Source: Armatimonadota bacterium
GTDB taxonomy: Bacteria; Armatimonadota; Zipacnadia; Zipacnadales; Zipacnadaceae
Length of the DNA stretch: 64,000 nucleotides
Direction of reading: 5' to 3'
Assembly (NCBI GenBank): GCA_036504235.1
Contig: DASXVN010000076.1
Span: 4,395 to 68,394, forward strand
Shown: positions 1-64,000 of the stretch, one piece after another
How the letters are laid out: each line of letters starts with the position of its first letter
Numbering within the stretch: position 1 is the first letter of the stretch
Program-made: the position numbers and the translations under genes
Notes under the pieces: generated by a model
Told to the model about the DNA's origin: nothing
The model's input: the letters and a program-made list of their open reading frames with translations, nothing else
Database searches by the model: none

Positions 1-793
1 GGCCCGCGGACAGCTAGAGCTGGCCGAGGCCCAACCATTGCTCTTCCCGCGAGAGATCTGCGACCCGCAGGTCGCCACGAGAACCCTGCGCCAGGCCCTG
101 AACCGGGCGATGGATGAGGGCTGGGGCGGGTTGCGGCTGACTGCGGAGATGGCGGCAGGCCTGAATCAGGGGGCCGCCGGCGGAGAACTGCTGGGCTATG
201 AGTGTCTCTCCAATGCTCTCTTCCCCGATCACCTGCTCATCGCGCTCTGCCAGTACGACCGCCGCCGGTTTGACTCCGCCCAACTGCTGGAGGCGCTAGC
301 CTTGCACTCGGAGGTGGTGACCCCCACGGGGCGTCACGACAACTTCTACTTCAGCGCGCCGCCATACCTCACCCGGTCCGAGCCGGCGGAGAGTCTCCTG
401 CAGCACCGCCTGGAGCGCCTGGAGCGGCGCACCGCACAGGCGCGGACACTAGATGAAGACCTGGAGTTTGCGACCGCGGTGCTGGACGCTATGGCCGCTC
501 CGGTGCTGGTGCTGGACGCCTCGGGTCGCCTGGTCTTTGCCAATATCTCGGGAGAACAACTGCTGGGGGAGCCGGCGGAGAAGCTACGGGGGCGGTTGGT
601 CTGGGAGGTGCTCGAGGTGCAGGAAGGGCCGGGGGCGCTGCGCGACTTGGTCCGAGGCGGTACGGAGGAGGGCTCGACACCCCCCGCGCCGCCGGAGCTC
701 CTGACGCAGAACGGGCGCCGCCGCTGTTACCTAACGCGCCCCCACCTACCGGGGGGGCGCGCGTCGGGACACTTAGTTCTCACTGTGGTCTAG
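1..793 (+). CDS. Sensor protein with MEDS-like domain followed by PAS domain; 5' end lies outside the window
   Basis: Frame is open from window start to TAG at 791-793. The ...LLIALCQYDRRRF... region resembles the MEDS sensory domain; ...AVLDAMAAPVLVLDASGRLVFANISGEQLLG... is PAS-like. Convergent with the ECF sigma gene. Confidence 0.5.
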   Translation, partial: ARGQLELAEAQPLLFPREICDPQVATRTLRQALNRAMDEGWGGLRLTAEMAAGLNQGAAGGELLGYECLSNALFPDHLLIALCQYDRRRFDSAQLLEALALHSEVVTPTGRHDNFYFSAPPYLTRSEPAESLLQHRLERLERRTAQARTLDEDLEFATAVLDAMAAPVLVLDASGRLVFANISGEQLLGEPAEKLRGRLVWEVLEVQEGPGALRDLVRGGTEEGSTPPAPPELLTQNGRRRCYLTRPHLPGGRASGHLVLTVV

Positions 794-801
794 CGCCACC
801 G

Positions 802-1588
802 TTAGGCCGTGGCCCGGTCCAGGCACAGCTCCTGGAAATACTCCTCGGGCAGGCGGTGACGGAGCTTGTCCCGCAACTGGCAGCGGGCGTTGAACAGGCG
901 GCTCTTGACCGTGCCCAGCGGGCAGCCCAGGATCGTGGCGATCTCCTCGTAGCTGAGCCCCTGCAGGTCATACAGAATCACGACGGGCCGGAGCTTGGGG
1001 GACAACTCGGAGATGGCGGCCCAGACCTCGCGGCGCACGTCTCCGGCTTCCACTTCTTCCACCGGCGTCCGGGAGGAGCTGTCGACCGGATCGCGCGAGA
1101 GCATGGAGTCCTCGTCTTCCCGCGGCTCGTCCAGGGAGAGCGTGTTCCCCTCGCGGCGCAGCCGGCGGCGCGAAGCATCAATGGTGAGGTTGGCGGCGAT
1201 GCGATACAGCCACGTCTGGAAGCTGGCGTCGCCCCGGAAATGAGGGAGAGCCTGGTAGGCGCGGACGAACGTCTCCTGCGCCAGGTCCTCCGCGTCGGCG
1301 GGGTCCCGGAGCATCCGGGCGATGTAGCTATAGATGCGGCCCTGGTAGTGCTTGATGAGGCACTCGAAGGCGGCGTCGTTGCCGTCCCGGGCCTGGGCCA
1401 CCAGCAGCGGCACACTGTCCTCCAAGGACGGGGAGCCCCAGGGAGCGGTGGCCAGCGTCGCGTCCGGGGACTGCTCGGGAGCCCTCGCGGAACCAACCGA
1501 GGCGGCGGGGCGCTCGGCGACGGCAGTGCCCGCGGCGGATTCTTTGAGAGTGGATCTGGAACTGACTTGAGAGTTCACGCGGCTCATG
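802..1588 (-). CDS. ECF-type RNA polymerase sigma-70 factor
   Basis: Sigma-70 region 2 (...AEDLAQETFVRAYQALPHFRG...WLYRIAANLTID...) and region 4 (...LSYEEIATILGCPLGTVKSRL...). Internal ATG at 1588-1586 is preceded by a GGGGAG RBS; the longer ORF to 1707 is probably N-terminal over-extension. Confidence 0.8.
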
Positions 1589-1738
1589 TGTTGCTCCCCC
1601 TGTCGTTCTCTACGGTCGTGCAACCCAACGGTCGTAAAGATACACTTTCGCGTCGAGAGCAACAATCGGGGATCCACTGATATGTTTCCGCCTTTTACCT
1701 GAGGCACCCCCGGCGAGCGGGGGGTGCCGCCCAGGCGG

Positions 1739-2848
1739 CTAGGGGTGGCGTTTGTGGCCGCCGCCCAGCCAGCCGAGCTTCCAGAAGCGCCACAGCATGA
1801 ACAGACTGATGGCCACCATCACCGCCCAGACCCCGAGGTACCCATAGGGCGAGTACAGCTCCGGCATGTTCCAGGGCAGCACGCGGCTGGGCGGAGGCTC
1901 CGTCTGGAAGTTCATCCCGTAGACGCCCACGATGAAAGTCAGGGGGATGAAGATGGTGGCGATGATGGTCAGCACCTTCATGATTTCGTTGGTGCGGTTG
2001 GCCACGCTGGACAAGTAGGCGTTCATCAGTTCGCTGGTGATGTCCTGGTAGGTATCAAGGACCTCGATGATCTCGATGAGGTGATCCTCGCTATCGCGGA
2101 GCAGATGCGCGACCTCTTCACTGACCAGCGGGGCGCCGTCGCGGATCAACTCGGACACTACCTGCCGCTGGGGCCAGACCGAGCGGCGCATGGTGAGGAT
2201 TGCTCGGCGCAGGGCGTAGATGCGCTGCATGATCGGGGGCCGGGGATCGCCCACGGCCTCCTCCTCCACTGCCTCCATCACCTCCCCCAACCGTTCCAGC
2301 AGCGGGAAGTAGGCATCGATGACGGTGTCCATAATGGAGTACATCAGGTAATCGGTGCCACAGTGGCGGACGGGGCACGCGGGCGAGCGCAGGCGCCGCC
2401 GCACCGGCTCCAGCGCATCGACGCTGCCTTGCTGGAAGGTCAGGACGTAGTTCTTGCCCAGGAAGAGGCTGAGCTGATGGGGGCGGACCCGCTCCTGCTC
2501 CTCCTCGGGGACGATCACGCCGTGGATGACGATGAAGGCCTGCGCCTCGGCGATCTCGGCCTTGGGGCGCTGGGGGGTATTGACCACATCGGCGAGGGCC
2601 AGCGGATCAATATGGAAGAGGTCGCCCAAGCGCCGGATGACGCTCTCGTCCCCCAGCCCCTGGACATGCAGCCAGGTGATGCTGTGCTCGTCGAGGTAGG
2701 GAAGCACCTCCTCGGGGGAGGCCAGTTCCTTCTCGACGATCTCGTCGGCGGCGTAGTCCATGAGGATCAGTCGCGGCTTCGGCTCCTCCGGCACAGCGGC
2801 CATCGCTCCAGGTTGCGCCCCCACGGGCGGTCGGCGGCGGTCAAACAT
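1739..2848 (-). CDS. corA: Magnesium/cobalt transporter CorA
   Basis: C-terminal two TM helices with the YGMNF (GMN) signature. Start MFDRRR at 2848 is preceded by an AAGGAGA RBS. Confidence 0.8.
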   Translation of the reverse strand: MFDRRRPPVGAQPGAMAAVPEEPKPRLILMDYAADEIVEKELASPEEVLPYLDEHSITWLHVQGLGDESVIRRLGDLFHIDPLALADVVNTPQRPKAEIAEAQAFIVIHGVIVPEEEQERVRPHQLSLFLGKNYVLTFQQGSVDALEPVRRRLRSPACPVRHCGTDYLMYSIMDTVIDAYFPLLERLGEVMEAVEEEAVGDPRPPIMQRIYALRRAILTMRRSVWPQRQVVSELIRDGAPLVSEEVAHLLRDSEDHLIEIIEVLDTYQDITSELMNAYLSSVANRTNEIMKVLTIIATIFIPLTFIVGVYGMNFQTEPPPSRVLPWNMPELYSPYGYLGVWAVMVAISLFMLWRFWKLGWLGGGHKRHP

Positions 2849-2916
2849 GGTTGTCTCCTTGTCGGGCGGACTGGTGCGGGTGACCATCGCCGCGCGGACG
2901 CGACGAAAGCCGCCCC

Positions 2917-4368
2917 CTACGGCGTCAGACTCAGCGCCCGCCACTTCTTCCCGTCGTAGAACATCGGCCCCGGCTGGTGATCGGCGGTGTTGATCCCGCT
3001 GTCTACGGCCAGGTCGCCGAGCTTCGGATTGGGGAGCTTGGTCACGTCGCAGGGCGACAGATTCAGCAGCGCGGGCAGGCCGCCGGAGCCCTGATAGGTG
3101 CGGGTGACGCCGCCGTCCTCCAGGGCGCGCACCACGTTGCCGCTGTCCTCGCCCTTGACCACCAAGTCCTCGCGGCGGGCCACGGTGAACTCGTTGCCAC
3201 TCCCGCCCGCCTCCAGCACCACGGACTTGCCGCGCGGGTAGGAGGCCTCAAAGTCGCCCTTCGCGTTCTTGGTGAACAGCGTCGGGTAGTTGTCCAGAAT
3301 CTCCAGCTTGCTGTCGCGCAGGGGCGACTCGAATCGAACCATGCGGTAGTTGTCCGCGCCGGGAGCGTACTTCACGTAGATCCCGTCGTAGATGACCAGC
3401 CCCAGCCCGCTGACCTCCCACAAGCGCCCCGCCCCGCCCGGCTCGTAGGAGATCGGCTCGGCGGAACCGGACACCCACTCACCGGTGTGCACGCGCACAT
3501 TGTCCACCAGCCCCCGGGCCAGCAGGCAGTGCTCGGCGCGCTCGCCCTCGATGCGCACGCCCTCGATAGACACTGCGCCCACGCGCCCCCCGCCGTGCGT
3601 GCCGTCCAGCAGAATCCCGGTCAGGCCGGTGGCCGAGAAATAGCCGCCGTAGATCGCCAGGTCGCTGGTGGAGGGACCGCAGACCCACAGGTCCACGCAC
3701 TTGCCCCCGCCCCAGGCGGCCCAGGTGCAGCCGTAGAACTTGAACTCGGTGTTGGAGCAGCCGGCGGTCAGCTCGTGGTAGGGGCTTTTAACCTTCCAGT
3801 AGTTCACGGGGGCGATGATGAAGCCGACCCCATCCTTGGCCTTCTGGATGAAGTAGCAGTTGTACCAGCGACATACCTCGGAGGCGAGGCAGTAGACGCC
3901 GGCCACGCTGAAGGACCCGTCCACCATCACGTTGGTGAAGAACCCGTTGCAGCCGCCGTTGCCGGTCTCGCGGGCCAGGAGCAGGCCGATGTTGGCAGTA
4001 TCCGAGACGATCTTCAGGTCGCGCATGGTGACATAGGTGCTGTCGGTCAGGTCCACCACCGGCTGGTCCTTCATCTTGCCGACGAGGGTGGTATTGAGCA
4101 TCCCCGAGCCGGTAAGCGTGATGAAATCGCCGGAATGGGGGTACTTAGCGTCGCGCGGCCGCGTGTTGCGCCCGGTCAGGTCGAGGGTCTTGTCGAGGAC
4201 ATAATTGCCCGGCGGCAAAACCACCTCGCCCCCACCTTCCGGCAAAGCGTCCACCGCGGCCTGGAGATTAGGAAAGTCAGCAGCGTTGACCCGCGCCGGC
4301 TTGGCGTCAGCCGCCCAGGCGAGGGTCGGGAGAAGCAGGAGCAGCAAAGCAACGTGCATGGTGCGCAT
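2917..4368 (-). CDS. Secreted right-handed beta-helix protein (pectate-lyase superfamily-like)
   Basis: N-terminal signal peptide MRTMHVALLLLLLPTLAWA and a pectate_lyase_3-like N-terminal motif (VVLPPGNYVLDKTLDL). GAGGTG RBS. Followed by a Gly-rich repetitive beta-helix region. Confidence 0.55.
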   Translation of the reverse strand: MRTMHVALLLLLLPTLAWAADAKPARVNAADFPNLQAAVDALPEGGGEVVLPPGNYVLDKTLDLTGRNTRPRDAKYPHSGDFITLTGSGMLNTTLVGKMKDQPVVDLTDSTYVTMRDLKIVSDTANIGLLLARETGNGGCNGFFTNVMVDGSFSVAGVYCLASEVCRWYNCYFIQKAKDGVGFIIAPVNYWKVKSPYHELTAGCSNTEFKFYGCTWAAWGGGKCVDLWVCGPSTSDLAIYGGYFSATGLTGILLDGTHGGGRVGAVSIEGVRIEGERAEHCLLARGLVDNVRVHTGEWVSGSAEPISYEPGGAGRLWEVSGLGLVIYDGIYVKYAPGADNYRMVRFESPLRDSKLEILDNYPTLFTKNAKGDFEASYPRGKSVVLEAGGSGNEFTVARREDLVVKGEDSGNVVRALEDGGVTRTYQGSGGLPALLNLSPCDVTKLPNPKLGDLAVDSGINTADHQPGPMFYDGKKWRALSLTP

Positions 4369-4377
4369 GGAATCACC

Positions 4378-5340
4378 TCAGTCGAGTTCAATCCGTTTGG
4401 GCGGCTCGTCTCGTCTTTCCTCCGCCTCCGCCTGGGCCTGGCGGAGCAGGCGGCGGCCCCGCTCACCGATTACTGCCGCCCAAACCAGGCCGCCGAGTAT
4501 CGTCACTACCCCAGTTACCGCTACGAACCAAACGAGTACGTCGCTTGCGGACGCCATAGTCAGAGGCAGGCCGGACAACAAGAGTACCAGACCTACTATC
4601 CCGCTCCAGATGACGATTCGATTGGAGTCCTCGCGCAGTCGCTGAGCCTCCACGCGCTCAAACTCAGGAAGCAGCGAGTCGGGTACCGCTGCCTCCACCA
4701 CCTCCTCCACGGGCACCCGGAGGGGGCTGCCTCCCAGGCGGCGACGGAGAGGCAGATAGTACATAACCCACAACGGCAGACTCGCCAGCAACGGCCACAA
4801 CCACGGTGGGCGGTACACCAGCCACCCCCCGACGAAGAAGGCCAGGAAGGCGGCAGTAACCGCCAGCGATCCAACCGTCGCCAGAATCAGGTTGAGCAGG
4901 GGCGTGCTGGGGCCCAGTTCCCGCCATGCTCGTACCCAGGCCGGTCCCGCATAGAGGGCCCAGAGCAAGACCACGCCGAGGTTGAAGGCCTCTCTGAACC
5001 GGGGAGCGAGGCCGGGCGCGAAGGGCTCAACTAGAGGCGCCTCCACCCATACTAATGCCGCCAGGACCCATCCCCAACCCAGGAGCGAGATCGAGTGTCC
5101 CTGCCGCCGCCGAGCCAGCACGCCCAGTGCCAGCAGGCACACTACCGTCACGGTTCCGCCCGCGGCCATCCACTGGCCCAGGTGATTCGTCCACGGCGGC
5201 GTCCCGAGTTGCTCAAGGACCGCGCCTACGCCGACCGGCGTCAAGCCGAGCAGGAACCACAGCACCAGGCGGGGCTGTTGCTCCATCGCCCGCACCAGTT
5301 CATTCACCGGCTGGTCGAAGACCGACACCTGCCGTGTCAT
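4378..5340 (-). CDS. Polytopic membrane protein of unknown function
   Basis: About 8 predicted hydrophobic helices. Internal ATG at 5340 with GGAGGGAG RBS. Sits 9 nt upstream of the beta-helix gene on the same strand. Confidence 0.5.
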   Translation of the reverse strand: MTRQVSVFDQPVNELVRAMEQQPRLVLWFLLGLTPVGVGAVLEQLGTPPWTNHLGQWMAAGGTVTVVCLLALGVLARRRQGHSISLLGWGWVLAALVWVEAPLVEPFAPGLAPRFREAFNLGVVLLWALYAGPAWVRAWRELGPSTPLLNLILATVGSLAVTAAFLAFFVGGWLVYRPPWLWPLLASLPLWVMYYLPLRRRLGGSPLRVPVEEVVEAAVPDSLLPEFERVEAQRLREDSNRIVIWSGIVGLVLLLSGLPLTMASASDVLVWFVAVTGVVTILGGLVWAAVIGERGRRLLRQAQAEAEERRDEPPKRIELD

Positions 5341-5417
5341 ATGGCTCCCTCCGGCACTCGCTAAGAATTGAGACGACACCGGGCCCGAGAGGGATTACGC
5401 CCCGCCACCTCACTCGC

Positions 5418-6560
5418 CTACTTCTCCCCCCACCTCACCCGCGGGCCGCCGGGCTGCGAGGTTACGTCGTAGCCATGCCGCTTCGCCCACTGGCGGGCGG
5501 CGTTGTCGAGGGCGTCGCTACCGCAGTTGAGGTAGTCCTCGGCCAGGGTCTTGTCATTAGCGACCTCCAAGAGGCTCCCCAGGCGTTGCTCGGAACCGGG
5601 AATCCCCAGCTTGATCGCCAGGAACAGCACCTGCATCCGCGACGGTGGCCCCACGACTACCCCGCCATGCTGCAGGTAGCTCTGCTGGGGTCCGAGTTCC
5701 TCGTCGGGGCCCTTGACCTCGGGCCGCTGGACCGCCCGCGCCAGTGCCTCGGTCGCCCCGGTGTCGGCCGCCTGCAGGACATCATAGACCTCCAGGGCGG
5801 GGTCCTGCTCGCCGCCCAACCACGTGCCCGATTCGCTGAGGTGACCGGCAGCGTAGGTTACCAGCGCGTCCAGGGCGGCGCCGGCCTCCGGGGCCGAGGA
5901 GCCGATTCTCCCCAGCACTGCGGCCGCTTTCATGGCTAGGCGTGGGTCACTGTCCGCCAGCAGGGGCACCAGGGCCGGCTCCGCCGAGGGCTGCTCGGCG
6001 GCGATCCGGCGGGTGGCCTTCACGTTTTCTTCCGGAGAGGCTTCGCCCTGGAAGAACGTAAAACGAGGGTTATCTCGATTGAGCAGAAAGTCGAGCGCCG
6101 CCTGCCGGGTGCGGGGCCGGTCCGCCGCCAGGCAGGCGACCCACGCGCGCTCGGCGGCACGCTCCCGAGCGGCGCGGACCGGTCCGGAGCCAACCCACCA
6201 GGTGAAACCGGCAGCCGCCAAGAGCGCCGCCAAAGCCAGCGCGGCGGTCCTGAGCGTGAGGGGCAACTGTCTTCGGCGGCTAGAAGCCTTTCTCCGCTTC
6301 GTCGGCCAGACCAGAAAGACCAGGCCCCCGGCCACCGCCCAGAGGCCGGCGCCGGCGTACACCATCCCGTCCCAACTCGGGCCGTTACCCCGGAGCCGGT
6401 CTGCCCCCCACCAGCCCAGGAGAACGACCGGCGTCCCGAAGGCCGCCAGTAGCAGGAGGGCGACGAAACCGAACGAAAGAATTGTGCCGATCAGTTCGCC
6501 CGCCGTCAGCTTGGTCTTCGGCGCGGGCGCTCCCGGCTGTGATTCTGTGATGAAACTCAC
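5418..6560 (-). CDS. Membrane-anchored HEAT/ARM-like repeat protein (paralog A)
   Basis: N-terminal TM segments followed by HEAT-like repeats (...LVPLLADSDPRLAMKAAAVLGRIG...). C-terminal region (AEDYLNCGSDALDNAARQWAKRHGYDV) is paralogous to the 6604-7722 protein. Confidence 0.5.
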   Translation of the reverse strand: MSFITESQPGAPAPKTKLTAGELIGTILSFGFVALLLLAAFGTPVVLLGWWGADRLRGNGPSWDGMVYAGAGLWAVAGGLVFLVWPTKRRKASSRRRQLPLTLRTAALALAALLAAAGFTWWVGSGPVRAARERAAERAWVACLAADRPRTRQAALDFLLNRDNPRFTFFQGEASPEENVKATRRIAAEQPSAEPALVPLLADSDPRLAMKAAAVLGRIGSSAPEAGAALDALVTYAAGHLSESGTWLGGEQDPALEVYDVLQAADTGATEALARAVQRPEVKGPDEELGPQQSYLQHGGVVVGPPSRMQVLFLAIKLGIPGSEQRLGSLLEVANDKTLAEDYLNCGSDALDNAARQWAKRHGYDVTSQPGGPRVRWGEK

Positions 6561-6603
6561 CTCTGTGTCTGACTCGCGTTAGCTTTTCCTCGGCGCGGCG
6601 CAC

Positions 6604-7722
6604 CTAAGGCTTTCCCCAGCCCCAGCCGCCGGAGCCGGTGCCTTCAGTCCGCCTCTCCTCCACCTGGTAGTCGTTAGCGGCGGCCCATTTGCGCGCGGCC
6701 CGGTCGAGCGCGTCGCTCCCGTGGTTCAAGTACGCCTCCGCGATACCCGGGTCACCCTGGGTGTCCAGGAGGCCGGCCAGGCGGGGCTCGGAGCCGGGAA
6801 TCCCCAGCCTAATGGCGAGCATAACCAACTGCAGGCGCGAAGGCGCGTATCCCTCGGGCCCGGTTATCGCGCGCATCAGCAGTTCAGTGGTGGTCCCCCC
6901 GGCGTCCCGCAGCGCCTCATAGGCCAGCGCGCCGTCTCGCCGAGGGTCCGCTCCGCCCGGGGAGGTCGCGAGGTAGCTGATCAGCGCGTCCAGAGCGGCC
7001 GGCAGCTCGGGCGCCGGCGAGCCGGCCCGCGTGAGCAGGGCCGCCGCTCCCGTCCGGAGGAGCGGGTCCTCGTCCGCGAGCAGGCGCACCAACGCCGGCT
7101 CGACCTGCGGCTGCTCGGAAAACAGGCGGCGGCTGGCTTTCGCCTCCGCGGCCCGCTTCTCGTTCGCGTCCACGGGGGAGTTCCCCGCGGGGCTCAGAAG
7201 GAACGTAAGCGCGGCCTGCCGTTCCGGGGGGTCGGGGCTACCTAGTTCGACGATCCAAGCCCGCTCCGCGGCGAATCGGCGGGACGGATAGGCTGGTCCC
7301 TCCGGACAGACCGACCACGTGAAGACGCCGGCCACCAGGCAGGCGGCCGCGGTCAGAACCCAGGTCCACCGCGCCCGCGCTCGCCGGAGCGGGTGATCGA
7401 AAGCCGTACGACGTACCGCCAGGGCTCCCCGCACGGCCACCACCACCGGCACCGCCCACAAAGCAATCCCGACAAAGACCACCCAGTCGCAACTCGGGCC
7501 CGGGCAGCGCAGGGTGGCAGCGACCCCCCGGCCGATGAGGTAGACAAATAACGCCGGCAAGGCCAGCAACCAGAGGGCCGGCACGAGCATGGCCAGCCAC
7601 GACCCGTCACCCAGGTCCGTCTGCAAGAGTTGGCGAACTGAGCCAGCCCGTTCCGAGCGCGGCGGCTCTTCTTCGTCAGTCAAACTGGAATTGGCCGGCG
7701 GTGTTTCAGACACAGAACTCAC
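6604..7722 (-). CDS. Membrane-anchored HEAT/ARM-like repeat protein (paralog B), translationally coupled to recN
   Basis: GTG start at 7722-7720 overlaps the recN TGA stop (GTGA). Has a low-complexity N-terminus, TM helices and the same C-terminal domain as paralog A (AEAYLNHGSDALDRAARKWAAANDYQV). ORF-finder start at 7932 would overlap recN by 214 nt. Confidence 0.5.
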   Translation of the reverse strand: MSSVSETPPANSSLTDEEEPPRSERAGSVRQLLQTDLGDGSWLAMLVPALWLLALPALFVYLIGRGVAATLRCPGPSCDWVVFVGIALWAVPVVVAVRGALAVRRTAFDHPLRRARARWTWVLTAAACLVAGVFTWSVCPEGPAYPSRRFAAERAWIVELGSPDPPERQAALTFLLSPAGNSPVDANEKRAAEAKASRRLFSEQPQVEPALVRLLADEDPLLRTGAAALLTRAGSPAPELPAALDALISYLATSPGGADPRRDGALAYEALRDAGGTTTELLMRAITGPEGYAPSRLQLVMLAIRLGIPGSEPRLAGLLDTQGDPGIAEAYLNHGSDALDRAARKWAAANDYQVEERRTEGTGSGGWGWGKP

Positions 7723-9440
7723 CTTTTCTTGGCCCGCGCCAGCATTTCTTCGGCGTGGCGGCGGGCCGTCTCTTGGTCCTCGCGGGCGCCCATCATCCGG
7801 GCTAGCTCCGCTACCCGCTGCTCGCCGGTCAGGGTCTCCGCGGCGATCACCGTCCGCTCGCCGGAGACTACCTTGTTGACCGCCACCTGCTGGTCGGCGA
7901 GGCTGGCGATCTGGGCGAGGTGGGTCACGCACAGCACCTGAGCCTGGAGCGCCACGGAGGCCAGCTTCTCGGCCACCGCGTGCGCCGTGACGCCGCCGAT
8001 GCCCACGTCAATCTCATCGAAAACAATGGTCGGCACCGCCGTGGCCGGGGCGCACAGGGACTTGAAAGCCAGCATCAGGCGGGACAACTCGCCGCCGCTG
8101 GCGACCGCGGACAGGGGCCGCAGCGGCTCGCCCGCGTTGGCCGAGAGCAGGAAGCGCACCTGGTCCAACCCCCGGGCGCTGGCCGCGTAGCGCTTTCCGT
8201 CCGCGGCGGGGAGGCCCTCCGGGTCCGGCTCGCGCTCGAACTCCACCGCGAACTGGCCCTGCTCCATACCCAGGGGCTGCATCTCGGCGACCATCGCCGC
8301 CTCGAGCGCGCGGGCCTGCTCCTGCCGGGCCTGCGAGAGGGCCTCGGCGGCGGCGCCAGCCGCCGCGCGGGCTTTCTCCAGCTCGGCGTCCAGTTGCGCC
8401 CGCCGGTCCTCCAGGTTCTGCAGGTCCCGCAACTCCGCTTCCGCCCGCTGACCGTAGGCGAGAATCTCGGCCAGGCTCTCGCCATACTTGCGCCGCAGGC
8501 GGTCCAGGAGCGTCAGGCGCTCCTCGGCCTGCGCCAGCCGGCGGGGGTCAAAATCCAACTGGCTCGCGTAGCCCTGCAGGGTGCGCGCGGCCTCCCTCAG
8601 GATCGTCTCGGCGGTGACCAGCTCCGCAATCACCGGCTGCAGCGACTCGTCAAAGCGCGTCGCCTCGTGCAGGGAGGCCTGCGCCGCCGCCGTGGTCTCC
8701 GCCGCGCCCTGGCCCTCGCCCCAGTCGCCCTCCAGGTTGCGGAGGGCCTCCTCCACAATCTCGCGCAGCCGCTCGGCGTGCGCCAGCCGCCGGTGCTCGG
8801 CGGGGAGCGCCTCATCGGCGGTCAGGTCAAGCTGCGCCTCCTCCAGTTCCTGCACCTGGAAGCTGAGCAGGTCCAGGCGCTGCGCCCGGTCCCGCTCGGC
8901 AGCCAGCAGGCGCTCGCGCTCCTGCTGCAAGGCCCGGAAGCAGCTCCAGGCCTGCTCCCAGGCTAGACGGACGGGCTGCAGGGTGGGTCCGGCGAAGGTG
9001 TCGAGGAAGTCGAGGTGGCTGGGTTCGTGGATGAGCGCCTGATGCTCGTGCTGGCCGTGGATGTCCACCAGCCGCTCGCCGAGGCTGCGCACGACCGTGC
9101 GCGTGCTGGTGCGGCCGCCGACATAGTAGGAGCTGCGGCCCGCCTCAATCTTGCGGGCAATCAACAGCAGGCCGTCCTCCGGCTCCAGTCCGGCCTCGTC
9201 GAGCAAGGCCTCCAGGTCGGTGCGCCCGGCCACGTCGAAGAGCCCCTCCACCCAGGCCGCGGTGGCGCCGGAGCGGATATACTCGGCGCTGGCCGGCCCG
9301 CCCAGCAGGGCGCCCAGCGCGTCAATGAGGATGGACTTGCCCGCGCCGGTCTCGCCGGTCAGGGCGGTGAAGCCCGCCGCCAGCGGCAGCCGCAGACTCT
9401 CAACCAGGGCGAAGTTCTCGATGTACAGTTCGCGGAGCAT
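7719..9440 (-). CDS. recN: DNA repair protein RecN
   Basis: N-terminal Walker A (GETGAGKSILIDAL), long coiled-coil, C-terminal SMC-like signature/Walker B; 573 aa. Confidence 0.9.
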   Translation of the reverse strand: MLRELYIENFALVESLRLPLAAGFTALTGETGAGKSILIDALGALLGGPASAEYIRSGATAAWVEGLFDVAGRTDLEALLDEAGLEPEDGLLLIARKIEAGRSSYYVGGRTSTRTVVRSLGERLVDIHGQHEHQALIHEPSHLDFLDTFAGPTLQPVRLAWEQAWSCFRALQQERERLLAAERDRAQRLDLLSFQVQELEEAQLDLTADEALPAEHRRLAHAERLREIVEEALRNLEGDWGEGQGAAETTAAAQASLHEATRFDESLQPVIAELVTAETILREAARTLQGYASQLDFDPRRLAQAEERLTLLDRLRRKYGESLAEILAYGQRAEAELRDLQNLEDRRAQLDAELEKARAAAGAAAEALSQARQEQARALEAAMVAEMQPLGMEQGQFAVEFEREPDPEGLPAADGKRYAASARGLDQVRFLLSANAGEPLRPLSAVASGGELSRLMLAFKSLCAPATAVPTIVFDEIDVGIGGVTAHAVAEKLASVALQAQVLCVTHLAQIASLADQQVAVNKVVSGERTVIAAETLTGEQRVAELARMMGAREDQETARRHAEEMLARAKKR

Positions 9441-9502
9441 GGTGGTATGTGGACCCTGGGCCGGTTAGGGCCAGGGCTCTTTCGGAGGGGCCGAATACGA
9501 GG

Positions 9503-9521
9503 GAGTTTGCCATGCAAACTC
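9503..9521. promoter_or_regulatory. Perfect palindrome GAGTTTGC-CAT-GCAAACTC upstream of recN (candidate operator)
   Basis: 8-bp inverted repeat with a 3-nt spacer, 63-81 nt upstream of the recN start. AT-richer than its surroundings. Function inferred only from its position in front of an SOS-type gene. Confidence 0.3.
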
Positions 9522-9657
9522 CACGAAGTATCCGGCCCACGGCTAGCGCTAAGCCCTGGGCCGGATGCTTGCGGCGTCCTGCTACGCAGGCCGTCCTCGC
9601 ATGCGGCCCCTCCCGGAAACGACTACTGCAAACGGCTGGCCCGCCCCTACGCGCGAC

Positions 9658-10542
9658 TTACCTCTCCACGCCCCAGTTGAGCTTCTCGCGCAGGCGACCG
9701 TAGAAGCCATCGCCGCCGCCGAGCCGCACCAGCCGGGCGCGGAAGGGCGCCGCCGTGATCAGGATATCCTCGCCCGGTCCCAGGGGCACGTTGACCTGCC
9801 CGTCTACCGTCAGCCCGATCGGCGGATTGGGCTTGGAGCGGGCGCACAGGACCACCCGCAACTCGGACCGCGGCGAGATCACCAGCGGGCGCGTGTACAG
9901 ACTATGGGCGCAGATGGGCACCAGGATGAAACAGTCCAGCAGGGGGTCCACCAGGGGCCCGCCGGCGGACAGATTGTAGGCGGTCGAGCCGGTGGCCGTG
10001 GACACGATCAGGCCGTCCGCCGGGTAGTCGGTGACGAAATTGCCGTCTACCCAGGCGTCCAGATGCACCAGGCGCATCGGCTCCGACTTGCCGATGACCA
10101 CGTCGTTGAGCGCAAAGTACTCGCCGCGCCCCTCGTCGCCGGCCTGGACCTGCGCGGATAGCATCATGCGGTCGTCGGTCTCAAATTCGCCGGCCAGCAG
10201 GGCGGGCAGCGCCTCGATGACGTGCTCCAGCTTGCGTTCGGCCAAAAAGCCGAAGCCCCCCAGGTCCACGCCCAGCACCGGACAGCCCGCCGGCCCGGCG
10301 GCGCGAGTGGCGGCCAGCAGCGTGCCGTCGCCGCCCATGGCGATGATCAGCTCGCTGTGCCGGCCCCAGTCCGCCCGGGGACAATACTCGCAGCCCTCCA
10401 GCCCCAGGTCGGCCATGCGCTCGTCCACCAGCACCTGCGCGCCGCCCTCATGCAGGGCGCGCACCAGCGCGTGGGTGCTCTCCTCGGCGTGCGGTTTGTG
10501 CAGGGCGGTGAGTATCCCCACCCGGGTGATTCGCTCGGGCAT
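9658..10542 (-). CDS. nadK: NAD kinase
   Basis: GGDGTLL motif (IIAMGGDGTLLAA) and NAD-kinase C-terminal domain. Canonical nadK-recN linkage. Confidence 0.85.
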   Translation of the reverse strand: MPERITRVGILTALHKPHAEESTHALVRALHEGGAQVLVDERMADLGLEGCEYCPRADWGRHSELIIAMGGDGTLLAATRAAGPAGCPVLGVDLGGFGFLAERKLEHVIEALPALLAGEFETDDRMMLSAQVQAGDEGRGEYFALNDVVIGKSEPMRLVHLDAWVDGNFVTDYPADGLIVSTATGSTAYNLSAGGPLVDPLLDCFILVPICAHSLYTRPLVISPRSELRVVLCARSKPNPPIGLTVDGQVNVPLGPGEDILITAAPFRARLVRLGGGDGFYGRLREKLNWGVER

Positions 10543-10550
10543 GGCAACTC

Positions 10551-12023
10551 CTAACCCTGGGCGCGACTGGTCGCCGGGGTCTGCTGCAACTGATCGAGAT
10601 TGCGCTGGGCCGGCGCGTAGTTCGGGTCGGCCGTGACCGCCTTGTGGTAGTAGTTGCGGGCCTTTTCGACCTGCCCCTTGAGCTGGTAGACGACCCCCAG
10701 GTTATTGAGCGCGGGGGCGAAATTCGGGTCGGCGACCAGCGACGCCTCGAAGAAACTCTGGGCCTCCTGCGGACGATCGCGGTCCAGGTAGACCAGGCCG
10801 GCGTTGTTCTGCGCGGCGGCGTTGCGGGGGTTGATCGCGACTACCTTGAGGTACTCGGTGAGCGCCCGGTCCTTGTCGCCCTCGTCGTAGTACGCATCGG
10901 CCAGGCCGAGATGCGCCTGCTCGCTCTTGGGGAACTGCGCCGCGGCGGTCATCCACGCCTGCAGCGCCCGCTGCTTCTCGCCGGACGCGGCCAGCGCCCG
11001 GGCCTTGTTGACATACGGCAGCTCCAGCGTCGCGTTGGTCTGGATGGCCTTCTCGAAAGTCTCGATGGCCTCGGGGTAGCGCTTCTGCTCGAACTGCAGG
11101 GCGCCCAGGTTGTTCAGGCAGCCGGCGCTGTTCGGACGCAGCACCAGGGCCTTGTTGTAGGACTCCTCGGCGGCCGGGTAGTTCTTCATCCCCGACTGCA
11201 CCAGGGCCAGGTTGTACTGCGCCTCAAAGCTCTGCGGCAGCGCGGTCAGCGCCGCCTGCAGCGGCTCGAGCGCCTCCGCGTACTTGCCCTGGTTGTACAG
11301 CGCCGTGCCCAGGCCCAGTTGCGCCTCCGGCTTGTTCGGCGCGGCGGTCAGAATCCGGCGGTAGACCTCCGCCGCCTCCGCGTCTAGCCGGGACTCCAGC
11401 AGCAGCGCCCCCAGGCTCAGTTGGGTGGTCTGGTTGTCCGGCTGGAGCTTCGCCGCGGTGCGGTACTCGCGCAGCGCCTTCTCCAGGTTGCCGGTCTTGT
11501 GCAGCGCGTAGCCGAAGTTGAGGTGCACTTCCGGGTCGTTCGGGTTGGCGTCAATGGCCCTCGTGTATTCGTTGAAGGCCGGGTAGTAATCGCCCTGCGC
11601 GGCCTTGAGGTTGGCCAGGTTGAAGTGGGCGTCGAAATACTTGGGGTCCAGCGCCAGCGCCGCCCGGTAGGCCGCCTCGGCCTTGTCCTTCTGGCCCAGC
11701 GCCGCGTAGGCGTTGCCCAAGTTGTTCTCCACGACCTTGGACTTGGGGTCCTCCTTGGCGGCGGACTCCAGATAGCGCACCGCGTCGGCCGTCTGGCCCA
11801 ACTCCAGCGCGACGGTGCCGCACCAGGAGAGGATCACCGGCTCGCGGGGCTGGGCCTTGAGCGCGGCCTGGAACAGCCCGTAGGCTCCGGCCACGTTGCC
11901 CTGCTCGTAGGCCGATAGCCCTTGCTGGAAGAGGCTCGGCGGCGCCTGCGCGCTCCCGCCGGTCGCCCCGAGCAGCAGGGCCATCAGAGTCATCAGGGTC
12001 ACCACTAGGATGCGCTTGCGCAC
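10551..12023 (-). CDS. Secreted tetratricopeptide (TPR) repeat protein
   Basis: Signal peptide followed by more than 10 TPR units (W-LG-Y...A...F...A-P patterns) throughout. Confidence 0.75.
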   Translation of the reverse strand: MRKRILVVTLMTLMALLLGATGGSAQAPPSLFQQGLSAYEQGNVAGAYGLFQAALKAQPREPVILSWCGTVALELGQTADAVRYLESAAKEDPKSKVVENNLGNAYAALGQKDKAEAAYRAALALDPKYFDAHFNLANLKAAQGDYYPAFNEYTRAIDANPNDPEVHLNFGYALHKTGNLEKALREYRTAAKLQPDNQTTQLSLGALLLESRLDAEAAEVYRRILTAAPNKPEAQLGLGTALYNQGKYAEALEPLQAALTALPQSFEAQYNLALVQSGMKNYPAAEESYNKALVLRPNSAGCLNNLGALQFEQKRYPEAIETFEKAIQTNATLELPYVNKARALAASGEKQRALQAWMTAAAQFPKSEQAHLGLADAYYDEGDKDRALTEYLKVVAINPRNAAAQNNAGLVYLDRDRPQEAQSFFEASLVADPNFAPALNNLGVVYQLKGQVEKARNYYHKAVTADPNYAPAQRNLDQLQQTPATSRAQG

Positions 12024-12168
12024 GGGCTGTCGCCTCCTGGAGACGGACGAGAAGATAGTCGGGCGGGCAGAGGGACTCGCAAAAACCGGCTCCCTCCGCC
12101 GCGGGCCCCACCCGGCGGCGGGAGAGGCGTCTCACCGGGGTAGTATTCGCCGTCCCGGTGCACTTATC

Positions 12169-13254
12169 CTATCCAACACCGGGGGAAGAGGCGGAGTTCG
12201 CTAACGGCAAGGCAAAGGTGAAGGTACTGCCCTGGCCGGGCGCGCTCTCCACCCACAGCCGCCCGCCCATAGATTCCACGGCCAGACGGCAGAAGGTCAG
12301 CCCCAGGCCGAAGCTGAGGCGCACGCCCGCCTGAGCGGCCTCCGCCTGGCCAAACTTGTCGAAGATGCGCTCCTGCAACGCGGCGGGGATGCCGATGCCA
12401 TTGTCGGCCACCACTACCCAGACTTCCCGGTCGTGGACCGCAGCGCTGACCCGCACCCAGCCCTCACCGGGCGGCGCAAAGCGTAGCGCATTGGCGATCA
12501 GGTTCTCGAGCACCCGGTGGACTTTGTCCTCGTCCGCCTGCGCGATCAGGGCCTCGGCGGGCAGTGAGGTCTCCAGGCTGATTTCCATGCGCTCGGCGCG
12601 CGGCACGGCCTCGCTCGTCGTTCGCCGAATGACCTCCGTCACGTCCGTGGGGCCCAGTTGCAGCGGCAACTTGCCGGCTTCGGCCCGGCCCACGTCCAGC
12701 ACGTCCTCGATCATGCGCTCGATGCGGTGGTGACTTTCTCGAATCACGCGGAGCATGGACTGCTCCGACTCCCCCAACCCGTCGCAGGCCTCCAGTCCCC
12801 GCTCCATCCCTCCCACCGCCATCTCCGCCGAGACCAGAGGGTTCTTCAGATCGTGGACGAGCATGTGGGTCAAGTCATCGCGGAAGGCTTCCGCCTTTTG
12901 CAGCTTCAGATTGGACTGGCGGAGCGCCAAAACCACGGAAGTCGTGATCAGATATGCTCCCAGGCGAACCGCCGAGTTCCAGTAGGGAGCAGCGGCCGGG
13001 CCTTCCAGACCGTGCATGGACTCGTCCACCAGATTGGCGGCCGCGCCGGCCGCGCAAATGAGCAGCGCCGGCAGCAGGTCCACGTACCAGGCCACCAGGA
13101 GAATCGGTAGCAGGTAGAAAGCGGCCAGGGAAAGGTGCGGCGCAGACAGGTAGTCAACCACCCCGACCACGCAGACCAGAATCAGCCCCACCGCAAACGC
13201 CACCCCTCGATGCCGGGTCAGACCGCGGTTAAGGGCGCGCAGGAGGGGCCTCAC
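12169..13254 (-). CDS. Sensor histidine kinase (membrane sensor + HisKA + HATPase_c)
   Basis: H-box (HMLVHDLKNPL); N, G1 and G2 boxes (...ENLIANALRF...VADNGIGIP...GLGLTFCRLAV...). N-terminal membrane helices. Start lies 2 nt after the dxs stop; no adjacent response regulator. Confidence 0.8.
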   Translation of the reverse strand: MRPLLRALNRGLTRHRGVAFAVGLILVCVVGVVDYLSAPHLSLAAFYLLPILLVAWYVDLLPALLICAAGAAANLVDESMHGLEGPAAAPYWNSAVRLGAYLITTSVVLALRQSNLKLQKAEAFRDDLTHMLVHDLKNPLVSAEMAVGGMERGLEACDGLGESEQSMLRVIRESHHRIERMIEDVLDVGRAEAGKLPLQLGPTDVTEVIRRTTSEAVPRAERMEISLETSLPAEALIAQADEDKVHRVLENLIANALRFAPPGEGWVRVSAAVHDREVWVVVADNGIGIPAALQERIFDKFGQAEAAQAGVRLSFGLGLTFCRLAVESMGGRLWVESAPGQGSTFTFALPLANSASSPGVG

Positions 13255-13256
13255 GA

Positions 13257-15158
13257 TCAGCTTTGCTCCTCAACGACTCCGGGCTCCGGTTGCCGGGCGC
13301 GTTCCACGGCGGCTACGATCCCGGCGGCGTCCAGCTCCAGGTCGGCCAGCAGCCCGGCGCGCTCGCCGTGGGGGACGAACGCGTCCGGCAGCCCGCCGCG
13401 AGTCAGCGTCACCCCGGTCAGGCGCTCATCCGCCAGCAACTCCGCCACCGCCGACCCCAGGCCGCCGGCCAGCGCATTCTCCTCCAGCGTCACCAGACAG
13501 CCGGTCTCGGCCGCCAGCCGCCGCACCAGGTCGCGGTCCAGCGGCTTGACGAACCGCATGTCCGCCACCGCGCAGTCCACCCCGCGAGCCGCCAGCAACT
13601 CCGCCGCCGCCAGCGCCGGCGCCACCATCGTGCCCAGCGCCAACAAAGCGCAGTCGCCGCCCTCGCGCAGCACGCGGCCCTGGCCCAGGTGCAGCGGCTC
13701 ATCACTCTGGTCGAGGTCTGCGATTCCGGCCAGGCCCCGGGGGTAGCGCAGGGCCACCGGACCGGGCAGACTCAGGGCGGTGGTCAGCATCCGGCGCAGC
13801 TCCGCCCCGCTGGAGGGGGCCATGATCGTCAGGCCCGGGATGTGGCGCAGGAAACTGAGATCGTACGCGCCGTGATGAGTGGGGCCGTCGTCGCCCACCA
13901 GCCCGGCGCGGTCCAGGGCCAGCACCACGGGCAACTCCTGCAGGGCGACATCGTGGATGATCTGGTCGTACGCGCGCTGCATGAAAGTCGAGTAGATCGC
14001 CACCACCGGCCGCAGCCCGGCCGCAGCCAGCCCTGCGGCGAAACAGACCGCATGTTCCTCGGCCATCCCCGCGTCGAAGCAGCGGTCCGGGAAGCGGCGC
14101 TTGAAGCCCTCCAGGCCCGTGCCGTCAATCATTGCCGCGGAGATCGCCACAATGCGCTTGTCTTTCTCCGCGAGTTCGGTGAGCCGCTCGCCAAAGACCT
14201 GGCTGTAGCTCGCCCCGTTCTTGGGCTCGCAGGAGCCGTCGCTGATCTCGAAAGGCGCGGTGCCGTGGAACCGCTTGGGGTCCTGCTCGGCCGGGGTGTA
14301 GCCCCGTCCCTTCTGCGTCAACACATGCACCATGATCGGCCCCGGCAGGCGCTTGGCGGACTCCAGAACCTCCATCGTCTGCGTCAGGTTGTGACCATCG
14401 ATGGGGCCCAGGTAGGTGAAGCCCAGCTCCTCGAACAGCATGCCCGGCACCACCAAGTGCTTGATCCCATCCTTGAGGCGGTCCATCGCTTCCAGCATCG
14501 CGTCGCCCATCGCCCAGCGGCTCAGCAGTCGCGCCGTCTCGGCCCGTGCCCGCCGCACGTGTGGCTCCACCGCGCTGCGCATGGAGGTCAGGTAGGCGGA
14601 GATCGCCCCCACGTTGCGGCCGATGCTCATCTCGTTGTCGTTGAGCACCACGATCAGGTTGCGCCCCGCATGTCCCGCCTGGTTGAGCGCGGCCAGCGCC
14701 AGCCCCCCGGTGAGCGCCCCGTCGCCGATGATCGCCACCACCTGCTCCCGCGTCCCGCGCAGGTCGCGGGCGGTCGCAAAGCCCAACGCAGCAGAGATTG
14801 ACGTGGAGCCATGCCCGGCGCCGAAGGGGTCGTACTCGCTCTCCGCGCGGCGGGTGAAGCCCGACAGCCCGCCCGCCTGGCGGATGCTGGGGAACTGGTC
14901 GCGGCGCCCGGTGAGCAGCTTATGCGGGTAAGACTGGTGCCCCACGTCCCAGATCAACTTGTCCCGCGGCGTGTCGAAAATCCGGTGCAAAGCGATGGTC
15001 AGCTCGACCACGCCCAGGCTAGAGGCCAGGTGCCCACCGGAGCAGGAAGTGACCTGCACGATGGTCTCCCGAATCTCACCGGCCAGCTTCCGCAACTCCT
15101 CAGTGGAGAGCTTCTTCAGGTCAGCGGGCGAGTTGATACGGTCTAGTAAGGTGGGCAT
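13257..15158 (-). CDS. dxs: 1-deoxy-D-xylulose-5-phosphate synthase
   Basis: TPP-binding and transketolase-like domains (GHLASSLGVVELTIALH..., GDGALTGG...NDNEMSI). Start chosen at MPTLLDRINSP; the longer ORF to 15314 would run into the REP element. Confidence 0.9.
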   Translation of the reverse strand: MPTLLDRINSPADLKKLSTEELRKLAGEIRETIVQVTSCSGGHLASSLGVVELTIALHRIFDTPRDKLIWDVGHQSYPHKLLTGRRDQFPSIRQAGGLSGFTRRAESEYDPFGAGHGSTSISAALGFATARDLRGTREQVVAIIGDGALTGGLALAALNQAGHAGRNLIVVLNDNEMSIGRNVGAISAYLTSMRSAVEPHVRRARAETARLLSRWAMGDAMLEAMDRLKDGIKHLVVPGMLFEELGFTYLGPIDGHNLTQTMEVLESAKRLPGPIMVHVLTQKGRGYTPAEQDPKRFHGTAPFEISDGSCEPKNGASYSQVFGERLTELAEKDKRIVAISAAMIDGTGLEGFKRRFPDRCFDAGMAEEHAVCFAAGLAAAGLRPVVAIYSTFMQRAYDQIIHDVALQELPVVLALDRAGLVGDDGPTHHGAYDLSFLRHIPGLTIMAPSSGAELRRMLTTALSLPGPVALRYPRGLAGIADLDQSDEPLHLGQGRVLREGGDCALLALGTMVAPALAAAELLAARGVDCAVADMRFVKPLDRDLVRRLAAETGCLVTLEENALAGGLGSAVAELLADERLTGVTLTRGGLPDAFVPHGERAGLLADLELDAAGIVAAVERARQPEPGVVEEQS

Positions 15159-15225
15159 AGATGATTGGCTAACTGGGACCATTTCCCGGAACCCCCGCCC
15201 AGTACGGGTCGTTTCCCGTAGGGGC

Positions 15226-15340
15226 GGAATTTCGGCGTCTCCGCCGAATCTCCGCCCGCGGCTAGCGGCAGTTCTCGGCATGCGCGGGCGGAGATTGCCC
15301 GGCAGACCGGGCAAATTCCGCCCCTACAACGGCACCGGCA
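15226..15340. repeat. REP pair (BIME-like): two inverted REP palindromes beginning GTAGGGGCGG
   Basis: GTAGGGGCGGAATTTCGGCGTCTCCGCCGAATCTCCGCCCGCG paired with its inverted partner ...CGCGGGCGGAGATTGCCCGGCAGACCGGGCAAATTCCGCCCCTAC. Same family as the REPs flanking the RAYT gene at 58020. Confidence 0.6.
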
Positions 15341-15491
15341 ACTGCCGAGGCAGCGCCTCGCCGACCGTGGCCCCGTAGGTCACGCATCCCGGCACCACGG
15401 GAAACCAGACGGTGAAGCCGCCCTCCGGCTCCTGCCGCAGGAGGACCGTGTAGGTCGGCTCTACCGCTCCATCACTCCGCTTGGCTTTCAT
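15324..15491 (-). pseudogene. HicB-like (UPF0150) antitoxin N-terminal domain fragment, 3' end replaced by REP sequence
   Basis: 55-codon ORF not in the supplied track (under 60 aa): MKAKRSDGAVEPTYTVLLRQEPEGGFTVWFPVVPGCVTYGATVGEALPRQ-LPVPL*. GGAGGAG RBS present. Core matches the UPF0150/HicB fold motif (Y-V....E.GG..V..P.LPGC.T.G.T.EEAL). The final codons and the TAG lie inside the GTAGGGGCGG REP. Confidence 0.35.
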
Positions 15492-15696
15492 CCGTCTCCT
15501 CCACCGCCGTCAATTCCTCGATGCGTGCTTCCGCTTGCGCCAGCAGGGCCTCGCACTGTTTCTTTAGACGCATCGCCTCGTCAAACCGCTCCAGGGCTTG
15601 CTCTAGGGGCAGCCCGCCGCTCTCTAGTTGGGCGACGATAGCCTCGAGTTTGTTCAGAGCTTCCTCAAAGGACAGCTCGGTCTCATTTTCGTTCAT
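15472..15696 (-). CDS. xseB: Exodeoxyribonuclease VII small subunit
   Basis: MNENETELSFEEALNKLEAIVAQLESGGLPLEQALERFDEAMRLKKQCEALL is classic XseB. GGAGGAGG RBS before the ATG at 15696. Confidence 0.8.
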   Translation of the reverse strand: MNENETELSFEEALNKLEAIVAQLESGGLPLEQALERFDEAMRLKKQCEALLAQAEARIEELTAVEETDESQAE

Positions 15697-16372
15697 TGCG
15701 CAGTGCCTCCTCCACCGAGTCCCTGATCGAAGCTGCAGGTCGGTGCTGTAGAAACTCCTCGTACAGCGACAGCGCATCTAGCTCGCGATTGCCAGAGCCG
15801 CGGGGTACCAAGAGACGTGTGACCCATCTCGACAAAGGTTCCCCTGAGTGGTCTGGGCTCAATCGTATAGCATCCCTCATCCTCTTCCGGGGGCAATCCG
15901 CATCCTCGTAGCACCGCAGGCGCCCGGAAGCAGGCCTGGGCGAGTCCGACGGCCAGCAGTCCATCAGGTCCTCGGTCTCCGGGATCCATCCGTCCAAAGA
16001 AGGCAGGACCACTGTGCTCCTGAGCCTGGACGACCGCGCGGCCAGTGCGTGAAGGATTGAGATGACGCACCTATCGAGGTACTGGTTTGTGTGTTCAGCA
16101 TCAAATCTGATCACGTCCCACCCGGCGTCGTTGAAGACGTCGCTCTCGAAATCCTCCTCCCACACGATACTCTCTACCCCATAGTCGTCCACCTGTACGA
16201 TAAGCCGCGCCGACTCCCCATAGCACTCAACTACAGACAGGTCGGCACGGATTCGTCCAACGCGTTCGTCACGCAGGACGTGTAGCGGGGGAAGCTTCTC
16301 TGTGACCAGCACCTCGTAGAGAGCGCCCGCTGCGTCCCGACTGCCGCCTTGTGATGCGCGCACAACGACCAC
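15683..16372 (-). CDS. Hypothetical protein with DUF559/Vsr-like endonuclease-fold C-terminal motif (putative)
   Basis: C-terminal ...ARLIVQVDDYGVESIVWEEDFESDVFNDAGWDVIRFDAEH... resembles the DUF559 pattern (VE-DG...D..R...L...GW.V.RF). GTG start; overlaps the xseB start by 14 nt. Inserted between xseA and xseB. Confidence 0.4.
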   Translation of the reverse strand: MVVVRASQGGSRDAAGALYEVLVTEKLPPLHVLRDERVGRIRADLSVVECYGESARLIVQVDDYGVESIVWEEDFESDVFNDAGWDVIRFDAEHTNQYLDRCVISILHALAARSSRLRSTVVLPSLDGWIPETEDLMDCWPSDSPRPASGRLRCYEDADCPRKRMRDAIRLSPDHSGEPLSRWVTRLLVPRGSGNRELDALSLYEEFLQHRPAASIRDSVEEALRNERK

Positions 16373-16430
16373 TTCCTATTCAGCTAAGCCCAATCAGATG
16401 CATCGTCCGGCGCGGCAGCGCCCGCTCGGC

Positions 16431-16928
16431 TTACCTCGGGAAGGTAAAAGCCATCAGACGCCACTGGCCGTCCGGCTTGCCGACGAGCGCCCAGTAGGGC
16501 CCCGCGGGCTTCGCCTCGGCGTCGTCAGCCTTCTGCAGATGGTAGGTGACCATCACCAACTGGCCCCCGGGGGCGGCCTCCGCCGTCAAGTCTACCAGCT
16601 TGCTGCCCGTGAAGAGGTTGGCTTGACCCGCGTTCTGCTGCAGACCCTTGATCAGCTCGTCGCGCGACAAAATCATGGAGCGGGGCGCCTCCCCCTGCGC
16701 GTTGACCCCCACGCCCGCAACCGTCTCCGCCAGGCACTGCTCCAGCGTTGCCACGTCCCCCGCCTGGACCGCCGTCAGCGCCCGGACCAGCGTCTCCTGA
16801 GCCGCTTGCGCCGCCAGCGTCGGGGTGTTGGTCCCCGGGGCCGCGCCCCCGGCGTCGTCCGCCCAGACCGACAGGCTGCCTACGACCAGCACGATTACTA
16901 CCGCTGCGATCAGTTTCATGCGGAACAT
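16431..16928 (-). CDS. Secreted NTF2-like (SnoaL/DUF4440-like) domain protein
   Basis: Signal peptide MFRMKLIAAVVIVLVVGSLSVWA, AGGAGGG RBS, and C-terminal ...GKPDGQWRLMAFTF typical of the NTF2-like fold. Confidence 0.5.
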   Translation of the reverse strand: MFRMKLIAAVVIVLVVGSLSVWADDAGGAAPGTNTPTLAAQAAQETLVRALTAVQAGDVATLEQCLAETVAGVGVNAQGEAPRSMILSRDELIKGLQQNAGQANLFTGSKLVDLTAEAAPGGQLVMVTYHLQKADDAEAKPAGPYWALVGKPDGQWRLMAFTFPR

Positions 16929-16956
16929 GGTTAGCCCTCCTGCGCCGACAGTGCGT

Positions 16957-18177
16957 CTAGAATAGACTCTCCTGCGGATTCCCCCCGGCCACACGGACCG
17001 CGAGGCTGCCGTCGCTCACCGCGACGGTCAGCGCCTCGCCCGGCGGCGCCGCGGCGACCTTCGTCACCAGCGCCCCGTCGCGCGTCCTCTGCACTAACGC
17101 ATATCCCCGGCCCAGTACCTCACGCGGGTCCATGGCGGTGAGGCCCGCGGCCAGCCGCTGCAACTGGTGCCCGGAGCGCTCCAGGCGCAGGCGCAGGCTG
17201 TCCGCGCCCCGCTCGGCCGCCACGTCCACCCGCTGCAGCCAGGGCGCGAGCAGCGACTCCGGCCGGGCCAGCACCGGATTCTGCTCCAGCCGCGCCAGGC
17301 GCAGATGCTGTCGCCGGGCCAGGCTCTGCAGGCCCGTCCGCGACCGCTGCCCCAGGGCCCGCAGGTGGTTCTGCAGTTGTATCTGGTCGGGCACGACCAG
17401 CTCCGCCGCCGCCGAGGGCGTGGGCGCGCGCAGGTCCGCCACCAGGTCGCAAATCGTGATATCCGTCTCGTGGCCGACGGCGCTGACCACCGGCAGCGGG
17501 CAGGCGAACACCGCCCGCGCCACGACCTCCTCGTTGAAGGCCCACAGGTCCTCCAGCGACCCGCCGCCGCGGCCGACGATGACCACGTCGGCCTCCCCGC
17601 GCCGGCCCACTTGCTGCAGGGAATTGACGATGCTCGCCGGAGCGGCGTCCCCCTGCACCAGGGTCGGCACCAGGACCACGCGCGCCAGCGGATAGCGCCG
17701 GCTGAGGATGTTGATCATGTCGCGGATCGCCGCGCCGGTGGGCGAGGTACACAGGGCGATCACGCGGGGGAAGCGCGGCAGGGGCCGCTTGCGCTCGGCG
17801 GCAAAAAGCCCCTCGGCGAGCAGGCGAGCCTTGAGCGCCTCAAAGCGCTGGTGGAGTTCCCCCAGGCCGTCCGGCCGCATGTGCACGACCATGAGCTGGT
17901 ATTTGCCCTGGGGTTCGTAGAGCGACAGCGAGCCGTAGGCGACGACCTGCTGGCCCTCCTGGGGGTCGAAGTTCAGGCTGGAGGCCTGCCCGCGGAAGCA
18001 GACCGCGCCCAGCAGGCTCTTATCGTCCTTGAGGGAGAAATACAGGTGGCCGGAGGAATGACGCCGGAAGTTGGAGATCTCGCCGCGCACCTGAACCTGC
18101 TGCAGCAGCGGGTCCGCCTCGATCAGGCGCTTGAGGTAGACGGTAAGCTCGGAGACACTCCAGACCCCGTCCGCCAC
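16957..18177 (-). CDS. xseA: Exodeoxyribonuclease VII large subunit
   Basis: OB-fold N-terminus (VWSVSELTVYLKRLIE...GEISNF...SGHLYFSLKD) and catalytic core (...IVGRGGGSLEDLWAFNEE...). GTG start at 18177, 1 nt after the nusB stop; TTG at 18195 is an alternative. Confidence 0.85.
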   Translation of the reverse strand: MADGVWSVSELTVYLKRLIEADPLLQQVQVRGEISNFRRHSSGHLYFSLKDDKSLLGAVCFRGQASSLNFDPQEGQQVVAYGSLSLYEPQGKYQLMVVHMRPDGLGELHQRFEALKARLLAEGLFAAERKRPLPRFPRVIALCTSPTGAAIRDMINILSRRYPLARVVLVPTLVQGDAAPASIVNSLQQVGRRGEADVVIVGRGGGSLEDLWAFNEEVVARAVFACPLPVVSAVGHETDITICDLVADLRAPTPSAAAELVVPDQIQLQNHLRALGQRSRTGLQSLARRQHLRLARLEQNPVLARPESLLAPWLQRVDVAAERGADSLRLRLERSGHQLQRLAAGLTAMDPREVLGRGYALVQRTRDGALVTKVAAAPPGEALTVAVSDGSLAVRVAGGNPQESLF

Positions 18178-18178
18178 G

Positions 18179-18739
18179 CTAATCCGCCTCCGCAAGCGGC
18201 TCGGGGGGCGATTCTTCTTCGGGGGTCGGCGCCTCGTCGGCGGCGGCCGGGGGGGTCTGCAGCTCCCGGGCTACGGTGCCCAGGATGCCGTTGATGAACT
18301 TGCCGCTGTCGGCGGTGCCGTATTCCTTGGCCAGGTCCACGGCCTCGTCAATGGTCGCGCCTACCGGGATGTCGGCGAGGTACAGCAGCTCGGCCATCGC
18401 CATGCGCAGGATGTTGCGGTCCACCACCGGCATGCGCTCGAGCGTCCAGCCCTGGGAGAGCCGGTCAATGCGCTCGTCGATGTCCCGGTGGTGGATGAAG
18501 TATTCCTCGCAGAGCCGGCGGCCGAAATCGCTCACGGCGGGCCGCAGCTTCTGGGCCTCGTCGGGGGCCAGACCCCACTCGGTGAACAGCGAGGTGAGCA
18601 TGTCGTCGGCCTGCATGAACACGGCGGCCGGCCCGTCCAGACCGCTGTCCGAGGCATAGAGCAGGGCCACGCAGAACTCGCGAGCCCGCCGTCGGGCTCC
18701 GGCTCTTTCCCGCTTGCTGAAGGGTGATTCAGATCGCAT
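18179..18739 (-). CDS. nusB: Transcription antitermination factor NusB
   Basis: NusB fold motifs (...REFCVALLYA...WTLERMPVVDRNILRMAMAELLY...IDEAVDLAKEYGT...GFINGILG...), with an acidic C-terminal tail. Confidence 0.85.
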   Translation of the reverse strand: MRSESPFSKRERAGARRRAREFCVALLYASDSGLDGPAAVFMQADDMLTSLFTEWGLAPDEAQKLRPAVSDFGRRLCEEYFIHHRDIDERIDRLSQGWTLERMPVVDRNILRMAMAELLYLADIPVGATIDEAVDLAKEYGTADSGKFINGILGTVARELQTPPAAADEAPTPEEESPPEPLAEAD

Positions 18740-18795
18740 AATAGTGTACAGGTACGCAGGTCAGGTACAGGCCGAACGGGGACCGGGCCCGGCGA

Positions 18796-18993
18796 CTAGT
18801 CGCCGATCCAGTAGCGCCCCGCCCACCCGCCGATCAGGGCCAGCAGGGTGCAGACGATGACCGCCCCCAAACCCCATTTATACCCGATAATCCCCAGGAC
18901 CAGGCCGGCGGCCGCTCCCGCCACTGAGCCCCAGGACAGCCGACGAGTCCGCACCGTTGTGAGCCCCTCGAAGTCCTCCAGGTCGTCAGCCAC
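18796..18993 (-). CDS. Small two-helix membrane protein
   Basis: 65 aa with two hydrophobic helices. GTG start with AGGAGGG RBS, 4 nt from the accC stop. Confidence 0.4.
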   Translation of the reverse strand: MADDLEDFEGLTTVRTRRLSWGSVAGAAAGLVLGIIGYKWGLGAVIVCTLLALIGGWAGRYWIGD

Positions 18994-18996
18994 TGG

Positions 18997-20352
18997 TTAC
19001 CCTCCTTCGGTCATTACCGTGTGCCGCTCGAGAAAATGAGTGTCAATCTCGCCGCGGCGGAAATACGCGTTGCCCAGCACCCGTAGGTGGAAAGACAGGT
19101 TGGTCCGAATCCCCTCGACCCGCATCCCTTGCAGGGTCGCTTCCATGCGCGCGATGGCCCGCGCTCGGTCCGGCGCCCAGCAGATCACCTTGGCGATCAT
19201 CGGGTCGTAGTAGGTGGAGACCTCCGAGCCGGTGGTCACGCCGCTATCCACGCGCACGCCCGGACCGAAGGGCACTTCCCAGCGGGTGATGGTCCCCGGC
19301 GAGGGCATGAAGCCTCGCTCGCCGTCGGCCGCCAGCACCCGGCACTCCAGCGCGTGACCGTTGAACCAGATATTGCCCTGCTCCAGTTGCAGCTTCTCGC
19401 CGGCGGCGATGCGCAACTGCTCGGCGACTAGGTCCACCCCGGTGAGCATCTCCGTGACCGGATGCTCCACCTGGATGCGGGTGTTCATCTCGATGAAGTA
19501 GAACTTGCCCCGGCCGTCCATGAGGAACTCGACGGTGCCCGCATTGCGGTAGCCCACCGCCTGCGCGGCCTTGACCGCCGACTCGCCCAGCCGGCGGCGC
19601 TGGGAGGTGCTCACGGCCACCGAGGGCGATTCCTCGATCAGCTTCTGGTGGCGGAACTGGATGGAGCACTCGCGCTCCCCCAGATGAATGACGTTGCCAT
19701 GCTCGTCGGCGAGAATCTGGACCTCGATGTGCCGCGGCAGCGCCAAGTACTTCTCCAGGTAGACCTCGCCCGAGCCGAAGGCCGCGCGGGCCTCCATGCG
19801 GGCGGAGTCCAGCGCCGCGCTGATGCCCTCGGCGTTGTGCACGACGCGGATGCCGCGCCCGCCGCCGCCCAGGGCCGCCTTGATCATCACGGGGTAGCCC
19901 AGCGTCTCGGCGATGGAGCGGGCCGCGCGGGCATCGCGCACCCCGTCCTCACTCCCCGGCACCACCGGCACCCCCGCCTCGCGCACGATGCGCCGGGCGG
20001 CGGACTTGTCCCCCATCTGGCGAATCACGCCGGAGGGCGGGCCGATGAACTTGATCTTGCAGTGCTCGCAGGCCTCGGCGAAGTTGAAGTCCTCGGACAG
20101 GTTGCCGTAGCCCGGATGAATCGCCTCGGCGCCGGTAATCACGGCGGCCGAGAGCAGATTGGCGGCGCTCAGGTAGCTGTCCCGGTTCTGCGGAGCGCCG
20201 ATGCAGACGGACTCATCCGCCATCCGCACGTGCAGCGCGCCCGCGTCGGCCTCGGAGTAAACGGCCACGGTCTTAATTTTGAGTTCGCGGCAAGCCTGGA
20301 CGATGCGACAGGCGATCTCGCCGCGATTGGCGATCAGAACTTTTTCGAACAT
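18997..20352 (-). CDS. accC: Acetyl-CoA carboxylase biotin carboxylase subunit
   Basis: MFEKVLIANRGEIACRI... ATP-grasp biotin carboxylase, 451 aa, full-length homology to AccC. Confidence 0.9.
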   Translation of the reverse strand: MFEKVLIANRGEIACRIVQACRELKIKTVAVYSEADAGALHVRMADESVCIGAPQNRDSYLSAANLLSAAVITGAEAIHPGYGNLSEDFNFAEACEHCKIKFIGPPSGVIRQMGDKSAARRIVREAGVPVVPGSEDGVRDARAARSIAETLGYPVMIKAALGGGGRGIRVVHNAEGISAALDSARMEARAAFGSGEVYLEKYLALPRHIEVQILADEHGNVIHLGERECSIQFRHQKLIEESPSVAVSTSQRRRLGESAVKAAQAVGYRNAGTVEFLMDGRGKFYFIEMNTRIQVEHPVTEMLTGVDLVAEQLRIAAGEKLQLEQGNIWFNGHALECRVLAADGERGFMPSPGTITRWEVPFGPGVRVDSGVTTGSEVSTYYDPMIAKVICWAPDRARAIARMEATLQGMRVEGIRTNLSFHLRVLGNAYFRRGEIDTHFLERHTVMTEGG

Positions 20353-20400
20353 GTCTCTCCTGTGTACGCGGTCGGCGATGCCCTGACGACCGGCGATGCA

Positions 20401-20631
20401 CTACTTGAGATTGGCGATGAACTCCTCAACGGACAGGCCGGCCTGCTCCAGAATGCGGTGCAGGGTGCCCAGGGCCAGATCGTGGCCGCCATGCTCCGGA
20501 ACTACCGTGGAACGCTTCTGCTCATGGTGGACCATGAAGGTGTGGCTGCCCGTGATCCGCATTTCCTCGAACCCGGCCCGGCGGAGCGCCGCGATGGTCT
20601 CTCGCGCGTTGACCCGGGGCTCCTTAGGCAC
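20401..20631 (-). CDS. hicA: HicA-family mRNA interferase toxin
   Basis: 76 aa with ...LRRAGFEEMRITGSHTFMVHHEQKRSTVVPEHGGHDLALGTLHRILEQAGL, matching the HicA/YcfA-like fold motif (GSH...). Confidence 0.7.
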   Translation of the reverse strand: MPKEPRVNARETIAALRRAGFEEMRITGSHTFMVHHEQKRSTVVPEHGGHDLALGTLHRILEQAGLSVEEFIANLK

Positions 20632-20977
20632 CGGGCTGGTCCTCCCGGATGGTAAGCCGATAGACGAAGGCCTCCTGGCTATGGCTCATGTCCACGGTGA
20701 CCTGTGGATTGTCGGGCGCCAGCGGCCAGCCCAACTCGCGGTTGCCCTGAAGATAGAGCCGCAGGGCGTCCTCCGTCATCTGTAGGCACTCGGGCAGGGT
20801 ATCGCCAAAGCTGCCGCAATTGTTCAGCGCCGGCGCGTAGGCTGAGTAGTGTCCATCAGCTTCCCGCATCACGACAACAGTGTAGACTGTCTCCGCCTGC
20901 TTCCGGCCACGACCGCGTTTCGCCCGAGGATCAGGACAAGCGGCCGGCGGAGTGCCCGGTTTTGCCTTGGTGGGCAT
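20624..20977 (-). CDS. hicB: HicB-family antitoxin
   Basis: ...YTVVVMREADGHYSAYAPALNNCGSFGDTLPECLQMTEDALRLYL is a HicB N-terminal (UPF0150-like) domain. Overlaps hicA by 8 nt. Confidence 0.65.
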   Translation of the reverse strand: MPTKAKPGTPPAACPDPRAKRGRGRKQAETVYTVVVMREADGHYSAYAPALNNCGSFGDTLPECLQMTEDALRLYLQGNRELGWPLAPDNPQVTVDMSHSQEAFVYRLTIREDQPGA

Positions 20978-21003
20978 CGTCTGGTTTCACCTCACCAGCC
21001 CGA

Positions 21004-21396
21004 TCAGTACTTCTCATGCCCCGGCGTGGGGTCGGATACGGCGCCGGTCGCGGGATCATACTTGAACGCCTGCCCGCTGACCGCGCACTTGAGCGGCACC
21101 CCCCATTTGGGGTCCAGCGCCGCCGGCCACTCGCCGGTTGAGTCCTTCTCCATCTGCAGCGCCATGCGCAGTTGGTGGAGATTATTGATGCAGTCCACGG
21201 TCTGGCCCTTTTGCAGGCTCTGGCCCAGCACCGTCTGCGCCTCGCCCGCGAAGCGCGGCTTACGCTGCACGTTCCCGGCGGGACGCAGGTAGAGCCACCA
21301 GACGGCGATCATGATGATCGCCACCACGACGAGCAGGCCAATCAGGGTGGCGCTGCCTCGGCGCGAGCACCGACCTCGCTGCCTCACGATGGTCAC
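21004..21396 (-). CDS. Small N-terminally anchored membrane protein
   Basis: TM helix TLIGLLVVVAIIMIAVWWLY. GTG start overlaps the accB TGA stop (GTGA). Confidence 0.4.
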   Translation of the reverse strand: MTIVRQRGRCSRRGSATLIGLLVVVAIIMIAVWWLYLRPAGNVQRKPRFAGEAQTVLGQSLQKGQTVDCINNLHQLRMALQMEKDSTGEWPAALDPKWGVPLKCAVSGQAFKYDPATGAVSDPTPGHEKY

Positions 21397-21845
21397 GCTC
21401 CCGGCCGGAGCACAAACAGCAGGTCGCCAAACTGCACCGGCTGGTGCTCTTCGGCCACGATCTCCGCCACCGTCCCCGCTCCCGGCGCGGTGACGGCCGT
21501 AATCTGCCGCAAAGACTCAATAGTGCCGATAGTCTGCCCCGCCTTGACCTGGTCCCCGAGCGCAACCAGCGGCTCGCTGTCCGGACCATTGCCCCGGTGG
21601 AAGAACCCCACCAGCCGCGCGGTGACCGCCACGGCGCCCTCCGCCACCTCCGGCGTCGCGATGGCCATGCCCAGCGAGATCGCCGGGAGGCCGTTCGCCT
21701 CCGTCTCCTCGCGCACCGGCGCAGCCGCCACCGGCAGAGCCGGTCGGCGCAGGCGCACGTACAGATCGCCTTCCTTGACGGACAACTCCAGCGCGGAGGA
21801 TTCCTTCAGTATACCCAGCAGGCTCAGGATACGTTCGCGATCCAC
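21393..21845 (-). CDS. accB: Biotin carboxyl carrier protein ortholog (AccB) lacking the biotinyl-lysine
   Basis: N-terminus (MDRERILSLLGILKESSALELSVKEGDLYVRL) parallels E. coli [32 protein letters not shown], followed by an Ala/Pro linker and biotinyl domain. The EAMKM motif reads ESLRQ; the codon is CGG (Arg), read from the minus strand. Confidence 0.8.
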   Translation of the reverse strand: MDRERILSLLGILKESSALELSVKEGDLYVRLRRPALPVAAAPVREETEANGLPAISLGMAIATPEVAEGAVAVTARLVGFFHRGNGPDSEPLVALGDQVKAGQTIGTIESLRQITAVTAPGAGTVAEIVAEEHQPVQFGDLLFVLRPGA

Positions 21846-21890
21846 AATGAATCTCCTGTGTCAGCGCCGCAAGCCGGCGCGAGGACGTTC

Positions 21891-22455
21891 CTACTTCGCG
21901 CGGGTGACGTACTCGCCGGTGAGGGTGTTTACGGTAATGACCTCTTCGTTCTCGATGAACAGCGGCACGGTTACCTTGATCCCGCCCTCAATCGTAGCCG
22001 GCTTGTTGCCCCCCTGAGCGGTGTCGCCCTTGAGGCCCGGCTCGGTGTAGATAACCTTGCGGTCCACCGTATTGGGCAGCTCCAGACCGATGATCCGGTC
22101 CTCGTAGACGGTGACGTAGAGGTCCTCGCCTTCCTTGAGCCAGCCCAGATCAGCGCCGATCTGCTCGCGGGTGAGTTCGCGCTCCTCGTAGGTCTCGTTA
22201 TCGAGGAAGTGATAAAGCTCGCCGTCGGTCCACATGTAGTTGTGCGGCCGCTTCTCCAGCCGCGCGGTCTCCAGGCGGTCTTCCGGATCGAAAGTCTTGT
22301 CAAAGGACTCGCCGTTAATGATGTCGCGCAGCTTGGTGCGAATGAGAGCGGACCCGCGTCCGACACCCATGTGATGGTCCGCATGCAGGACGCGCAAGAT
22401 GCGCCCGTCCATATCAATCGTGTTGCCTTCCCGAAGTTTCGTCGCCAGAATCAAG
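21891..22455 (-). CDS. efp: Elongation factor P
   Basis: 188 aa from a TTG start at 22455 preceded by GGAGG. ...ILATKLREGNTIDMDGRILRV... aligns with the EF-P N-terminus; C-terminal ...TEPGLKGDTAQGGNKPATIEGG..VTVPLFI is EF-P. Confidence 0.85.
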
Positions 22456-22642
22456 TGTTCCCAACCTCCTGCAGAGCAGAGACTAGACGCCGCACCGGGG
22501 AGGGCCCAACTTCCACGCAAGCGCAGAAGGCAACCGGGCCGGCGGTGCGGCGACGAGGGCTGCTTAGAAATCTAAGAAAAAGTGTACAAGAAGGAGGGGG
22601 AAATGTAAAGCTGAGGGGGAGGAGGGGCTTCCCGTGGCCGTC

Positions 22643-22852
22643 CTGTAGGGCTGGGGCTACGTCCCTCGCCGGCCGTTTGCCGTTGTCGTTCGCCGTTCTC
22701 CCCCTCTCCCAAGGTCCGCCGCGGGAGAGGGGGCCGGGGGGTGAGGTGAAACTGGCGGCGCGCCTCCGCCTTCCGCTCGGGCGCGGGCGGCGGGTGTAAC
22801 CGCCGCCCCTCCGGGGAAACGGCCGGCGGGGGACGTAGCCCCCGCCCTACAG
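22643..22852. repeat. MITE-like composite repeat with 23-nt terminal inverted repeats (CTGTAGGGCTGGGGCTACGTCCC / GGGACGTAGCCCCCGCCCTACAG)
   Basis: The inverted termini begin with GTAGGG. The interior carries GCCGTT tracts and a CCCCCTCTCCC-AAGGTCCGCCGC-GGGAGAGGGGG hairpin followed by GCCGGGGGGTGAGGTGAAACTGG, near-identical to the 47891-47950 copy. Confidence 0.55.
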
Positions 22853-22859
22853 TCCCCCT

Positions 22860-23570
22860 TCACCCCAACGCCTTCACCATGAACTCCCGCGCCTTATCGT
22901 GCACCCACTCCGGCCAGGGGCCGCCGTGGCCCGCGCCGGGGACCTCTAGGTACTCCACTCGCCGGCCGCGCTCCCGCATCGCCGGGACCATCCGGTCCGC
23001 GTGCACCGACTTCTTGACCGCCTCATCCGCGTCGCCCTGGACGATCAGGTAGTCAATATCCGGCATCTGGTCCACCTGGTGCAGCGGGGAATGCTCGGCC
23101 AGCAGGTCGGCCATCTCGCCCTCATAGCCGGCGAAGGCGCTGTAGATGGTGCGGGGCAGATCGGGCCGCTCGCCGAAGTGATAGACCAGGTCGCACATCG
23201 GGACATTCGCGTAGCAGGCCACCGGGTGATGCCGCGTATAGCGCACCCCCAGCAACGCCGCGCCGCCGCCCATCGAGCCGCCGGTGAAGACCAGCGGCAC
23301 GGTGGCCGGGTCCAGACCGTGCTGCGCGTAGAGGTCGGCGATCAGCACATCCACCATCTCCCGAGCCTGGCGGTTCATCCAGGACCAGGGCCCGTAATAG
23401 GGCATGACCATCAGCGCGCCGAGCGCCGCCATTTCCCGGTCCCAGTCATCCGGCTCGGTCTTGAGCCCGGTGCCGCCCAGGCCGTGGAAGCACATCACCA
23501 CGCCGCGAATCGGTCCCTCCAGCAACTCGTCGCCCACCCAGGCGACCTCGTGGGGCTGTCCGTGGGGCAT
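22860..23570 (-). CDS. Alpha/beta hydrolase (esterase/peptidase S9-like)
   Basis: Nucleophile elbow GGSMGG and the C-terminal D and H of the triad. Internal ATG at 23570 with GAGGAG RBS; the longer upstream ORF is low-complexity. Confidence 0.65.
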   Translation of the reverse strand: MPHGQPHEVAWVGDELLEGPIRGVVMCFHGLGGTGLKTEPDDWDREMAALGALMVMPYYGPWSWMNRQAREMVDVLIADLYAQHGLDPATVPLVFTGGSMGGGAALLGVRYTRHHPVACYANVPMCDLVYHFGERPDLPRTIYSAFAGYEGEMADLLAEHSPLHQVDQMPDIDYLIVQGDADEAVKKSVHADRMVPAMRERGRRVEYLEVPGAGHGGPWPEWVHDKAREFMVKALG

Positions 23571-23590
23571 AAAACAGAACTCCTCTTCGA

Positions 23591-24607
23591 CTACTTGGTT
23601 ATCGTGACCAGACACAGCGACGCGGCGCCCGGCGCGATCATCTGCGCCGCGCCCTTCGCCAGGGGCAGCAAATAGAGGGAGGGCCCGGTCTCGCTGACGC
23701 GCCGGAAGCTGACGTACAGGCCGGTCCCGTCGCGGCTCCACAGCACCTGGTACAGCTCCGCAACGGCGGTGGGCGCGGTCGCCCCGGCCGGGGTCCCCAT
23801 GCGCAGACTCGGCTGCAGCGCGCCTTCCGCGCTCACCAGCCACAGGCCACGCGGATTCACGTAGGCGATCTGCGTCCCGTCGGGGCTCACGGCGGCCGCG
23901 GTGATGTAGCGGTCGGCCCAGGGCTGCAGGTTGGTGCTCAGGCGGAAGGCCCAGCGCAAAGCGGGCGCGGGCTGCACGGTGGTGGCCTGGAGCAGGTCGC
24001 CATAGCGGTACTTGGCCTCAGTCGAGTCCCCGCCGTCGCTGGTGGTCATCCAGGTGGCCGCCACCGAGCGGCTGCCGTCGGCGCTGCGGCCATCCCAGAC
24101 CGTGCCGGAGTCCAGCAGCGTCACCGCGAAGGGCGTGGCCAGGGCGATCGAGTAGACCTCGCTCTGATAGCCGGTGCCCGTCAGGCGCACGCGCGCCAGC
24201 AGGCTGTGCTTGTCCGCCGCGAGGCTGACCGCCTCCAGCCGCCAGTCCGCGGGATCACCCAGGGCGGTCGGAGCCGAGACCAGCTTCTGCGAGGTCCCGG
24301 CCTTCACGTCCGCGAGATTCAGGCCGAACGCCTGCAGCACGCCCTTCGCGTCGCGCTGCTCCTCGGTCCAGACCACCTGGCCGGGCCCCACGGACCAGAG
24401 CCGCGCGGCCATGGTCGTGGCGGTCAGCTCCGCGGGAACCACCAAGTCCGGGCCCTGCGACTTGATTTTCCCGGAGTCGATCCACAGGGAGTTGTCCGGC
24501 GGCGGCAGGAGTGCGGCCGGGGCAGCGGCCGGAGCCGCCCCCGCGAGGGACGCGGACAGCAGTAGGGTCAGCAGCACTGCACCCAGGAATCCAGCAGTCA
24601 GACGCAT
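23591..24607 (-). CDS. Secreted beta-propeller (PD40/TolB-like repeat) protein
   Basis: Signal peptide plus repeated S.DG...Y motifs (AAVSPDGTQIAYVN, WSRDGTGLYVS). Confidence 0.5.
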   Translation of the reverse strand: MRLTAGFLGAVLLTLLLSASLAGAAPAAAPAALLPPPDNSLWIDSGKIKSQGPDLVVPAELTATTMAARLWSVGPGQVVWTEEQRDAKGVLQAFGLNLADVKAGTSQKLVSAPTALGDPADWRLEAVSLAADKHSLLARVRLTGTGYQSEVYSIALATPFAVTLLDSGTVWDGRSADGSRSVAATWMTTSDGGDSTEAKYRYGDLLQATTVQPAPALRWAFRLSTNLQPWADRYITAAAVSPDGTQIAYVNPRGLWLVSAEGALQPSLRMGTPAGATAPTAVAELYQVLWSRDGTGLYVSFRRVSETGPSLYLLPLAKGAAQMIAPGAASLCLVTITK

Positions 24608-24643
24608 GACAGTTACCTCCCAATAATTATGTGTGCGGTCGCC

Positions 24644-25843
24644 CTACTTGCCGGCGAGCATTGCCTGCGCCATTTGCGCCCCCAGCGCGCGAGCGGCCTG
24701 CAGGTCCTCGTCCGTCGGCACCAGGCGCGCCGTCGCCGGCTCGCCCACCACGTTCATCTTCAGGTCGGCCAGCCGCGAGGCGATGAAGCGCGGGGCCTCG
24801 CCGCTCCAGCCGAAGGAGCCAAAGCTGGCGGCGAGCTTGCCGCGCAGATTGAGCGTGGCCAGCGAGGAGAGCAGGTCCCAGACCGGCTTGACCGCGTCGC
24901 CGTTGATGGTCAGCGAGCCGACCGCCACGCCGCCGCAGGTCTCCAGGTCGTCGGTCACCGCGCTCAGGTCGGCGCTGGACAGGTCCAGCAGCGACACCCG
25001 CGCCCCGGCCTCCTCCGCGCCCCGGCCCAGTTCCTCAGCCAGCCGCCGCGTGTTGCCGTAGGAGCTGGCATAGAACACCAGCAGCCGGTCCGGCTGCGAG
25101 CCGGGCAGAACCTGCGCCCACGAACGGTATTTCGCCAGTAGCTCGGGTATCCCCTGTCGCAGGATCGGCCCGTGGCTGGGGCAGACGATCTTGACCTCGC
25201 GCCGGTCTATCTCCTCCAGGCCCTTGAGCACGTAGCTCTTGAAGGGGCGAAAGATCACGTTGAAGTAGTACTCGAACTGGTAGGCGTACTCCTCGGTGAG
25301 GTCGTTAAAGAGCCGCTCGTCGGCGAAATGCGCCCCCAGGAAGTCACAGGGGAAGAGAATCCGGTCCTCCTGCAGGTACGTGAACATGGTGTCCGGCCAG
25401 TGCAGGAAGGGGGCCTGGATGAACTCCAGGGTCTTGCCGCCCAGCTCCAGGGTGTCGCCGCTGCCGACCAGCCGCGGGTTCACGTCGCGATGCAGCAGCC
25501 CGCCCACCAGCAGCTTGGCGCTCTTGGAGCACAGCACCTGCGGCCCGCCGCACTTGTCCAGCACTGCGGCCAGCGCGCCGGTGTGGTCCGGCTCGCAGTG
25601 GTTGAGCACCAGGTAATCCACCGCCCAGGTGTCCACCAGCTCTTCCAGATGCTGATAAAGCTGCGGCTCAAAACCCGCCTTGACCGTCTCGATCAGCGCG
25701 GTCTTCTCGCTGCCGCGCACCAGATAGGCGTTGTAGGTGGTGCCGTGCGGCGCGGCCATGATGACGTCAAAAACGCGAATATCCGGGTCCAGCGCTCCGA
25801 CCCAGTGAACCCCGTCAGCGATCTGTACAGACAACTTCCTCAC
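24644..25843 (-). CDS. Flavodiiron protein (A-type flavoprotein: metallo-beta-lactamase + flavodoxin domains)
   Basis: ...VDYLVLNHCEPDHTGAL... diiron MBL site and C-terminal flavodoxin-like domain (LVFYASSYGNTRRLAEEL). Exact start uncertain: GTG at 25843 or TTG 3 codons in. Confidence 0.8.
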   Translation of the reverse strand: MRKLSVQIADGVHWVGALDPDIRVFDVIMAAPHGTTYNAYLVRGSEKTALIETVKAGFEPQLYQHLEELVDTWAVDYLVLNHCEPDHTGALAAVLDKCGGPQVLCSKSAKLLVGGLLHRDVNPRLVGSGDTLELGGKTLEFIQAPFLHWPDTMFTYLQEDRILFPCDFLGAHFADERLFNDLTEEYAYQFEYYFNVIFRPFKSYVLKGLEEIDRREVKIVCPSHGPILRQGIPELLAKYRSWAQVLPGSQPDRLLVFYASSYGNTRRLAEELGRGAEEAGARVSLLDLSSADLSAVTDDLETCGGVAVGSLTINGDAVKPVWDLLSSLATLNLRGKLAASFGSFGWSGEAPRFIASRLADLKMNVVGEPATARLVPTDEDLQAARALGAQMAQAMLAGK

Positions 25844-25851
25844 CCTCCCTG

Positions 25852-25893
25852 GCGCGGAGCAGGCACGCCGGTGCTCCCGGCGCCGCTCCGCGC
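25852..25893. promoter_or_regulatory. Inverted repeat GCGCGGAGC-N24-GCTCCGCGC immediately upstream of the flavodiiron gene (candidate operator)
   Basis: Perfect 9-bp arms seen in the sequence, 10-50 nt upstream of the start codon on the transcribed side. Confidence 0.3.
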
Positions 25894-26085
25894 AGGTTAT
25901 CTTAGCACAAAGGCCGAAATGTATATAGAAGACGCTGCCGCCCGGCGGTAGTTCTCCGTACCTCGGGAACCCCCCGACCCGCGGGCGGCGTTTAGCACGG
26001 TAGCAACGAAAACTGCCTTTCCGGCCCGAGGCGGAGCGCCGCGCTCCCCCCCGGTCGGGCGCGTTCGGCGAGGAGTGCTTCGCTT

Positions 26086-27573
26086 ATGTCCCGAGACCGA
26101 CTCTTGTTCCTGATTATAGCCACGCTGGCGCTGGTAGGCCTGGCCGCCGGCGGCCTCCATTGCCTGACCAACAGCCCGGCCTGGGCGCAGGAGGGCCCTC
26201 CCGGCCAGATGGCCCCGGGCGGCGCCCCCGGCGGGGGGCCCGGTGGCCCTCCGGGCGAGGCTGCTCCGCCCCTGCCCAACCCGCAGGACGCCTTCACCAA
26301 GGCGCAGTCGAAGGACATTGACACCCGCTCCGCCGCTCTGCGCGACGTGGCCACGCTGTATAACGCCACCCAGGACGAGGCGGTCCGCAAGCAGGCCCAG
26401 GGTCTGCTCCGCCAAGCGGCGCAGCAGGGCGAGACGGCGGCTATCCGCCAGGCGGCGGTGGGCGCCCTCGGCATGCACGCTACCGACAATACCGACTTGC
26501 TCCTGCAGATGACTTACGATCCCGACGCCGAGATCGCCAATGCCGCCCTCGCCGGCCTCGCGCAGGGCACCCCCTCCGCAACCGTAACGGCGCGCCTGCA
26601 GCAGCTCCGCGGCTCCCGCGACACCGCCCTGGCCACCCTGGCCACCGAGGTCCTGACGCAGGTCTACGGCCGGCAGGGCCTCGCCGGCGCCCCGGCCCTA
26701 ATTGAGATGCTGGGCAGCTCCACCGGCGACGCCAACGCCAAGGCGGCCCTGCGACTGCTCGGCCTCGGCCGCGACATCCTCCCGGCCTGTGTCACCGTAC
26801 TGACCTCCAGCCCCAACGACCTGCAGCGCCACGGCGCCGGCGTGGTTATCGCCATGCTCTGCGGGGGCAAGAATCAGTACCAGGAGGCTTTCGCCCAAGT
26901 GGGCCAGGCGGAGTTCAAGGTCACCCGCAACGTCCTCGCCCCGGACCTGCGGGTGCTGCCCGCCCTGCTCACCGCCGTGCGCAACGACCGCTCCCCGATG
27001 GTTCGCGAGATCTGCGCTCAGGCGCTGAGCTACTTGGGCGACGAGCGCGCCGTCCCGGTCCTGGCGCAGGCCCTGCAGTCCGACCCGGAGGCCTCGGTCC
27101 GCGCCTTCGCGGCCGGCGCCCTAGTGACTCTCCCCGCCGAGGCGGCCCGCCCGGCGCTAGAGCGAGCCCTGGAGACCGACAAGTCCGCGCGCGTGCGGCG
27201 CAACGCCGCCGAGGCGCTGGGCTGGCTCGGCGACCAGGCCGCCTCGGGCGCCCTGATCGCGGCTACCCGGGACCGGGACGAGGAGGTCCGCCGCCTCGCC
27301 GCCGCCCAGTTGGGCCGCGTGCACGGCGCGGGCTCCCTGGAGGCGCTGACCGCCCTCTTCGGCGACTCCAGTGAGGATGTGCGCTGGGCCGCCGTCGTGG
27401 CCGTGGACAAGATGCGCGACCGCCGCGCCGTCCCCGCCCTGGTGTCCGCCACCCAGGATACCTCCGTGCTGGTCTCGCACGCCGCGGAGACCGCCCTGCA
27501 GAAGCTCGGCGAGACCTACCGCCAGGAGACCAACCTCAAGCAGCCGGCCCGACCTGCCGCCCAGAACAGCTAA
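26086..27573 (+). CDS. Secreted HEAT-repeat (PBS-lyase-like) protein
   Basis: Signal peptide then multiple HEAT units (...SARVRRNAAEALGWLGDQAA..., ...DVRWAAVVAVDKMRDRRAVPALV...). Confidence 0.7.
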   Translation: MSRDRLLFLIIATLALVGLAAGGLHCLTNSPAWAQEGPPGQMAPGGAPGGGPGGPPGEAAPPLPNPQDAFTKAQSKDIDTRSAALRDVATLYNATQDEAVRKQAQGLLRQAAQQGETAAIRQAAVGALGMHATDNTDLLLQMTYDPDAEIANAALAGLAQGTPSATVTARLQQLRGSRDTALATLATEVLTQVYGRQGLAGAPALIEMLGSSTGDANAKAALRLLGLGRDILPACVTVLTSSPNDLQRHGAGVVIAMLCGGKNQYQEAFAQVGQAEFKVTRNVLAPDLRVLPALLTAVRNDRSPMVREICAQALSYLGDERAVPVLAQALQSDPEASVRAFAAGALVTLPAEAARPALERALETDKSARVRRNAAEALGWLGDQAASGALIAATRDRDEEVRRLAAAQLGRVHGAGSLEALTALFGDSSEDVRWAAVVAVDKMRDRRAVPALVSATQDTSVLVSHAAETALQKLGETYRQETNLKQPARPAAQNS

Positions 27574-27594
27574 CCGTAACTCCTGTTCAAAACC

Positions 27595-27633
27595 AAACGG
27601 GCGGCGCTCACGCGTCGCCCGTTTTCTTTTGTC
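27595..27633 (+). terminator. Rho-independent terminator
   Basis: AACGGGCG-gcgctcacgcgt-CGCCCGTT stem-loop followed by TTTCTTTTGTCT, 22 nt after the stop codon. Confidence 0.6.
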
Positions 27634-27645
27634 TAGTCCGAGATT

Positions 27646-27718
27646 GTCAGTGGCACCGGCGTCTCGCCGGTGCCGGGCGGCATGGCCACAGGGGACACCG
27701 GCGAGACGCCGGTGCCAC
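27646..27718. repeat. Pair of inverted copies of a conserved hairpin element (GTCAGTGGCACCGGCG-TCT-CGCCGGTGCC) between convergent genes
   Basis: Perfect 10-bp stem, 3-nt loop. The second copy (ACACCGGCG-AGA-CGCCGGTGCC) is its reverse complement. The same 28-mer recurs at 61246-61274. Confidence 0.5.
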
Positions 27719-27720
27719 CG

Positions 27721-28632
27721 TTACGGTAGCCGCACCACGTATTTCTCCACCATCTGCGCCGGATGATACGACTCCTTGGCCTCCCGCAGGCCCGGAATCC
27801 CCAGGTCCTGCTCCCGGTTGACGAAGGCGAACTGCGACCATTCCTGCACCAGAAACTCCCGGTTGATGACCTGGAAGGCCCCATGCAGGTCGGGGCTGGC
27901 CTTCTCGATGTGGATGACCACCGTGTCCGCGCTGAGCGCCTCCCCCAGCGCGAAAGCCTGCACCCGCTGGTTGACCAGGAGCGCCCCGCCGGTCACCTCC
28001 AGCTCCTCCAGGCCCGCCAGCACTTCCTTGACCGCCTCCGCCTCGGCCCGCAGCCCCGCCGCCAGATCGCAGTGCTTGTCGTCGCACCACAGGTCCTGCA
28101 GCGCCTGGCACGCGGGCACCAGGTCCGGGGTGATCCGCCGGTACTCATACGGGAACTTCCGCGTGAAGCTGTCCACATGCCGCCGCTTGTCCCGATAGTC
28201 CTCCCCGGCCAGGTCAATCAGATCCGGCACCCGGTAGACGTAGTCCCAGTTATCACGGTCGGGGGTAAGAGTGAACTGTGCGGGGGTCAGGCCCAGCCGG
28301 TCGAGTTCCCGCTGGTCGGCGCGGGCCAGCTTGGGGTCGTGACCGGAGGCGGCCATCCACGCCAGGGCCGCGCGCACGTGCTCGGCCCCGGCGCCCGAAC
28401 CCAGCGGGGGCAGGAGAAAGGACTCGGTGGGGTCGGCGCGCAGGCAGAACAGGCAGACGACCTCCCCGATCCGCCCCAGGCGCGTCCCGTAGGCGTGGCG
28501 CCACATGAAGAGGTTAGTGAAGGTCAACTCGGAGACGCGCGGCGCTGCGGCGGAGAGCAGCCGCTGCAACTGCGGCCGGTGCTCTCGCCCCAGCGCCACC
28601 GTCTCGGGCAGGACGGGGATCAGGTCATCCAT
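27721..28632 (-). CDS. DUF2156-like (MprF C-terminal domain-like) protein
   Basis: ...LTFTNLFMWRHAYG... and ...DYRDKRRHVDSFTRKFPYEYRRI... resemble the DUF2156 family; assignment from memory of the motif pattern. Confidence 0.45.
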   Translation of the reverse strand: MDDLIPVLPETVALGREHRPQLQRLLSAAAPRVSELTFTNLFMWRHAYGTRLGRIGEVVCLFCLRADPTESFLLPPLGSGAGAEHVRAALAWMAASGHDPKLARADQRELDRLGLTPAQFTLTPDRDNWDYVYRVPDLIDLAGEDYRDKRRHVDSFTRKFPYEYRRITPDLVPACQALQDLWCDDKHCDLAAGLRAEAEAVKEVLAGLEELEVTGGALLVNQRVQAFALGEALSADTVVIHIEKASPDLHGAFQVINREFLVQEWSQFAFVNREQDLGIPGLREAKESYHPAQMVEKYVVRLP

Positions 28633-28640
28633 ACGGTTGG

Positions 28641-29465
28641 CTACGGGGTCTTGGTTACCACCGGGCCGCTGACGCGTCCGGCCACCGGATAGTCCACCGT
28701 CACGAAGGCGTCCGTGGCGCTAAAGCGATAGCTGAAAGTGCCTAGCGCCTGCAGCTTAACGTCTTGCGTGAAGACCACGCCCTTAGCCCAGCGGTTGCCG
28801 GTCGCCGTCATGGTGAAGGGGCTGTTGAGAATCTGGCTACCCGCCTGGTTCCAGACCTGCAGAAGCACGGACTTGGGCGCCCGTCCGTCGGCATCCGAGA
28901 ACATGATCTGGAACTTGAACGTGGTGCTGGGCAGGCCCCGCAGCGGAGCCACTCCCCCGCTCTCATAGCCCGGGGCGCCGGTCCACTTCAGCACCGGAGG
29001 ACTGTTCACCAGCGGGCCATTGGCCTTGCCGCTGGTCGGCAGGGCCGCGAGATTCAGGCCATCATCGCCGACAAAGCTGTACTTGTAGTTCCCGGCGGCG
29101 GTCAACTTGACCAGGGTGGTGAAGATCACGCCCTGCACCCAGGTGGTGCTGCCGCTCCCCGTCATGGCAAAGGGGCTGCCGGTCATCTCGACCCCCGAGG
29201 GGAGCCAGATGTGGACGACCACGGATTGCGGGACCAGGCCATCCGGGTGCGAGTATTTCACCTTGAACTGGTAGTTGACGCCCGGCCGGGACGAAGTCGG
29301 CAGGACGCCGTTGCCGACGTACCCGGCCGTCCCCGCCCAGGCCAGCACCGGGGGATGCCATTGCGGCGGGGGCGGCGGCTGCGCTTGGGCGCCGGTCGCG
29401 GCTAGGGCCAGACCAATAATCGCCGCCACCAAAACGGCGCGGACACCTGTGGAAAAGCTGTTCAT
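28641..29465 (-). CDS. Secreted protein with two tandem homologous ~115-aa domains
   Basis: Signal peptide plus an internal duplication (PPVLAWAGTAGYVGNGVLP...NYQFKVKYSHPDG... versus PPVLKWTGAPGYESGGVAP...TFKFQIMFSDADG...). Confidence 0.55.
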   Translation of the reverse strand: MNSFSTGVRAVLVAAIIGLALAATGAQAQPPPPPQWHPPVLAWAGTAGYVGNGVLPTSSRPGVNYQFKVKYSHPDGLVPQSVVVHIWLPSGVEMTGSPFAMTGSGSTTWVQGVIFTTLVKLTAAGNYKYSFVGDDGLNLAALPTSGKANGPLVNSPPVLKWTGAPGYESGGVAPLRGLPSTTFKFQIMFSDADGRAPKSVLLQVWNQAGSQILNSPFTMTATGNRWAKGVVFTQDVKLQALGTFSYRFSATDAFVTVDYPVAGRVSGPVVTKTP

Positions 29466-29699
29466 GCGTTTTCATCCTCCGGGACAACCAGTACTAGCGA
29501 GTCAGGAACATTCGCCCTGCCGGTAAGCTGCCAACCTCTTGCGCAGCCTGCGGCTCTTGGACGGAAACCAACGCGATTTTGTTTCACCGCCCCGCCCGCC
29601 CGTCAGGCCGGCCAACCGCTGCTCAGGACCGCGCATTGACCTCCAGGGCACCCACATGATACCATAATACGCTACGCTACAAAAAGGCAGCAGCATATA

Positions 29700-32549
29700 A
29701 TGGATAGCTCCGGCAATAACATTCGGATTTACGGCGCGCGCGAGCACAACCTCAAGGGGGTTTCCCTGGAGCTGCCGCGCGACGCTTTGGTCGTTTTTTG
29801 CGGGGTCAGCGGCTCGGGCAAGTCCTCCCTGGCCTTCGATACCCTCTACGCGGAGGGCCAGCGCCGCTACGTCGAATCGCTGTCCGCCGGCGCCCGCCAG
29901 TTCCTCGGCGAGCTGCTCCGGCCCCAGGTGGACCACATTGACGGACTCTCGCCCGCCGTGGCGATTGACCAGAATTCCAGCCACAGCAACCCGCGTTCCA
30001 CCGTCGCCACCCTCACCGACATCTACGACTATTTGCGAGTAATGTTCGCCAAGGTCGGCCTCCCCCACTGTTACCAGTGCGGCGACCTCATCTCCGCCCG
30101 CACCCCCTCCCAGATCACGGACGAGCTGGAGAGCCTGCCCGAGCAGACCCGGCTCACTGTCCTCGCTCCGCTGACTCCCGGGTCCGGCGAGCGCTATGCG
30201 GAGGTCCTCCGCACCGCCCGCCGCCGCGGCTACGCCCGCGTCCGGCTGGACGGGGAGCTGCGCGATCTGGCCGAGAGCATCCGCGTGGACGAGAACGAGG
30301 AGCACCACATCGAGCTGGTCGTGGACCGGCTCGTGGTCGGCCCCGAGGTGCGCACCCGGCTGGCCGAGGCCGTGGAGGTCGCCCTGGAGGAAAGCAGTGG
30401 CATGGTCGTCGCCGCTATCGAGGGCGAGCCGGACCGGCTCTTCTCCAACCGCTTTGCCTGCACGCGCTGCGGCCTGACCTACCCGGAGCTAACCCCGCAG
30501 CTTTTCTCCTTCAACCACCCCAGCGGCTACTGCCCCACCTGCGGCGGCCTGGGCGTGGTCACCGACACCGCGCCGGAGCGCCTGGTGCGCGACCCCGAGG
30601 TCTCGCTGCTCGACGGGGCCCTGCACCTGGTTGGCGCGCCCCCCGCCGCCCCCATGCTGCACCTGCTCGAGGGGCTGGCCGAGCACTATGGCTTCGACCT
30701 GCACACCCCCTGGAACCAGCTCACCGAGAGCGTCCGCCAGGCTCTCTTGTTCGGCTCGGAGCAGGACAAGATTTCCTACTCGCACACCACCAAGACCGGC
30801 CGCCAGATCAGCTACGAGCGCGAATTTGAGGGGCTCGTGCCCATGGTCACCCGCCGCCACGAGCAGACCGAGTCGCGCCACTCCCGCGATTTCTACGAGC
30901 AGTTCCGCGCCCCGCGCCCCTGCCCCGCCTGCCACGGCGCCCGCTTGCGGCCCGAGGCGCTGGCGGTCACCGTAGGCGGCCAGCGCATCAACGAGATCTG
31001 CAGCCAGACGATTGAGGCCTCCGTCGGTTTCTTTGCCGGCCTGAGTTTCGCCGGCGGTCAGGAACTGGTCACCCACGAGCTGCTCAAGGACATTCGCGCC
31101 CGGCTGGGCTTCCTGGCGCAGGTCGGGCTGGGCTACCTCACCCTGGACCGCTCCGCCCCCACCCTCGCCGGCGGCGAGGCCCAGCGCATCCGCCTGGCCA
31201 ACCAGGTCGGCAGCGGCCTCGCCGGCATCATCTACATCCTCGACGAGCCCTCCATCGGCCTGCACCCGCGCGACCATGAGCGCCTGCTGGAGGTCCTGGC
31301 CCAACTGCGCGACCGGGGCAATACGCTAGTGGTCGTGGAGCACGATCCGCCCACCATCCTGGCCGCCGACTACGTGGTGGAGTTCGGCCCCGGCGCCGGC
31401 ACCCAGGGCGGCGAGGTGATCTTCGCCGGCACCGTGCCCGAGCTACTCCAGGCCCCCCACTCGCTCACCGGCCAGTACCTCAGCGGCCGGCGCCACGTGC
31501 CCCACCCCACCTATCGCCGGCCGGCCGGGGACCAGGTCCTGTGGATCCGCGGCGCCCGCGAGCACAACCTCCAGAACCTGGACGTTGCCCTGCCGCTGGG
31601 CTTGATGATCTGCGTCACCGGCGTCTCCGGCTCGGGCAAGAGCACCCTGATCAGCGACATTCTCTACCCGGCCCTGCGCCGCCGCCTGCATCGCTCGCAC
31701 GACACCCCCGGGGCCTACGACCGGCTGGAGGGCGTCGAGTATCTGGACAAGGTGGTCAGCATCGACCAGCGCCCCATCGGCCGCAGCCCGCGGTCCAACC
31801 CGGCCACCTATTCCGGCGTGTTCGGGCCCCTGCGCGAGCTGTTCTCCCAGACGCCGGCCGCGCGCATGCGCGGCTACGGGCCGGGGCGTTTCAGCTTCAA
31901 CGTGCGCGGCGGCCGCTGCGAGGCCTGCGCCGGCGAGGGCACCCGGCGCGTGGAGATGCACTTTCTCCCCGACGTCCGCGTGCCCTGCCCCGAGTGCGGC
32001 GGCACCCGCTACAACCGCGAGACCCTCCAGGTGCGCTACAAGGGCAAGGACATCGCCGAGGTCCTGGACTTGACCATCCAGGAGGCGCTGGAGCTGTTCG
32101 CGAACCAACCGGCTCTGGCCCGCGTCTTGCGTACGCTCTGCGAGGTCGGTCTCGACTATATCAAGCTCGGCCAGCCGGCCAACACGCTCTCCGGCGGGGA
32201 GGCCCAGCGCCTCAAGCTGGCCCGGGAACTGTCCCGGCCCGCCACCAGCCAGACGTTGTACCTCCTAGACGAACCGACCACGGGTCTGCATTTTGTAGAT
32301 ATCGAGAAACTCCTGGAGGTGCTGCAGCGGCTGGTGGACGCCGGCAATACGGTAGTGATCATCGAGCACAATCTCGAGGTAATCCGTAACGCCGACTACG
32401 TCATCGACCTGGGCCCCGAGGGCGGAGACGGCGGCGGCCGGCTCCTCGTCTCGGGTACCCCCGAGCAAGTCGCCGCGGCCCCCGGCTCCCACACCGGCCG
32501 CTTCTTGCAGGCCGCCATGGCCGCGCCCGGCGCCCCCCCAGAACCATGA
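29700..32549 (+). CDS. uvrA: Excinuclease ABC subunit A
   Basis: 949 aa; duplicated ABC ATPase with Walker [24 protein letters not shown] and zinc fingers. Confidence 0.95.
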
Positions 32550-33526
32550 GTGATACCTGCTCCCCCCTGCGCCTGTCCCTGATCATCCCCACCTACCGCC
32601 GCCGGGAGAGCCTGCTGCGCTGCCTGCAGGGACTGGCCGCGGGCGCGCGCCGGCCCGACGAGACTCTGGTAGTGGTGCACGAACAGGACCCGGAGGCCGG
32701 CGACCTGGAGCAGGCCCTCCGCGAGTTGGCGGCCCCCCTGCATCTGCGCCTGGTCTGGGCGGAGCGCGCCGGCCAAATCTTCCAGATGAACGCGGGGATT
32801 GCCGAGGCCACCGGCGACATCCTCTGCTTCACCGATGACGACTGCGTGCCGCGCCCCGACTGGCTGGCGCAGCTCGCCGCCGCCTACGACGACCCCCGCA
32901 TCGGCGGCGTCGGGGGCCGGGATATCGTCCATCATGGGGAAGTGCTCAGCGAGGGTCCGGGCGCGGTGGTCGGCCGGATCACCTGGTACGGTCGGGTGGT
33001 CGGCAACCACCATCTGATCTTCCCCCCCGGACGCCGCGAGGTCGATCACCTCAAGGGGGCCAATATGAGTTTCCGCCGCGAGTCAACGCCCCCCCTGGAC
33101 CCGCTGATGGTGCTCGGCCCGGGCACCGGCTCCCAGAATGACACCGAGCTGTCCCTGGCCGTCCGGGCCCGCGGCTACCGCCTGGCCTATGAGCCGCTGG
33201 CCCAGGTTGACCACTACCCGGCGCAGCGCCACGGGGTGACACACCGCAATCTCGACCACCCGCAGCAGGTCTACCTGGACGCGCACAACTGGGCCTACCT
33301 GATGTTCAAGCACTACGGCTGGAGCCGGCGGCTCCCCTTCCTGGCTTACGCCGCGCTCGTCGGCTGCGGCAACCGCCTGGGCCTGGCCAAATTCCTGGTC
33401 CGCGCGGTCCGCGCTCCCGGCCCGGCCGGCCGTCAGTGGACCACCACCCTGCGCGGGCTGCACTCGGGTCTGCGCACCTACTACCGCGCCGGCCGCCCCG
33501 GCTCGCAGAGGAGGAACGCGCATTAA
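32546..33526 (+). CDS. Family 2 glycosyltransferase
   Basis: LSLIIPTYRRRESL...FTDDDCVP... (DXD). ATG overlaps the uvrA TGA (ATGA). Confidence 0.8.
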   Translation: MSDTCSPLRLSLIIPTYRRRESLLRCLQGLAAGARRPDETLVVVHEQDPEAGDLEQALRELAAPLHLRLVWAERAGQIFQMNAGIAEATGDILCFTDDDCVPRPDWLAQLAAAYDDPRIGGVGGRDIVHHGEVLSEGPGAVVGRITWYGRVVGNHHLIFPPGRREVDHLKGANMSFRRESTPPLDPLMVLGPGTGSQNDTELSLAVRARGYRLAYEPLAQVDHYPAQRHGVTHRNLDHPQQVYLDAHNWAYLMFKHYGWSRRLPFLAYAALVGCGNRLGLAKFLVRAVRAPGPAGRQWTTTLRGLHSGLRTYYRAGRPGSQRRNAH

Positions 33527-33719
33527 ACGCGGGAGCAGTCAGCGGATTCCTTTCGAGATCGGCCTCATCTTCTTCGGCTGCGCGGCCGGGCTGGTCGTCG
33601 CCTGGGTCACCGGCGGCCTTACCGGGCAGAACGGCACCTTCAAGCCTATCGCCCTGGGCCTCGGCGTCGCCGCTCTGATCTCTTCCTGCGCCTCCCTGGA
33701 GATCGCCTGTCTCTGCCTG

Positions 33720-35039
33720 ATGGCGCTTTGCTTTTTTGATGGTTTCATCAAGGCCGCCGACCCCTCGCGTGTTTCCCTGTTCGCCAAGGACGTCTTCCTG
33801 GCTATCGCCCTCCTGCGCTGGGGCTACCAGAACCTGCGGCGCCGCCGTTGGCCCTCCTTCGCTCTGCCTTTCACCGTCCCGATGGTGCTGTTCGTCGCCT
33901 ATTGTGGCGCGGAAATGTTCAACACTACTACCGCGGACCCGCGCGTTGCCCTGGCCGGCGTGCGCACCTGGATAATCTGGCTCCCCTGCGCCTTTCTCTT
34001 CTACGACTACGTGGTGAGTCGCGCGCAGCTCCAGCGCTTGCTCGTGCTCGTCGTGGGGCTGGGGCTGCTCACCGGAATCTATGGCATCGTGCAGTTCCGC
34101 GTGGGCTATGGCCATCTGCAGGGGCTGGGAGCCGGATTCGCCTACTACACGACCCACTTCAACGTACTGGGCACCGATACCGTCCGCGCCGTCTCCACCT
34201 TCGTCTCTCCGGGTACCTTCGGCGCCGCCATGGGTTCCGTGGTGATGCTCGGCACGGGCGCCGCCGCCTACCTGCAGCGTGTGCCCCTCAAGATCTTCTC
34301 CGGCGTGACCGCGGCCATCGCCCTCGTGGGACTCGGCGCCAGCGCTAGCCGCGCCCCGCTGATCGGGCTGGTGGCCGGTGGGTTCGTCCTGCTAGTGGTG
34401 GCCCGCAAGCCGCGACTCCTGGCCCTCGTGATCGGCATCGGCTTCGTCTTTGTGGTGCTGGTCGGTAGCTTCGCCGGCGGCGCTTTTGCCCGTCGCTACA
34501 ACCGCGAGCTGATCAACAGCGACACCATCACCTCCCGTTTTGCCATCCCCCTGCAGCACGTCTGGGTCTCGATGCTAGACGAACCCCTCGGAGTGGGCGT
34601 AGCTACCGGCATGGGCATCGGACGTTCCGATGCCGACCGCACCGCGTACGCTCCGGCGGCGAGTTCTGAGCTCCAAGCCTCCGACGAGGCCAGCGGCATG
34701 GTCGAGAATGAATACGCCCGCGCCTTGCGCGAACTCGGTATCCCCGGCGCTTTGCTGTTCATCTGGCTTATCTTCAAGGCGCTCCAGACCTTCGTCCGCT
34801 CCTACCGGCGCGTACGGACCACCGATTACCGCATCCTGGTCGGAGCCTGCCTGGGCTTGGCCGTCAGCATCGTCCTCCAGTTGGCCGTCGGCAGCGTTCT
34901 CTACCTCGTACCCAGCGGCATTCTCTTCTGGGGGATGGCGGCGCTGTGCTGGAAGCTGCCCGAACTCGAGGCGCGCGAACTGCTCACCGTGACTCCGGCG
35001 GAGCCCCAACCCGCCGCCGCCCCGGCGATAGGGAGATAG
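33720..35039 (+). CDS. O-antigen ligase/polymerase-like (Wzy_C family) membrane protein
   Basis: 10-12 TM helices with a periplasmic loop carrying ...GASASRAPLIGLVAG.... In-frame upstream translation (33540-33719) is TM-like and contains no ATG/GTG/TTG, so the true start may lie upstream. Confidence 0.6.
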   Translation: MALCFFDGFIKAADPSRVSLFAKDVFLAIALLRWGYQNLRRRRWPSFALPFTVPMVLFVAYCGAEMFNTTTADPRVALAGVRTWIIWLPCAFLFYDYVVSRAQLQRLLVLVVGLGLLTGIYGIVQFRVGYGHLQGLGAGFAYYTTHFNVLGTDTVRAVSTFVSPGTFGAAMGSVVMLGTGAAAYLQRVPLKIFSGVTAAIALVGLGASASRAPLIGLVAGGFVLLVVARKPRLLALVIGIGFVFVVLVGSFAGGAFARRYNRELINSDTITSRFAIPLQHVWVSMLDEPLGVGVATGMGIGRSDADRTAYAPAASSELQASDEASGMVENEYARALRELGIPGALLFIWLIFKALQTFVRSYRRVRTTDYRILVGACLGLAVSIVLQLAVGSVLYLVPSGILFWGMAALCWKLPELEARELLTVTPAEPQPAAAPAIGR

Positions 35040-35043
35040 CGGC

Positions 35044-37371
35044 ATGCGCCTCGCCTTCCTCGTGGAGGATGTCAGCCTCAAGAAGGGCCAGGAGCGCGTC
35101 ACCGCCGAGTTGCTTCGGCGGCTAGTCGCGCGCCATGAGGTCCACCTGTTCGGCTACACCGCCGCCGACCTCCCGCCCGAGATCCACGTTCACCGCCTGT
35201 GGAACCCCCGCTGCGGCTCCACGCTGCGCGCCTTTCTCTTCCCCTACGTGGCCGGGTGGGCCCTGCGGGGCCAGCGCTTCGACGTGGTCCTGTCCACCGG
35301 CGGCAACAGCTTCGTCTCGAATTTCGTCCTCACCCACACCTGCCATGCAGACCGTCGCCGCTTCCTCGGCGCCTCCCGCCCCGGCGAGCCGCCGCCGTCC
35401 GCCCTCTGGCGGCTGCTCTGGAACCTGCGCAGCCGCTGGGCCTGCGCTATGGAGCGCCGCGCCGTGCGCCGCTGCCCGGACCGCACTATCGCCGTCTCCG
35501 GAGCGCTCGCCCGCGCCCTGGCCCGCGCCTACGATCTGCCCCTCAGCCACCTGCTGGTCGCCCCCAACGGGGTGGACCATGACCTCTTCCATCCCGGCCT
35601 GCGCGGCGCCCACCGGGCCGAGTTGCGGGCGGAGTTGGGCCTCGACGAGCCGGACTTTGTCGTGCTCTTCGTCGGTGGCCTCTGGCTGGAGAAGGGCTTG
35701 CCGCTGGTCGTCGCGGCCCTGGCCCAGATGCAGCACCCGGCCCGCCTGGTCGTGGTAGGCTCCGGAGACGAGGAGGCGCTGCGCCGAATCGCGGCCGCGG
35801 AGGGCGTCGCTGACCGCGTGCTCCTGGTCGGCCGCCGGGACGATGTGCACCGCTTCTACGGGGCCGCCGATTGCTTTGCCTTCCCCTCCGAGTCGGAGGG
35901 CTTCGGCCTGGTCATGGCGGAAGCCGCCGCGGCCGGCCTGCCGGTGATCGCCACCCGCGTGGGCATCGCCGAAGACCTGATTGAAGACGGCCGCAGCGGC
36001 TACCTCGTGGAGGGCGACGTGGCCCAGATCGCCGACCGCCTGGACCGCCTGGCCGCCGATCCGCCACTACGCCGGGCCCTGGGCGAGGCCGCCGGCGCCC
36101 GCGCCCAGACCTTCACCTGGGAGCGCCAGGCCGAGTTGGTGGAGGAGTTCTTCGCGGAGAAGTGCGCTGCTGTGCCGCCGACACCCGAGAAGCTGCGCGT
36201 AGCCGTCCTCAGCCACGCCTGCGTGGTGGACGTCAACCAGCGGCTCTACGCCGATCTGGCCGCCGCGCACCCGGAGTGGGAAGTGCTGGTGATCGCCCCC
36301 GACCACTGGCGCAACCCGCTCAGCGGCGAGCGTCCCCTCTCGCTCCTGCCCGCGGCCGCCGCGCTGGTCCATCCGCTGCCCGTGCACCTCGCCGGGAAGA
36401 TGCACCTGCACTGGTATCACCGGGGGCCGCTCACCCGGCTGCTGCGCAACTTCCGCCCGGACGTGGTGATGGCCCATGAGGAGCCGTACTCGCTGGCCGG
36501 GGCGCAGGCCGGCTGGCTCGCGCACCGGCTGGGCGCGCGCATGATCCTCTGCAGCCAGCAGAACCTCTATCGCCCCTGCCCGCCACCGTTGGCCTGGAGC
36601 CAGGCCTGGCTGCTGCGCCACGTGGACTGGATGCTCCCGGTCACCCCGGAGGTCGGCGAGATCGTCCGCCAACGCGGCTTTTCCGGTCCCCAGAGCCTTC
36701 TGGCCAACGGCTTTGACGAGACGCTCTTCCGCCCCGAGGCCCGGGGTGACGGCTCCCTGCGTCGCGAACTGGGCCTGACCCGGCCCGTCCTCGGCTACGC
36801 GGGACGTCTGGAGCCCGCCAAGGGGCTCCGCAACCTCCTGGAGTCGGCGCGCCTGCTGCGCCTGCGCTACGGCGACGACTTCCAGCTTTTCTTCATCGGC
36901 GAGGGCAGCCTGCTCCCCGAGATCCAGGCCTTCGCCGCCCAGCACCTGGCCCCCGGGCAACTGGTGCACCAGGGCTATGTGCCGCATCATCGGATGGGCG
37001 AATACATGGCGGCGATGGATGTGCTGGTGCTCCCCTCGCTCACCACGCCCACCTGGAAAGAGCAGTTTGGCCGGGTCATCGTGGAGGCGCTGGCCTGCGA
37101 GGTGCCGGTGGTGGGGTCGGACTCGGGGCACATTCCGGTGCTGCTCGAGGAGACGGGCGGAGGACTGGTCTTTCCGGAGGGCCAGGTCGAGCCGTTGGCG
37201 GCTTGCCTGGAGCAGTTGCTACGCGACTCGGAGTTGCGGCGCCAACTGGGGAAACACGGTCACGACGTGGTCATGCGGGAGTACACCTGGCAGCGCTGGG
37301 CCGAGCACCTCTACGACGCCCTGTGCGGGACGATGGCTCTCCCCAACCGACCCGGGCGCCCGCCGCGCTAG
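35044..37371 (+). CDS. Tandem fusion of two GT4-family (GT-B) glycosyltransferase modules
   Basis: Two complete GT4 units (residues ~1-385 and ~386-775), each with the EX7E-type C-terminal motif (FPSESEGFGLVMAEAAAAGLPVIAT and LPSLTTPTWKEQFGRVIVEALACEVPVVGS). Confidence 0.75.
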   Translation: MRLAFLVEDVSLKKGQERVTAELLRRLVARHEVHLFGYTAADLPPEIHVHRLWNPRCGSTLRAFLFPYVAGWALRGQRFDVVLSTGGNSFVSNFVLTHTCHADRRRFLGASRPGEPPPSALWRLLWNLRSRWACAMERRAVRRCPDRTIAVSGALARALARAYDLPLSHLLVAPNGVDHDLFHPGLRGAHRAELRAELGLDEPDFVVLFVGGLWLEKGLPLVVAALAQMQHPARLVVVGSGDEEALRRIAAAEGVADRVLLVGRRDDVHRFYGAADCFAFPSESEGFGLVMAEAAAAGLPVIATRVGIAEDLIEDGRSGYLVEGDVAQIADRLDRLAADPPLRRALGEAAGARAQTFTWERQAELVEEFFAEKCAAVPPTPEKLRVAVLSHACVVDVNQRLYADLAAAHPEWEVLVIAPDHWRNPLSGERPLSLLPAAAALVHPLPVHLAGKMHLHWYHRGPLTRLLRNFRPDVVMAHEEPYSLAGAQAGWLAHRLGARMILCSQQNLYRPCPPPLAWSQAWLLRHVDWMLPVTPEVGEIVRQRGFSGPQSLLANGFDETLFRPEARGDGSLRRELGLTRPVLGYAGRLEPAKGLRNLLESARLLRLRYGDDFQLFFIGEGSLLPEIQAFAAQHLAPGQLVHQGYVPHHRMGEYMAAMDVLVLPSLTTPTWKEQFGRVIVEALACEVPVVGSDSGHIPVLLEETGGGLVFPEGQVEPLAACLEQLLRDSELRRQLGKHGHDVVMREYTWQRWAEHLYDALCGTMALPNRPGRPPR

Positions 37372-37769
37372 TGGACGCGAATCTGCGCGAGTTGCGCGCC
37401 ACGCGAGGCGGTCATGCCGCCAATCGCCGCCAGCACCAGCAGAATCACCAGCTTGAGCACCGCCCCGACGGCCACCACGATCAGCGTCGGCCCCTCGGTT
37501 GTCGGCTTGGCGACCGCTACCTCCGCCGGTTTGGTCTCCTTGCCGGCAGCGGCTTTCGGCGCCGCGGTTGTCGCCGGTGTGGCCACCGGCTTGGTCACTT
37601 GCACCCGCTGAATCTGCTCGTCCACGGTCTTGAGCATCAGATAGCCCCAGTAGAAGGCCAACAGCATCAACGCCACGCCCGCCACAAAAACCAGCAGGCC
37701 CACCCCATAGTTGCCCCAGGCTTGCCCCGAGCCGGGCTCGCGTTGCTGGGTCTCTGAGACTTCCGCCAT
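37368..37769 (-). CDS. Small membrane protein (two TM helices, Ala/Pro/Thr/Lys-rich linker)
   Basis: ATG at 37769 with GAGGAGGAAG RBS, 22 nt downstream of the pilin-like gene. Overlaps the GT4 stop convergently. Confidence 0.4.
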   Translation of the reverse strand: MAEVSETQQREPGSGQAWGNYGVGLLVFVAGVALMLLAFYWGYLMLKTVDEQIQRVQVTKPVATPATTAAPKAAAGKETKPAEVAVAKPTTEGPTLIVVAVGAVLKLVILLVLAAIGGMTASRGAQLAQIRVH

Positions 37770-37791
37770 TGCTGCGCTTCCTCCTCGCGGG

Positions 37792-38574
37792 CTACTCGGG
37801 CCAGTCTCCGCCTTGCGCCGCGGTACCCCAGCGCTCACAGGCACCGACGCCATTGCTGCCCGCCGGGTTCAGCGCAAACGGCCCCTGGCCGTCATGGTAC
37901 CACTTGGCGTTGCCATCCACGAACAGGAAGTTCTTCCCGCCCACGTGGAACATGATCTCTGAGTACCCCGGCTGCCCCTTCGTGCTGTGGCTCTGGTACA
38001 CGTTCTCCCCCAGCGCGTCGCCCCACGAGCCGGGCAGATTCGCGCCCTTTTCGAAGAGCAGCACCGTCGCGGCCGGATCGGGGATCATGGCCTTGTTGCC
38101 CCCGGTGAAGATAGTCGTGACGCCGACCCGCCGCGAGCGCTGCGTGTACCGAGCGATCGCGTAGGCGCGCAACGTGTCCGCCTTGGCTCCGGGGGTCCCG
38201 ATGACGGCCTCCGGCATCGGATTAGTGGGGCAGGTCATGATTCCGCTGACCTTCTTCTCCACGTAGTCGCCAATAGTTATGTCCCAGGTGATGATCCCGG
38301 CCGCCGGCTGGTCCTTCGGGGTCGGGGGCGCCATGGGGTTGGGATGGCTGACGCACCACGTGGGGAAGTACTGATAGCTGTCGTTGCAGTACAGCGAGAA
38401 GGCCATCCCCAAGTTTTTCAGGTGCGAGATGCACTCGACGCGACGCGCGTTATTCCGCGCGTTCGCGATCACCGGGAACAGAATCGCCGACAAGACGGCG
38501 ATGATCGCAATCACCACCAGCATTTCCACCAGCGTAAAACCCGTCCGCAGACGGCGGGCTTGGTTCATCTCCAC
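37792..38574 (-). CDS. Prepilin-type N-terminal cleavage/methylation domain protein with DUF1559-like C-terminus
   Basis: Leader + GFTLVEMLVVIAIIAVLSAILFPV (type IV pilin N-methylation site). C-terminal ...GGKNFLFVDGNAKW... is typical of DUF1559 proteins, which are abundant in Planctomycetota and Armatimonadota. Confidence 0.75.
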   Translation of the reverse strand: MEMNQARRLRTGFTLVEMLVVIAIIAVLSAILFPVIANARNNARRVECISHLKNLGMAFSLYCNDSYQYFPTWCVSHPNPMAPPTPKDQPAAGIITWDITIGDYVEKKVSGIMTCPTNPMPEAVIGTPGAKADTLRAYAIARYTQRSRRVGVTTIFTGGNKAMIPDPAATVLLFEKGANLPGSWGDALGENVYQSHSTKGQPGYSEIMFHVGGKNFLFVDGNAKWYHDGQGPFALNPAGSNGVGACERWGTAAQGGDWPE

Positions 38575-38693
38575 TCACCTCCGGGTGTGACGCACCCCTG
38601 CGGCCAAGCCGCCGGCCCCTCTCTTCGGCGCCGGCGACTAGATTCTCATCGTGATTATACCCGCTGCCCGGCGGCCCTAAGCAGCGGGCCGCG

Positions 38694-40679
38694 TCAGTAG
38701 GGCATTTGCGAGACGGATTTGCCGATCAGCACCAGCGCCACGGTAACCATACCGACCAACCCCATCCCGCAAGCATAGCCGGCCCACAGTACCGTCGCAT
38801 ACTGCTTCCACCGCCGCGCTCCCAGCCGCGGGATGAAGTAGTACTGGCTGATAAGCGCCCCCAGGAGCTGCGGGAAGACGAAGTGAGGCAGGATCCCGAA
38901 GCTCCGGATCAGACCGTAAATCAGCAGGATCGGCAGCCGGAAAGCGCGCAGCACACTGTACAGCGCCAGGGCTCCGGCCATGCCGCCCATGAAGTACTCC
39001 CATTTCCAGGCCTGAACGAAGGGGCTCTGTTCCGGGTTCAGGGTGGCCGTATACCAGATGCCGTTCTGCAGCGCCTGCAGGTGCCACATCTTCAGGGCGT
39101 ACGGATACGCCGTGGAGGGAATCGGCCCCAGCTTCCAGATGAACTGCCAGAAGATCAGACTGGCGAAAATGGTGATTGGCCAGATGGTAATCTCGGCCTT
39201 GACCAGACTGATGATCTTGTTCCCGGTCAGCTCCAGCACCCGGAACTGCTGCGCCACGTCACCGTGATTGAAGTCCGGAATGGGGGCGAACCAGATGTCA
39301 ATATTCTTGTAGCCGCTGAAGATAATCACAGCGTTCTTCAGCATCGGAATACCGATATATTGGCCGGTCAAACCGATCATGCGGGCGTTGACGTACGAGT
39401 TGATCGGGGTCACGATAAACCCGAAGCCCACGATCCACCAGATCGGGAAGTCCGGCACTAGCCAATGGCACAGGAAGACGTATCCCAGCGTGGTGCCCAC
39501 GTAGATGGCGACGGCGATCCACAGCGGGAAATCGCCGCGGCCCGCCGGTGGCGCCCAGGTGGCCGTGCTCTCCTCCCCCGCCCGCCGCGCGCGCACGTTC
39601 GCGAAGTACTGCGTCAGCACCTCGTAGGCCCCCAGGATGGCGACCGCCATCGTGGCGCCGATGCCTACGCTCAGGTAGAAGTCGAGCTGGTTGGCGAACT
39701 GCGTCGAGATCGCGTCCATACCCGGCGTCCACTTGTTGAGGATGCCGGCCCGCTGCAGTTGGGGGTTGATGATGATGGTCGCCAGCGCCGCAATCGCGCT
39801 ACCCACGACCGCCCAGAAGGGAATGACAAAGCCGCCGAGCACCGTACCCAGGTCGGTCATGAAGCCCATCGGCACCGCCGGCCAGATCGACTGGGTACTG
39901 CGGGTCAGGTCCACGAAGGGGATCGGGATAAGCTGCAGCGGCTGGGTCATGATCACGCTGGTGATGGTGGGGATGCCCACGTAGACCGCGCCGAACACCA
40001 ACCCGATCATGGCGCCGATACTGAAGATGCGCCAGCGCCACGTCTCGTCCTTCCCGCCCGCCTCGGCCAGGGCCGTAGCCCCTTGGGCGGTGATGGCCGC
40101 GAAGGGATAGGGCAGCTTCTCGTAGTCGGAAGTCTCGCGGAACAGCAGGTAGCCGAAGGCGAACCAGTTGAGGCGGTTAAGAATGGTCTGCCCGACGATC
40201 AGCAGTCCGGGCAAGAGCCAGTCGCGGTCAAAGAAGGTGCGGTTGACGATAGCCGCGGAGTTCTCCCGGGGCACCAGCCAGGTCGGGATCTTGTCGGCGA
40301 TTCCCAAGCCTTTGGCGGCCTGCGACCGGACGAAGTATTGCCACCAGATCGCCTGCGCAAAAGCGCCGCCGGAGAGGGCCATACCGCCGTACATGGCGGT
40401 GAGACCGGCCGCGATATAGTACAGGATGTAGATCTGCGCGCGATTGAGCCGCACGAAAGAGCGTCGCGCGATCTCTGAGAACAGGATGATGGTCACCCAC
40501 TGGGCGGCGTCTCCCAGCGAAATCCCGGCCACCAACCCGAGGTAGATCGCGCCGGGCATCATTACGAAGCCCACGAACAGCGCTCCGGCCAGGGACCGCC
40601 CGTCGAAACCGTCCGTATAGGTTTCGGGCCGCTCCATCAGGCTTCGGTACAGTTCAATTTCGGCGTCTTTGTATGCCAC
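38694..40679 (-). CDS. Polytopic transporter, probably OPT (oligopeptide transporter) family
   Basis: About 16 TM helices, Trp/aromatic-rich, about 660 aa. GTG start with AGGAGG RBS. Family assignment is tentative. Confidence 0.45.
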   Translation of the reverse strand: MAYKDAEIELYRSLMERPETYTDGFDGRSLAGALFVGFVMMPGAIYLGLVAGISLGDAAQWVTIILFSEIARRSFVRLNRAQIYILYYIAAGLTAMYGGMALSGGAFAQAIWWQYFVRSQAAKGLGIADKIPTWLVPRENSAAIVNRTFFDRDWLLPGLLIVGQTILNRLNWFAFGYLLFRETSDYEKLPYPFAAITAQGATALAEAGGKDETWRWRIFSIGAMIGLVFGAVYVGIPTITSVIMTQPLQLIPIPFVDLTRSTQSIWPAVPMGFMTDLGTVLGGFVIPFWAVVGSAIAALATIIINPQLQRAGILNKWTPGMDAISTQFANQLDFYLSVGIGATMAVAILGAYEVLTQYFANVRARRAGEESTATWAPPAGRGDFPLWIAVAIYVGTTLGYVFLCHWLVPDFPIWWIVGFGFIVTPINSYVNARMIGLTGQYIGIPMLKNAVIIFSGYKNIDIWFAPIPDFNHGDVAQQFRVLELTGNKIISLVKAEITIWPITIFASLIFWQFIWKLGPIPSTAYPYALKMWHLQALQNGIWYTATLNPEQSPFVQAWKWEYFMGGMAGALALYSVLRAFRLPILLIYGLIRSFGILPHFVFPQLLGALISQYYFIPRLGARRWKQYATVLWAGYACGMGLVGMVTVALVLIGKSVSQMPY

Positions 40680-40713
40680 AATCAACCTCCTGCTACACGG
40701 GCCGCTCGCGCGG

Positions 40714-40742
40714 CCTCCGGAGACCGGCACGCCGGTCTCCGG
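40714..40742 (-). terminator. Strong GC hairpin CCGGAGACCGG-cacg-CCGGTCTCCGG downstream of the giant permease gene
   Basis: Perfect 11-bp stem with no clear U-tract, so it may be an intrinsic terminator or an RNA-stability element. Confidence 0.35.
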
Positions 40743-40802
40743 GCAAGGTCATATTCCGGTGAGGAGGCGGCGCGTCGCCGCGCCTCGCCTGCCTCGGCTA
40801 AT

Positions 40803-43800
40803 CTAGGCCGTATCCTCGGACTGGGGCGGGCCGCTCTCGCCCTCCACCAGCCGCCCTTCCAGCAGGGCCACGGCGTTCTGTCCGTACTCGTCCTTCTGCG
40901 CGGCCGGGAAGGTGCGCCACAGCAGATACTGCTTGCGGATGATGTTCACGAAGTTGCGGGTGACCCGCATCCAGGACGCGTCGTCACCGCTGGCGCGAAT
41001 GATCCGCGCCTCGATGGTGAAGATTTCCGGGTCCTCGGTGGGCACGGTCTCCACGTACAGCCGCTCGGAAACGCCCAGGTCGTACGGCGCCAGCCAGACC
41101 ATCGAGCCCAGCCGGTAGCCGGGTCCGTTCGGGAAATCCTCCTGGCTCATGACGATCTCCGCCGTCGAGAATTGCCCCAGCGAGTAGTCCGTGTGCGCCA
41201 GGAGGAACTCGCGCAGGTACATGTTCACGCCCAGCGCCTGGTCGCCGGTAACCGTGAAGGGCAGGCTCATGTTCAGGTTGTCGCCGTCCGGCTCCGGCAG
41301 CGACCAGCGCCGCTCGATACCGGGCATCGCGATGTCCGAGGCCCGCCGCGCCGGGTAGACCACCGAGAGCAGCACGGTGGCCATAATGATCAAGGTCGTC
41401 GCTACCGCCGAGAGCGAGGAGTAGTTCAGGTTCAGGCTCGCGCTCAGGTGGAACATCGTCACGATCTTGGCCGCAGTCTGGCCGACCAGGTAGCCGGCGA
41501 TGGCCCCCAGCACGGCGTAGACGCTGGCCTCGGCGATGAATAGCGCCGCGACGTGGTTGGGCGCGAGACCCAGCGAGCTGTAGATGTAGATCTCCTTGAC
41601 GCGCTCGTAGACCGACCCCAGCATCGTGTTGAGTACGATGGCGGCCGCGATCAGAATGGGAATGATCAAGTCGCCCATCCCGGCCAGGCTGGTGGAGCTT
41701 ACCGCGCTGCACAGGTAAGTCTTGCCGCCCACGCCCGCGTACAGGTTCAGCTCAATGCGGGTGATCAACTTGTTCAGCACCTCGTCGGCGCTCTTGTCGT
41801 CCGGCGTCGCAATGGCTACCGAGCGCAGCGTCGCGTTATGGTCCATGGCGAACTGGTAGGGAACCAGCACGATGCTGTCCGGCCCCAGATGAATGTACTC
41901 CTGGGCGTCACCGCCCTTGCCGGCGCTGCCTCGCGACTCCTCGAGCTGCTGCTGCGCCATCTGCTGCTGCATGACCAAAAAGTCGACCGGCGTCATGACT
42001 TCGCTGTCCATGTCCTGGGCGCTCTTGAAGCGCGACGAGGAGAGCACTCCGATCACGCGCATCTGGTTGCCGAAGACGCTGACGGTCGCGGTCCCGATAT
42101 CCGACGGCGCCACAGACAGGGCCTTGGCGACGCCCTCCGGCAGGATGCAGACCCGTTCGTCATTGGGCTGGAACCAGCGGCTGCCCGGGATCAGATACTG
42201 TTGCGGCTTGGTGACCTCGGCCTCCGTCGGCGTCATCCCCAGCATCGCCGTGGCCATGTACTGCGCGGGCCCGCGGCTAATGCTGACGAAGGACTGCTTG
42301 CCGATCTCGGTCGAGAAGTACCAGGCGCGACCGGCCACCTTATACTCGTCGCTAAATTCGGTGACCATCTGCCGGTAGGCGACCTCACCCATCGGCAGCC
42401 AGGTCTTGTCCCGCATCAGCACGCCGTTATACGGCGCCAGCTTGGGGATCAGGATCTTGTTGGCCCGGACGCTGGACACCACGGAGGTGAAGGACATAAC
42501 CGTGAAGGTCAGCAAAATCAGCGTCAGGCAGGTCAGGATCGTCCGGGTCTTGCGCCGGCGCATGTTGGAAACGCCCAGGCTGAAGGCCGCGGCCGAGGCG
42601 CTCATGCGGCCTACGTCGGCCTCATGAACCCCGGTCTGTTCATACTTGACCGCCTTCATTTGCTCCTCGAATTTGCTGACGATAATGCTAGTCACCAGCA
42701 CGCCGAGGGCTAGAATGATGAAGGCCAGCAGAATTACAATGGAGGTACTAGTCAGCGCAAAAGCAGGATGCACGTAGTACAGCACCGCGAAGATGCCCAG
42801 GAAGATGCCGCCCGTGCCCAGCAGTTGCCACTTGAGGTCCGGGTGGCCGATCAGCAGCCGCTCCAGGAAGTAGCTGAACGGCAGGAGCAGCGCCATGTAG
42901 AAGATGATGCCCTTGATGACGTCGTTGGCCGTGGACCGCACGGCCGGGTAGGCCCGCGATTCCAGTGACCACGCCGCCCGCGAGGACGAGATGAACTGGT
43001 CATAGCGCCACTGCTTGAGGAACTCGGAGGCCTTCTCCAGTTCCGCTTTGGCCGCCCCGTGCGCCTCGTCTACCAGGTTGTTGGTGATCCCGTACTGCTT
43101 CAGCTTCTGGATGCGGCTCTCGTCGAGCGTCCACATGTCCCGCGCCACCAGGTACGGGCTCATGTACAGCGCCGGGGTCTCATCCGCCAGGTAGCCGTCC
43201 CCGTTGGGGTTGGCCGCGGTGCTGTTGAGCAGCAGGAAGCGCAGCCCCAGCAGGCTGGCGGCCATGGTCACGCGCAGCTTGGTGCCGGCGGTCGAAAAGA
43301 CCATCCCCACCGGCTCGTAGTTGCTCTGCAGCTTCTTCGGCGGCAGCGGCAGGCAGTAGCCGTAGGTGTACGGCTCGGCCTCCAGGCCCGCGTCATATAC
43401 ATAGATCTGCGAGAGCAGATCGTAGAACCGCTGGTCCACCATGTCGTACAGCGTAGTCGCCTTCGCCTCGAACATCACGACTGTGGCCGGCTTCACCGGC
43501 TGGTCCATTTCCATCTCGATCGGGTAGGCGATCGCGCCGTTGACGCCCTGGTCCGGGGCCATCACGATGCCGCCGTCCTGCGGGCTCAGCAGGAAGCCGT
43601 CCACTTTGGTCTTGCCCGCCACCGCGCGTACGTTGGCGACGCCGGCGAGGTCAAAGCGGCCCTTCTCGTCCGCCGAATCCAGCAACTCGGTCCGCACGCC
43701 CATGGCGCTCTTCTCAACCTTGCGGATGGCCGCGATGCCGCCCACGATCGGGTCGTCCGGGAAGGTGCTGACCGCCGGGTCAAACTGCACAAGCCGGCCC

Positions 43801-45764
43801 TTGGCCTCCACGAAGTTGTCCTCCAGCTCAATCTTGAACAGGTCCTGCGGCTGAGTGACGGAGACCATATCGCCGAGCAAGCAGCCCATGAACCGGGCCT
43901 GCTCCACGACGTTGTCGATGTTCATCGCAGCGGGCAGGTCCATCGGCGTATCCACCAGGGGCCGCCCGTCGTTGATGGTGGCCAGGCCCACGGCGGGCAC
44001 CCCGGCCAGCACGCAGATCTCGCTGCCCAGGGCCAGATGCCCGGACATGTACGCCTGCCAGTTCTTGCCCTGCAGGGCGTTGATGCCGTCGGCGAAGCGC
44101 TGCGCCGGATCGACCGACAGCGCCTGCCCGACCAGCGCGGCGTACTCCCGGGCCTTCTTGCCCAGGTCCGCGAACTTCCACTGCATGCCCTCGTTATAGT
44201 CGTAGAAATAGCCCTTGAAGAACATGCCGAAGGCCGGATTGTGGCTGGACAGGTCCACCGAGAACCACAGGTTGACGTCCTCGCTGGTGAAGTCCAGGGC
44301 GCCGGTCAGCGCGTAGACCTTGGCCTCGACGTCCTTGAGCGCCGCCTGCTTCGCGGCGTCGTCGCCCGCCGTCTGGCCCTGAGCGGCCTTGACGGTGGCC
44401 TCGGCTTGGTCGGCGGCCTGGCGAATCAGGGGCGCGCGCTTCTGGAACTCGTCCAGATACGCTTTGCGCTTGGCCACGTCCGCCGCGGGAAGCTGATACA
44501 CCGACAGCACGCCCGCGTTGGGGTCGTGCGCCAGGCCCGAGCCGGACTTACTCTCCAGCCGGTCGGCCTTGCTCCGTGCGTCATTGATGCGGCCTAGCAG
44601 GCCGCTGACGCCTCGGAGCTGATCGTCAATGGTGCGGGTCTCAGTGGCCCCCGGCGGGAGCGCGCCCCACAGCCGGTCGGCGATGTCTTCGAGGCCCTTG
44701 CGTGACTCGTTGGCGATATTGAAGCAATACTTGACATACCCGTCGGCCCGCGCGCCGCGCGTGCGCTGCATCAGGTAGCGCTTCTCGCCGGCCAGCGCCT
44801 CAAAATGCCCGGAGGTGGCCAGGAAGACGACGGTGCGCTTAGGCGGCTGCGCCTGGAAGGTCTTGACCAGTTGCAGCAGCGTCGCGATCGAGGTGGCCGA
44901 CTCCGCCCCCGGCGCGAGGCTAGGGACGATGGACATGGAGTCGTAGTAGGCCTGGATGACGATGCGCTGAGTCTTGAGGCGCGGATCGGTGCCGGGGATC
45001 ACGCCGGAGATGTTCTTGGCCGTGACCTTCTGCCACTTCATGTCGCAGTTGACGGTCACATTGACCTGCGGCTGGCTGCGCAGCGTGCCCAGCAGATAGT
45101 CGGCCACTGCCCGGGGCACCCAGTAGCGGGGAATGTCCGCCGGGATGGACAGGAACTTCTGCTCGGCCTCGCCGCGAATCGTCCCCTCCGGCTCAATGAA
45201 CAGCACGGCGCGGGCGCCCAGCATTGGCGCGTTGAGCCACTCCGACTGACAGTTGAAGTCCATCAGCACGATGCTGCCGGTCACGGGATGTCCGTTGAAG
45301 GCCGCCAGGCTGCCGTCGCCGCCATACAGCAGCGGACCGGTGAGGCCCTCGGGCGGCGTCTGCGGGGTGCGGACCAGATTGGGCCACAGCGGGTAGACGG
45401 TGAACTGCTTGCCGGCCACGCTCAGGGAGGCGGGCTGCTCATCGTTGCCCGGCCGGGGCGACAGGACCGGGAACTCGTCCACGGCCACGTCCTGCAGGCC
45501 GGCCGCGCGGAACTTGGCTTCCACGAGTTGGGCGGTCTTCTCGCAGCCCGGATAGCCGGTCACCCGGCTGCCGAAAGCGGCCAGTTCCTGGATGGTCTGG
45601 GTAATTTCCGGAGCAGAGATCTGCGCGGCGACCTTCGCGTAGTCCGTCTCGGAGGAGAGCGCCACCTCCATTTCCTCCTGGGCCATAGTGGTGAGGTCAG
45701 TCACCATCAGACCCAGCAGGACAACTACCGCGAATAGGGCCGGCTTCATCATGCGTGATTTCAT
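40803..45764 (-). CDS. Giant ABC-transporter permease: signal peptide + degenerate M28/transferrin-receptor-like (PA) ectodomain + coiled-coil region + two FtsX/MacB-type permease modules
   Basis: 1653 aa. N-terminus has a PA-like region (GSIVLMDFN...GARAVLFIEP) and an M28-like region with non-canonical residues (YYDS, GAESATS, SGHFEALAG). C-terminal half has two FtsX-like 4-TM modules, the second with a MacB-like periplasmic domain. Confidence 0.7.
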   Translation of the reverse strand: MKSRMMKPALFAVVVLLGLMVTDLTTMAQEEMEVALSSETDYAKVAAQISAPEITQTIQELAAFGSRVTGYPGCEKTAQLVEAKFRAAGLQDVAVDEFPVLSPRPGNDEQPASLSVAGKQFTVYPLWPNLVRTPQTPPEGLTGPLLYGGDGSLAAFNGHPVTGSIVLMDFNCQSEWLNAPMLGARAVLFIEPEGTIRGEAEQKFLSIPADIPRYWVPRAVADYLLGTLRSQPQVNVTVNCDMKWQKVTAKNISGVIPGTDPRLKTQRIVIQAYYDSMSIVPSLAPGAESATSIATLLQLVKTFQAQPPKRTVVFLATSGHFEALAGEKRYLMQRTRGARADGYVKYCFNIANESRKGLEDIADRLWGALPPGATETRTIDDQLRGVSGLLGRINDARSKADRLESKSGSGLAHDPNAGVLSVYQLPAADVAKRKAYLDEFQKRAPLIRQAADQAEATVKAAQGQTAGDDAAKQAALKDVEAKVYALTGALDFTSEDVNLWFSVDLSSHNPAFGMFFKGYFYDYNEGMQWKFADLGKKAREYAALVGQALSVDPAQRFADGINALQGKNWQAYMSGHLALGSEICVLAGVPAVGLATINDGRPLVDTPMDLPAAMNIDNVVEQARFMGCLLGDMVSVTQPQDLFKIELEDNFVEAKGRLVQFDPAVSTFPDDPIVGGIAAIRKVEKSAMGVRTELLDSADEKGRFDLAGVANVRAVAGKTKVDGFLLSPQDGGIVMAPDQGVNGAIAYPIEMEMDQPVKPATVVMFEAKATTLYDMVDQRFYDLLSQIYVYDAGLEAEPYTYGYCLPLPPKKLQSNYEPVGMVFSTAGTKLRVTMAASLLGLRFLLLNSTAANPNGDGYLADETPALYMSPYLVARDMWTLDESRIQKLKQYGITNNLVDEAHGAAKAELEKASEFLKQWRYDQFISSSRAAWSLESRAYPAVRSTANDVIKGIIFYMALLLPFSYFLERLLIGHPDLKWQLLGTGGIFLGIFAVLYYVHPAFALTSTSIVILLAFIILALGVLVTSIIVSKFEEQMKAVKYEQTGVHEADVGRMSASAAAFSLGVSNMRRRKTRTILTCLTLILLTFTVMSFTSVVSSVRANKILIPKLAPYNGVLMRDKTWLPMGEVAYRQMVTEFSDEYKVAGRAWYFSTEIGKQSFVSISRGPAQYMATAMLGMTPTEAEVTKPQQYLIPGSRWFQPNDERVCILPEGVAKALSVAPSDIGTATVSVFGNQMRVIGVLSSSRFKSAQDMDSEVMTPVDFLVMQQQMAQQQLEESRGSAGKGGDAQEYIHLGPDSIVLVPYQFAMDHNATLRSVAIATPDDKSADEVLNKLITRIELNLYAGVGGKTYLCSAVSSTSLAGMGDLIIPILIAAAIVLNTMLGSVYERVKEIYIYSSLGLAPNHVAALFIAEASVYAVLGAIAGYLVGQTAAKIVTMFHLSASLNLNYSSLSAVATTLIIMATVLLSVVYPARRASDIAMPGIERRWSLPEPDGDNLNMSLPFTVTGDQALGVNMYLREFLLAHTDYSLGQFSTAEIVMSQEDFPNGPGYRLGSMVWLAPYDLGVSERLYVETVPTEDPEIFTIEARIIRASGDDASWMRVTRNFVNIIRKQYLLWRTFPAAQKDEYGQNAVALLEGRLVEGESGPPQSEDTA

Positions 45765-45896
45765 CAGACCGAAGTCACCGCCTCGATAACTCTTTCAACT
45801 GGGTGGCGCCGCCTCGCCCCAACGCTGCGTCCGGGGAGACGGAGTTGCCGTGCCGTCGCGACCTCCGGCCGCGACCGCTCGCCGGCGCGGGACCGC

Positions 45897-46793
45897 CTAA
45901 TGCTCCTGGCCGCCCATGATACCAACGGCAAGTTCGATATCCTCGCGCCGTTCGATTCGCTCGATGGCCCCGTCGCGGATGTGCACGACGCGGTCGGAAA
46001 CGTCAATCATCTTCAGATCGTGGGTAGCGGAGATAATCGTAACGCCGCTCTCAACGTTCAGCTCCTTGAGCAGGTCAATGATCTCCTTACCGGTCAGCAG
46101 GTCCAGGTTGCCGGTCGGCTCGTCGGCGAGGATGATCGCCGGGCTGTTGGCCAGCGACCGCGCCACGGCCACGCGCTGCTGCTGTCCGCCCGATAGCTCA
46201 TTGGGCTTGTGGTGCAGGCGGCCGCCGAGGCCTACCAGTTCCAGCAGCATCCGCCCGCGCTCCAGCATCTCATCGCTGCTCGCGCCGGCGAAGATCATCG
46301 GCAGGGTGACGTTCTCCAGCGCCGTCATTACCGGGATCAGATTGAAGGTCTGGAAAATGTAGCCGATGGTGCGGCAGCGCTGCCAGGCCAACTCCTGCGC
46401 GCTAAGCTGCGCCATGTCCGTCTCGTTGATGTAGCACGAGCCGGAGGTCGGCTTGTCCAGGCCGCCCACCAGGTTGAACAGGGTGGACTTGCCGGAGCCG
46501 GAGGGGCCCATGATGGACAGATACTCCCCACGGCGGATGTCCAGGTCCACGCCTTTGAGCGCCGGGACCTCCACATCCCCCATCTTGTAGATTCGCGTCA
46601 GGCCGCGGGTCCGCACGATATACTCGTGAGTGGTCACCGAGTCATCGCGCACCAGGTCAGCGGCGCGCTTGCGCAGGTTGCGCGAGGCCGCCTCCAGCAC
46701 CCCGGTCATATCCGCGTGACACTCCGGGCAGACCGTGACCAGCCCCGTCGTCTCGACTTCGTGACCACATTCCGCACACACGTATTTGGCCAT
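45897..46793 (-). CDS. MacB/LolD-type ABC transporter ATP-binding protein with N-terminal zinc-ribbon
   Basis: CAECGHEVETTGLVTVCPEC zinc ribbon; Walker A GPSGSGKST; LSGGQQQRVAVARSL signature; Walker B ILADEPTGNLD. ATG at 46793 with AAGGAG RBS. Confidence 0.85.
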   Translation of the reverse strand: MAKYVCAECGHEVETTGLVTVCPECHADMTGVLEAASRNLRKRAADLVRDDSVTTHEYIVRTRGLTRIYKMGDVEVPALKGVDLDIRRGEYLSIMGPSGSGKSTLFNLVGGLDKPTSGSCYINETDMAQLSAQELAWQRCRTIGYIFQTFNLIPVMTALENVTLPMIFAGASSDEMLERGRMLLELVGLGGRLHHKPNELSGGQQQRVAVARSLANSPAIILADEPTGNLDLLTGKEIIDLLKELNVESGVTIISATHDLKMIDVSDRVVHIRDGAIERIERREDIELAVGIMGGQEH

Positions 46794-46852
46794 TGCCTTC
46801 GCTCCTTGTTGGTCCCGCCCTGCCCGCACGAGCCGGGCAACTCCGGCCGACC

Positions 46853-47611
46853 CTAGATCTCCGACCGCAGAGCGGCCGCCGGCGGCATCTGCGCCGCCCG
46901 TATCGCGGGCGGAATCGCCGCCATCAGACTCAGGACGGCGCCGATCACCACGGACGCCACCATGTAGCCCGAAAGCTGCGCCCAGTTGACCTGGCCGACC
47001 ACGCCGAAACCGTACTTTATCCCGTAAAACAGAATCACAAACAGCGAGCCGACAATCAGGCCCGCCACGGACCCCAGCACGCCGACCACGGCGGCCTCAA
47101 TCAAAAAGAGCCGCACAATGAATGAATCGAGGGCTCCTAAACACTTCATCGTCCCAATTTCCTGGAACCGCTCCGTGACCGACATCAGCATGGAGTTGGT
47201 GATCCCGATGCCGCAAACCAGCAGCGACATGATGACCAGCCAGAGCTGGCGCGCGGCCTTTTCCTTGGCCGTTGCGGCCAACTGCTCGGCGGTCTGCTTT
47301 TGGCTAGCCTCGGTAGTCGCGGAGCCGGCGGTGCCGCGCACCGTCTCGGCGGCTTGCGCCACCGACTGCTCCTGCTGGACGCGAGCCTTCTCGACTCCCT
47401 CGCTAAAGATGTGGTCCGACCACACGTAGCTCAGGAAGGCCACGCCGAGGATGATGCCGGTGGCGGTGATGCCGGCCCGCCCCAGTCGCAGCAACACGCT
47501 CTTGGTGCTGATGCGGAAAGCGTCGCTCCAGGGCAGCATGATCTGCCGCTGCACGACCAGCGATTTCTCGCCGCCGCCGCCGCCCAATTCCGCCAGTTTC
47601 TTCACGTCCAT
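46853..47611 (-). CDS. FtsX-like ABC transporter permease (single 4-TM module)
   Basis: One TM, a short periplasmic segment, then three C-terminal TM helices with FtsX-family topology. Sits upstream of the ATPase in the same operon. Confidence 0.7.
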   Translation of the reverse strand: MDVKKLAELGGGGGEKSLVVQRQIMLPWSDAFRISTKSVLLRLGRAGITATGIILGVAFLSYVWSDHIFSEGVEKARVQQEQSVAQAAETVRGTAGSATTEASQKQTAEQLAATAKEKAARQLWLVIMSLLVCGIGITNSMLMSVTERFQEIGTMKCLGALDSFIVRLFLIEAAVVGVLGSVAGLIVGSLFVILFYGIKYGFGVVGQVNWAQLSGYMVASVVIGAVLSLMAAIPPAIRAAQMPPAAALRSEI

Positions 47612-47802
47612 AGTGCGTTCACCACCAACCGGGTATGCCCCTGTGGGCCTACCCGGCTCATCATTCTGCCGGGAGAGGGTCCTCCCGACCGAGCGTACCC
47701 GTTACATTCCCTGCTCTGGACGACATTACCTTCCCCCTCCAGAGATTTCCTGAGGGGGAGCAATTGACCGCCGGCCCTGGCTTCGGCGCAGGGTGGTCAG
47801 GA

Positions 47803-48083
47803 GCCGTTGCCGTACTGTAGGGCGGGGCTTGCCGCGGGCCCTGAGCCCGTCGAAGGGTGCCGCCGGGGAGGGGGCCGCCGTTTGCCGTTACTCCCCCTCT
47901 CCCAAGGTCCGCCGCGGGAGAGGGGGCCGGGGGGTGAGGTTGAACTGGTGTCCAGCCACCCCCTTCCGTCCCTTGGGCCCGCCTTTGCCGTTAGCCGTTT
48001 CCCCCCTCCCCTATCTAGGGGAGGGCGGCGCGCAGCGCCGGGGAGGGGTCCGCCGTTTGACAGCGCCCCGCCCGCCCCTTACG
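47803..48083. repeat. Mosaic GC-rich intergenic repeat cluster
   Basis: Contains GTAGGGCGGGG..., GCCGTT tracts, the hairpin CCCCCTCTCCC-AAGGTCCGCCGC-GGGAGAGGGGG + GCCGGGGGGTGAGGTTGAACTGG, and CCCCTCCCC-TATCTA-GGGGAGGG. Confidence 0.6.
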
Positions 48084-48138
48084 ATGTTGGCACCCGTGCC
48101 CCCGGGGCCCGTGGTTTCCTTGAGGAGAGTGCTGCGCC

Positions 48139-48678
48139 ATGTACAAACTAAGCCCCGCGCTCGTGCACGTCTATACCGGCTCCGGCAAGGGCAAAACCAG
48201 CGCCGCTCTGGGCGTGACCTGGCGCGCCCTAGGGGCCGGGCTGCGCGTATACTTCCTGCAGTTCCTCAAGGGCGGCACCCCGGCCGCCGAGGAGCTGCTG
48301 GCCGACTGCTTCCCCGGACACCTGACCTTCCACAACCTGAACCACCCCTGCACTCCGGACCTCTTCGCCGGCCGGCCCACTGCCCAAGACTGCCGACTGG
48401 CCCAGGAGGCCTGGACGGTAGCTCGCGGAGTGCTGGCGGACCCGCAGTACGATCTGGTCGTGCTGGACGAGATCAACAACACGTTGCACCTGGGGTTGGT
48501 GGAGTTGGCTGAGGTCCTCCAGGCCCTGCGCGAGCGCCCCCCGACGCAGGAGGTCATCTGTACGGGCCGCGGAGCGCCGGAGGGCTTGGTGGACTTCGCG
48601 GACTTGGTCACGGAGCTACGCGAGGTCAAGCACCCCTATCGCAACGGCGTCCCCGCCCGCCGCGGAGTGGATTTCTAG
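48139..48678 (+). CDS. cobO: Cob(I)yrinic acid a,c-diamide / corrinoid adenosyltransferase (CobA/CobO/BtuR type)
   Basis: P-loop VYTGSGKGKTSAALG; LQFLKGG; DLVVLDEIN; C-terminal KHPY...GVDF. Confidence 0.75.
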   Translation: MYKLSPALVHVYTGSGKGKTSAALGVTWRALGAGLRVYFLQFLKGGTPAAEELLADCFPGHLTFHNLNHPCTPDLFAGRPTAQDCRLAQEAWTVARGVLADPQYDLVVLDEINNTLHLGLVELAEVLQALRERPPTQEVICTGRGAPEGLVDFADLVTELREVKHPYRNGVPARRGVDF

Positions 48679-48689
48679 CCGCGCCAGTC

Positions 48690-49080
48690 GTCCCCCCCTC
48701 TTCCGGAGGGGCCGCACGAGCAAAGCGAGGCCGGCCCTGCCGTTGCCTTGGCCGTTCGTAGGGCGGGGATTACGCCTGCGAAGCTCGCTCCGCGAGCTTC
48801 CCGCCCTGAGCCTATCGAAGGGTCTCCCGCCGGCCGTTAGCCGTTGCCTTTGCCTTGCCGTCAGCCCCTCCCGCTCCGGGAGGGGTGCCCAAGGCGAAGC
48901 CGAGGGCGGGGTGGGCCACCCGTCAGCGAGCGGGCGCGTTGCTCGGCTCCGCTCCGCAGAACGCGCCCCTACGCAGAAACGGCCCGGCCGTTGCCCGTTT
49001 GCCGTAGCCGTCAAGCCCCTCCCTTTAGGGAGGGGTGCCCGGAGGGCGGGGTAGGGCCGTCTGCCGTTCCCCCTTCCGCC
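48690..49080. repeat. Mosaic GC-rich intergenic repeat cluster
   Basis: Carries the 42-nt box CCGGAGGGGCCGCACGAGC(AA/GC)AGCGAGGCCGGCCCTGCCGTT, GTAGGGCGGGG..., GCCGTT tracts, and two CCCTCCC-loop-GGGAGGGGTGCCC..GGGCGGGGT(A/G)GGGCC hairpins. Confidence 0.6.
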
Positions 49081-49085
49081 TCCCC

Positions 49086-49128
49086 CCAAAAAAAGAGGCC
49101 CCGACCGAAGTCGGGGCCTCTTTTGTGT
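49086..49128. terminator. Bidirectional rho-independent terminator
   Basis: AAAAAAAGAGGCCCCGACCGAAGTCGGGGCCTCTTTTGTGTT: 11-bp stem flanked by an A-run and a T-run, between convergent cobO and the SLH-porin gene. Confidence 0.65.
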
Positions 49129-49155
49129 TGCTTGGGTACTGCAGTCGGCTCTTGC

Positions 49156-50994
49156 TTAGAAGCCTACGGAGACGCCCATCATCACGAGCTGAGCATCCTC
49201 GAGTACGCTACCAGCAAGGTCCTTCGTGCGGTCCTCAACCAGCTGCTGGGCATAGGTGAAGTTAACATCTACGCCGTTGGCAACGGGCTTCTTCACGCGG
49301 ATGGCCCACAACTTGTCGAACGGAGCGCGAGTCTCGTTACCAGCGGCGAAGACCCGATCCCCTACGTTGTTGACGCCCCACATGGTGTTAGCCCAGTTGT
49401 CGCTCCGGCCATGCAACGAATAGTACATTGCATTCCAGTCGGCAGCGACGAACTTGAAGTTGAGCTGTCCGCCGATGACCTGCGTGTTCGGCATGACGAG
49501 CGGGTTGCGGAGCCAGCGCTCCCACGGAACCCACGTCGTGCCGTCTTCGTTCCCGTAGTTCTCGAAGTACGGGTTGACGGTGGAGTAGAAGGGGTTGTAC
49601 TCGGCGTCAGCCTGCGAGTAGTAACCCTTGAGGGCCCAAGCGCGGCCCTTCCAGATATCGACCGTGGCCATCAGGGCCTCCGGGTCGTTGTGGGTGACAT
49701 ACTTGTCGCCCGCGAGGTCGCGAAGCTGCTGAGCGTATTCTGCCTGCAGCTCGCGGCCGCCCCAGAAACGTACCCAACCGTCGGCGCTCCAGCCGCGCTC
49801 CCCGCCCACACCGTTGAGCAGGTAGTTGCCCGCGACAGCCCAGTTCGGCTGCTTGTAGGACAAGCGGGTGCTGGCATAGTAGTCGCCCATGGTCTTCCAC
49901 GGGGTGCTGAACGTGTAGTCGGCGCCGCCCACGAAGGCATCCAGGCCGATTCCGGTCGAGAACATGTTGTTCCAACCGAAGCGGATCCCCTGCTGCGACT
50001 GCCGGGCGTTGTTGACGAGCAGGCCCATGCCATAGGACTGGAACTGGCGGCCCAGCACCATGTGGGTGCGGGGGAAGACATGCCAGGTGAAGTCCAGGTT
50101 GGCCTCATCAAGCCACAGCTGCTCGGCCTGATGGGTGATGGAGCTGCTGGTGCCGAGGTCGGTGAAGCCGTCCAGGGCCACGATGTTGCGCCCGGCGAAG
50201 CTGCCGCGGCGGGTGAACGTCGAGACGAACGGGGCTTCGGTGTCGCGGACCTTGAGCACTACGCGACCGGTCAGGTCGTCAGTGATCTTGCCCTCGATGC
50301 CGAGCTTGGCGGTCATGTTGTCGAACTCGTTCTGCCCGACCTTGAAGCCCTTGGCCGAGCTGAGCAGGCTCTGCTGGCCGCCCACCAGGCGGCTCCCGGT
50401 GAACTGCTGGGCCAGGCCTACGCGATAGTCTACCCAACCGGTGACGCGGGGGCCCTGGCGGGCCTCGAGGGCGGCAACGCGGTCGGTGAGGCTATACACG
50501 TCGTCGGTCAGGTAGTCGAGGTTGTCCTTGACGTCCTTCAGCTCATTCTTGAACTCGTCGCAGAGCTTCTGGCAGACAGCCTTGACTTCGTCGGGATTGA
50601 CGACACCAGCCGGACCCTGCGGGCCAGTGGCGCCCGCGGGACCCTGCGCGCCAGCCGGGCCGGCGGCGCCGGCGGGACCAGCAGTACCAGTGACGCCAGC
50701 GGCGCCAGCGGGGCCCTGCGCGCCAGCGGGGCCGCGCATGTTCGGGTTCTTCTGCAGGGCGTCCAGCATGCGGCTAATGGCCATAGCGAACTCGTAGCGA
50801 GTCATGGCCCGGTTGCCACGGAACGTACCATCGGGGTACCCGATGATAATGCCCTGGTCGACGAGCTTCTGTACGGCATCATAGGCCCAGTGATCAAACG
50901 GCACAGTTTCGGCCGGATTGTACTGAGCCAGCGCGGGCAGGGCGATAGCGCCCAGCGCCACGATCAGGCATACGACTAGGAATTTCTTGCTCAT
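49156..50994 (-). CDS. Outer-membrane protein: SLH domain + collagen-like G-P-A repeats + coiled coil + C-terminal beta-barrel (porin-like)
   Basis: Signal peptide [23 protein letters not shown]; SLH motif ([38 protein letters not shown]); [43 protein letters not shown]; C-terminus ends in F. ATG at 50994 with AAGGAGGG RBS. Confidence 0.7.
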
Positions 50995-51448
50995 TTGGGT
51001 TATTAACCCTCCTTTTGGATGGTCGTCGAGGAGACGCGAGGTTGGCTCACAACTCGGCTTGCCCAAGCGTCCCTCCGGAGCGAACAGACCAGCATTGGAG
51101 GGCTCAAGAGTGTCCATGTTTCCTCTCATGCCCTGGCTGCGAACGGTCTGCGCTACTCCGCCCTCGTCCATTGACCTCTGATACCCTGGCCTGGAGGTCC
51201 CTCCCTTCTTGGGCCTGGTGTTTGGATATCAGCATGGACAAGCGCTCGACATACGGGGCATAAGCCCCGCTTACGGCGGGTTAACGATACTATTTTAGCC
51301 GCCGCAAGTCAAGGTAGTTCGACACCTGAGCTTCCGAAAGGTTCGCCTTCTCCAGCCTTTTCTCCGGGAATTTCCCCGGCCCCTTGAGGACCGTGCTTCC
51401 TCCCTAGCGACCCCCGCACTAGCAGCAGTTTCCAAACTGTCGCTGCTG

Positions 51449-51812
51449 TTTGTAGGGGTGGGCTTTGCGGTCCGCCGCCATGTCCACCCAGCGTTGCCTT
51501 CCTCTCCCTCTCCCAAAGTGGGAGAGGGGGCCGGGGGTGAGGAAGCGCCGTTGCCGTTGTAGGGGCGGCTTTTGCCCGTCTCGGGCAATTGCCGCCCGTT
51601 TGCTGACTGAAATCAAACCGGCGCGGAAGGATCTACCCCTGCCGAACGGGCGGCAATTCGGCGCTGACGCCGAAAAGCCGCCCCTACGGTGAAAGGGCCG
51701 TCGCCGTTCCCGGAGGGGCCGCACGAGCGCAGCGAGGCCGGCCCTGCCGTTAGCCGTTGCCCCTCCCGCTCCGGGAGGGGTGCCCGGAGGGCGGGGTGGG
51801 CCGCCGTAAGTT
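51449..51812. repeat. Mosaic repeat cluster including a REP inverted pair (BIME-like)
   Basis: GTAGGGGTGGGC...; CCTCTCCCTCTCCC-AAAGTG-GGAGAGGGGG + CCGGGGGTGAGG; REP GTAGGGGCGGCTTTTGCCCGTCTCGGGCAATTGCCGCCCG with inverted partner at 51646-51686; 42-nt box; CCCTCCCG-CTCC-GGGAGGG hairpin. Confidence 0.6.
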
Positions 51813-51902
51813 TATTCTCCTCACCACCGGAACCTTTCTTATCTACTATTGTTGGTAGTAGGCAGAGCACCGAACTTTCCCAGACTCCGCGAGGTGAGAA
51901 AG

Positions 51903-52478
51903 ATGAGAGCAACCCTTTATTCCTTACTAACCCTGTCCGTCCTGGCCACCGTACTGGCGGGCTGCGGCGGCTCCAGCAGCACCCCCGCCCTGCCTGCCGA
52001 ACCGGCCCGCAGCGCCCAGGTAATCACCAAGAGTCCGGGACTGGACAGTCTCGCCGCCGCCCTAACCGCGGCGGGCAAGCCCCTACCCGACTTCCTGCAG
52101 AGCGGCACGGTAACCACCGCCCCGCCTCCCGGCTCCGTGAGCACGCAGTCCTACATGACCGTGCTGACCCTCAACCGCTGGCTGTACAACCAGAGCGTGA
52201 CCCGCGGCCGCACCCAGTGGTATGAGGTCAGCCTGACCAGCCTCAACAACCTGACGGACGCCTACGCCCTGGTCCGCTCCGGCGACGCCGACCTCTACGT
52301 CTTCTCGCCGATCCGCCCCAACGACCCCAACAGCTCCCTGCAACTGGTCGGCTACAGCGTGGGCACGGGCAACGAGCAGGTCGGCTCCTGGGTAGCCTCC
52401 GCCTGGGGCGGCACCGGCCGCTACATCATCGGAGTCAACGGCTTCCAGGCCAGCACCTTCGACCTCAAAGTCTGGTAG
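51903..52478 (+). CDS. Lipoprotein with pre-peptidase C-terminal (PPC)-like domain
   Basis: Lipobox VLAGC after signal peptide; GAGGTG RBS. ...QWYEVSLTSLNNLTDAYALVRSGDADLYVF... matches the PPC pattern. Confidence 0.55.
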   Translation: MRATLYSLLTLSVLATVLAGCGGSSSTPALPAEPARSAQVITKSPGLDSLAAALTAAGKPLPDFLQSGTVTTAPPPGSVSTQSYMTVLTLNRWLYNQSVTRGRTQWYEVSLTSLNNLTDAYALVRSGDADLYVFSPIRPNDPNSSLQLVGYSVGTGNEQVGSWVASAWGGTGRYIIGVNGFQASTFDLKVW

Positions 52479-52504
52479 CCGCGTCGATATGCGCACAGAC
52501 AGCG

Positions 52505-52536
52505 AGAGAGCCGAGCTAGTTAGCTCGGCTCTCTTC
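52505..52536 (+). terminator. Perfect 14-bp palindrome AGAGAGCCGAGCTA-GT-TAGCTCGGCTCTCT downstream of the lipoprotein gene
   Basis: Begins 27 nt after the stop codon; weak T-rich tail. Confidence 0.4.
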
Positions 52537-52559
52537 GTGTCAGCCGGTTTGCGGGTGAG

Positions 52560-53012
52560 CCGGCCGTCTCCCGTAGGGGCGCGTTTTGGCCCGTCCGCGG
52601 GACAACACACGCCCCTACGCGGAAGAGTCCCCGCCGTTGTCTTTGCCGTTCCCCCCTCTCCCCAGTCTGCGCGGGGAGAGGGGCCGGGGGTGAGGCCAGG
52701 CTGCCGCTGGGCGTGTCTCTTCGCCGTTCGTCATTGCCGTTCCCCCCCTCTCCCAAGCCGCAGGCGCGGGAGAGTGGGCCGGGGGCCTGTCCGCCGTAGC
52801 TTCAGCGAAGGCGGATGAGGTAAGACTGGCGTCCGGCCTCCCCCTTCCGCCCCTACGCGGAGACCTCCCCGCCGTTCGCCTCTGCCGTTACTCCCCTCTC
52901 CTGCCAGGAGAGGGGCCGGGGGTGAGGCCGGGCTACCGCTGGGCCCGTCTTCCCCAGGTCCCGCGCGGGGAGAGGGGGCCGGGGGCCTGTCCGCCGTAGC
53001 TTCAGCGAAGGC
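52560..53012. repeat. Mosaic repeat cluster (REP + four CCCCTCTCC/GGAGAGGGG hairpin copies, two carrying a nested insertion)
   Basis: REP GTAGGGGCGCGTTTTGGCCCGTCCGCGGGACAACACACGCCCCTAC; hairpin copies at ~52656, 52745, 52896, 52965. Copies 2 and 4 have CCTGTCCGCCGTAGCTTCAGCGAAGGCGGA inserted between GCCGGGGG and TGAGG. Confidence 0.6.
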
Positions 53013-53020
53013 GGATGAGG

Positions 53021-53596
53021 CTAGTACGCCTCGCAATACGGCTCGTAGTACGCCTGCGCATGCTGACACGCCGGACACACCTTGGGCGGCGTGGCGCCCT
53101 CCATCACCATGCCGCAGTTGCGGCAGTGCCACTTGATCGGCGCGGGGCGCGAGAAGACCTCGCCCGCCGCCACGCGACCGGCCAGTACGTTATAGCGATG
53201 CTCGTGGAAGGCCTCTACCTTAGCGATCTGGTCGAAGGACACGAACACCGCGCCGAAGCCCTCCTCCTTGGCGGTCGCGGCGAAGCCGGGATACAGCGTG
53301 CCCCACTCCAGCAGCTCGCCCGCGGCCGCGGCCTGCAGGTTCTCCAGAGTCCCGGCGATCACGCCGCCCGGGTAGGTAGCGGTGATCTCCACGTCGCCGC
53401 CCTCGAGGTGCTTGAAGAAGACCTGCGCGTGCTCCTTCTCATTGTCCGCGGTCTCGGCAAAGATCGCGGAGATCTGCTCATACCCCTCCTTCCGCGCCAC
53501 GCTGGAGAAGTAGGTGTAGCGGTTGCGGGCCTGCGACTCGCCGGCAAAGGCGGCCAGCAGGTTCTTCTCGGTCTGTGAGCCTTTCAGACTGGACAT
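53021..53596 (-). CDS. rbr: Rubrerythrin
   Basis: Ferritin-like diiron motifs (E..H pairs) plus a C-terminal rubredoxin-like CxxC...CxxC (CRNCG...CPAC). Confidence 0.85.
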   Translation of the reverse strand: MSSLKGSQTEKNLLAAFAGESQARNRYTYFSSVARKEGYEQISAIFAETADNEKEHAQVFFKHLEGGDVEITATYPGGVIAGTLENLQAAAAGELLEWGTLYPGFAATAKEEGFGAVFVSFDQIAKVEAFHEHRYNVLAGRVAAGEVFSRPAPIKWHCRNCGMVMEGATPPKVCPACQHAQAYYEPYCEAY

Positions 53597-53632
53597 GGAT
53601 GACTTCCTCCCTAGGATGTTCCGTTGTTTCCC

Positions 53633-53676
53633 GTAGGGGCGGCTTTCGCAGCTTCCGAGCTGCGCTTGCCGCCCGC
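53633..53676. repeat. Single REP palindrome (GTAGGGGCGGCTTTCGCAGCTTCCGAGCTGCGCTTGCCGCCCGC)
   Basis: Begins with GTAGGGGCGG and is internally palindromic; lies between rubrerythrin and the zinc-ribbon gene. Confidence 0.5.
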
Positions 53677-53691
53677 TGGCTAAACGCGCCT

Positions 53692-53949
53692 CTACTCGGC
53701 CGGCTCGGCGGGCGGTTCAGCTTCCGGCGCGGCGGCCGCGGCCTCGGCTTCGGCCTGCATCTCCGCGAGCTTGGCCTCGTCCACCCAGATGCGGCCGTGG
53801 CCACTGCAGAACGAGCAGCGCGCCGCGGACGGCTGGCCCTTGCGCCCCTGACCGGCGGCCATCTTGCAGACCTCACAACTCCGACCGTGGTCCACCTTAC
53901 AGATCTTGGCTCCGTGGCAGTGCATGCATTCGACTAGCTTATCGGCCAT
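53692..53949 (-). CDS. Small zinc-ribbon / DnaJ-CR-like Cys-rich protein
   Basis: 85 aa with CMHCHG...C..C and CSFCSGHG (CxxCxGxG) motifs. AAAGGAG RBS at canonical spacing. Acidic Ala/Glu/Pro C-terminal tail. Confidence 0.5.
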   Translation of the reverse strand: MADKLVECMHCHGAKICKVDHGRSCEVCKMAAGQGRKGQPSAARCSFCSGHGRIWVDEAKLAEMQAEAEAAAAAPEAEPPAEPAE

Positions 53950-54048
53950 GATGCTTGGCTCCTTTCAGAAGACGGAGGCCGCTGGACGCCGAGGCGCGCC
54001 GCTCCCGTCTGGGCTGCGATTATCCCCCTCGCGGGGGCCTTCTCCCGT

Positions 54049-54846
54049 CTACGGCTTGGCGAACACTTCCGCCAGAAAGTCCCGCATCGCCTGCCCGGAG
54101 CGCCGGGCGGCGATCTCGTTATAGGCGACCGGCGAGCCGGCGGCCGGCACGTTGGCGGGGTTGGTGAAGCCGTGTACCGCCCCGCCGTAGTAGATCATTT
54201 CCCAGTCCACCTTGCCCTGCCGCAAGGCCTCCTGCAGCGCGGTAATCGTCTCCGGCTTGATCGTCGGATCATCCGCCCCGTGCAGAATCAGCAGGTGCGC
54301 CTTGATTCGCGCCAGGTCCGCCGCCTCCGGCACGGTCAGCCCCCCGTGGAAGGTCACCACGCCCCCCAGCACCGCCCCGCTGTAAGCCAACTCCAGCGCG
54401 CAGGTGCCGCCGAAACAGAAGCCGATCGCCGCAACGCGCTGCCGGTCCACCCGCGGGTTCTTCACCAGTTCAGCCAGCGCCGCCGCCGCCCGCTCCCGCA
54501 TCAACTGGCGCCCGCCGGTGTCCCAGGCGCCCCGGAACTGCCCGGCCAGCTTCCCGGCCTCAGCGGGATCAGTGGCCACCAGACCGTCGCCATACATGTC
54601 CGCTACCAGGGCTACATAGCCCAGTTCCGCGAGCTGTCGCGCCCGCTCGCGCGGGAAGTCGTTGACCCCCCACCACTCCGGGAAGACCAGTACTCCCGGC
54701 CGGGGTCCGGCCCCCGCGTCGTCATCGGCGAGGTAGCCCTGGCACACCGTGTCGCCCGCCTGATAGGTCACCGTCTCCGTCTTGATCGCCGCCTGGGTCG
54801 CCATGCTTAGCCCCAGCAGCAACAGCACCACGACTGCCGTTTGCAT
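54049..54846 (-). CDS. Secreted dienelactone hydrolase family protein
   Basis: Signal peptide; GFCFGG nucleophile motif; HGADD; C-terminal H in VHGF. ATG at 54846 with AAGGAGG RBS. Confidence 0.75.
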   Translation of the reverse strand: MQTAVVVLLLLGLSMATQAAIKTETVTYQAGDTVCQGYLADDDAGAGPRPGVLVFPEWWGVNDFPRERARQLAELGYVALVADMYGDGLVATDPAEAGKLAGQFRGAWDTGGRQLMRERAAAALAELVKNPRVDRQRVAAIGFCFGGTCALELAYSGAVLGGVVTFHGGLTVPEAADLARIKAHLLILHGADDPTIKPETITALQEALRQGKVDWEMIYYGGAVHGFTNPANVPAAGSPVAYNEIAARRSGQAMRDFLAEVFAKP

Positions 54847-54884
54847 CCGGGCTCGCCTCCTTATATATAGGAGGGACCCCTCGG

Positions 54885-56780
54885 CTAGGGCTGCCGCCAC
54901 CAGGCCTCGGCCAACTCCGGCGCCGCCGCCTGGCTGTCGCCCAGCGTCGGCCAGGCGCGCAACCCGGGGGTCACCCTCCAGCGCGCCCCCTCGAGCGCGG
55001 TCGGCGAGAAGTCAGCGCCGGCCAGGGGCGTCACTGGCTCTGACGTTCCCCGCAGCCCTCCTAGTTCGACGCTCACGCCCTTGAGGCCCGCCAGCAGTTG
55101 CGCCAGCGCCCGGCCCGCGTCGCTAGCGGGGCGCTCCCCCTGGAAGCTGTCCAGGCAGGCGCGCAGCGTCCGCACCGCCGGCGCGGCCTGCCCCGGCGCG
55201 TACTCAATCCGGCCTACGACCGCCTGCCAGCGGAAGGCCCCCGCGCTCAGCGGCAGCGACCCGGTGGCGCAGAGGTACAGCCGCTCCCGCGCCTTGCCCT
55301 CCCGGACTCCGCTCACCCAGACCAGCGCCCCCTCGGCCTGCGTGTCCCCCTCCGGCAGCAGCTTGGCCACCGCGGCGCTGGGCTGCACGCTGACCACCTT
55401 GGCCTCGTGCAGCGTCTCGTCCGGCTGGGCCAGCAGGTACTCCACGTACTTCTCCGGGGTCCGCCGCTTGAGCACGGTCAGGTACGGCTCGCTGGAATCC
55501 TCCCGGTACGGAGTCCCCTCCGCCTGCCCCAGAGACACCAGTATCGGCGACAAATCTCGGAAAAACGGCGTGCTCGGCTGCTGCCAGGAGACCTCATAGT
55601 CCGCCGAGCGCAGCCGCAGGGCGATAGTCGGCTGGCCCGCAAAAGTAGTGACCGCCCCCCCGGCCTCCCAGCCCGCGGGCAGGCCCAGGGAAAGCTGCTT
55701 GTTGTTGTCCGTCCAGCGGGGCGCCTCCTCGGGGGCCACCGTCGCCGGCTCCCAACCAGGCGCCGCGGCCCGGCTGAGCTGCCCCGCCAGGCGCGGCGCC
55801 TGCTCTGCCCACTGCGCCGCCGGGGCGTAAAGGCCGGTCACCAGCGCCGTATCGCCCTGCCGCCAGACATACAGTACCGCCCGCACCGGCGCGGTCGCGC
55901 TCCCGGGCGTCGTCCGCCGGAAGATCGGCCCCGACACCCGCGCCGCCAGCACCTCTCCGGCCCCCAGGGGCCGAGTCGCCAGTATCTCCAGCGTCGTCCC
56001 CGTCGCGGCGGACCACAACGCCGGCAGCTTGGCCAGATCCACCTCGCCCGTCACCCGCACCGGCCACAGGAAGTACCCGCTCGGCTGCTGCGGGTCCCGC
56101 GCCTCCACCAGACCATCCTGGTTGCGGACCTCCCAGCCCGGCAGGGTCCGCAGCGTGAAGCCGTCCACCAGCGAGAGCCCCTCGGCGGTCGACGCGGGGA
56201 CAGTCGCCGGCGGGAGGGCCACCGGCGGTGTCACCGCGAAGCTCTCGGCCCCGGTAGGCGTGGGCGTCAGAGACAGACTGGTGCAGATCGCTTCCAGCCG
56301 TTGCCGCGCCGCCGCCTCAAAACCGGGCAGCCCCCGCACCGCCACGGCCACCCGCGTCTTCTCGTGAGTATAGGTAACAAAAGCCAGCAGCGGCTTAGCC
56401 TGGGTAGACACGTCCACATGCATCCAGCAGCCGGGCTGCCCGTCCGCGTCGCTGGCGGTCAGGTCGGCCAAGCGCACCGCCGCCTCGCTTAAGCCCAGGC
56501 TGTCGCGATACTCGACCGCCGCTTCCTCCGGGGTGGCCGCCGTCTCGCCCGACCAGACCTTGACCGTGACCTCGGTCCCCTGCGGCGAGAAGAGCCGCGC
56601 CTGATCGGAATGCCGCGGCGCGTCCAGCAGCCACCCCCCGGGAATCCGCAAACTAACGCCCCCCGCCGGCAGCCACACCGATTGCCAATCCGCCCCCGGC
56701 ACCGCCCCGGTAAGCTGGGCGGAGACCGGTCCCGCCGCCAGAAGCACACTGACCGCTAGCGCTGCGGCTATCCTCTTCAT
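54885..56780 (-). CDS. Secreted hypothetical protein (631 aa)
   Basis: Signal peptide MKRIAAALAVSVLLAAGPVSA; no recognisable catalytic motif; coherent long ORF with no competing frame. Confidence 0.5.
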   Translation of the reverse strand: MKRIAAALAVSVLLAAGPVSAQLTGAVPGADWQSVWLPAGGVSLRIPGGWLLDAPRHSDQARLFSPQGTEVTVKVWSGETAATPEEAAVEYRDSLGLSEAAVRLADLTASDADGQPGCWMHVDVSTQAKPLLAFVTYTHEKTRVAVAVRGLPGFEAAARQRLEAICTSLSLTPTPTGAESFAVTPPVALPPATVPASTAEGLSLVDGFTLRTLPGWEVRNQDGLVEARDPQQPSGYFLWPVRVTGEVDLAKLPALWSAATGTTLEILATRPLGAGEVLAARVSGPIFRRTTPGSATAPVRAVLYVWRQGDTALVTGLYAPAAQWAEQAPRLAGQLSRAAAPGWEPATVAPEEAPRWTDNNKQLSLGLPAGWEAGGAVTTFAGQPTIALRLRSADYEVSWQQPSTPFFRDLSPILVSLGQAEGTPYREDSSEPYLTVLKRRTPEKYVEYLLAQPDETLHEAKVVSVQPSAAVAKLLPEGDTQAEGALVWVSGVREGKARERLYLCATGSLPLSAGAFRWQAVVGRIEYAPGQAAPAVRTLRACLDSFQGERPASDAGRALAQLLAGLKGVSVELGGLRGTSEPVTPLAGADFSPTALEGARWRVTPGLRAWPTLGDSQAAAPELAEAWWRQP

Positions 56781-56923
56781 AGTGTCTACCTAATTCCCGT
56801 TTCCCCGCGGAACTCCTGCCCCAGCGGGTCCCCCGCCGGGAGGATTGCCGCCTCCCCAGGGCGAACCAGTTCCCAATCGTGGTCGTTTCCGGCCGCACCG
56901 CCACTATCTGAGGAGGAATCCCT

Positions 56924-57919
56924 ATGTCCTTTGACGTCGTAACCTTCGGCGAAGCCATGGTCCGCCTGACTCCGCCGCTTTTCCAGCGTATCGAGCAGGC
57001 CAGCGAGCTGTGGATGCACGTCGGCGGCGGCGAGTTCAACGTCGCCATCGGCGCTTCCCGCCTGGGCCTGACCTCGGCCTGGGTCTCCGCCCTGCCCGTC
57101 AACCCCCTGGGCCGTCTGGTCCGCAACAAGGCCCGCGAGCACGGGGTCAACACCGATTACGTCGCCTGGCACGAGAAGGAGCGCTGCGGCCTGTACTTCC
57201 TGGAGATGGGCACCGCCCCGCGCCCCAACGCCGTCCTCTACGACCGCGCCAACGCGGCGGTCTCCAACCTCCAGCCCGGCGAGCTAGACTGGGACGGCGT
57301 CTTCGCGGGCGCGAAGGCCTTCCACGTCTCCGGCATCACCCCCGCCCTCTCGGCAAGCTGCTGCGAGGTCACCATGGAGGCTCTGCAGAAGGCCAAGCAG
57401 CACGGACTGTTCGTGTCCTACGACCTCAACTACCGCAAGAACCTCTGGTCCACCGCCGAGGCCGCCGCCGCCCAGGAGCCGATGATGGACTACGTGGACC
57501 TGCTGATCACCACCGAGGACGACGCGAACGAGGTCTTCGGCCACCAGGGCGCCCCGGCCTCGGTCTGCCGGGAACTCAAGGAGCGCTTCGGCTTCACCGC
57601 CGCGGCCATGACCCTGCGCCGCATCGACACCGTCCTGCGCCACGGCTGGACCTCGATTATCTACGCCGACAAGCTCTATGAGGACGTCACCTACGAGCTA
57701 GAGAACGTGGACCGCGTAGGCGGCGGCGACAGCTTCTCGGCCGGCTGCCTCTACGGCTGGCTGACCACGCAAGACTGGCAGCAAGCAGTAGCCTGGGGCG
57801 ACGCCTTCAGCGCCCTCAAGCACACCAACCTGGGCGACGTAAACTTCGCCACCCGCGAAGAAACCGAGCGTCTCATGAAGTCCTACGGCGACAAGCTCCG
57901 CTTCAAGATTCAGAGGTAG
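56924..57919 (+). CDS. PfkB-family carbohydrate kinase (KdgK-like)
   Basis: N-terminal GG motif region (HVGGGEFNVAIG) and C-terminal DRVGGGDSFSAGCLYG anion-hole/ATP motif. Confidence 0.8.
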   Translation: MSFDVVTFGEAMVRLTPPLFQRIEQASELWMHVGGGEFNVAIGASRLGLTSAWVSALPVNPLGRLVRNKAREHGVNTDYVAWHEKERCGLYFLEMGTAPRPNAVLYDRANAAVSNLQPGELDWDGVFAGAKAFHVSGITPALSASCCEVTMEALQKAKQHGLFVSYDLNYRKNLWSTAEAAAAQEPMMDYVDLLITTEDDANEVFGHQGAPASVCRELKERFGFTAAAMTLRRIDTVLRHGWTSIIYADKLYEDVTYELENVDRVGGGDSFSAGCLYGWLTTQDWQQAVAWGDAFSALKHTNLGDVNFATREETERLMKSYGDKLRFKIQR

Positions 57920-57939
57920 ATAGACGCGGCCGTTTCCGC

Positions 57940-57986
57940 GTAGGGGCGGAAGTTGCCCGGTCCGCCGGGCAATCTCCGCCCGCGCC
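57940..57986. repeat. REP palindrome immediately upstream of the RAYT gene
   Basis: GTAGGGGCGGAAGTTGCCCGG-TCC-GCCGGGCAATCTCCGCCCGCG. Confidence 0.6.
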
Positions 57987-58019
57987 CGCCACTAACACTC
58001 TCTTCTTCACAACCTTGAC

Positions 58020-58529
58020 ATGGACCGCACCCCTACCGACAATCCGGTCGTTCGCCTGCCGCAACGACATGACTGCCGCCCGCGGCTTGATTCGTACGTC
58101 TACGGGCCGTCTGGCTATGTCACGCACGTTGCCATCGGTTCTCACCGAAAACGCCCGGTGCTGACTACCAATCCCCAGGTCGCTGGCCTGATCTGCGCGT
58201 GCCTGGAGGCTGCGGCCTTCGCCCAGGGTGGGCGGCTCTATTGCTACTGTCTGATGCCCGATCATCTGCACTTTCTGGTCGCCATTGACCCGGGCGGGAG
58301 CAACGTCGCCACGATCGTTCGCTCTTTTGGCATCCGGGTGACGATGCGGACCAAGCACCTCTGCGCTCCGCCGCTTTTCCAACGCAGCTTCTACGATTCC
58401 GTAGTCCGGGAGGACGACGATCTACCGGAGCGCTGCACATACGTGGTGAATAATCCGGTGCGCCAGGAGCTGGTGGCGGATTGGCGCGACTATCCTTACA
58501 CGTGGCTCTCTCCAGAGTTGGGAAGCTAA
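58020..58529 (+). CDS. REP-associated tyrosine transposase (RAYT; IS200/IS605-like HuH Y1 transposase family)
   Basis: HuH motif in ...YCYCLMPDHLHFLVAI..., catalytic-Tyr region ...CTYVVNNPVRQELV...; about 165 aa, typical RAYT size. Flanked on both sides by REP palindromes beginning GTAG. Confidence 0.75.
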   Translation: MDRTPTDNPVVRLPQRHDCRPRLDSYVYGPSGYVTHVAIGSHRKRPVLTTNPQVAGLICACLEAAAFAQGGRLYCYCLMPDHLHFLVAIDPGGSNVATIVRSFGIRVTMRTKHLCAPPLFQRSFYDSVVREDDDLPERCTYVVNNPVRQELVADWRDYPYTWLSPELGS

Positions 58530-58545
58530 CGCTGTTGCCCTTGTA

Positions 58546-58950
58546 GGGAGACGACCGCTTCATGCGCGAACCCCCTGCCGTTGCCCTTGTAGGGGCGGAA
58601 GTTGCCCGGTCCGCCGGGTAATCTCCGCCCGCGCCCGCCACCAACCGCCTCTTCCTCACCCCCTGACGCCCAACGCGACATCGCCTCGTCGAATCAGCGA
58701 ACCACCCCCAACCTAGCGACCGCCGCGGGCGGAGATTCGGCGCCGACGCCGAACTTCCGCCCCTACGGGAGACGACCGCTTCATGCGCGAACCCCTGCCG
58801 TTGCCCTTGTAGGGGCGGAAGTTTTCGCGTCCTAGCGAAAATCTCCGCCCGCGCCCGCCACCAACCGCCTCTTCCTCACCACCTGACGCCCAACGCGACA
58901 CCGCCTCGTCGAATCAGCGAACCACCCCCAACCCTAGCGACCGCCACCGT
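58546..58950. repeat. Tandem direct duplication (~220-nt unit x2), each unit containing a REP, separated by an inverted REP
   Basis: GTAGGGGCGG at 58589 and 58809. Unit 1 inner stem TTGCCCGG/CCGGGTAA versus unit 2 TTTTCGCG/CGCGAAAA (compensatory changes preserve the hairpin). Inverted REP GCGGGCGGAGATTCGGCGCCGACGCCGAACTTCCGCCCCTAC at 58727-58768. Confidence 0.6.
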
Positions 58951-59100
58951 TCTGCTGCTAGTGTTCTGGCACGGACTGGGAATGTACCTCGCGCACCTGC
59001 ATGCCGGATAGGACGCCCCCTCCCGCCGAACCTCTCCCGGCGCCCCGGCGTCGTTCCTCCTCAGACGTCGCACCCTTGCCGCCCCTGGGAGGAACCCCGT

Positions 59101-59670
59101 ATGCGCCCGAAGGCCCGTTGGTATCGAGGAGCCCTCACTGCCGCCGGAGCCCTGATCGCCACCAGCGCCTGGGCGCAAGGCCCTCCCGGGCCGCCCCGCC
59201 GGTCCTTCTGGCTGGACCCTGTCCACCTCCTCGGCCTCTCCGCGCCCCTGGTCATGGCCGTGGCCCTGGTCATCGGCCTGACCATCTTCTTCGGCCTACG
59301 CCGTCATGGCCTGGCCTATGACTCGCCGGCCCGCCAGGGTCGCCGCCGCTGGCATATCGCCTTCGGCCTGACCGGGGGTAGCCTCGCGATCGCCCACGCC
59401 CTCGGCCGCTACCACCAGTTTGGCGACAAAATTGACTTCACCCAGGCGGCGCCCAACCTGGCCCTGGCCTCGGTGCTGCTGCTAGCTATCGCCGGCATCT
59501 TGCGCGCCTCCCTGCCCTCTCGCCACGCCACCGCCCTGAGCGTCTTGGCCTGGTGCCACCGGCTGGGGGTGGTGGGCATGCTGGGTTTCGCCGCCTGGCA
59601 CGCGACCGGCGCGGTCCTCTTTCACCTCGCGCGGATGGCGAAGGCCGCCGCGACGCCCCCTCGCGGCTAG
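59101..59670 (+). CDS. Membrane protein of unknown function (signal peptide + 4 TM helices, conserved His residues)
   Basis: GGGAGGAA RBS 6 nt before ATG. Hydrophobic helices with His in HIAFGLTGGSLAIAH and WCHRLG...AWHATG. Confidence 0.45.
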   Translation: MRPKARWYRGALTAAGALIATSAWAQGPPGPPRRSFWLDPVHLLGLSAPLVMAVALVIGLTIFFGLRRHGLAYDSPARQGRRRWHIAFGLTGGSLAIAHALGRYHQFGDKIDFTQAAPNLALASVLLLAIAGILRASLPSRHATALSVLAWCHRLGVVGMLGFAAWHATGAVLFHLARMAKAAATPPRG

Positions 59671-60030
59671 TTTTTTTGGGTATTTTTTCTCCCCGAGAAG
59701 GAATCCCCCCGGACAGGGGGAATACCACCTGCGGCGCGGGTTACTACTCGCGCTTGACAACAGGTTTTGCACTCGGGGCATTGGCGCGCGCGAGCGCGTC
59801 GGGGCAATCTTCGCAGCTGGACAGAGGCGGACTCGGCTTTCTTTTCTGCTTGGGGGCAGACTAGAGCGTACCGGTCGGGTCAGCGTCGGTCCTCACCACA
59901 CTACTACCTCTCCCCTATCACACCAACGGTCTTGCCGTCCCTATCGGTCGTCCGCCAAGCGCGGCCACTCGGGCGAGATTCGCTAGGTCCCGCCAGTGGG
60001 CGCGGCTTGGCGCGTCCGCCTACGACCGAC

Positions 60031-60115
60031 TGTGGATAACTACGTGGATTCCGCGTGAATAAGCGGTATACGCGTGGTTCGTCACCTGTGGAAAACCACA
60101 CTTGGCTGTGGATAA
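60031..60115. promoter_or_regulatory. Cluster of DnaA boxes: two perfect TGTGGATAA 9-mers (60031-60039, 60107-60115) and one 8/9 match (60087-60095)
   Basis: Perfect matches to the DnaA-box consensus TTATCCACA (reverse orientation) in a ~70% GC background, 40-125 nt upstream of the oxidoreductase start. An AT-rich stretch lies at 59670-59700. Confidence 0.4.
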
Positions 60116-60155
60116 CTCGCCGTACCACCAGCATTTCAGGAGGATCAGTATCGCT

Positions 60156-61229
60156 ATGGCCACTCCTCGTATCGGCATCGTCGGCATCGGCACTTTCGGC
60201 ATCAATCACCTGCGCTGTTTCCGGCAGATGGGCTACACGGGCGACGCGGAATTGGTCGCCGCTTGCGATATGAACGCGGACCTGCTCGCCCTGCGCCAGC
60301 AGGAATTCAGCTTCACCCCTTACACCGACTATCACGAGATGCTGGAGAAGGAGAACCTGGACGGAATCACCGTGGTCACGCCCGACCCCTTCCACCGCGA
60401 GGTAGTCCTCGCCGCCGCCGCCGCCGGCGTCCACGTGATGAGCGAAAAGCCCCTCGACGTAACCGTAGAGGGCTGCCAAGAGATGACCGAGGCCTGCGCG
60501 CAGGCCGGCATCCTGCTGCAGGTGGACTTCCACAAGCGCTATGACGAGTACCATCTGGCTATGCGCGACAAGATCGCCGCCGGCGACCTCGGCCAAATCG
60601 AGTACGGCTACGCGCACATGGAGGACCGCATCGAGGTCCCCCGCGACTGGTTCCCCGGCTGGGCGGGCAAGTCGTCCCCGGCCTGGTTCCTGGGCATCCA
60701 CTTCTACGATCTGGCCCGCTTCCTGCTGGGAGCCAACGGGGTCTCCGTCTGGGCTACCGGCAATCGTGGCCGCCTGCGGAGCCTCGGCGTGGACGCCTGG
60801 GATTCCGTCTGCGCCAAGGTCCTCTTCGACAACGGCGCCACGGTCAGCTTCGACACCTCCTGGATTCTCCCGGACGGTTTCGAGGCCATCGTCAACCAGG
60901 GCATCCGCCTGGTCGGCGCCAAGGGCATGCTCGAATGCGACAGCCAGGACCGCGGCACGATGACCTGCTGCGCCGACGATCAGCCCATGATGCAGACCCA
61001 CAACAAGAGCTTCCTGCGCCAGGTGACGGACAAGTACGGGCGCGAGCTCTGGGAGGGCTACGGCATGACCAGCATCGCCGACTTCGCCCTCAACGTAAAG
61101 CTGCTCCTGGAGGGCCGCACGCTAGCCGACCTCGGCGCGTACCCCAGCGGCGAAGACGGCATAGAGGCCACCAAAATAGCCGCCGGCGTACATAAGAGCC
61201 TGGAATCCGGCGGAATCGTACAGCTGTAG
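60156..61229 (+). CDS. Gfo/Idh/MocA-family NAD(P)-dependent oxidoreductase
   Basis: N-terminal Rossmann motif IGIVGIGTFGINH; C-terminal alpha/beta domain. ATG at 60156 preceded by AGGAGGA. Confidence 0.8.
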   Translation: MATPRIGIVGIGTFGINHLRCFRQMGYTGDAELVAACDMNADLLALRQQEFSFTPYTDYHEMLEKENLDGITVVTPDPFHREVVLAAAAAGVHVMSEKPLDVTVEGCQEMTEACAQAGILLQVDFHKRYDEYHLAMRDKIAAGDLGQIEYGYAHMEDRIEVPRDWFPGWAGKSSPAWFLGIHFYDLARFLLGANGVSVWATGNRGRLRSLGVDAWDSVCAKVLFDNGATVSFDTSWILPDGFEAIVNQGIRLVGAKGMLECDSQDRGTMTCCADDQPMMQTHNKSFLRQVTDKYGRELWEGYGMTSIADFALNVKLLLEGRTLADLGAYPSGEDGIEATKIAAGVHKSLESGGIVQL

Positions 61230-61245
61230 GGCGTTGTCCGCCGCC

Positions 61246-61274
61246 CGTCGGTGGCACCGGCGTCTCGCCGGTGC
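61246..61274 (+). terminator. Conserved hairpin element GTCGGTGGCACCGGCG-TCT-CGCCGGTGC (second copy of the 27646 element)
   Basis: Starts 17 nt after the oxidoreductase stop; 27/28 identical to the copy after the HEAT-repeat gene; no U-tract. Confidence 0.45.
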
Positions 61275-61275
61275 A

Positions 61276-61480
61276 TGCCGTTAGCATCTTGGCCGTTGCC
61301 GTTGCCGTTGCCGTTGTAGGGGCGCGTTTGGCGGCGTCTGCGCCGACACACACGCCCGCTCGCTGCCTGACAGTCAGCGTAAGGGGACAATCCCCGGCCG
61401 TTGCCGTTCGACTTTGCCGTTCCCTCTCCTATTTAGGGGAGGGCGGCGGCGTCCCCGCCGCCGGGGAGGGGTCCGCCGTT
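61276..61480. repeat. Mosaic repeat cluster (GCCGTT x4 tandem, REP, CCTCTCC-TATTTA-GGGGAGGG hairpin)
   Basis: GCCGTTGCCGTTGCCGTTGCCGTT followed by GTAGGGGCGCGTTTGGCGGCGTCTGCGCCGACACACACGCCC, then the hairpin and CGGCGGCGTCCCCGCCGCCG palindrome. Confidence 0.6.
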
Positions 61481-61556
61481 GCCGCACCCGAACGTTTTCG
61501 CTCGCGACTCGCTCCGGCGACTCGCGTTGACTAACACAAAAGGGAGGTGAACAATT

Positions 61557-61976
61557 TTGCGGAGTATTCACTTGCGGGTGGCTGTGGGAGTGGTTGGCGC
61601 CTTGTTGGCGCTGGGCGCGACGTTGGCCGTGAGCTCTTTAGGTCAGGACAACGTACCGCTGATCTGGGATGGCCACCTGATCCTACGTATTCGCGTGGGC
61701 AGCGGCGGGCTGACGTCAGCGGAGCGAGCCTCAGAGATTCAGATGCGCCTGGAGGACCTCATGGCCGACCAGTTCGCCAATGAACGCGCCGACATAATCG
61801 GGCGCATCGCCGTGCACAAGTACGGCAAGGAGCTAACCATCGGCACCCCCGACCGTCTGCTCATGACCGTGACCCTGGCGGACGCGCGGGCCTGTAACTC
61901 GACCGTATTCTGGCTGGCCCAGTACTGGCGCGCCCGGATCATCGAGGCCATGATCATAGCCACGCGCACCGGCTAG
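61557..61976 (+). CDS. Small secreted protein of unknown function
   Basis: TTG start with AGGGAGGTG RBS at 7-nt spacing; signal peptide (VAVGVVGALLALGATLAVSS). Confidence 0.45.
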   Translation: MRSIHLRVAVGVVGALLALGATLAVSSLGQDNVPLIWDGHLILRIRVGSGGLTSAERASEIQMRLEDLMADQFANERADIIGRIAVHKYGKELTIGTPDRLLMTVTLADARACNSTVFWLAQYWRARIIEAMIIATRTG

Positions 61977-62080
61977 CGCTCGTCTCCCGAGAACCGCTTC
62001 ACCACACCGCTGCCCTATATCGCACTAATCGCCGCGCATATCCGCCGCACCCAACTCGGGATCGTACAGATCAAGCCAGG

Positions 62081-62660
62081 CCGGGGAGCACTTTCCCCGG
62101 CCTGCTTTGCGTTCGAAGGGCAGCCGCTAACCCTCCCGTAGGGGCGGAGCTTGCTCCGCCCGGCCGTTAGCCGTCGCCGTTGCCGTCGCCGTTTGTAGGG
62201 CGGGGACTCGTGCCCCGCCGTCGCTAGGCAGACGTAATCCGCCGGGGCACAGTCCTCGGCGCACTGTGCGAATGCCGTTGCCTTTCCCGGAGGGGCCGCA
62301 CGAGCGCAGCGAGGCCAGCCCTGCCGTTCGCCTTGGCCGTTTGTAGGGCGGGGCCTACGCGCCCCGCCGGCCGTTGCCTCTGCCCTTGCCCTTCTCCCCC
62401 TCTCCCAAGCCGAAGGCGCGGGAGAGGGGGCCGGGGGGTGAGGTTAAGACTGGCGTCCCGCCTCCCCCTTCCGCTTCGACGCGGGCGGAGCAAGCTCCGC
62501 CCCTACGGGGAAACGGCGCCGGCCATCCGCCGTTCCCCCCTCTCCCAAAGTGGGAGAGGGGCGGGGGTGAGGAAGCCGTTGCCGTTCCCCCCTCTCCTGC
62601 GGGCGCTCGTCGGCGAGCGCCACGGAGAGGGGCCGGGGGTGAGGCCCGGCGGTCACTGCC
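62081..62660. repeat. Large mosaic repeat cluster bounded by inverted REPs (GTAGGGGCGGAGCTTGCTCCGCCC at 62139 / inverse at 62483)
   Basis: Contains the hairpin CCGGGGAGCACTTTCCCCGG, GCCGTT/GCCGTC tracts, GTAGGGCGGGG-loop-CCCCGCC REPs (62196, 62343), the 42-nt box (62288-62330), and three CCCCTCTCC/GGAGAGGGG hairpin copies (62396, 62541, 62583). Confidence 0.6.
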
Positions 62661-62678
62661 GACGCTCCGGGCGCTAGC

Positions 62679-63119
62679 TCACTGCATGTGCGCCTCAATG
62701 TGAATGTCGCCACTAGCGAAATTCACGGTGCCAAAGCCCCAGACCTGTCGCGTGTTGACCCACAAGTAATCCTCGGCCGGCGTGGTGAGACTGATGTTCT
62801 CACAAAGGTCGGCGATGGCCTCGCCGGCGCGAGGCACGCCCACCCCGTCGGCCGACAGGGCGATCCGCTGACCGCCCTTCGTCTCAATGACGGCGCGTAT
62901 GTCGAGGTCAATGCGCCCGTCCGCCCGCAGTCGGAGGTAGTCCACGCCCCGCACCTGACCAGTCAATCGCCCCGTGGCGTGACCTTCAAAGGCCACGTCA
63001 ATGCGAGCACCTTGCGGAGGGATTGGAGACTGGCCCGCGAGGATGGACTTCAGCGTAATCCCGTAGTCCGTCACTCCCATGACTTTCAGATCGTATTCGT
63101 AGATCTTTTCGCCTCTCAT
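62679..63119 (-). CDS. DUF3237-like small protein
   Basis: 146 aa from the ATG at 63119. ...IPPQGARIDVAFEGHATGRLTGQVRGVDYLRLRADGRIDLDIRAVIETKGGQRIALSADG... matches the DUF3237 pattern; the ORF-finder N-terminal extension is repeat DNA. Confidence 0.45.
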   Translation of the reverse strand: MRGEKIYEYDLKVMGVTDYGITLKSILAGQSPIPPQGARIDVAFEGHATGRLTGQVRGVDYLRLRADGRIDLDIRAVIETKGGQRIALSADGVGVPRAGEAIADLCENISLTTPAEDYLWVNTRQVWGFGTVNFASGDIHIEAHMQ

Positions 63120-63221
63120 GGAACCCCTTCTCTCTTCTACTGAGTTTGCAGTGCCACGCGTCGCGAAACCCAACTGGCCCTCAACCGGGCCGCCCGCCCC
63201 GACCAACGCGCCGGCTGAGCA

Positions 63222-63556
63222 AGCCTTGCCGTTGACGTTGCCCTCGCCGTTGCCGTTCGCCGTTTCCCCGGAGGGGCCGCACGAGCGCAGCGAGGCCGGC
63301 CCGGCCGTTGCCGTTCTCCCCCCTCTCCCAAGGTCCGCCGCGGGAGAGGGGGGCCGGGGGGGTGAGGTCAAACGTAACTCCCGCCTCCACCCCTCGCCCC
63401 AACCTCCGCCTCTGCCGTTCCCCCCTCTCCCCAGTCCGCGCGGGGAGAGGGGCCGGGGGTGAGGAGCCGTTGCCGTACGCCGTTGCCTTTGCCGTAAACC
63501 CCTCCCTTCAGGGAGGGGTGCCCGCAGGGCGGGGTAGGGCCGTTGCCGTTCCCCTA
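63222..63556. repeat. Mosaic repeat cluster
   Basis: GCCGTT tracts, the 42-nt box (63268-63309), two CCCCTCTCCC/GGGAGAGGGG hairpin copies (63320, 63421), and the CCCTCCC-TTCA-GGGAGGG hairpin. Confidence 0.6.
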
Positions 63557-63588
63557 GACCACCGACCACCCACCACCGACTTCCCCCC

Positions 63589-63620
63589 TTGCATCTATTT
63601 TCGTTTTATGCTAAATTACC
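63589..63620 (+). promoter_or_regulatory. Sigma-70-type promoter for the ArsR-family gene
   Basis: TTGCAT-N17-TAAATT in a locally AT-rich stretch directly upstream of the ATG at 63625; short or no leader. Confidence 0.45.
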
Positions 63621-63624
63621 AAAC

Positions 63625-63975
63625 ATGAACACCGAAGCTTGCTGTCCTGAGACCGACTCCTCCCTGTACGAGGCCCGCGCCGAGGTCTTCCGCGCCCTCG
63701 CCCACCCCACCCGCCTGCGTCTGCTCGAGTGCCTGGCCGACGGCGAGCACTGCGTCTGCGAGTTGCATGTCGCCGTCGGCTCCAGCCTTCCCACCGTCTC
63801 CCGACACCTCGCCCAGATGAAGGCCGCCGGCCTCCTGGGCTGCCGCCGCGAGGGGAACAACATCCACTACCGGCTGCTGGTCCCGTGCATCACCAACACC
63901 CTAGCCTGCATCGACGAGGCCCTCCGCGCCGACAGCGATCGCCGCGCCGAGGTCTGCTCCGCCTGCTCCCGGTGA
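63625..63975 (+). CDS. ArsR/SmtB-family metalloregulatory transcriptional repressor
   Basis: Winged HTH (...RALAHPTRLRLLECLADGEHCVCELHVAVGSSLPTVSRHLAQMKAAGLL...) with metal-site cysteines (CVC, C-terminal CSAC). Confidence 0.75.
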   Translation: MNTEACCPETDSSLYEARAEVFRALAHPTRLRLLECLADGEHCVCELHVAVGSSLPTVSRHLAQMKAAGLLGCRREGNNIHYRLLVPCITNTLACIDEALRADSDRRAEVCSACSR

Positions 63976-64000
63976 CCTGATGACCAGGAAAGACGCCCCG

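Follow-up and report, generated by a model that had tools for sequence, protein, structure and literature searches.

A mosaic of REPs and Box C-like three-block elements in the intergenic DNA of an Armatimonadota segment

The intergenic repeats of an Armatimonadota segment mix known kinds of element, namely an ordinary REP/transposase system and variants of the described Box C triplex-forming motif. We examined the range 47.6–63.6 kb of a 64,000-nt stretch of DNA (the window) and counted 11 copies of module B, 4 of module C, 2 of module F (variants of C), 4 near-identical copies of module D and 16 GTAG-REP heads (Table 1). A preliminary description had proposed that modular GC-rich repeats occur here, and every module lies where it was described or a few bases away. 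Its counts also held: about 12 B copies (11 in the range and one at 22700), 4 C copies plus two variants, which are the two copies of F, and four D boxes with 0–2 mismatches each. Its figure of 4–5 kb of repeat DNA was too high. Intergenic DNA in the range totals 5,482 bp, of which 2,209 bp (40%) matches elsewhere in the window (E ≤ 0.01), giving ~2.2 kb of demonstrably repeated sequence in 5.5 kb.

Our best explanation, which we regard as probable rather than firm, is that untranscribed spacers of this chromosome would have accumulated small elements of several families, which fold as DNA single strands and are joined head to tail via a lineage-specific GCCGTT hexamer. The components are a REPtron (a RAYT gene and GTAG-tagged REPs of at least three classes), three-block G/C elements in the order C-block, loop, G-block, loop, G-block (modules B, C and F) and a lineage-specific 42-nt box (module D). 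The elements may have spread as single-stranded DNA, copied and pasted into sites marked by GCCGTT, with REPs presumably moved by the RAYT, and selection at the replication fork may favor copies that keep the G-rich strand off the lagging-strand template.

Table 1 Features of the mosaic, in window coordinates
Feature	Position	Strand	Details
REP, long class (GTAGGGCGGGG...CCCTGAGCCCGTCGAAGGGT...)	47817..47864	+	second copy 48758-48807
Module B, long form	47893..47939	+	tail to about 47975
Module F	48001..48051	+	CCCCTCCCC / GGGGAGGG / hairpin CGGCGC-GCA-GCGCCG / GGGAGGGG; fold z = −2.6
Module D	48703..48744	+	42-nt box, 2 mismatches
Module C, enlarged loop	48865..48915	+	three blocks, hairpin as second loop
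Module C	49016..49056	+	
Intrinsic-terminator hairpin	49091..49124		between porin-like gene and modules
Module B	51506..51542	+	short loop AAAGT
REP doublet, REPIN/BIME-like	51559..51687		REP 51559-51597 (+), inverted REP 51648-51687 (−)
Module D	51710..51751	+	reference copy
Module C	51760..51800	+	
Module B	52651..52695	+	
Module B	52742..52820	+	30-nt palindromic insertion (52786-52815) in third block
Module B	52893..52927	+	
Module B, other loop subtype	52949..53020	+	degenerate left arm; 30-nt insertion 52986-53015; adjoins rubrerythrin stop codon
REP (GTAG + two-tier hairpin), 5' of RAYT	57940..57981	+	DNA fold −21.5 kcal/mol, z = −5.2
RAYT (REP-associated tyrosine transposase, Y1/HUH) gene	58020..58529	+	profile and PDB matches
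220-bp unit, ×1.8	58546..58945		TRF, REP folds; family D1
(GCCGTT)×4.2 array, perfect	61292..61316	+	TRF; abuts REP
Module F, second copy	61420..61474	+	
Intrinsic-terminator hairpin, second	62077-62104		between gene ending at 61976 and modules
Three short REPs	62138-62161, 62195-62219, 62343-62368	+	span 62138..62368
Further GCCGTT arrays	62163-62193, 63226-63264, 63466-63495		TRF
Module D	62287..62328	+	1 mismatch
Module B, long form	62396..62443	+	tail enters inverted REP 62483-62506
Module B, two copies	62535..62644	+	62535-62572 and 62587-62644; the latter with a 26-nt hairpin inside first loop
Module D	63268..63309	+	1 mismatch
Module B, two copies	63318..63464	+	63318-63367 and 63420-63464
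Module C	63499..63539	+	fold z = −3.0
Composite outside range	22645..22850		REP, GCCGTT ×4, B (22700-22746), tail, D-like box (−), inverted REP

RAYT gene and REPs

The RAYT gene, named RayT by the sources and assigned to an Armatimonadota MAG, scored below the cut-offs of Pfam Y1_Tnp (22.8 bits; cut-off 23) and NCBIfam REP_Tyr_transpos (73.9 bits; cut-off 80), and 12.6 bits against NCBIfam transpos_IS200. Among PDB structures it matches 4ER8 (TnpA-REP) best, and the alignment brings both the HUH (LMPDHLHF) and the Tyr (YVVNNPV) motif into register. The gene is flanked by a REP on one side (57940, +) and an inverted REP on the other (58766, −); the 220-bp repeat holds REPs at 58589-58630 and 58809-58850 (both +) together with this inverted REP (58727-58766). 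This arrangement, the doublets of two REP types and a linker that recurs between modules support the earlier term ‘BIME-like mosaic’.

Across REP copies the outer stem GGGCGG/CCGCCC is conserved, and the inner stems (TTCGGCG, TTGCCCGG, TCGCAGC, TTTTCGC) vary by copy yet always pair. REP and inverted REP of one doublet differ in inner-stem type, each individually compensated; at 51559-51687 the type is GCCCG in the REP and CGGCG in the inverted REP. GCCGTT arrays and one D box lie between the three short REPs, whose matching inverted REP is at 62483-62506 (−).

RAYTs cleave and rejoin folded single-stranded REP DNA. Characterized members cut at CT or CA, selected by the GTAG guide (PMC8266576), and GCCGTT contains neither dinucleotide and is no known RAYT site. 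GTAG hairpins showed no enrichment around Box C or C elements in other genomes (1.0- to 1.4-fold, not significant). Nothing links the RAYT directly to modules B, C, F or D, which weighs against our best explanation.

Three-block elements and module D

Module B, which parses as C4-6TCTC2-4 / G2-4AGAG4-6 / CC / G5-7TGAGG, is a variant, shifted in register, of the E. coli element Box C (PIT, TMECO), described as an intrastrand DNA triplex of the purine motif. The modules had been placed ‘beyond the classic REP’, which is factually right, but module B is not new. Box C copies are sharply bounded: conservation starts with the CT that precedes the C-block and stops after TGAGG and one further G or T.

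Block lengths co-vary in 374 copies from many phyla and viral contigs (4,4,5 in 184 copies, 5,5,6 in 48 and 3,3,4 in 6), with ρ = 0.84 between the first and second G runs. A hairpin by itself predicts no such correlation; amplification of a few subfamilies, as opposed to independent events, could partly account for the covariation. The variant CCCTCGCCC weakens the hairpin in 68 of the 374 copies, and its frequency looks like conservation of sequence rather than structure. Modules C and F follow the three-block design of B, but their second loop is a mini-hairpin, which puts them outside published triplex searches. Longer hairpins in the C-family go with a longer third block (Fisher p = 6e-8). 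What these elements conserve is the registry of a triplex formed within one strand by the purine motif (G.G-C, A.A-T or T.A-T), not an RNA fold or G-quadruplex.

A G-quadruplex/hairpin switch that regulates neighboring genes, as proposed for E. coli HPG1 and HPG2, is very improbable here. Although Kaplan et al. (2016, PMC5100583) showed G4 and hairpin signatures that depend on ions for the E. coli versions, and module C of the window contains five G-tracts of three or more, the B variant has only two such tracts, both in the window and in at least 240 stretches elsewhere, and most C-family copies end in GGGGTGG, which gives three. A three-tetrad quadruplex is thus not conserved, whereas the mirror registry is, and the modules lie outside promoter-to-gene intervals.

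The earlier report of an identical 30-nt palindrome, CCTGTCCGCCGTAGCTTCAGCGAAGGCGGA, in two B copies was confirmed. It sits at the identical point, GGGGG^TGAGG, in copies of unlike loop subtypes, a position that, judged from sequence, would mark it as a site-specific insertion. Comparison of filled with empty sites gave no clean case, the sole second assembly of the locus being identical, and E. coli Box C spacers differ between strains as replacements of the whole spacer. No transposase or HUH family recurred beside Box C among 145 ORFs on 37 multi-copy contigs, in agreement with Holder et al. (PMC4666352).

Module D is lineage-specific. Its reference copy folds no better than shuffled sequence (z = +0.4), and minus-strand variants resembling D lie around 9.6 kb and 22.8 kb.

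Distribution beyond the range

The motifs are not confined to this window, occurring in its other half and beyond. We found the core of module B in genome stretches of many phyla (at least 120) and in viral contigs (at least 120), and the Box C variant in Armatimonadota, Bacteroidota, Chloroflexota, Planctomycetota, Acidobacteriota and others, as well as in phage-like contigs. Module C is widespread like B, with its G-rich core (GGAGGGGTGCCCGNAGGGCGGGGT) in at least 120 metagenome stretches (GC 29–66%), 15 viral stretches and one Flavobacteriaceae genome. L381, a second contig from this sample, has its own RAYT along with the same REP units (including the long unit of 47817-47864), a Box C of the same loop subtype and module C, and a related MAG (L063) has the arrangement D-GCCGTT-B-GCCGTT.

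These occurrences bear on whether the mosaic is a local artefact of segmental duplication and slippage in a 16-kb stretch, or of repeat mis-assembly. That is extremely unlikely: B and C occur in hundreds of unrelated sequences, modules are also found on another contig, two records are 99.98% identical over 14.3 kb, and B copies that share a loop subtype lie in separate spacers, as much as 40 kb from each other, where their flanks are unrelated. An artefact would fit the regional clustering of the oriented modules on one strand, the 220-bp tandem duplication, the hexamer arrays and a metagenome contig that breaks within the repeats (window position 62342).

A common GCCGTT junction

GCCGTT hexamers, also part of the preliminary description, gave 99 matches on both strands compared to 41.8 ± 6.9 in shuffled sequence (0 of 100 shuffles reached 99). 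Within the intergenic regions of the range, 56 lie on the plus strand and 2 on the minus strand. Counting in each module's own orientation, minus-strand REPs included, we found an exact GCCGTT on the 5' side, at most 9 nt away, for 26 of 40 modules (65%) compared to 9.9% of random intergenic positions; with one mismatch tolerated, this rose to 35 of 40. GCCGTT is a 5' junction common to all module classes, and B and C copies elsewhere have flanks that lack it.

The regularity of this linker could also be read as a sign that the modules bind host proteins, which could be gyrase, nucleoid proteins or IHF-like proteins in the manner of E. coli BIMEs, and are kept for chromosome organization, with the GCCGTT arrays as one such site. 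BIME biology provides a precedent (PMC8266576, introduction), stem sequence is conserved, recurrent mismatched variant included, and 11 of the 12 B copies cluster within 16 kb. Yet B and C recur with the same sequences in phyla and phages among which a shared dedicated binding protein is improbable, and the absence of GCCGTT from their flanks elsewhere also speaks against such sites. Close E. coli strains differ greatly in copy number (Holder et al., PMC4666352), and no candidate protein was found; we consider this reading unlikely.

Position relative to transcription units

Seen from the genes, the modules lie beyond intrinsic terminators and ahead of promoter-like sites. An Rfam search returned no family at gathering score and, below it, only chance-level miRNA-type matches, and element orientation was unbiased relative to genes at 80 bacterial loci (106 flanking genes on the same strand, 110 on the opposite strand). 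These three observations make DNA-level elements likelier than RNAs. Together with the triplex registry, which belongs to DNA, they leave the suggestion that module B resembles structured RNA unsupported; purine-motif triplexes form in DNA, not RNA (literature cited in PMC4666352).

Action as RNA, whether as small RNAs, terminators or insulators, or 3'-UTR stabilizers, is accordingly quite unlikely, even with stable hairpins in B, C and F. Some E. coli REPs do act at the RNA level, and an E. coli Box C allele in the nrdA-nrdB spacer lies within an operon and is oriented like the genes; other strains have REPs in this spacer instead. However, the modules lack T-tracts, real terminator hairpins separate them from genes, promoter-like sites lie 3' of them, and they keep one DNA strand although flanking genes face both ways. 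The conserved registry between G-blocks has no role in an RNA hairpin, and PIT elements had no terminator or promoter activity in earlier work (cited in PMC4666352).

Strand orientation

In the range, the 21 oriented copies of B, C, F and D all have their G-rich strand on plus, and the twelfth B copy, at 22700, is oriented like them; plus-strand GC skew is negative throughout, also at third codon positions. Elsewhere, Box C showed the same skew sign at 54 versus 25 genome loci (p = 0.001) and in 79 versus 17 viral contigs (p = 1e-10). No skew bias was seen for module C in metagenome contigs (28 versus 31), and single copies in MG1655 follow no strand rule (8 leading, 5 lagging; counted from Table 1 of Holder et al., PMC4666352). 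Holder et al. also report that the triplex leaves no in vivo footprint in E. coli (PMC4666352). Evidence on both triplex formation and the strand rule is mixed.

Comparison with known systems

Earlier work on Box C, the PIT element and TMECO is reportedly that of Bachellier in the 1990s and of Hoyne and Maher in 2000, and work on REPtrons that of Nunvar in 2010 and Ton-Hoang in 2012. The REP component resembles REP/BIME/REPIN systems with a RAYT (REPtron; Corneloup 2021, PMC8266576) in its GTAG-tagged hairpins, in the RAYT gene between REP and inverted REP, in the two REP types that alternate in inverted doublets with linkers, and in clusters after genes and between divergent genes. It differs from known REPtrons in its host (Armatimonadota), in two-tier-stemmed REPs with a freely varying inner hairpin, in a conserved 5' extension GCCGTT(TCCC) with hexamer arrays as linkers, and in mosaics that include the non-GTAG modules B, C, D and F. 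Unlike in characterized RAYTs, the CT cleavage dinucleotide is no constant part of the 5' flank.

IS200/IS605 elements transpose as single strands and insert 3' of a short specific sequence without target duplication. Similarly, the short GCCGTT lies 5' of modules and often 3' too, the 30-nt palindrome is inserted without visible target duplication, and the elements fold as single strands and show strand asymmetry. In contrast, guide-bearing hairpins at the left and right ends are absent from B, C, D and F, there is no IS200-type TnpA, and mobility here is inferred. HPG1 and HPG2 are TMECO types A and B in E. coli, with a recognized C-rich 5' partner (Kaplan et al. 2016, PMC5100583); the window's variant cannot form their defining three-tetrad quadruplex.

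Module B is closest to the Box C/PIT/TMECO triplex motif (Holder et al. 2015, PMC4666352), sharing its block order (C-stem, loop, G-stem, short loop, G-stem), the core words CCCTCTCC, GGAGAGGG, CCG and GGGTGAGG, a third-block T opposite the second-block A, and the CCCTCGCCC mismatch variant, also found elsewhere. Both are intergenic, frequently in inverted pairs <300 bp apart (window copies are all on plus), and have no linked transposase. Nonetheless, the strict TMECO pattern has 0 copies in the window. Module B has shifted G/C runs (C4-6..C2-4, not C3..C3), a second loop of 2 nt and a first loop of 5–26 nt that is often itself a hairpin (3–6 nt in TMECO). It lacks the four G3 tracts that the motif has in E. 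coli, and its copies are co-oriented with GCCGTT on the 5' side. TMECO was reported from 262 proteobacterial genomes (PMC4666352), whereas the module B variant spans many phyla and phage-like contigs.

Composition of the repeat-rich region

The window has a G+C content of 67.5%. Its repeats resolve into known kinds of element: a REPtron/BIME system, a Box C motif variant, two Box C relatives, one box and one hexamer. Pattern scans recovered modules B, C and D, the GTAG-tagged REPs and a 30-nt palindrome, showing that the modules set out in the preliminary description are real and were well described. Within the 47.6- to 64-kb part, we found 11 copies of module B (with one more at 22700, all on the plus strand), four of module C, two C-variants (module F) and four D boxes with 0–2 mismatches. 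The earlier estimate of 4–5 kb of repeat DNA was too high, as intergenic DNA totals 5,482 bp here and 2,209 of these bases have another match in the window.

Of the repeats, positions 1–47000 contribute just a single B copy, five REP heads and a pair of D-like boxes (minus strand, first half of the window) in 6.8 kb of apparent intergenic DNA, although some long ‘intergenic’ stretches there (for example, 21861–23590) may contain genes overlooked by the crude caller. The repeats thus concentrate strongly in the 47- to 64-kb part, where coding genes lie on both strands (see table). A JGI metagenome contig, Ga0376481_000260 (sample 3300035523), encodes an identical copy of the REP-associated tyrosine transposase (RAYT) ORF, matches window positions 48020–62342 at 99.98% and ends inside repeats. 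Among the products of neighboring genes, the 612-aa SLH protein ends in a large domain that matches nothing in Pfam; it may be an outer-membrane anchoring porin of the kind typical for diderm Armatimonadota-like lineages.

Genes in the 47.6- to 64-kb part of the window
Feature	Position	Strand	Remarks
CobO	48139–48678	+	
SLH/collagen protein, 612 aa	49156–50994	−	N-terminal SLH domain, collagen-like GPAG repeats
Small secreted protein	51903–52478	+	
Rubrerythrin	53021–53596	−	
Dienelactone hydrolase and 631-aa protein		−	
PfkB kinase	56924–57919	+	
RAYT	58020–58529	+	
Membrane protein		+	
GFO/IDH/MocA oxidoreductase		+	
Two small genes, and ArsR	47.6–64 kb part		

The RAYT/REP system

The RAYT ORF (169 aa) scored 73.9 bits against the NCBIfam REP_Tyr_transpos equivalog (cut-off, 80) and 22.8 bits against Pfam Y1_Tnp (cut-off, 23), and these values, marginally under the curated cut-offs, mark it as a probable, divergent member of the family. 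In the PDB its one relative is TnpA-REP of E. coli (4ER8, E = 1e-3), with which its HUH (HLH) and YVVNNPV motifs align, and the protein is labeled Armatimonadota MAG transposase / RayT at NCBI and JGI. The gene is placed between a REP at 57940 (+) and an inverted REP at 58727–58766 (−), and the same REP/inverted-REP arrangement surrounds a RAYT paralog (49% identity) on a different contig from the same sample.

A REP carries a conserved GTAG at its 5' end, ahead of a palindrome, and is present many times over; we identified 21 GTAGGG(G/C)... heads in the whole window, 16 of them in the 47.6- to 64-kb part. Every copy of the long class, laid out as GTAG-GGGCGG-NN-[inner stem]-NN-CCGCCC, folds as a hairpin (−16 to −21 kcal/mol; z = −5.2 for the copy at 57940), with inner stems that vary among copies while pairing is kept in all. 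Three doublets (15218/15327, 51559/51687 and 58589/58766) each combine inner stems of the GCCCGG and CGGCG types. Such alternation is the defining mark of BIMEs. The linkers are based on GCCGTT. Shorter (GTAGGGCGGGG-loop-CCCCGCC) and longer classes are also present. The REP part of the window reads as an ordinary REPtron/BIME system, and the label ‘BIME-like’ was borne out by a RAYT flanked by opposed REPs, two alternating REP types and GCCGTT-based linkers.

Separately, a long REP class (47817–47864, 48758–48807 and 2570–2640 (−) of the contig with the paralogous RAYT) contains a conserved CCCTGAGCC-N-TCGAAGGGT segment. This presumably resembles a repeat of many GC-rich bacteria, and may be another cross-phylum module.

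Module B and the Box C motif

Module B represents a variant form of the Box C triplex motif. Box C (also PIT or TMECO; Holder et al. 2015, PMC4666352; Kaplan et al. 2016, PMC5100583) has been known since the 1990s, and its origin, spread and function are open according to Holder et al. (PMC4666352). In vitro, its single strand folds into an intrastrand triplex of the purine-motif type (Holder et al. 2015, PMC4666352), and a stable single-strand triplex has been demonstrated by CD and NMR for E. coli sequences only (Holder et al., PMC4666352). The motif is described as always intergenic, without promoter or terminator activity and without a linked transposase (Holder et al. 2015, PMC4666352). 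Later papers on intrastrand triplex motifs of bacteria were not found, nor was a literature match for the exact long sequence strings of modules B and C.

The strict TMECO consensus (CCCTCNCCC N3-6 GGGNGAGGG N3 GGGNGAGGG) had no match on either strand of the window, and a relaxed pattern (second loop of 2–6 nt, last G free) matched two copies. The local form is register-shifted, C4-6TCTC2-4 / G2-4AGAG4-6 / CC / G5-7TGAGG, with first loops of 5–26 nt. In the 10 copies parsed, class II (purine-motif) triplets C-G.G, T-A.A or T-A.T are possible over the three blocks, the third running antiparallel to the second. Block run lengths co-vary three ways, as (4,4,5), (5,5,6) and (3,3,4), in 374 non-identical copies of genomic and viral-contig origin among the matches listed, with ρ = 0.84 between G1 and G2. 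Such covariation is predicted by a three-strand registry but not by a hairpin. A quadruplex would offer another reading of the G-rich blocks; however, G-tracts of at least 3 number only two in the shifted form, so that conservation does not extend to the three-tetrad quadruplex of the E. coli form.

Conserved boundaries, on which the modular reading had been made to depend, were found: Box C ends are sharp, with CT 5' of the C-block and G or T after TGAGG. All module B copies in the window are intergenic. A coding origin, in which T-to-G changes in CTC-CCC-TCN-CCC would be synonymous, was rejected because the loops do not come in lengths divisible by three and the elements lie between genes. 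Elements that appeared to lie inside ORFs at high-GC loci, where calls were crudely ORF based, were taken as a gene-calling artifact. Inverted Box C pairs less than 300 bp apart prevail in other genomes (26 versus 10); the window has no inverted B pairs, all copies being co-oriented.

Scanning one genome per species for the exact word GGAGAGGGG..CCGGGGG..TGAGG recovered the module B core in at least 120 stretches. The matches listed include Hymenobacter and other Bacteroidota, Chloroflexota, Planctomycetota, Acidobacteriota, Armatimonadota, Pseudomonas, Methylobacterium, Thiomargarita, Melainabacteria and Spirochaetota, and many of them have AT-rich flanks, a C-rich left arm and a free loop. 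These elements are distributed far beyond the proteobacterial and cyanobacterial range reported so far and are found in genuine phage genomes, which points to a route of horizontal spread.

In E. coli, a copy related to module B lies between nrdA and nrdB. This spacer and the tauD-hemB spacer exist as alternative alleles, with either Box C or a REP/BIME or plain terminator hairpin. Both are replaced whole, so that neither insertion boundaries nor a target duplication can be read from them. The nrdA-nrdB Box C allele was matched, in whole or in part, in 1686 of 5426 complete genomes, with 574 matching at least 80% of the query. Regular Box C arrays were observed in IMG/VR contigs (L352, 10425–11881; L376, 4342–4608). 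One array, in a contig of 43% G+C, comprises five inverted pairs with a period of ~335 bp; another comprises five tandem copies with a period of 57 bp.

Modules C and F, relatives with a structured loop

Modules C and F are two Box C relatives with a structured second loop. Module C is parsed as CCCCTCC(C) / (G)GGAGGGG / TGCCCGNAGGGC / GGGGTGG(G), in which the third-block T is opposite the second-block A and the second loop (12 nt) is a GCCC-GNA-GGGC hairpin. Module F follows the same design logic (CCCCTCCCC / GGGGAGGG / CGGCGC-GCA-GCGCCG / GGGAGGGG). When the module C hairpin is longer by one C:G pair, the third block is longer too (14/14 versus 36/135; p = 6e-8). Most copies have only three G-tracts of at least 3, so that a quadruplex is again not the common denominator.

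The module C core was detected in at least 120 metagenome stretches (29–66% G+C), 15 viral stretches and a Flavobacteriaceae genome; its consensus, AATTCCCCTCC-N3-GGAGGGGTGCCCGNAGGGCGGGGTGGTT, had no match in plasmid and phage record collections. A literature search found the sequence in no paper, although it may be described under another name. Published triplex searches used loops of 1–6 nt (ITxF) or 0–10 nt (Hoyne et al.; both via Holder et al., PMC4666352), limits that modules C and F would have escaped. Because the register-shifted variant and the hairpin-looped relative both keep the triplex registry and not the quadruplex tracts, they help to decide which structure is conserved.

One module F copy adjoins a sigma-70-like promoter upstream of cobO (48052–48085; TTGACA-17-TACGAT, 10/12 matches), whose −35 hexamer overlaps the terminal GCCGTT of the module (GCCGTT|TGACA). 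The repeat end may supply promoter sequence to cobO.

Module D, the GCCGTT hexamer and the 30-nt palindrome

Module D, a near-identical 42-nt box, is lineage specific, as is the junction hexamer GCCGTT. The box has no significant fold, and a hairpin was ruled out by z = +0.4. A 26-nt pattern from the box had no match in the metagenome collection, from which the source sample is evidently absent, and a variant in another Armatimonadota MAG is arranged as D-GCCGTT-B-GCCGTT.

The hexamer occurs 99 times in the window, counting both strands, compared to 41.8 ± 6.9 in shuffles. Within intergenic DNA of the 47.6- to 64-kb part it occurs 56 times on the plus strand and twice on the minus strand, and TRF reported four hexamer arrays. 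Of 40 modules, 26 have an exact GCCGTT no more than 9 nt away on the 5' side, in the module’s own orientation, compared to 9.9% at random intergenic positions. This includes 9/11 B copies, 3/3 D copies caught by the pattern used, 1/1 F copies counted, 12/21 REP heads and 1/4 C copies (4/4 with one mismatch allowed). For minus-strand REPs the hexamer is on the minus strand as well, indicating that it tracks the module and not the chromosome strand. In other phyla, GCCGTT is outside the B and C consensus.

An identical 30-nt palindrome is present at 52786–52815 and 52986–53015, in two B copies of different subtypes. It has GTAG in its loop (TCCGCC-GTAGCTTCAGCGAA-GGCGGA) and interrupts the Box C third block at GGGGG^TGAGG without visible target duplication; no free-standing copy was seen among the loci examined up to L125.

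Transcription and strand orientation

The preliminary description had likened module B to structured RNA or protein-binding sites. Rfam had no match at the gathering score over the whole window, and a permissive threshold over 62100–62700 returned only sub-threshold miRNA and other chance matches. Strong terminator hairpins lie between genes and modules, and promoter-like sites lie between modules and the genes they face, placing the modules mostly outside transcription units. Together these results spoke against the RNA proposal, and we consider an RNA reading of the modules unlikely. For annotation, such spacers are repeat mosaics and should not be called ORFs or small RNAs.

The G-rich strand is on the plus strand for all oriented modules in the 47.6- to 64-kb part, over eight spacers that have genes on either side, and plus-strand GC skew is negative over the whole window and at third codon positions. 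Box C has the same relation to skew sign as in the window in 80 bacterial loci (54 versus 25; p = 0.001) and in 96 viral contigs (79 versus 17), while gene direction had no bias in the bacterial loci, where the orientation tests use crude gene calls. Viral copies at least 300 bp apart are mostly co-oriented (63 versus 13). Single Box C copies in E. coli MG1655 go against the rule (8 versus 5 the other way; counted from Table 1 of Holder et al., PMC4666352), and module C had no skew bias in metagenomes. We treat the link between element orientation and GC skew as a lead; orientation tied to skew and not to gene direction is as predicted for a structure on replicating single strands.

Upstream of the GFO/IDH/MocA gene, a stretch of 85 bp (60031–60115) contains two perfect minus-strand DnaA boxes (TTATCCACA) and a further box with a single mismatch. 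A replication origin at ~60.05 kb, which would split the modules between replichores, was rejected because GC skew keeps its sign there. The cluster is probably a DnaA-regulated promoter or titration site and not oriC.

Possible spread of the modules and comparison with known systems

The possibility that the motifs are confined to this window did not hold: the same subtypes occur on another contig, and the B and C cores are each present in at least 120 stretches. Within the window, copies of one loop subtype lie in separate spacers, at distances of as much as 40 kb. Four points may be new, resting on exact-word scans (among the matches listed) and crude gene calls: the family with a hairpin as loop, the wide distribution that takes in phages, the covariation of three blocks favoring triplex registry over quadruplex, and the GC-skew link.

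For spread of the modules, the window offers RAYT as its sole candidate enzyme, but no direct tie to modules B, C, D or F was found. In other genomes, GTAG hairpins were not enriched near B and C elements, and a Pfam search of 145 ORFs flanking Box C revealed phage structural proteins and housekeeping genes but no recurrent transposase. One speculative scheme, to which we give a low probability, is that Box C and module C are selfish elements folding as single-stranded DNA, with orientation filtered by the replication fork, that were drawn into the RAYT/REP system here through a GCCGTT paste site. Under this scheme, they would be elements of bacteria and phages, with module C a previously unrecognized sister family; the fork would keep the G-rich strand off the lagging-strand template; and in this Armatimonadota lineage the GCCGTT 5' junction would mark the paste site of a Y1 transposase. 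If true, it would provide the first named candidate agent and target for Box C spread. Characterized RAYTs cut at CT or CA (PMC8266576), and the embedding of the elements in a RAYT/REP mosaic with a constant junction hexamer raises a concrete question, namely whether RAYT cuts at or beside GCCGTT.

The modules were also compared with IS200/IS605 elements. IS200/IS605 elements insert 3' of a fixed short target, which then lies 5' of every copy, with no target duplication. Here GCCGTT lies within 9 nt 5' of most modules, and the sole second assembly of the locus is identical to the window, giving no filled and empty site to compare. The subterminal hairpins and guide tetranucleotides of IS200/IS605 are absent from modules B, C and F, each of which is one three-block structure, and subterminal hairpins are likewise absent from module D, with its lack of a significant fold.

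Follow-up and report, generated by a model that had tools for sequence, protein, structure and literature searches.

The REPtron of E. coli (REPtron Ec) consists of the RAYT TnpAREP (YafM, PDB 4ER8), assigned to group 2 and subclass 2.2, together with REP and BIME elements. In 4ER8, residues Q95, E100 and R104 have GTAG-contact roles (PMC8266576, PMC6006769), and the diagnostic motifs have been defined as NP(L/V)(R/K)xG, W94, Q95, E/D100 and R104 (PMC2817692, PMC6006769). A direct-inverted-direct arrangement of REPs with a tandem unit constitutes the basic BIME module (PMC2817692). Other RAYTs fall into group 3 or subclass 2.5, with representatives in Pseudomonas, Stenotrophomonas maltophilia (REPtron Sm) and Marinomonas (REPtron Mb), or into subclass 2.4 or group 4, which occurs in Cyanobacteria, Bacteroidetes, Caldilineae and others (PMC6006769, PMC5581495). 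The TnpA proteins of the IS200/IS605 family (IS608, ISDra2, IS200) recognise hairpins too, in this case sub-terminal ones, on one strand of ssDNA.

Armatimonadota receive no mention in the published REP/RAYT surveys PMC3733652, PMC5581495 and PMC6006769. Here we describe a 64-kb stretch of DNA (the window) from an uncultured Armatimonadota bacterium, which very probably contains a REPtron, that is, a single-copy RAYT/TnpAREP gene embedded among its cognate REPs. The locus is a clear but ordinary, textbook case of a known system, from a phylum that has received little study, and extends the RAYT/REP partnership to Armatimonadota.

The RAYT gene and its product

The gene, encoding a TnpAREP-type Y1 HuH transposase, lies at 58020..58529 on the + strand, starts with ATG and specifies 169 amino acids. 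An earlier note had called this ORF a RAYT, pointing to the HuH motif MPDHLHFLV and a downstream Tyr region, and both features were borne out: the motif occupies residues 79–87, with H82/H84 encoded at 58263-58271 (+), and the catalytic residue is Tyr141 (58440-58442, +). An identical protein is present in databases as HEY3398620.1, already annotated by JGI under the name RayT. The top HMM was the RAYT equivalog NCBIfam NF047646, REP_Tyr_transpos (73.9 bits at E=1.2e-20, covering model positions 19-145 of 146), at a score slightly under the curated cut-off of 80 bits, whereas the IS200 model NF033573 gave 12.6 bits (E=0.12; cut-off 55). The Pfam Y1_Tnp check suggested in the earlier note ended in a formal near miss (22.8 bits, E=1e-4; gathering cut-off 23), which is outweighed by the other evidence.

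The sole PDB sequence match of the protein was E. coli TnpAREP (4ER8), with H82/H84/Y141 aligned to H59/H61/Y115 and Q121/D126/R130 aligned to Q95/E100/R104. Across 25 aligned homologues, H82 and H84 never vary, 90% or more retain Y141, and Q121/D126/R130 are invariant or almost so. The same entry was the best Foldseek match of an AF2 model (pLDDT 88.7), with 4ER8_A aligned at E=4.4e-9, TM 0.63 and rmsd 2.6 Å, and with ISDra2, IS200 and IS608 ranked below it at E 2e-6 or worse. These data support the identification of the protein as a RAYT. The residues N145-P-V-R148 (NPVR motif) are present, and the Gly of the NP(L/V)(R/K)xG motif is Glu150. The equivalent of 4ER8 Trp94 is Phe120; this residue also occurs in three of the four closest homologues (the remaining one has Leu), and is therefore a clade trait rather than a sign of decay. 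The protein is also without the C-terminal tail that touches GTAG in E. coli TnpAREP.

The gene occurs once in the window, and its cluster at 90% consists of a single member on one contig. The clade to which it belongs is small and divergent: 1.8 billion representatives included only five clusters at E<=1e-30. A promoter scan returned a single TTGACA-17-GACAAT match, which overlaps the start codon and is uninformative. Searches of the entire window with Rfam at gathering thresholds and for tRNAs and tmRNA gave no matches.

REP hairpins in the window

The REPs are hairpins of 36–42 nt, each preceded immediately 5' of its foot by an unpaired GTAG. The 6-bp foot (GGGCGG/CCGCCC) does not vary; above it come a 2x2 mismatch zone and a variable upper stem in which the changes are compensatory: pairing is kept in 96.5% of cells, compared with 30–56% in slid controls, and eight of 15 stem pairs are altered on both sides. 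As ssDNA, the REPs fold into 7 bp, a 2x2 loop and a further 7–8 bp (z -2.9 to -4.6). A covariance model, trained on 18 copies (nine from the window and nine from other genomes), scored the GTAG strand 35–40 bits above the opposite strand, and detected 17 full-length matches in the window at E<0.01, eight of them outside the training set. Exact GTAGGGGCGG occurs 13 times in the window versus 0.29 ± 0.61 expected (none of 100 shuffles reached 13), and 29 times with at most one mismatch versus 11 ± 3.4 expected. About six GTAGGGCGGGG-type variants (22645, 22850, 47817, 48758, 62195, 62343) score poorly with the covariance model, yet have visible GTAG and GC hairpins. The figure of more than 20 family members given in the earlier note thus stands only if these variants are counted. 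GTAG palindromes were found at the positions it listed, of which 51646, 58727 and 62483 are the low ends of minus-strand copies, and its list could be extended by copies at 48972(-), 51452(+), 52856(-), 22812(-, GGAG head) and 2920(-).

Once over-extended ORF starts had been corrected by Pfam domain positions, all 24 listed copies proved to be extragenic. The window REPs (17–24 copies) are spread over 11 separate intergenic gaps in 60 kb. REPs occur in nine of 12 intergenic gaps near the RAYT gene and in two of 12 otherwise (p=0.012, in the window), although this is weak evidence on REP density because the repeats themselves create gaps near the gene.

The gene has a REP 36 nt 5' of its ATG and others 60, 198 and 280 nt 3' of its stop. 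The upstream copy (57929..57984, +, type A; 69.2 bits; fold -21.5 kcal/mol, z=-2.9) lies 10 nt past the PfkB stop and reads GCCGTT-TCCGC-GTAG, followed by the hairpin GGGCGGA/AG/TTGCCCGG-TCCG-CCGGGCAA/TC/TCCGCCC. A 35-nt tail follows this copy (57940) as well as copies 58589 and 58809. Downstream of the gene lies a first short element, 'unit 0' (58531..58575, +; 14.5 bits), in which the initial 18 nt of a 221-nt downstream repeat unit are joined to its final 29 nt at GTAGG|GAGAC, the whole stretch between the GTAG of REP A and the inverted REP's CTAC being absent. This element may mark a past excision or a site that is unfilled. After it comes a type A REP (58577..58636, +; 66.8 bits), which differs from the upstream copy at one of 42 positions and is the first element of a BIME-like module. 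The next REP, of type B (58721..58778, -; 67 bits; upper stem CGGCG/CGCCG), is inverted and forms a head-out heterodimer with 58589(+) and, across the gene, with 57940(+). A third downstream REP, of type C (58797..58856, +; 63.3 bits; upper stem TTTTCGC/GCGAAAA), opens a second, truncated 221-nt tandem unit (58797 to ~58945), and the two units are 92% identical over 142 nt. The result is a direct-inverted-direct module, 58589/58766/58809. GTAG palindromes do bracket the gene, as the earlier note had proposed, with the qualification that the two nearest copies, 57940(+) and 58589(+), have the same orientation: the strict arrangement of two inverted REPs exists between 57940(+) and the third copy, 58766(-).

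Head-out pairs recur elsewhere in the window. One heterodimer (15206..15339) lies upstream of the true DXS start and combines a type B REP (15218-15257, +; 70.5 bits) with a type A REP (15286-15327, -; 66 bits). The region 51440..51699 contains a diverged REP (51452-51489, +; 15 bits) and a head-out heterodimer of subfamily 2 (CTTTT...AATTG), made up of A2 (51559-51597, +; 64 bits) and B2 (51648-51687, -; 70.6 bits). In 62126..62518, two short perfect REPs, GTAGGGGCGGAGCTTGCTCCGCCC (62138-62161, +, 23.1 bits; 62483-62506, -, 35.2 bits), stand head-out, and between them lie further hairpin modules together with two GTAGGGCGGGG variants, at 62195-62219 and 62343-62368. In the intergenic region upstream of EF-P (22645..22850; 31.6 bits), GTAGGGC(T/G)GGGGCTACGTCCC variants at 22645-22670 (+) and 22825-22850 (-) form a head-out pair around a GGAG-headed REP (22782-22812, -) and another hairpin module. 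Together with 58589/58766, these make up the head-out pairs 15218/15327, 51559/51687, 58589/58766, 62138/62506 and 22645/22850.

The remaining copies are single or diverged. A 'double-foot' REP at 52573..52618 (27.7 and 20.9 bits), a single hairpin with GTAG at its 5' end and CTAC at its 3' end, is of a type known from PMC6006769. A single REP (53621..53680, +; 60.4 bits; upper stem GCAGCT/AGCTGC) occupies a 95-nt spacer upstream of a rubrerythrin gene, and at 61292..61363 (+; 33.9 bits) four tandem GCCGTT hexamers precede a REP (GTAGGGGCGCG...). Diverged copies within 47817..48984, at 47817 (+), 48758-48806 (+) and 48932-48972 (-; 26.3 bits for 48926-48984), flank both sides of the gene 48124-48678. 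Another, at 52810-52856 (region 52803..52868, -; 16.1 bits, E=0.038), has the head GTAGGGGCGG and is the 3' part of an F5 repeat module, and a degenerate REP is found at 2872..2932 (-; 29.4 bits).

Interspersed among the REPs are five or more further hairpin families that lack GTAG, and one to four GCCGTT hexamers precede almost every module of every hairpin family. GCCGTT is 7.5-fold enriched outside genes, and across 15 kb, 44 of 51 extragenic copies are on one strand, whatever the gene orientation. GC skew does not switch within the window and so offers no replication landmark there to which this strand bias could be tied. A search of the literature for the exact motifs returned nothing relevant. 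On a speculative and rather doubtful reading, the GTAG REPs would be just a part of some larger, composite system of repeats in which GCCGTT is a cleavage or target site shared by RAYT paralogues, separate from the GTAG 'guide' and regenerated by each insertion. Such a site, if real, would explain how modules come to be chained into mosaics, as well as the bias towards one strand that single-strand transposition predicts, and would provide a readable target rule for REP insertion, so far undefined for RAYTs.

Homologous loci and competing explanations

The association of gene and repeats recurs at seven homologue loci (L001/L002, L003, L004, L039, L040/L041, L042 and L043), making eight with the window, and the neighbouring genes differ among them. 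At all seven, GTAGGGGCG-headed REPs lie within ~110 nt of both gene ends, and at five (the exceptions being L004 and L039) inverted REPs with GTAG outward surround the gene. The palindromes of the window show the features that define REPs (a 5' GTAG at the hairpin foot, an extragenic position and inverted doublets), and the pairing of a RAYT gene with flanking REPs, described in the earlier note, recurs beyond the window. Homologues of at least 50% identity, together with L043 (47%), have long REPs with mismatches, and L001, L003 and L004 (45–49% identity) have short 9–10-bp palindromes, perfect in L001 and L004; the type of REP tracks the protein subclade.

The palindromes are also more than a single local feature. 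As well as the 11 gaps of the window, a second contig of the same MAG carries related REPs, and this MAG, which contains the proteins HEY3398620.1 and HEY3397787.1, has a second RAYT paralogue, 49% identical, with different REPs; its locus is among the seven with GTAGGGGCG-headed REPs. In collections that do not include the source genome, one REP subfamily pattern matched one of 185,579 species genomes, a moderately related MAG with 29 copies on 22 contigs, while another 12 matches to it fell on 11 contigs of JGI metagenomes. Of the copies in the related MAG, 20 have one core in common, and the subfamily is near-identical between genomes whose syntenic proteins are only 54–61% identical. From 17 of these copies, no 5' boundary of a mobile unit could be defined, since other repeat modules make up the upstream flanks and conservation declines by degrees. 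Two assemblies of the related organism differ by tandem copy number, and comparisons that included these two assemblies revealed no presence/absence polymorphism of a single REP.

In silico support for a REPtron comes from both protein and DNA: the fold and catalytic residues fit, the gene is under purifying selection, the REPs have a structure backed by covariation, gene and REPs occur together at eight loci, and one subfamily is dispersed in a related genome. We infer enzymatic activity of the RAYT, its cleavage site, its current mobility and the REP subfamilies that this paralogue serves, as well as genome-wide spread of REPs in the source genome. The mechanism we propose is by analogy with E. 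coli TnpAREP and IS200/IS605 TnpA. The RAYT would bind the REP strand in its single-stranded state, such as at a replication fork, and would read the GTAG left unpaired on the 5' side, the constant foot (GGGCGG/CCGCCC) and the 2x2 zone of mismatches; the upper stem would need only to pair. His82 and His84 would hold a metal ion, and Tyr141 would cut the strand near the hairpin to give a 5'-phosphotyrosine link. Strand transfer could then excise, copy or re-insert REPs and REP doublets, with head-out A/B heterodimers, the BIME-like tandem module by the gene and dispersed extragenic copies as the long-term outcome. Against a REPtron, we count the sub-cut-off HMM scores, the W94F change, Glu in place of Gly, the missing C-terminal tail and the direct orientation of the nearest REPs; in addition, the three gene-proximal copies with their tails are near-identical and can be explained by local tandem duplication without transposition.

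Tandem duplication of the near-gene copies is also compatible with an improbable alternative, in which the hairpins serve the host in regulation or structure, for instance as terminators, mRNA stabilisers or protein binding sites, and owe their spread to duplication and selection, while the Y1 gene is a bystander or has another role. Such roles are known for E. coli REPs (PMC8266576), and many copies lie just 3' of stop codons: 57940 is 21 nt past the PfkB stop, and the GTAG of the degenerate REP at 2872..2932 provides the TAG stop (2917-2919) of ORF 2917-4368. By contrast, the hairpins are not followed by a T-run, the only terminator-like site in 2.6 kb is not above the number in shuffles, and REPs occur in both orientations relative to the flanking genes. 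Nor does a host function account for the pairing of gene and REPs among differing neighbours at eight loci, or for a REP type that tracks protein subclade, and the strand-asymmetric conservation of GTAG and the mismatch zone is what single-strand recognition predicts. A host role and mobilisation by the RAYT are in any case compatible with each other.

Less probable still is a fossil system, with a dead RAYT and REPs that are decaying relics. Beyond the sub-cut-off HMM scores, the W94F change and the missing C-terminal tail, this explanation could draw on the many diverged or degenerate copies in the window (for example 2920, 22645, 47817, 51452 and 52856) and on homologue P0012, which has Cys where the catalytic Tyr is expected. 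Conversely, the HuH motif and Tyr are intact in the window protein, F120 is shared by its clade, and dN/dS was ~0.2 in comparisons with six homologues; the near-identity of 57940 and 58589 and the common core of most related-MAG copies likewise speak against decay.

Least likely of all is an autonomous IS200/IS605-type element, in which the gene and its direct hairpins 57940/58589 form a ~700-bp mobile unit with the remaining hairpins as miniature derivatives: coding-strand flanking hairpins that are near-identical including the tail (the end geometry of IS200/IS605), a RAYT GC3 of 0.72 against 0.81–0.92 in most neighbouring genes, and a fold that also resembles IS200, IS608 and ISDra2 TnpA favour it, but the IS200 HMM score far below that of the RAYT model, a gene present once in both window and cluster, the lack of any tnpB-like ORF beside it, REPs far more numerous than the gene and their inverted arrangement at five of seven homologue loci do not.

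A REPtron thus remains the preferred explanation, and the locus may be useful for understanding how RAYTs read their substrates: REPs switch between long, mismatch-interrupted and short, near-perfect forms while the GTAGGGGCG head stays fixed, and one near-identical subfamily spans genomes with strongly diverged syntenic proteins. For annotation, the REPs account for intergenic regions rich in repeats and for the break in the assembly at window position 62343.

Relation to described systems

The fold and the Y1 HuH chemistry are common to the window protein and IS200/IS605 TnpA. IS200/IS605 elements differ from this locus in having multi-copy mobile genes, often with tnpB, and in being without GTAG-headed genome-wide repeats, and the IS200 HMM does not match the window RAYT.

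With group 3/subclass 2.5, the protein has in common DH[LF]H, Asp at the position of E100 and Y(I/V)xxNP, in a comparison with published motifs (PMC6006769, PMC8266576), as well as the absence of a long C-terminal tail and the presence of extra N-terminal residues (PMC6006769, PMC8266576). These genomes, like this MAG with its two, have several RAYT paralogues, each with its own REPs, and the short palindromes of L001, L003 and L004 resemble those of group 3. The REPs of the window gene are, by contrast, long and interrupted instead of short and perfect, and FQ replaces WQ.

Set beside published descriptions of subclass 2.4/group 4, the locus is similar in its canonical long REPs, whose foot has three G-C pairs, in the double-foot REP at 52573-52618, in a YIxNNP-like Tyr motif (here YVVNNP), and in its occurrence in a non-proteobacterial phylum. 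It differs in having DHLH in place of NH[IFV]H, and while REPs of subclass 2.4 often lie inside the gene, none lies inside the window RAYT.

Differences from the E. coli system are seen in both components. Identity to E. coli TnpAREP is ~18–20%, DHLH replaces EHMH and Asp replaces Glu at the equivalent of position 100, and the C-terminal extension of ~20–30 residues that contacts the last GTAG bases in E. coli is missing. The mismatch zone is a symmetric 2x2 loop (A.C/G.T or T.T/T.T), unlike that of E. coli, and a conserved GCCGTT lies 0–6 nt 5' of the REP GTAG. At the same time, E. coli TnpAREP is the best PDB match in both sequence and fold, with HuH and Tyr positions in agreement. As in E. 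coli, the REPs are long, with a 5' GTAG, a conserved irregular mid-stem zone and an upper stem that is only structural (PMC8266576); unlike REP types are paired in inverted orientation (Y/Z2 in E. coli, A/B here); and BIME-like tandem modules adjoin the gene (PMC2817692).

The RAYT gene, its product and homologous loci

The ORF at 58020..58529 (+), which begins at the earliest possible start codon past an in-frame TAA, is a genuine ORF of 169 aa. As the earlier note had proposed, its product carries the HuH motif and tyrosine of a REP-associated tyrosine transposase (RAYT). When aligned to E. coli TnpAREP (4ER8), the sole solved structure matched by sequence, H82/H84 fell on H59/H61 and Y141 on the catalytic Y115, and Q121/D126/R130 fell on Q95/E100/R104, the residues of TnpAREP that contact GTAG (PMC8266576, PMC6006769). 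4ER8_A was also the top fold match (E=4.4e-9, TM 0.63, rmsd 2.6 Å) of an AlphaFold model of the protein (pLDDT 88.7), followed by the ISDra2, IS200 and IS608 transposases at E 2e-6 or worse. Across 25 aligned homologues, YCLMP-H-H and N-P-R were invariant, with Y141, Q121 and D126 kept in at least 90%. The check by Pfam Y1_Tnp gave a match at E=1e-4 whose 22.8 bits narrowly missed the gathering score of 23; the NCBIfam equivalog model for REP-associated tyrosine transposases (NF047646; cut-off 80) gave 73.9 bits (E=1.2e-20, model positions 19-145/146), and the IS200 model only 12.6 bits. An identical protein in public collections, HEY3398620.1, is named 'MAG TPA: transposase [Armatimonadota bacterium]' by NCBI and 'REP element-mobilizing transposase RayT' by JGI.

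The gene is under purifying selection, as judged by dN/dS of ~0.15-0.29 versus six homologues, with dS saturated. No second RAYT gene copy was found within the window. Third-position GC was 0.72, below that of most neighbouring genes (0.81-0.92). In an exhaustive phmmer search, E<=1e-3 was reached by 3,800 cluster representatives and E<=1e-30 by only 5: the protein sits in a large superfamily, but its own clade is small and divergent.

REPs headed by GTAGGGGCG[GA] adjoined the RAYT gene at 7/7 homologue loci, namely those of P0002 (L039, 68% identity to the window protein), P0004 (L040/L041, 64%), P0006 (L042, 50%), P0007 (L001/L002, 49%), P0008 (L043, 47%), P0012 (L003, 46%) and P0011 (L004, 45%). 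Most of these genes had a coding-strand REP 24-110 nt upstream and, just downstream, a second REP in inverted orientation. Long interrupted REPs accompanied the window gene and the homologues nearest to it; at L001, L003 and L004 the palindromes were short (9-10 bp), and perfect except for one G.T pair in L003. The REP head was constant across both types. At L003 (7003-7440), P0012 has Cys at the catalytic Tyr position (CLCVVSNPV vs CTYVVNNPV), meaning that this RAYT is inactivated or that the sequence contains an error; inverted REPs still flank the gene.

P0007 (HEY3397787.1) most likely comes from the same MAG as the window protein, because their accessions lie 833 numbers apart and their IMG data set is identical; that MAG would therefore hold at least two RAYT paralogues. 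The REPs on either side of this 49% identical paralogue (L001 5889-6371) are short and perfect (GTAGGGGCGGAGGTTCTGACCTCCGCCC), not long and interrupted. This or a further paralogue may be the partner of the short REPs found in the window at 62138 and 62506.

REP structure and arrangement in the window

Exact GTAGGGGCGG occurred 13 times in the window, against 0.29 expected. A typical REP ran in the order GCCGTT, 0-6-nt spacer, GTAG, lower stem, mismatch zone, upper stem and loop (3-6 nt). The lower stem has 7 bp, of which pairs 1-6 (GGGCGG/CCGCCC) showed no variation and pair 7 was A-T in one subfamily and C-G in the other. It is followed by a 2x2 mismatch zone (A.C + G.T (or T.T), or T.T + T.T) and an upper stem of 7-8 bp, whose sequence took six or more forms (GCCCGG, CGGCG, TTTTCGC, GTCCG, CCCGCG, GCGGCA). 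When 18 copies, drawn from the window and from other genomes, were compared, pairing held in 96.5% of cells, versus 30-56% with slid partners, and 8/15 stem pairs had changed on both sides. Single-stranded DNA folding of REP units returned the same hairpin (dG -15 to -21.5 kcal/mol, z -2.9 to -4.6).

The earlier note had counted more than 20 family members; a covariance model found 17 full-length REPs at E<0.01, scoring 35-40 bits higher on the GTAG strand than on the opposite strand, and six additional short hairpins of GTAGGGCGGGG type were recognised by eye. Every copy in the window was extragenic: apparent overlaps with genes vanish because EF-P is the true gene at 21.9-22.5 kb, where the plus-strand ORF is spurious, and because the DXS and CorA domains begin downstream in their ORFs, at residues 57 and 88.

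GTAG hairpins do lie on both sides of the RAYT gene, as had been claimed, but the nearest two, at 57940 and 58589, are co-oriented: both have the type A upper stem, differ at one position and share a common 35-nt tail. The inverted partner (type B) lies at 58766 (-), and a third downstream REP (type C) at 58809 (+) opens a second, truncated 221-nt tandem unit. Directly 3' of the stop codon, a 45-nt 'unit 0' (58531-58575) consists of the 221-nt unit's first 18 and last 29 nt, joined at GTAGG|GAGAC, so that the entire A...B doublet is absent and a single GTAG retained. This single instance may be the footprint left by an excision, or else a site still unfilled (empty); microhomology-mediated deletion is an alternative.

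GCCGTT hexamers, companion hairpins and dispersal

REP-rich gaps were mosaics that included several further hairpin families lacking GTAG, and nearly all hairpin modules had GCCGTT just ahead of them on the 5' side, frequently as 2-4 arrayed hexamers repeating every 6-7 nt. These hexamers spanned 47803-62586 (for example 61292-61315, 62163-62193 and 47877-47889) and recurred at 22672-22700. Their density was 6.5/kb outside genes versus 0.86/kb inside; control hexamers outside genes reached 0.5-1.8/kb. Of the extragenic copies, 44/51 were on the plus strand whatever the orientation of flanking genes, in convergent and divergent gaps, and GC skew showed no switch along the window. In related genomes GCCGTT also preceded GTAG, and in L040 it lay inside the REP loop. 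The most interesting possibility is that GCCGTT serves as a shared cleavage/target motif for single-strand transposition.

A second GTAG-less family, CCCCCTCTCC-[variable loop or inner hairpin]-GGAGAGGGG(C)CGGGGGTGAGG, was on the plus strand in every copy (51497-51540, 52645-52700, 52736-52790, 52884-52930, 62385-62440, 62529-62650, 47884-47940, 22690-22745); a related module adjoins the REP in the MAG JAAYIR01. Four further kinds of module, CCCGGAGGGGCCGCACGAGCGCAGCGAGGCCrGCCC, CCCCTCCCGCTCCGGGAGGGGTGCCCGGAGGGCGGGGTrGG, CCCCTCCCCTATCTAGGGGAGGGCGGCG...CGCCGGGGAGGGG and a ~75-nt unit with a GTAG REP at its end, together lie at 51706-51800, 62274-62322, 48690-48735, 49015-49055, 63510-63540, 47994-48052, 61416-61475, 52780-52856, 52985-53020 and 62440-62506. 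With the REPs, they occupy most intergenic DNA from 47.6 to 62.7 kb.

The pattern GTAGGGGCGGMWKTT-N8-26-AATYKCCGCCC had 8 window matches. A scan of 185,579 species-representative genomes hit a single one, the MAG JAAYIR01 (labelled as candidate division WS1), in which 22 contigs carry 29 copies, 20/29 with a single common core; JGI metagenome contigs held 12 further matches on 11 contigs, several from a JAAYIR01-type organism. The source genome of the window was in neither scanned collection, and its genome-wide REP load is inferred. The WS1 REP equals window copy 51687(-) (51648-51687) apart from the loop and forms part of a ~250-nt composite unit with two other hairpins. The two genomes are related only moderately, with two syntenic genes (window 9658-12023 region) 54% and 61% identical in protein, and NCBI places them in different phylum-level groups despite the near-identical REP subfamily. 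Either REP/RAYT conservation is unusually strong, or taxonomic labels mask closer kinship, or the elements moved horizontally.

Two WS1-type assemblies (L031 2100-2900 versus L018 700-1200) differ by one extra tandem REP-containing unit, a copy-number polymorphism of a BIME-like array. The JGI contig Ga0376481_000260 ends at window 62343, inside a REP-rich gap, and the window runs 1.7 kb beyond; since assembly breaks at these repeats, MAGs will understate the number of REPs.

Comparison with known RAYT/REP systems

Taken together, these data confirm the gene and its palindromes and support their interpretation as a RAYT with its REPs. The system is known, and one annotation pipeline labels the protein RayT; what is new is a member in an under-sampled phylum. 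This main finding would not surprise a specialist, and the side observations, such as GCCGTT and the other hairpin families, merit further attention. Double T.T mismatches, double-foot REPs (here 52573-52618), head-out heterodimers, clusters and stop-supplying GTAG have been described previously (PMC6006769, PMC3733652, PMC7709200); the last, known from PMC3733652, is represented by a degenerate GTAG REP whose TAG (2917-2919) is the stop codon of ORF 2917-4368 (-).

DHLH and Asp126 fit subclass 2.5/2.7 by the motif table of PMC6006769. Canonical RAYTs usually have Trp94 and NP(V/L)(R/K)xG, whereas the window protein has Phe120 at the equivalent place and Glu at the motif's Gly, and lacks the E. 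coli-kind C-terminal tail. The REPs at 58589/58766/58809 are direct-inverted-direct, as in the 'basic BIME module' of Nunvar et al. (PMC2817692). Like E. coli REPs, in which the upper half was shown experimentally to be only structural (PMC8266576), those in the window are long, with an irregular mid-stem zone. The contrast between group 2 and group 3 RAYTs (PMC8266576) is paralleled by the long and short REPs, here inside one protein clade.
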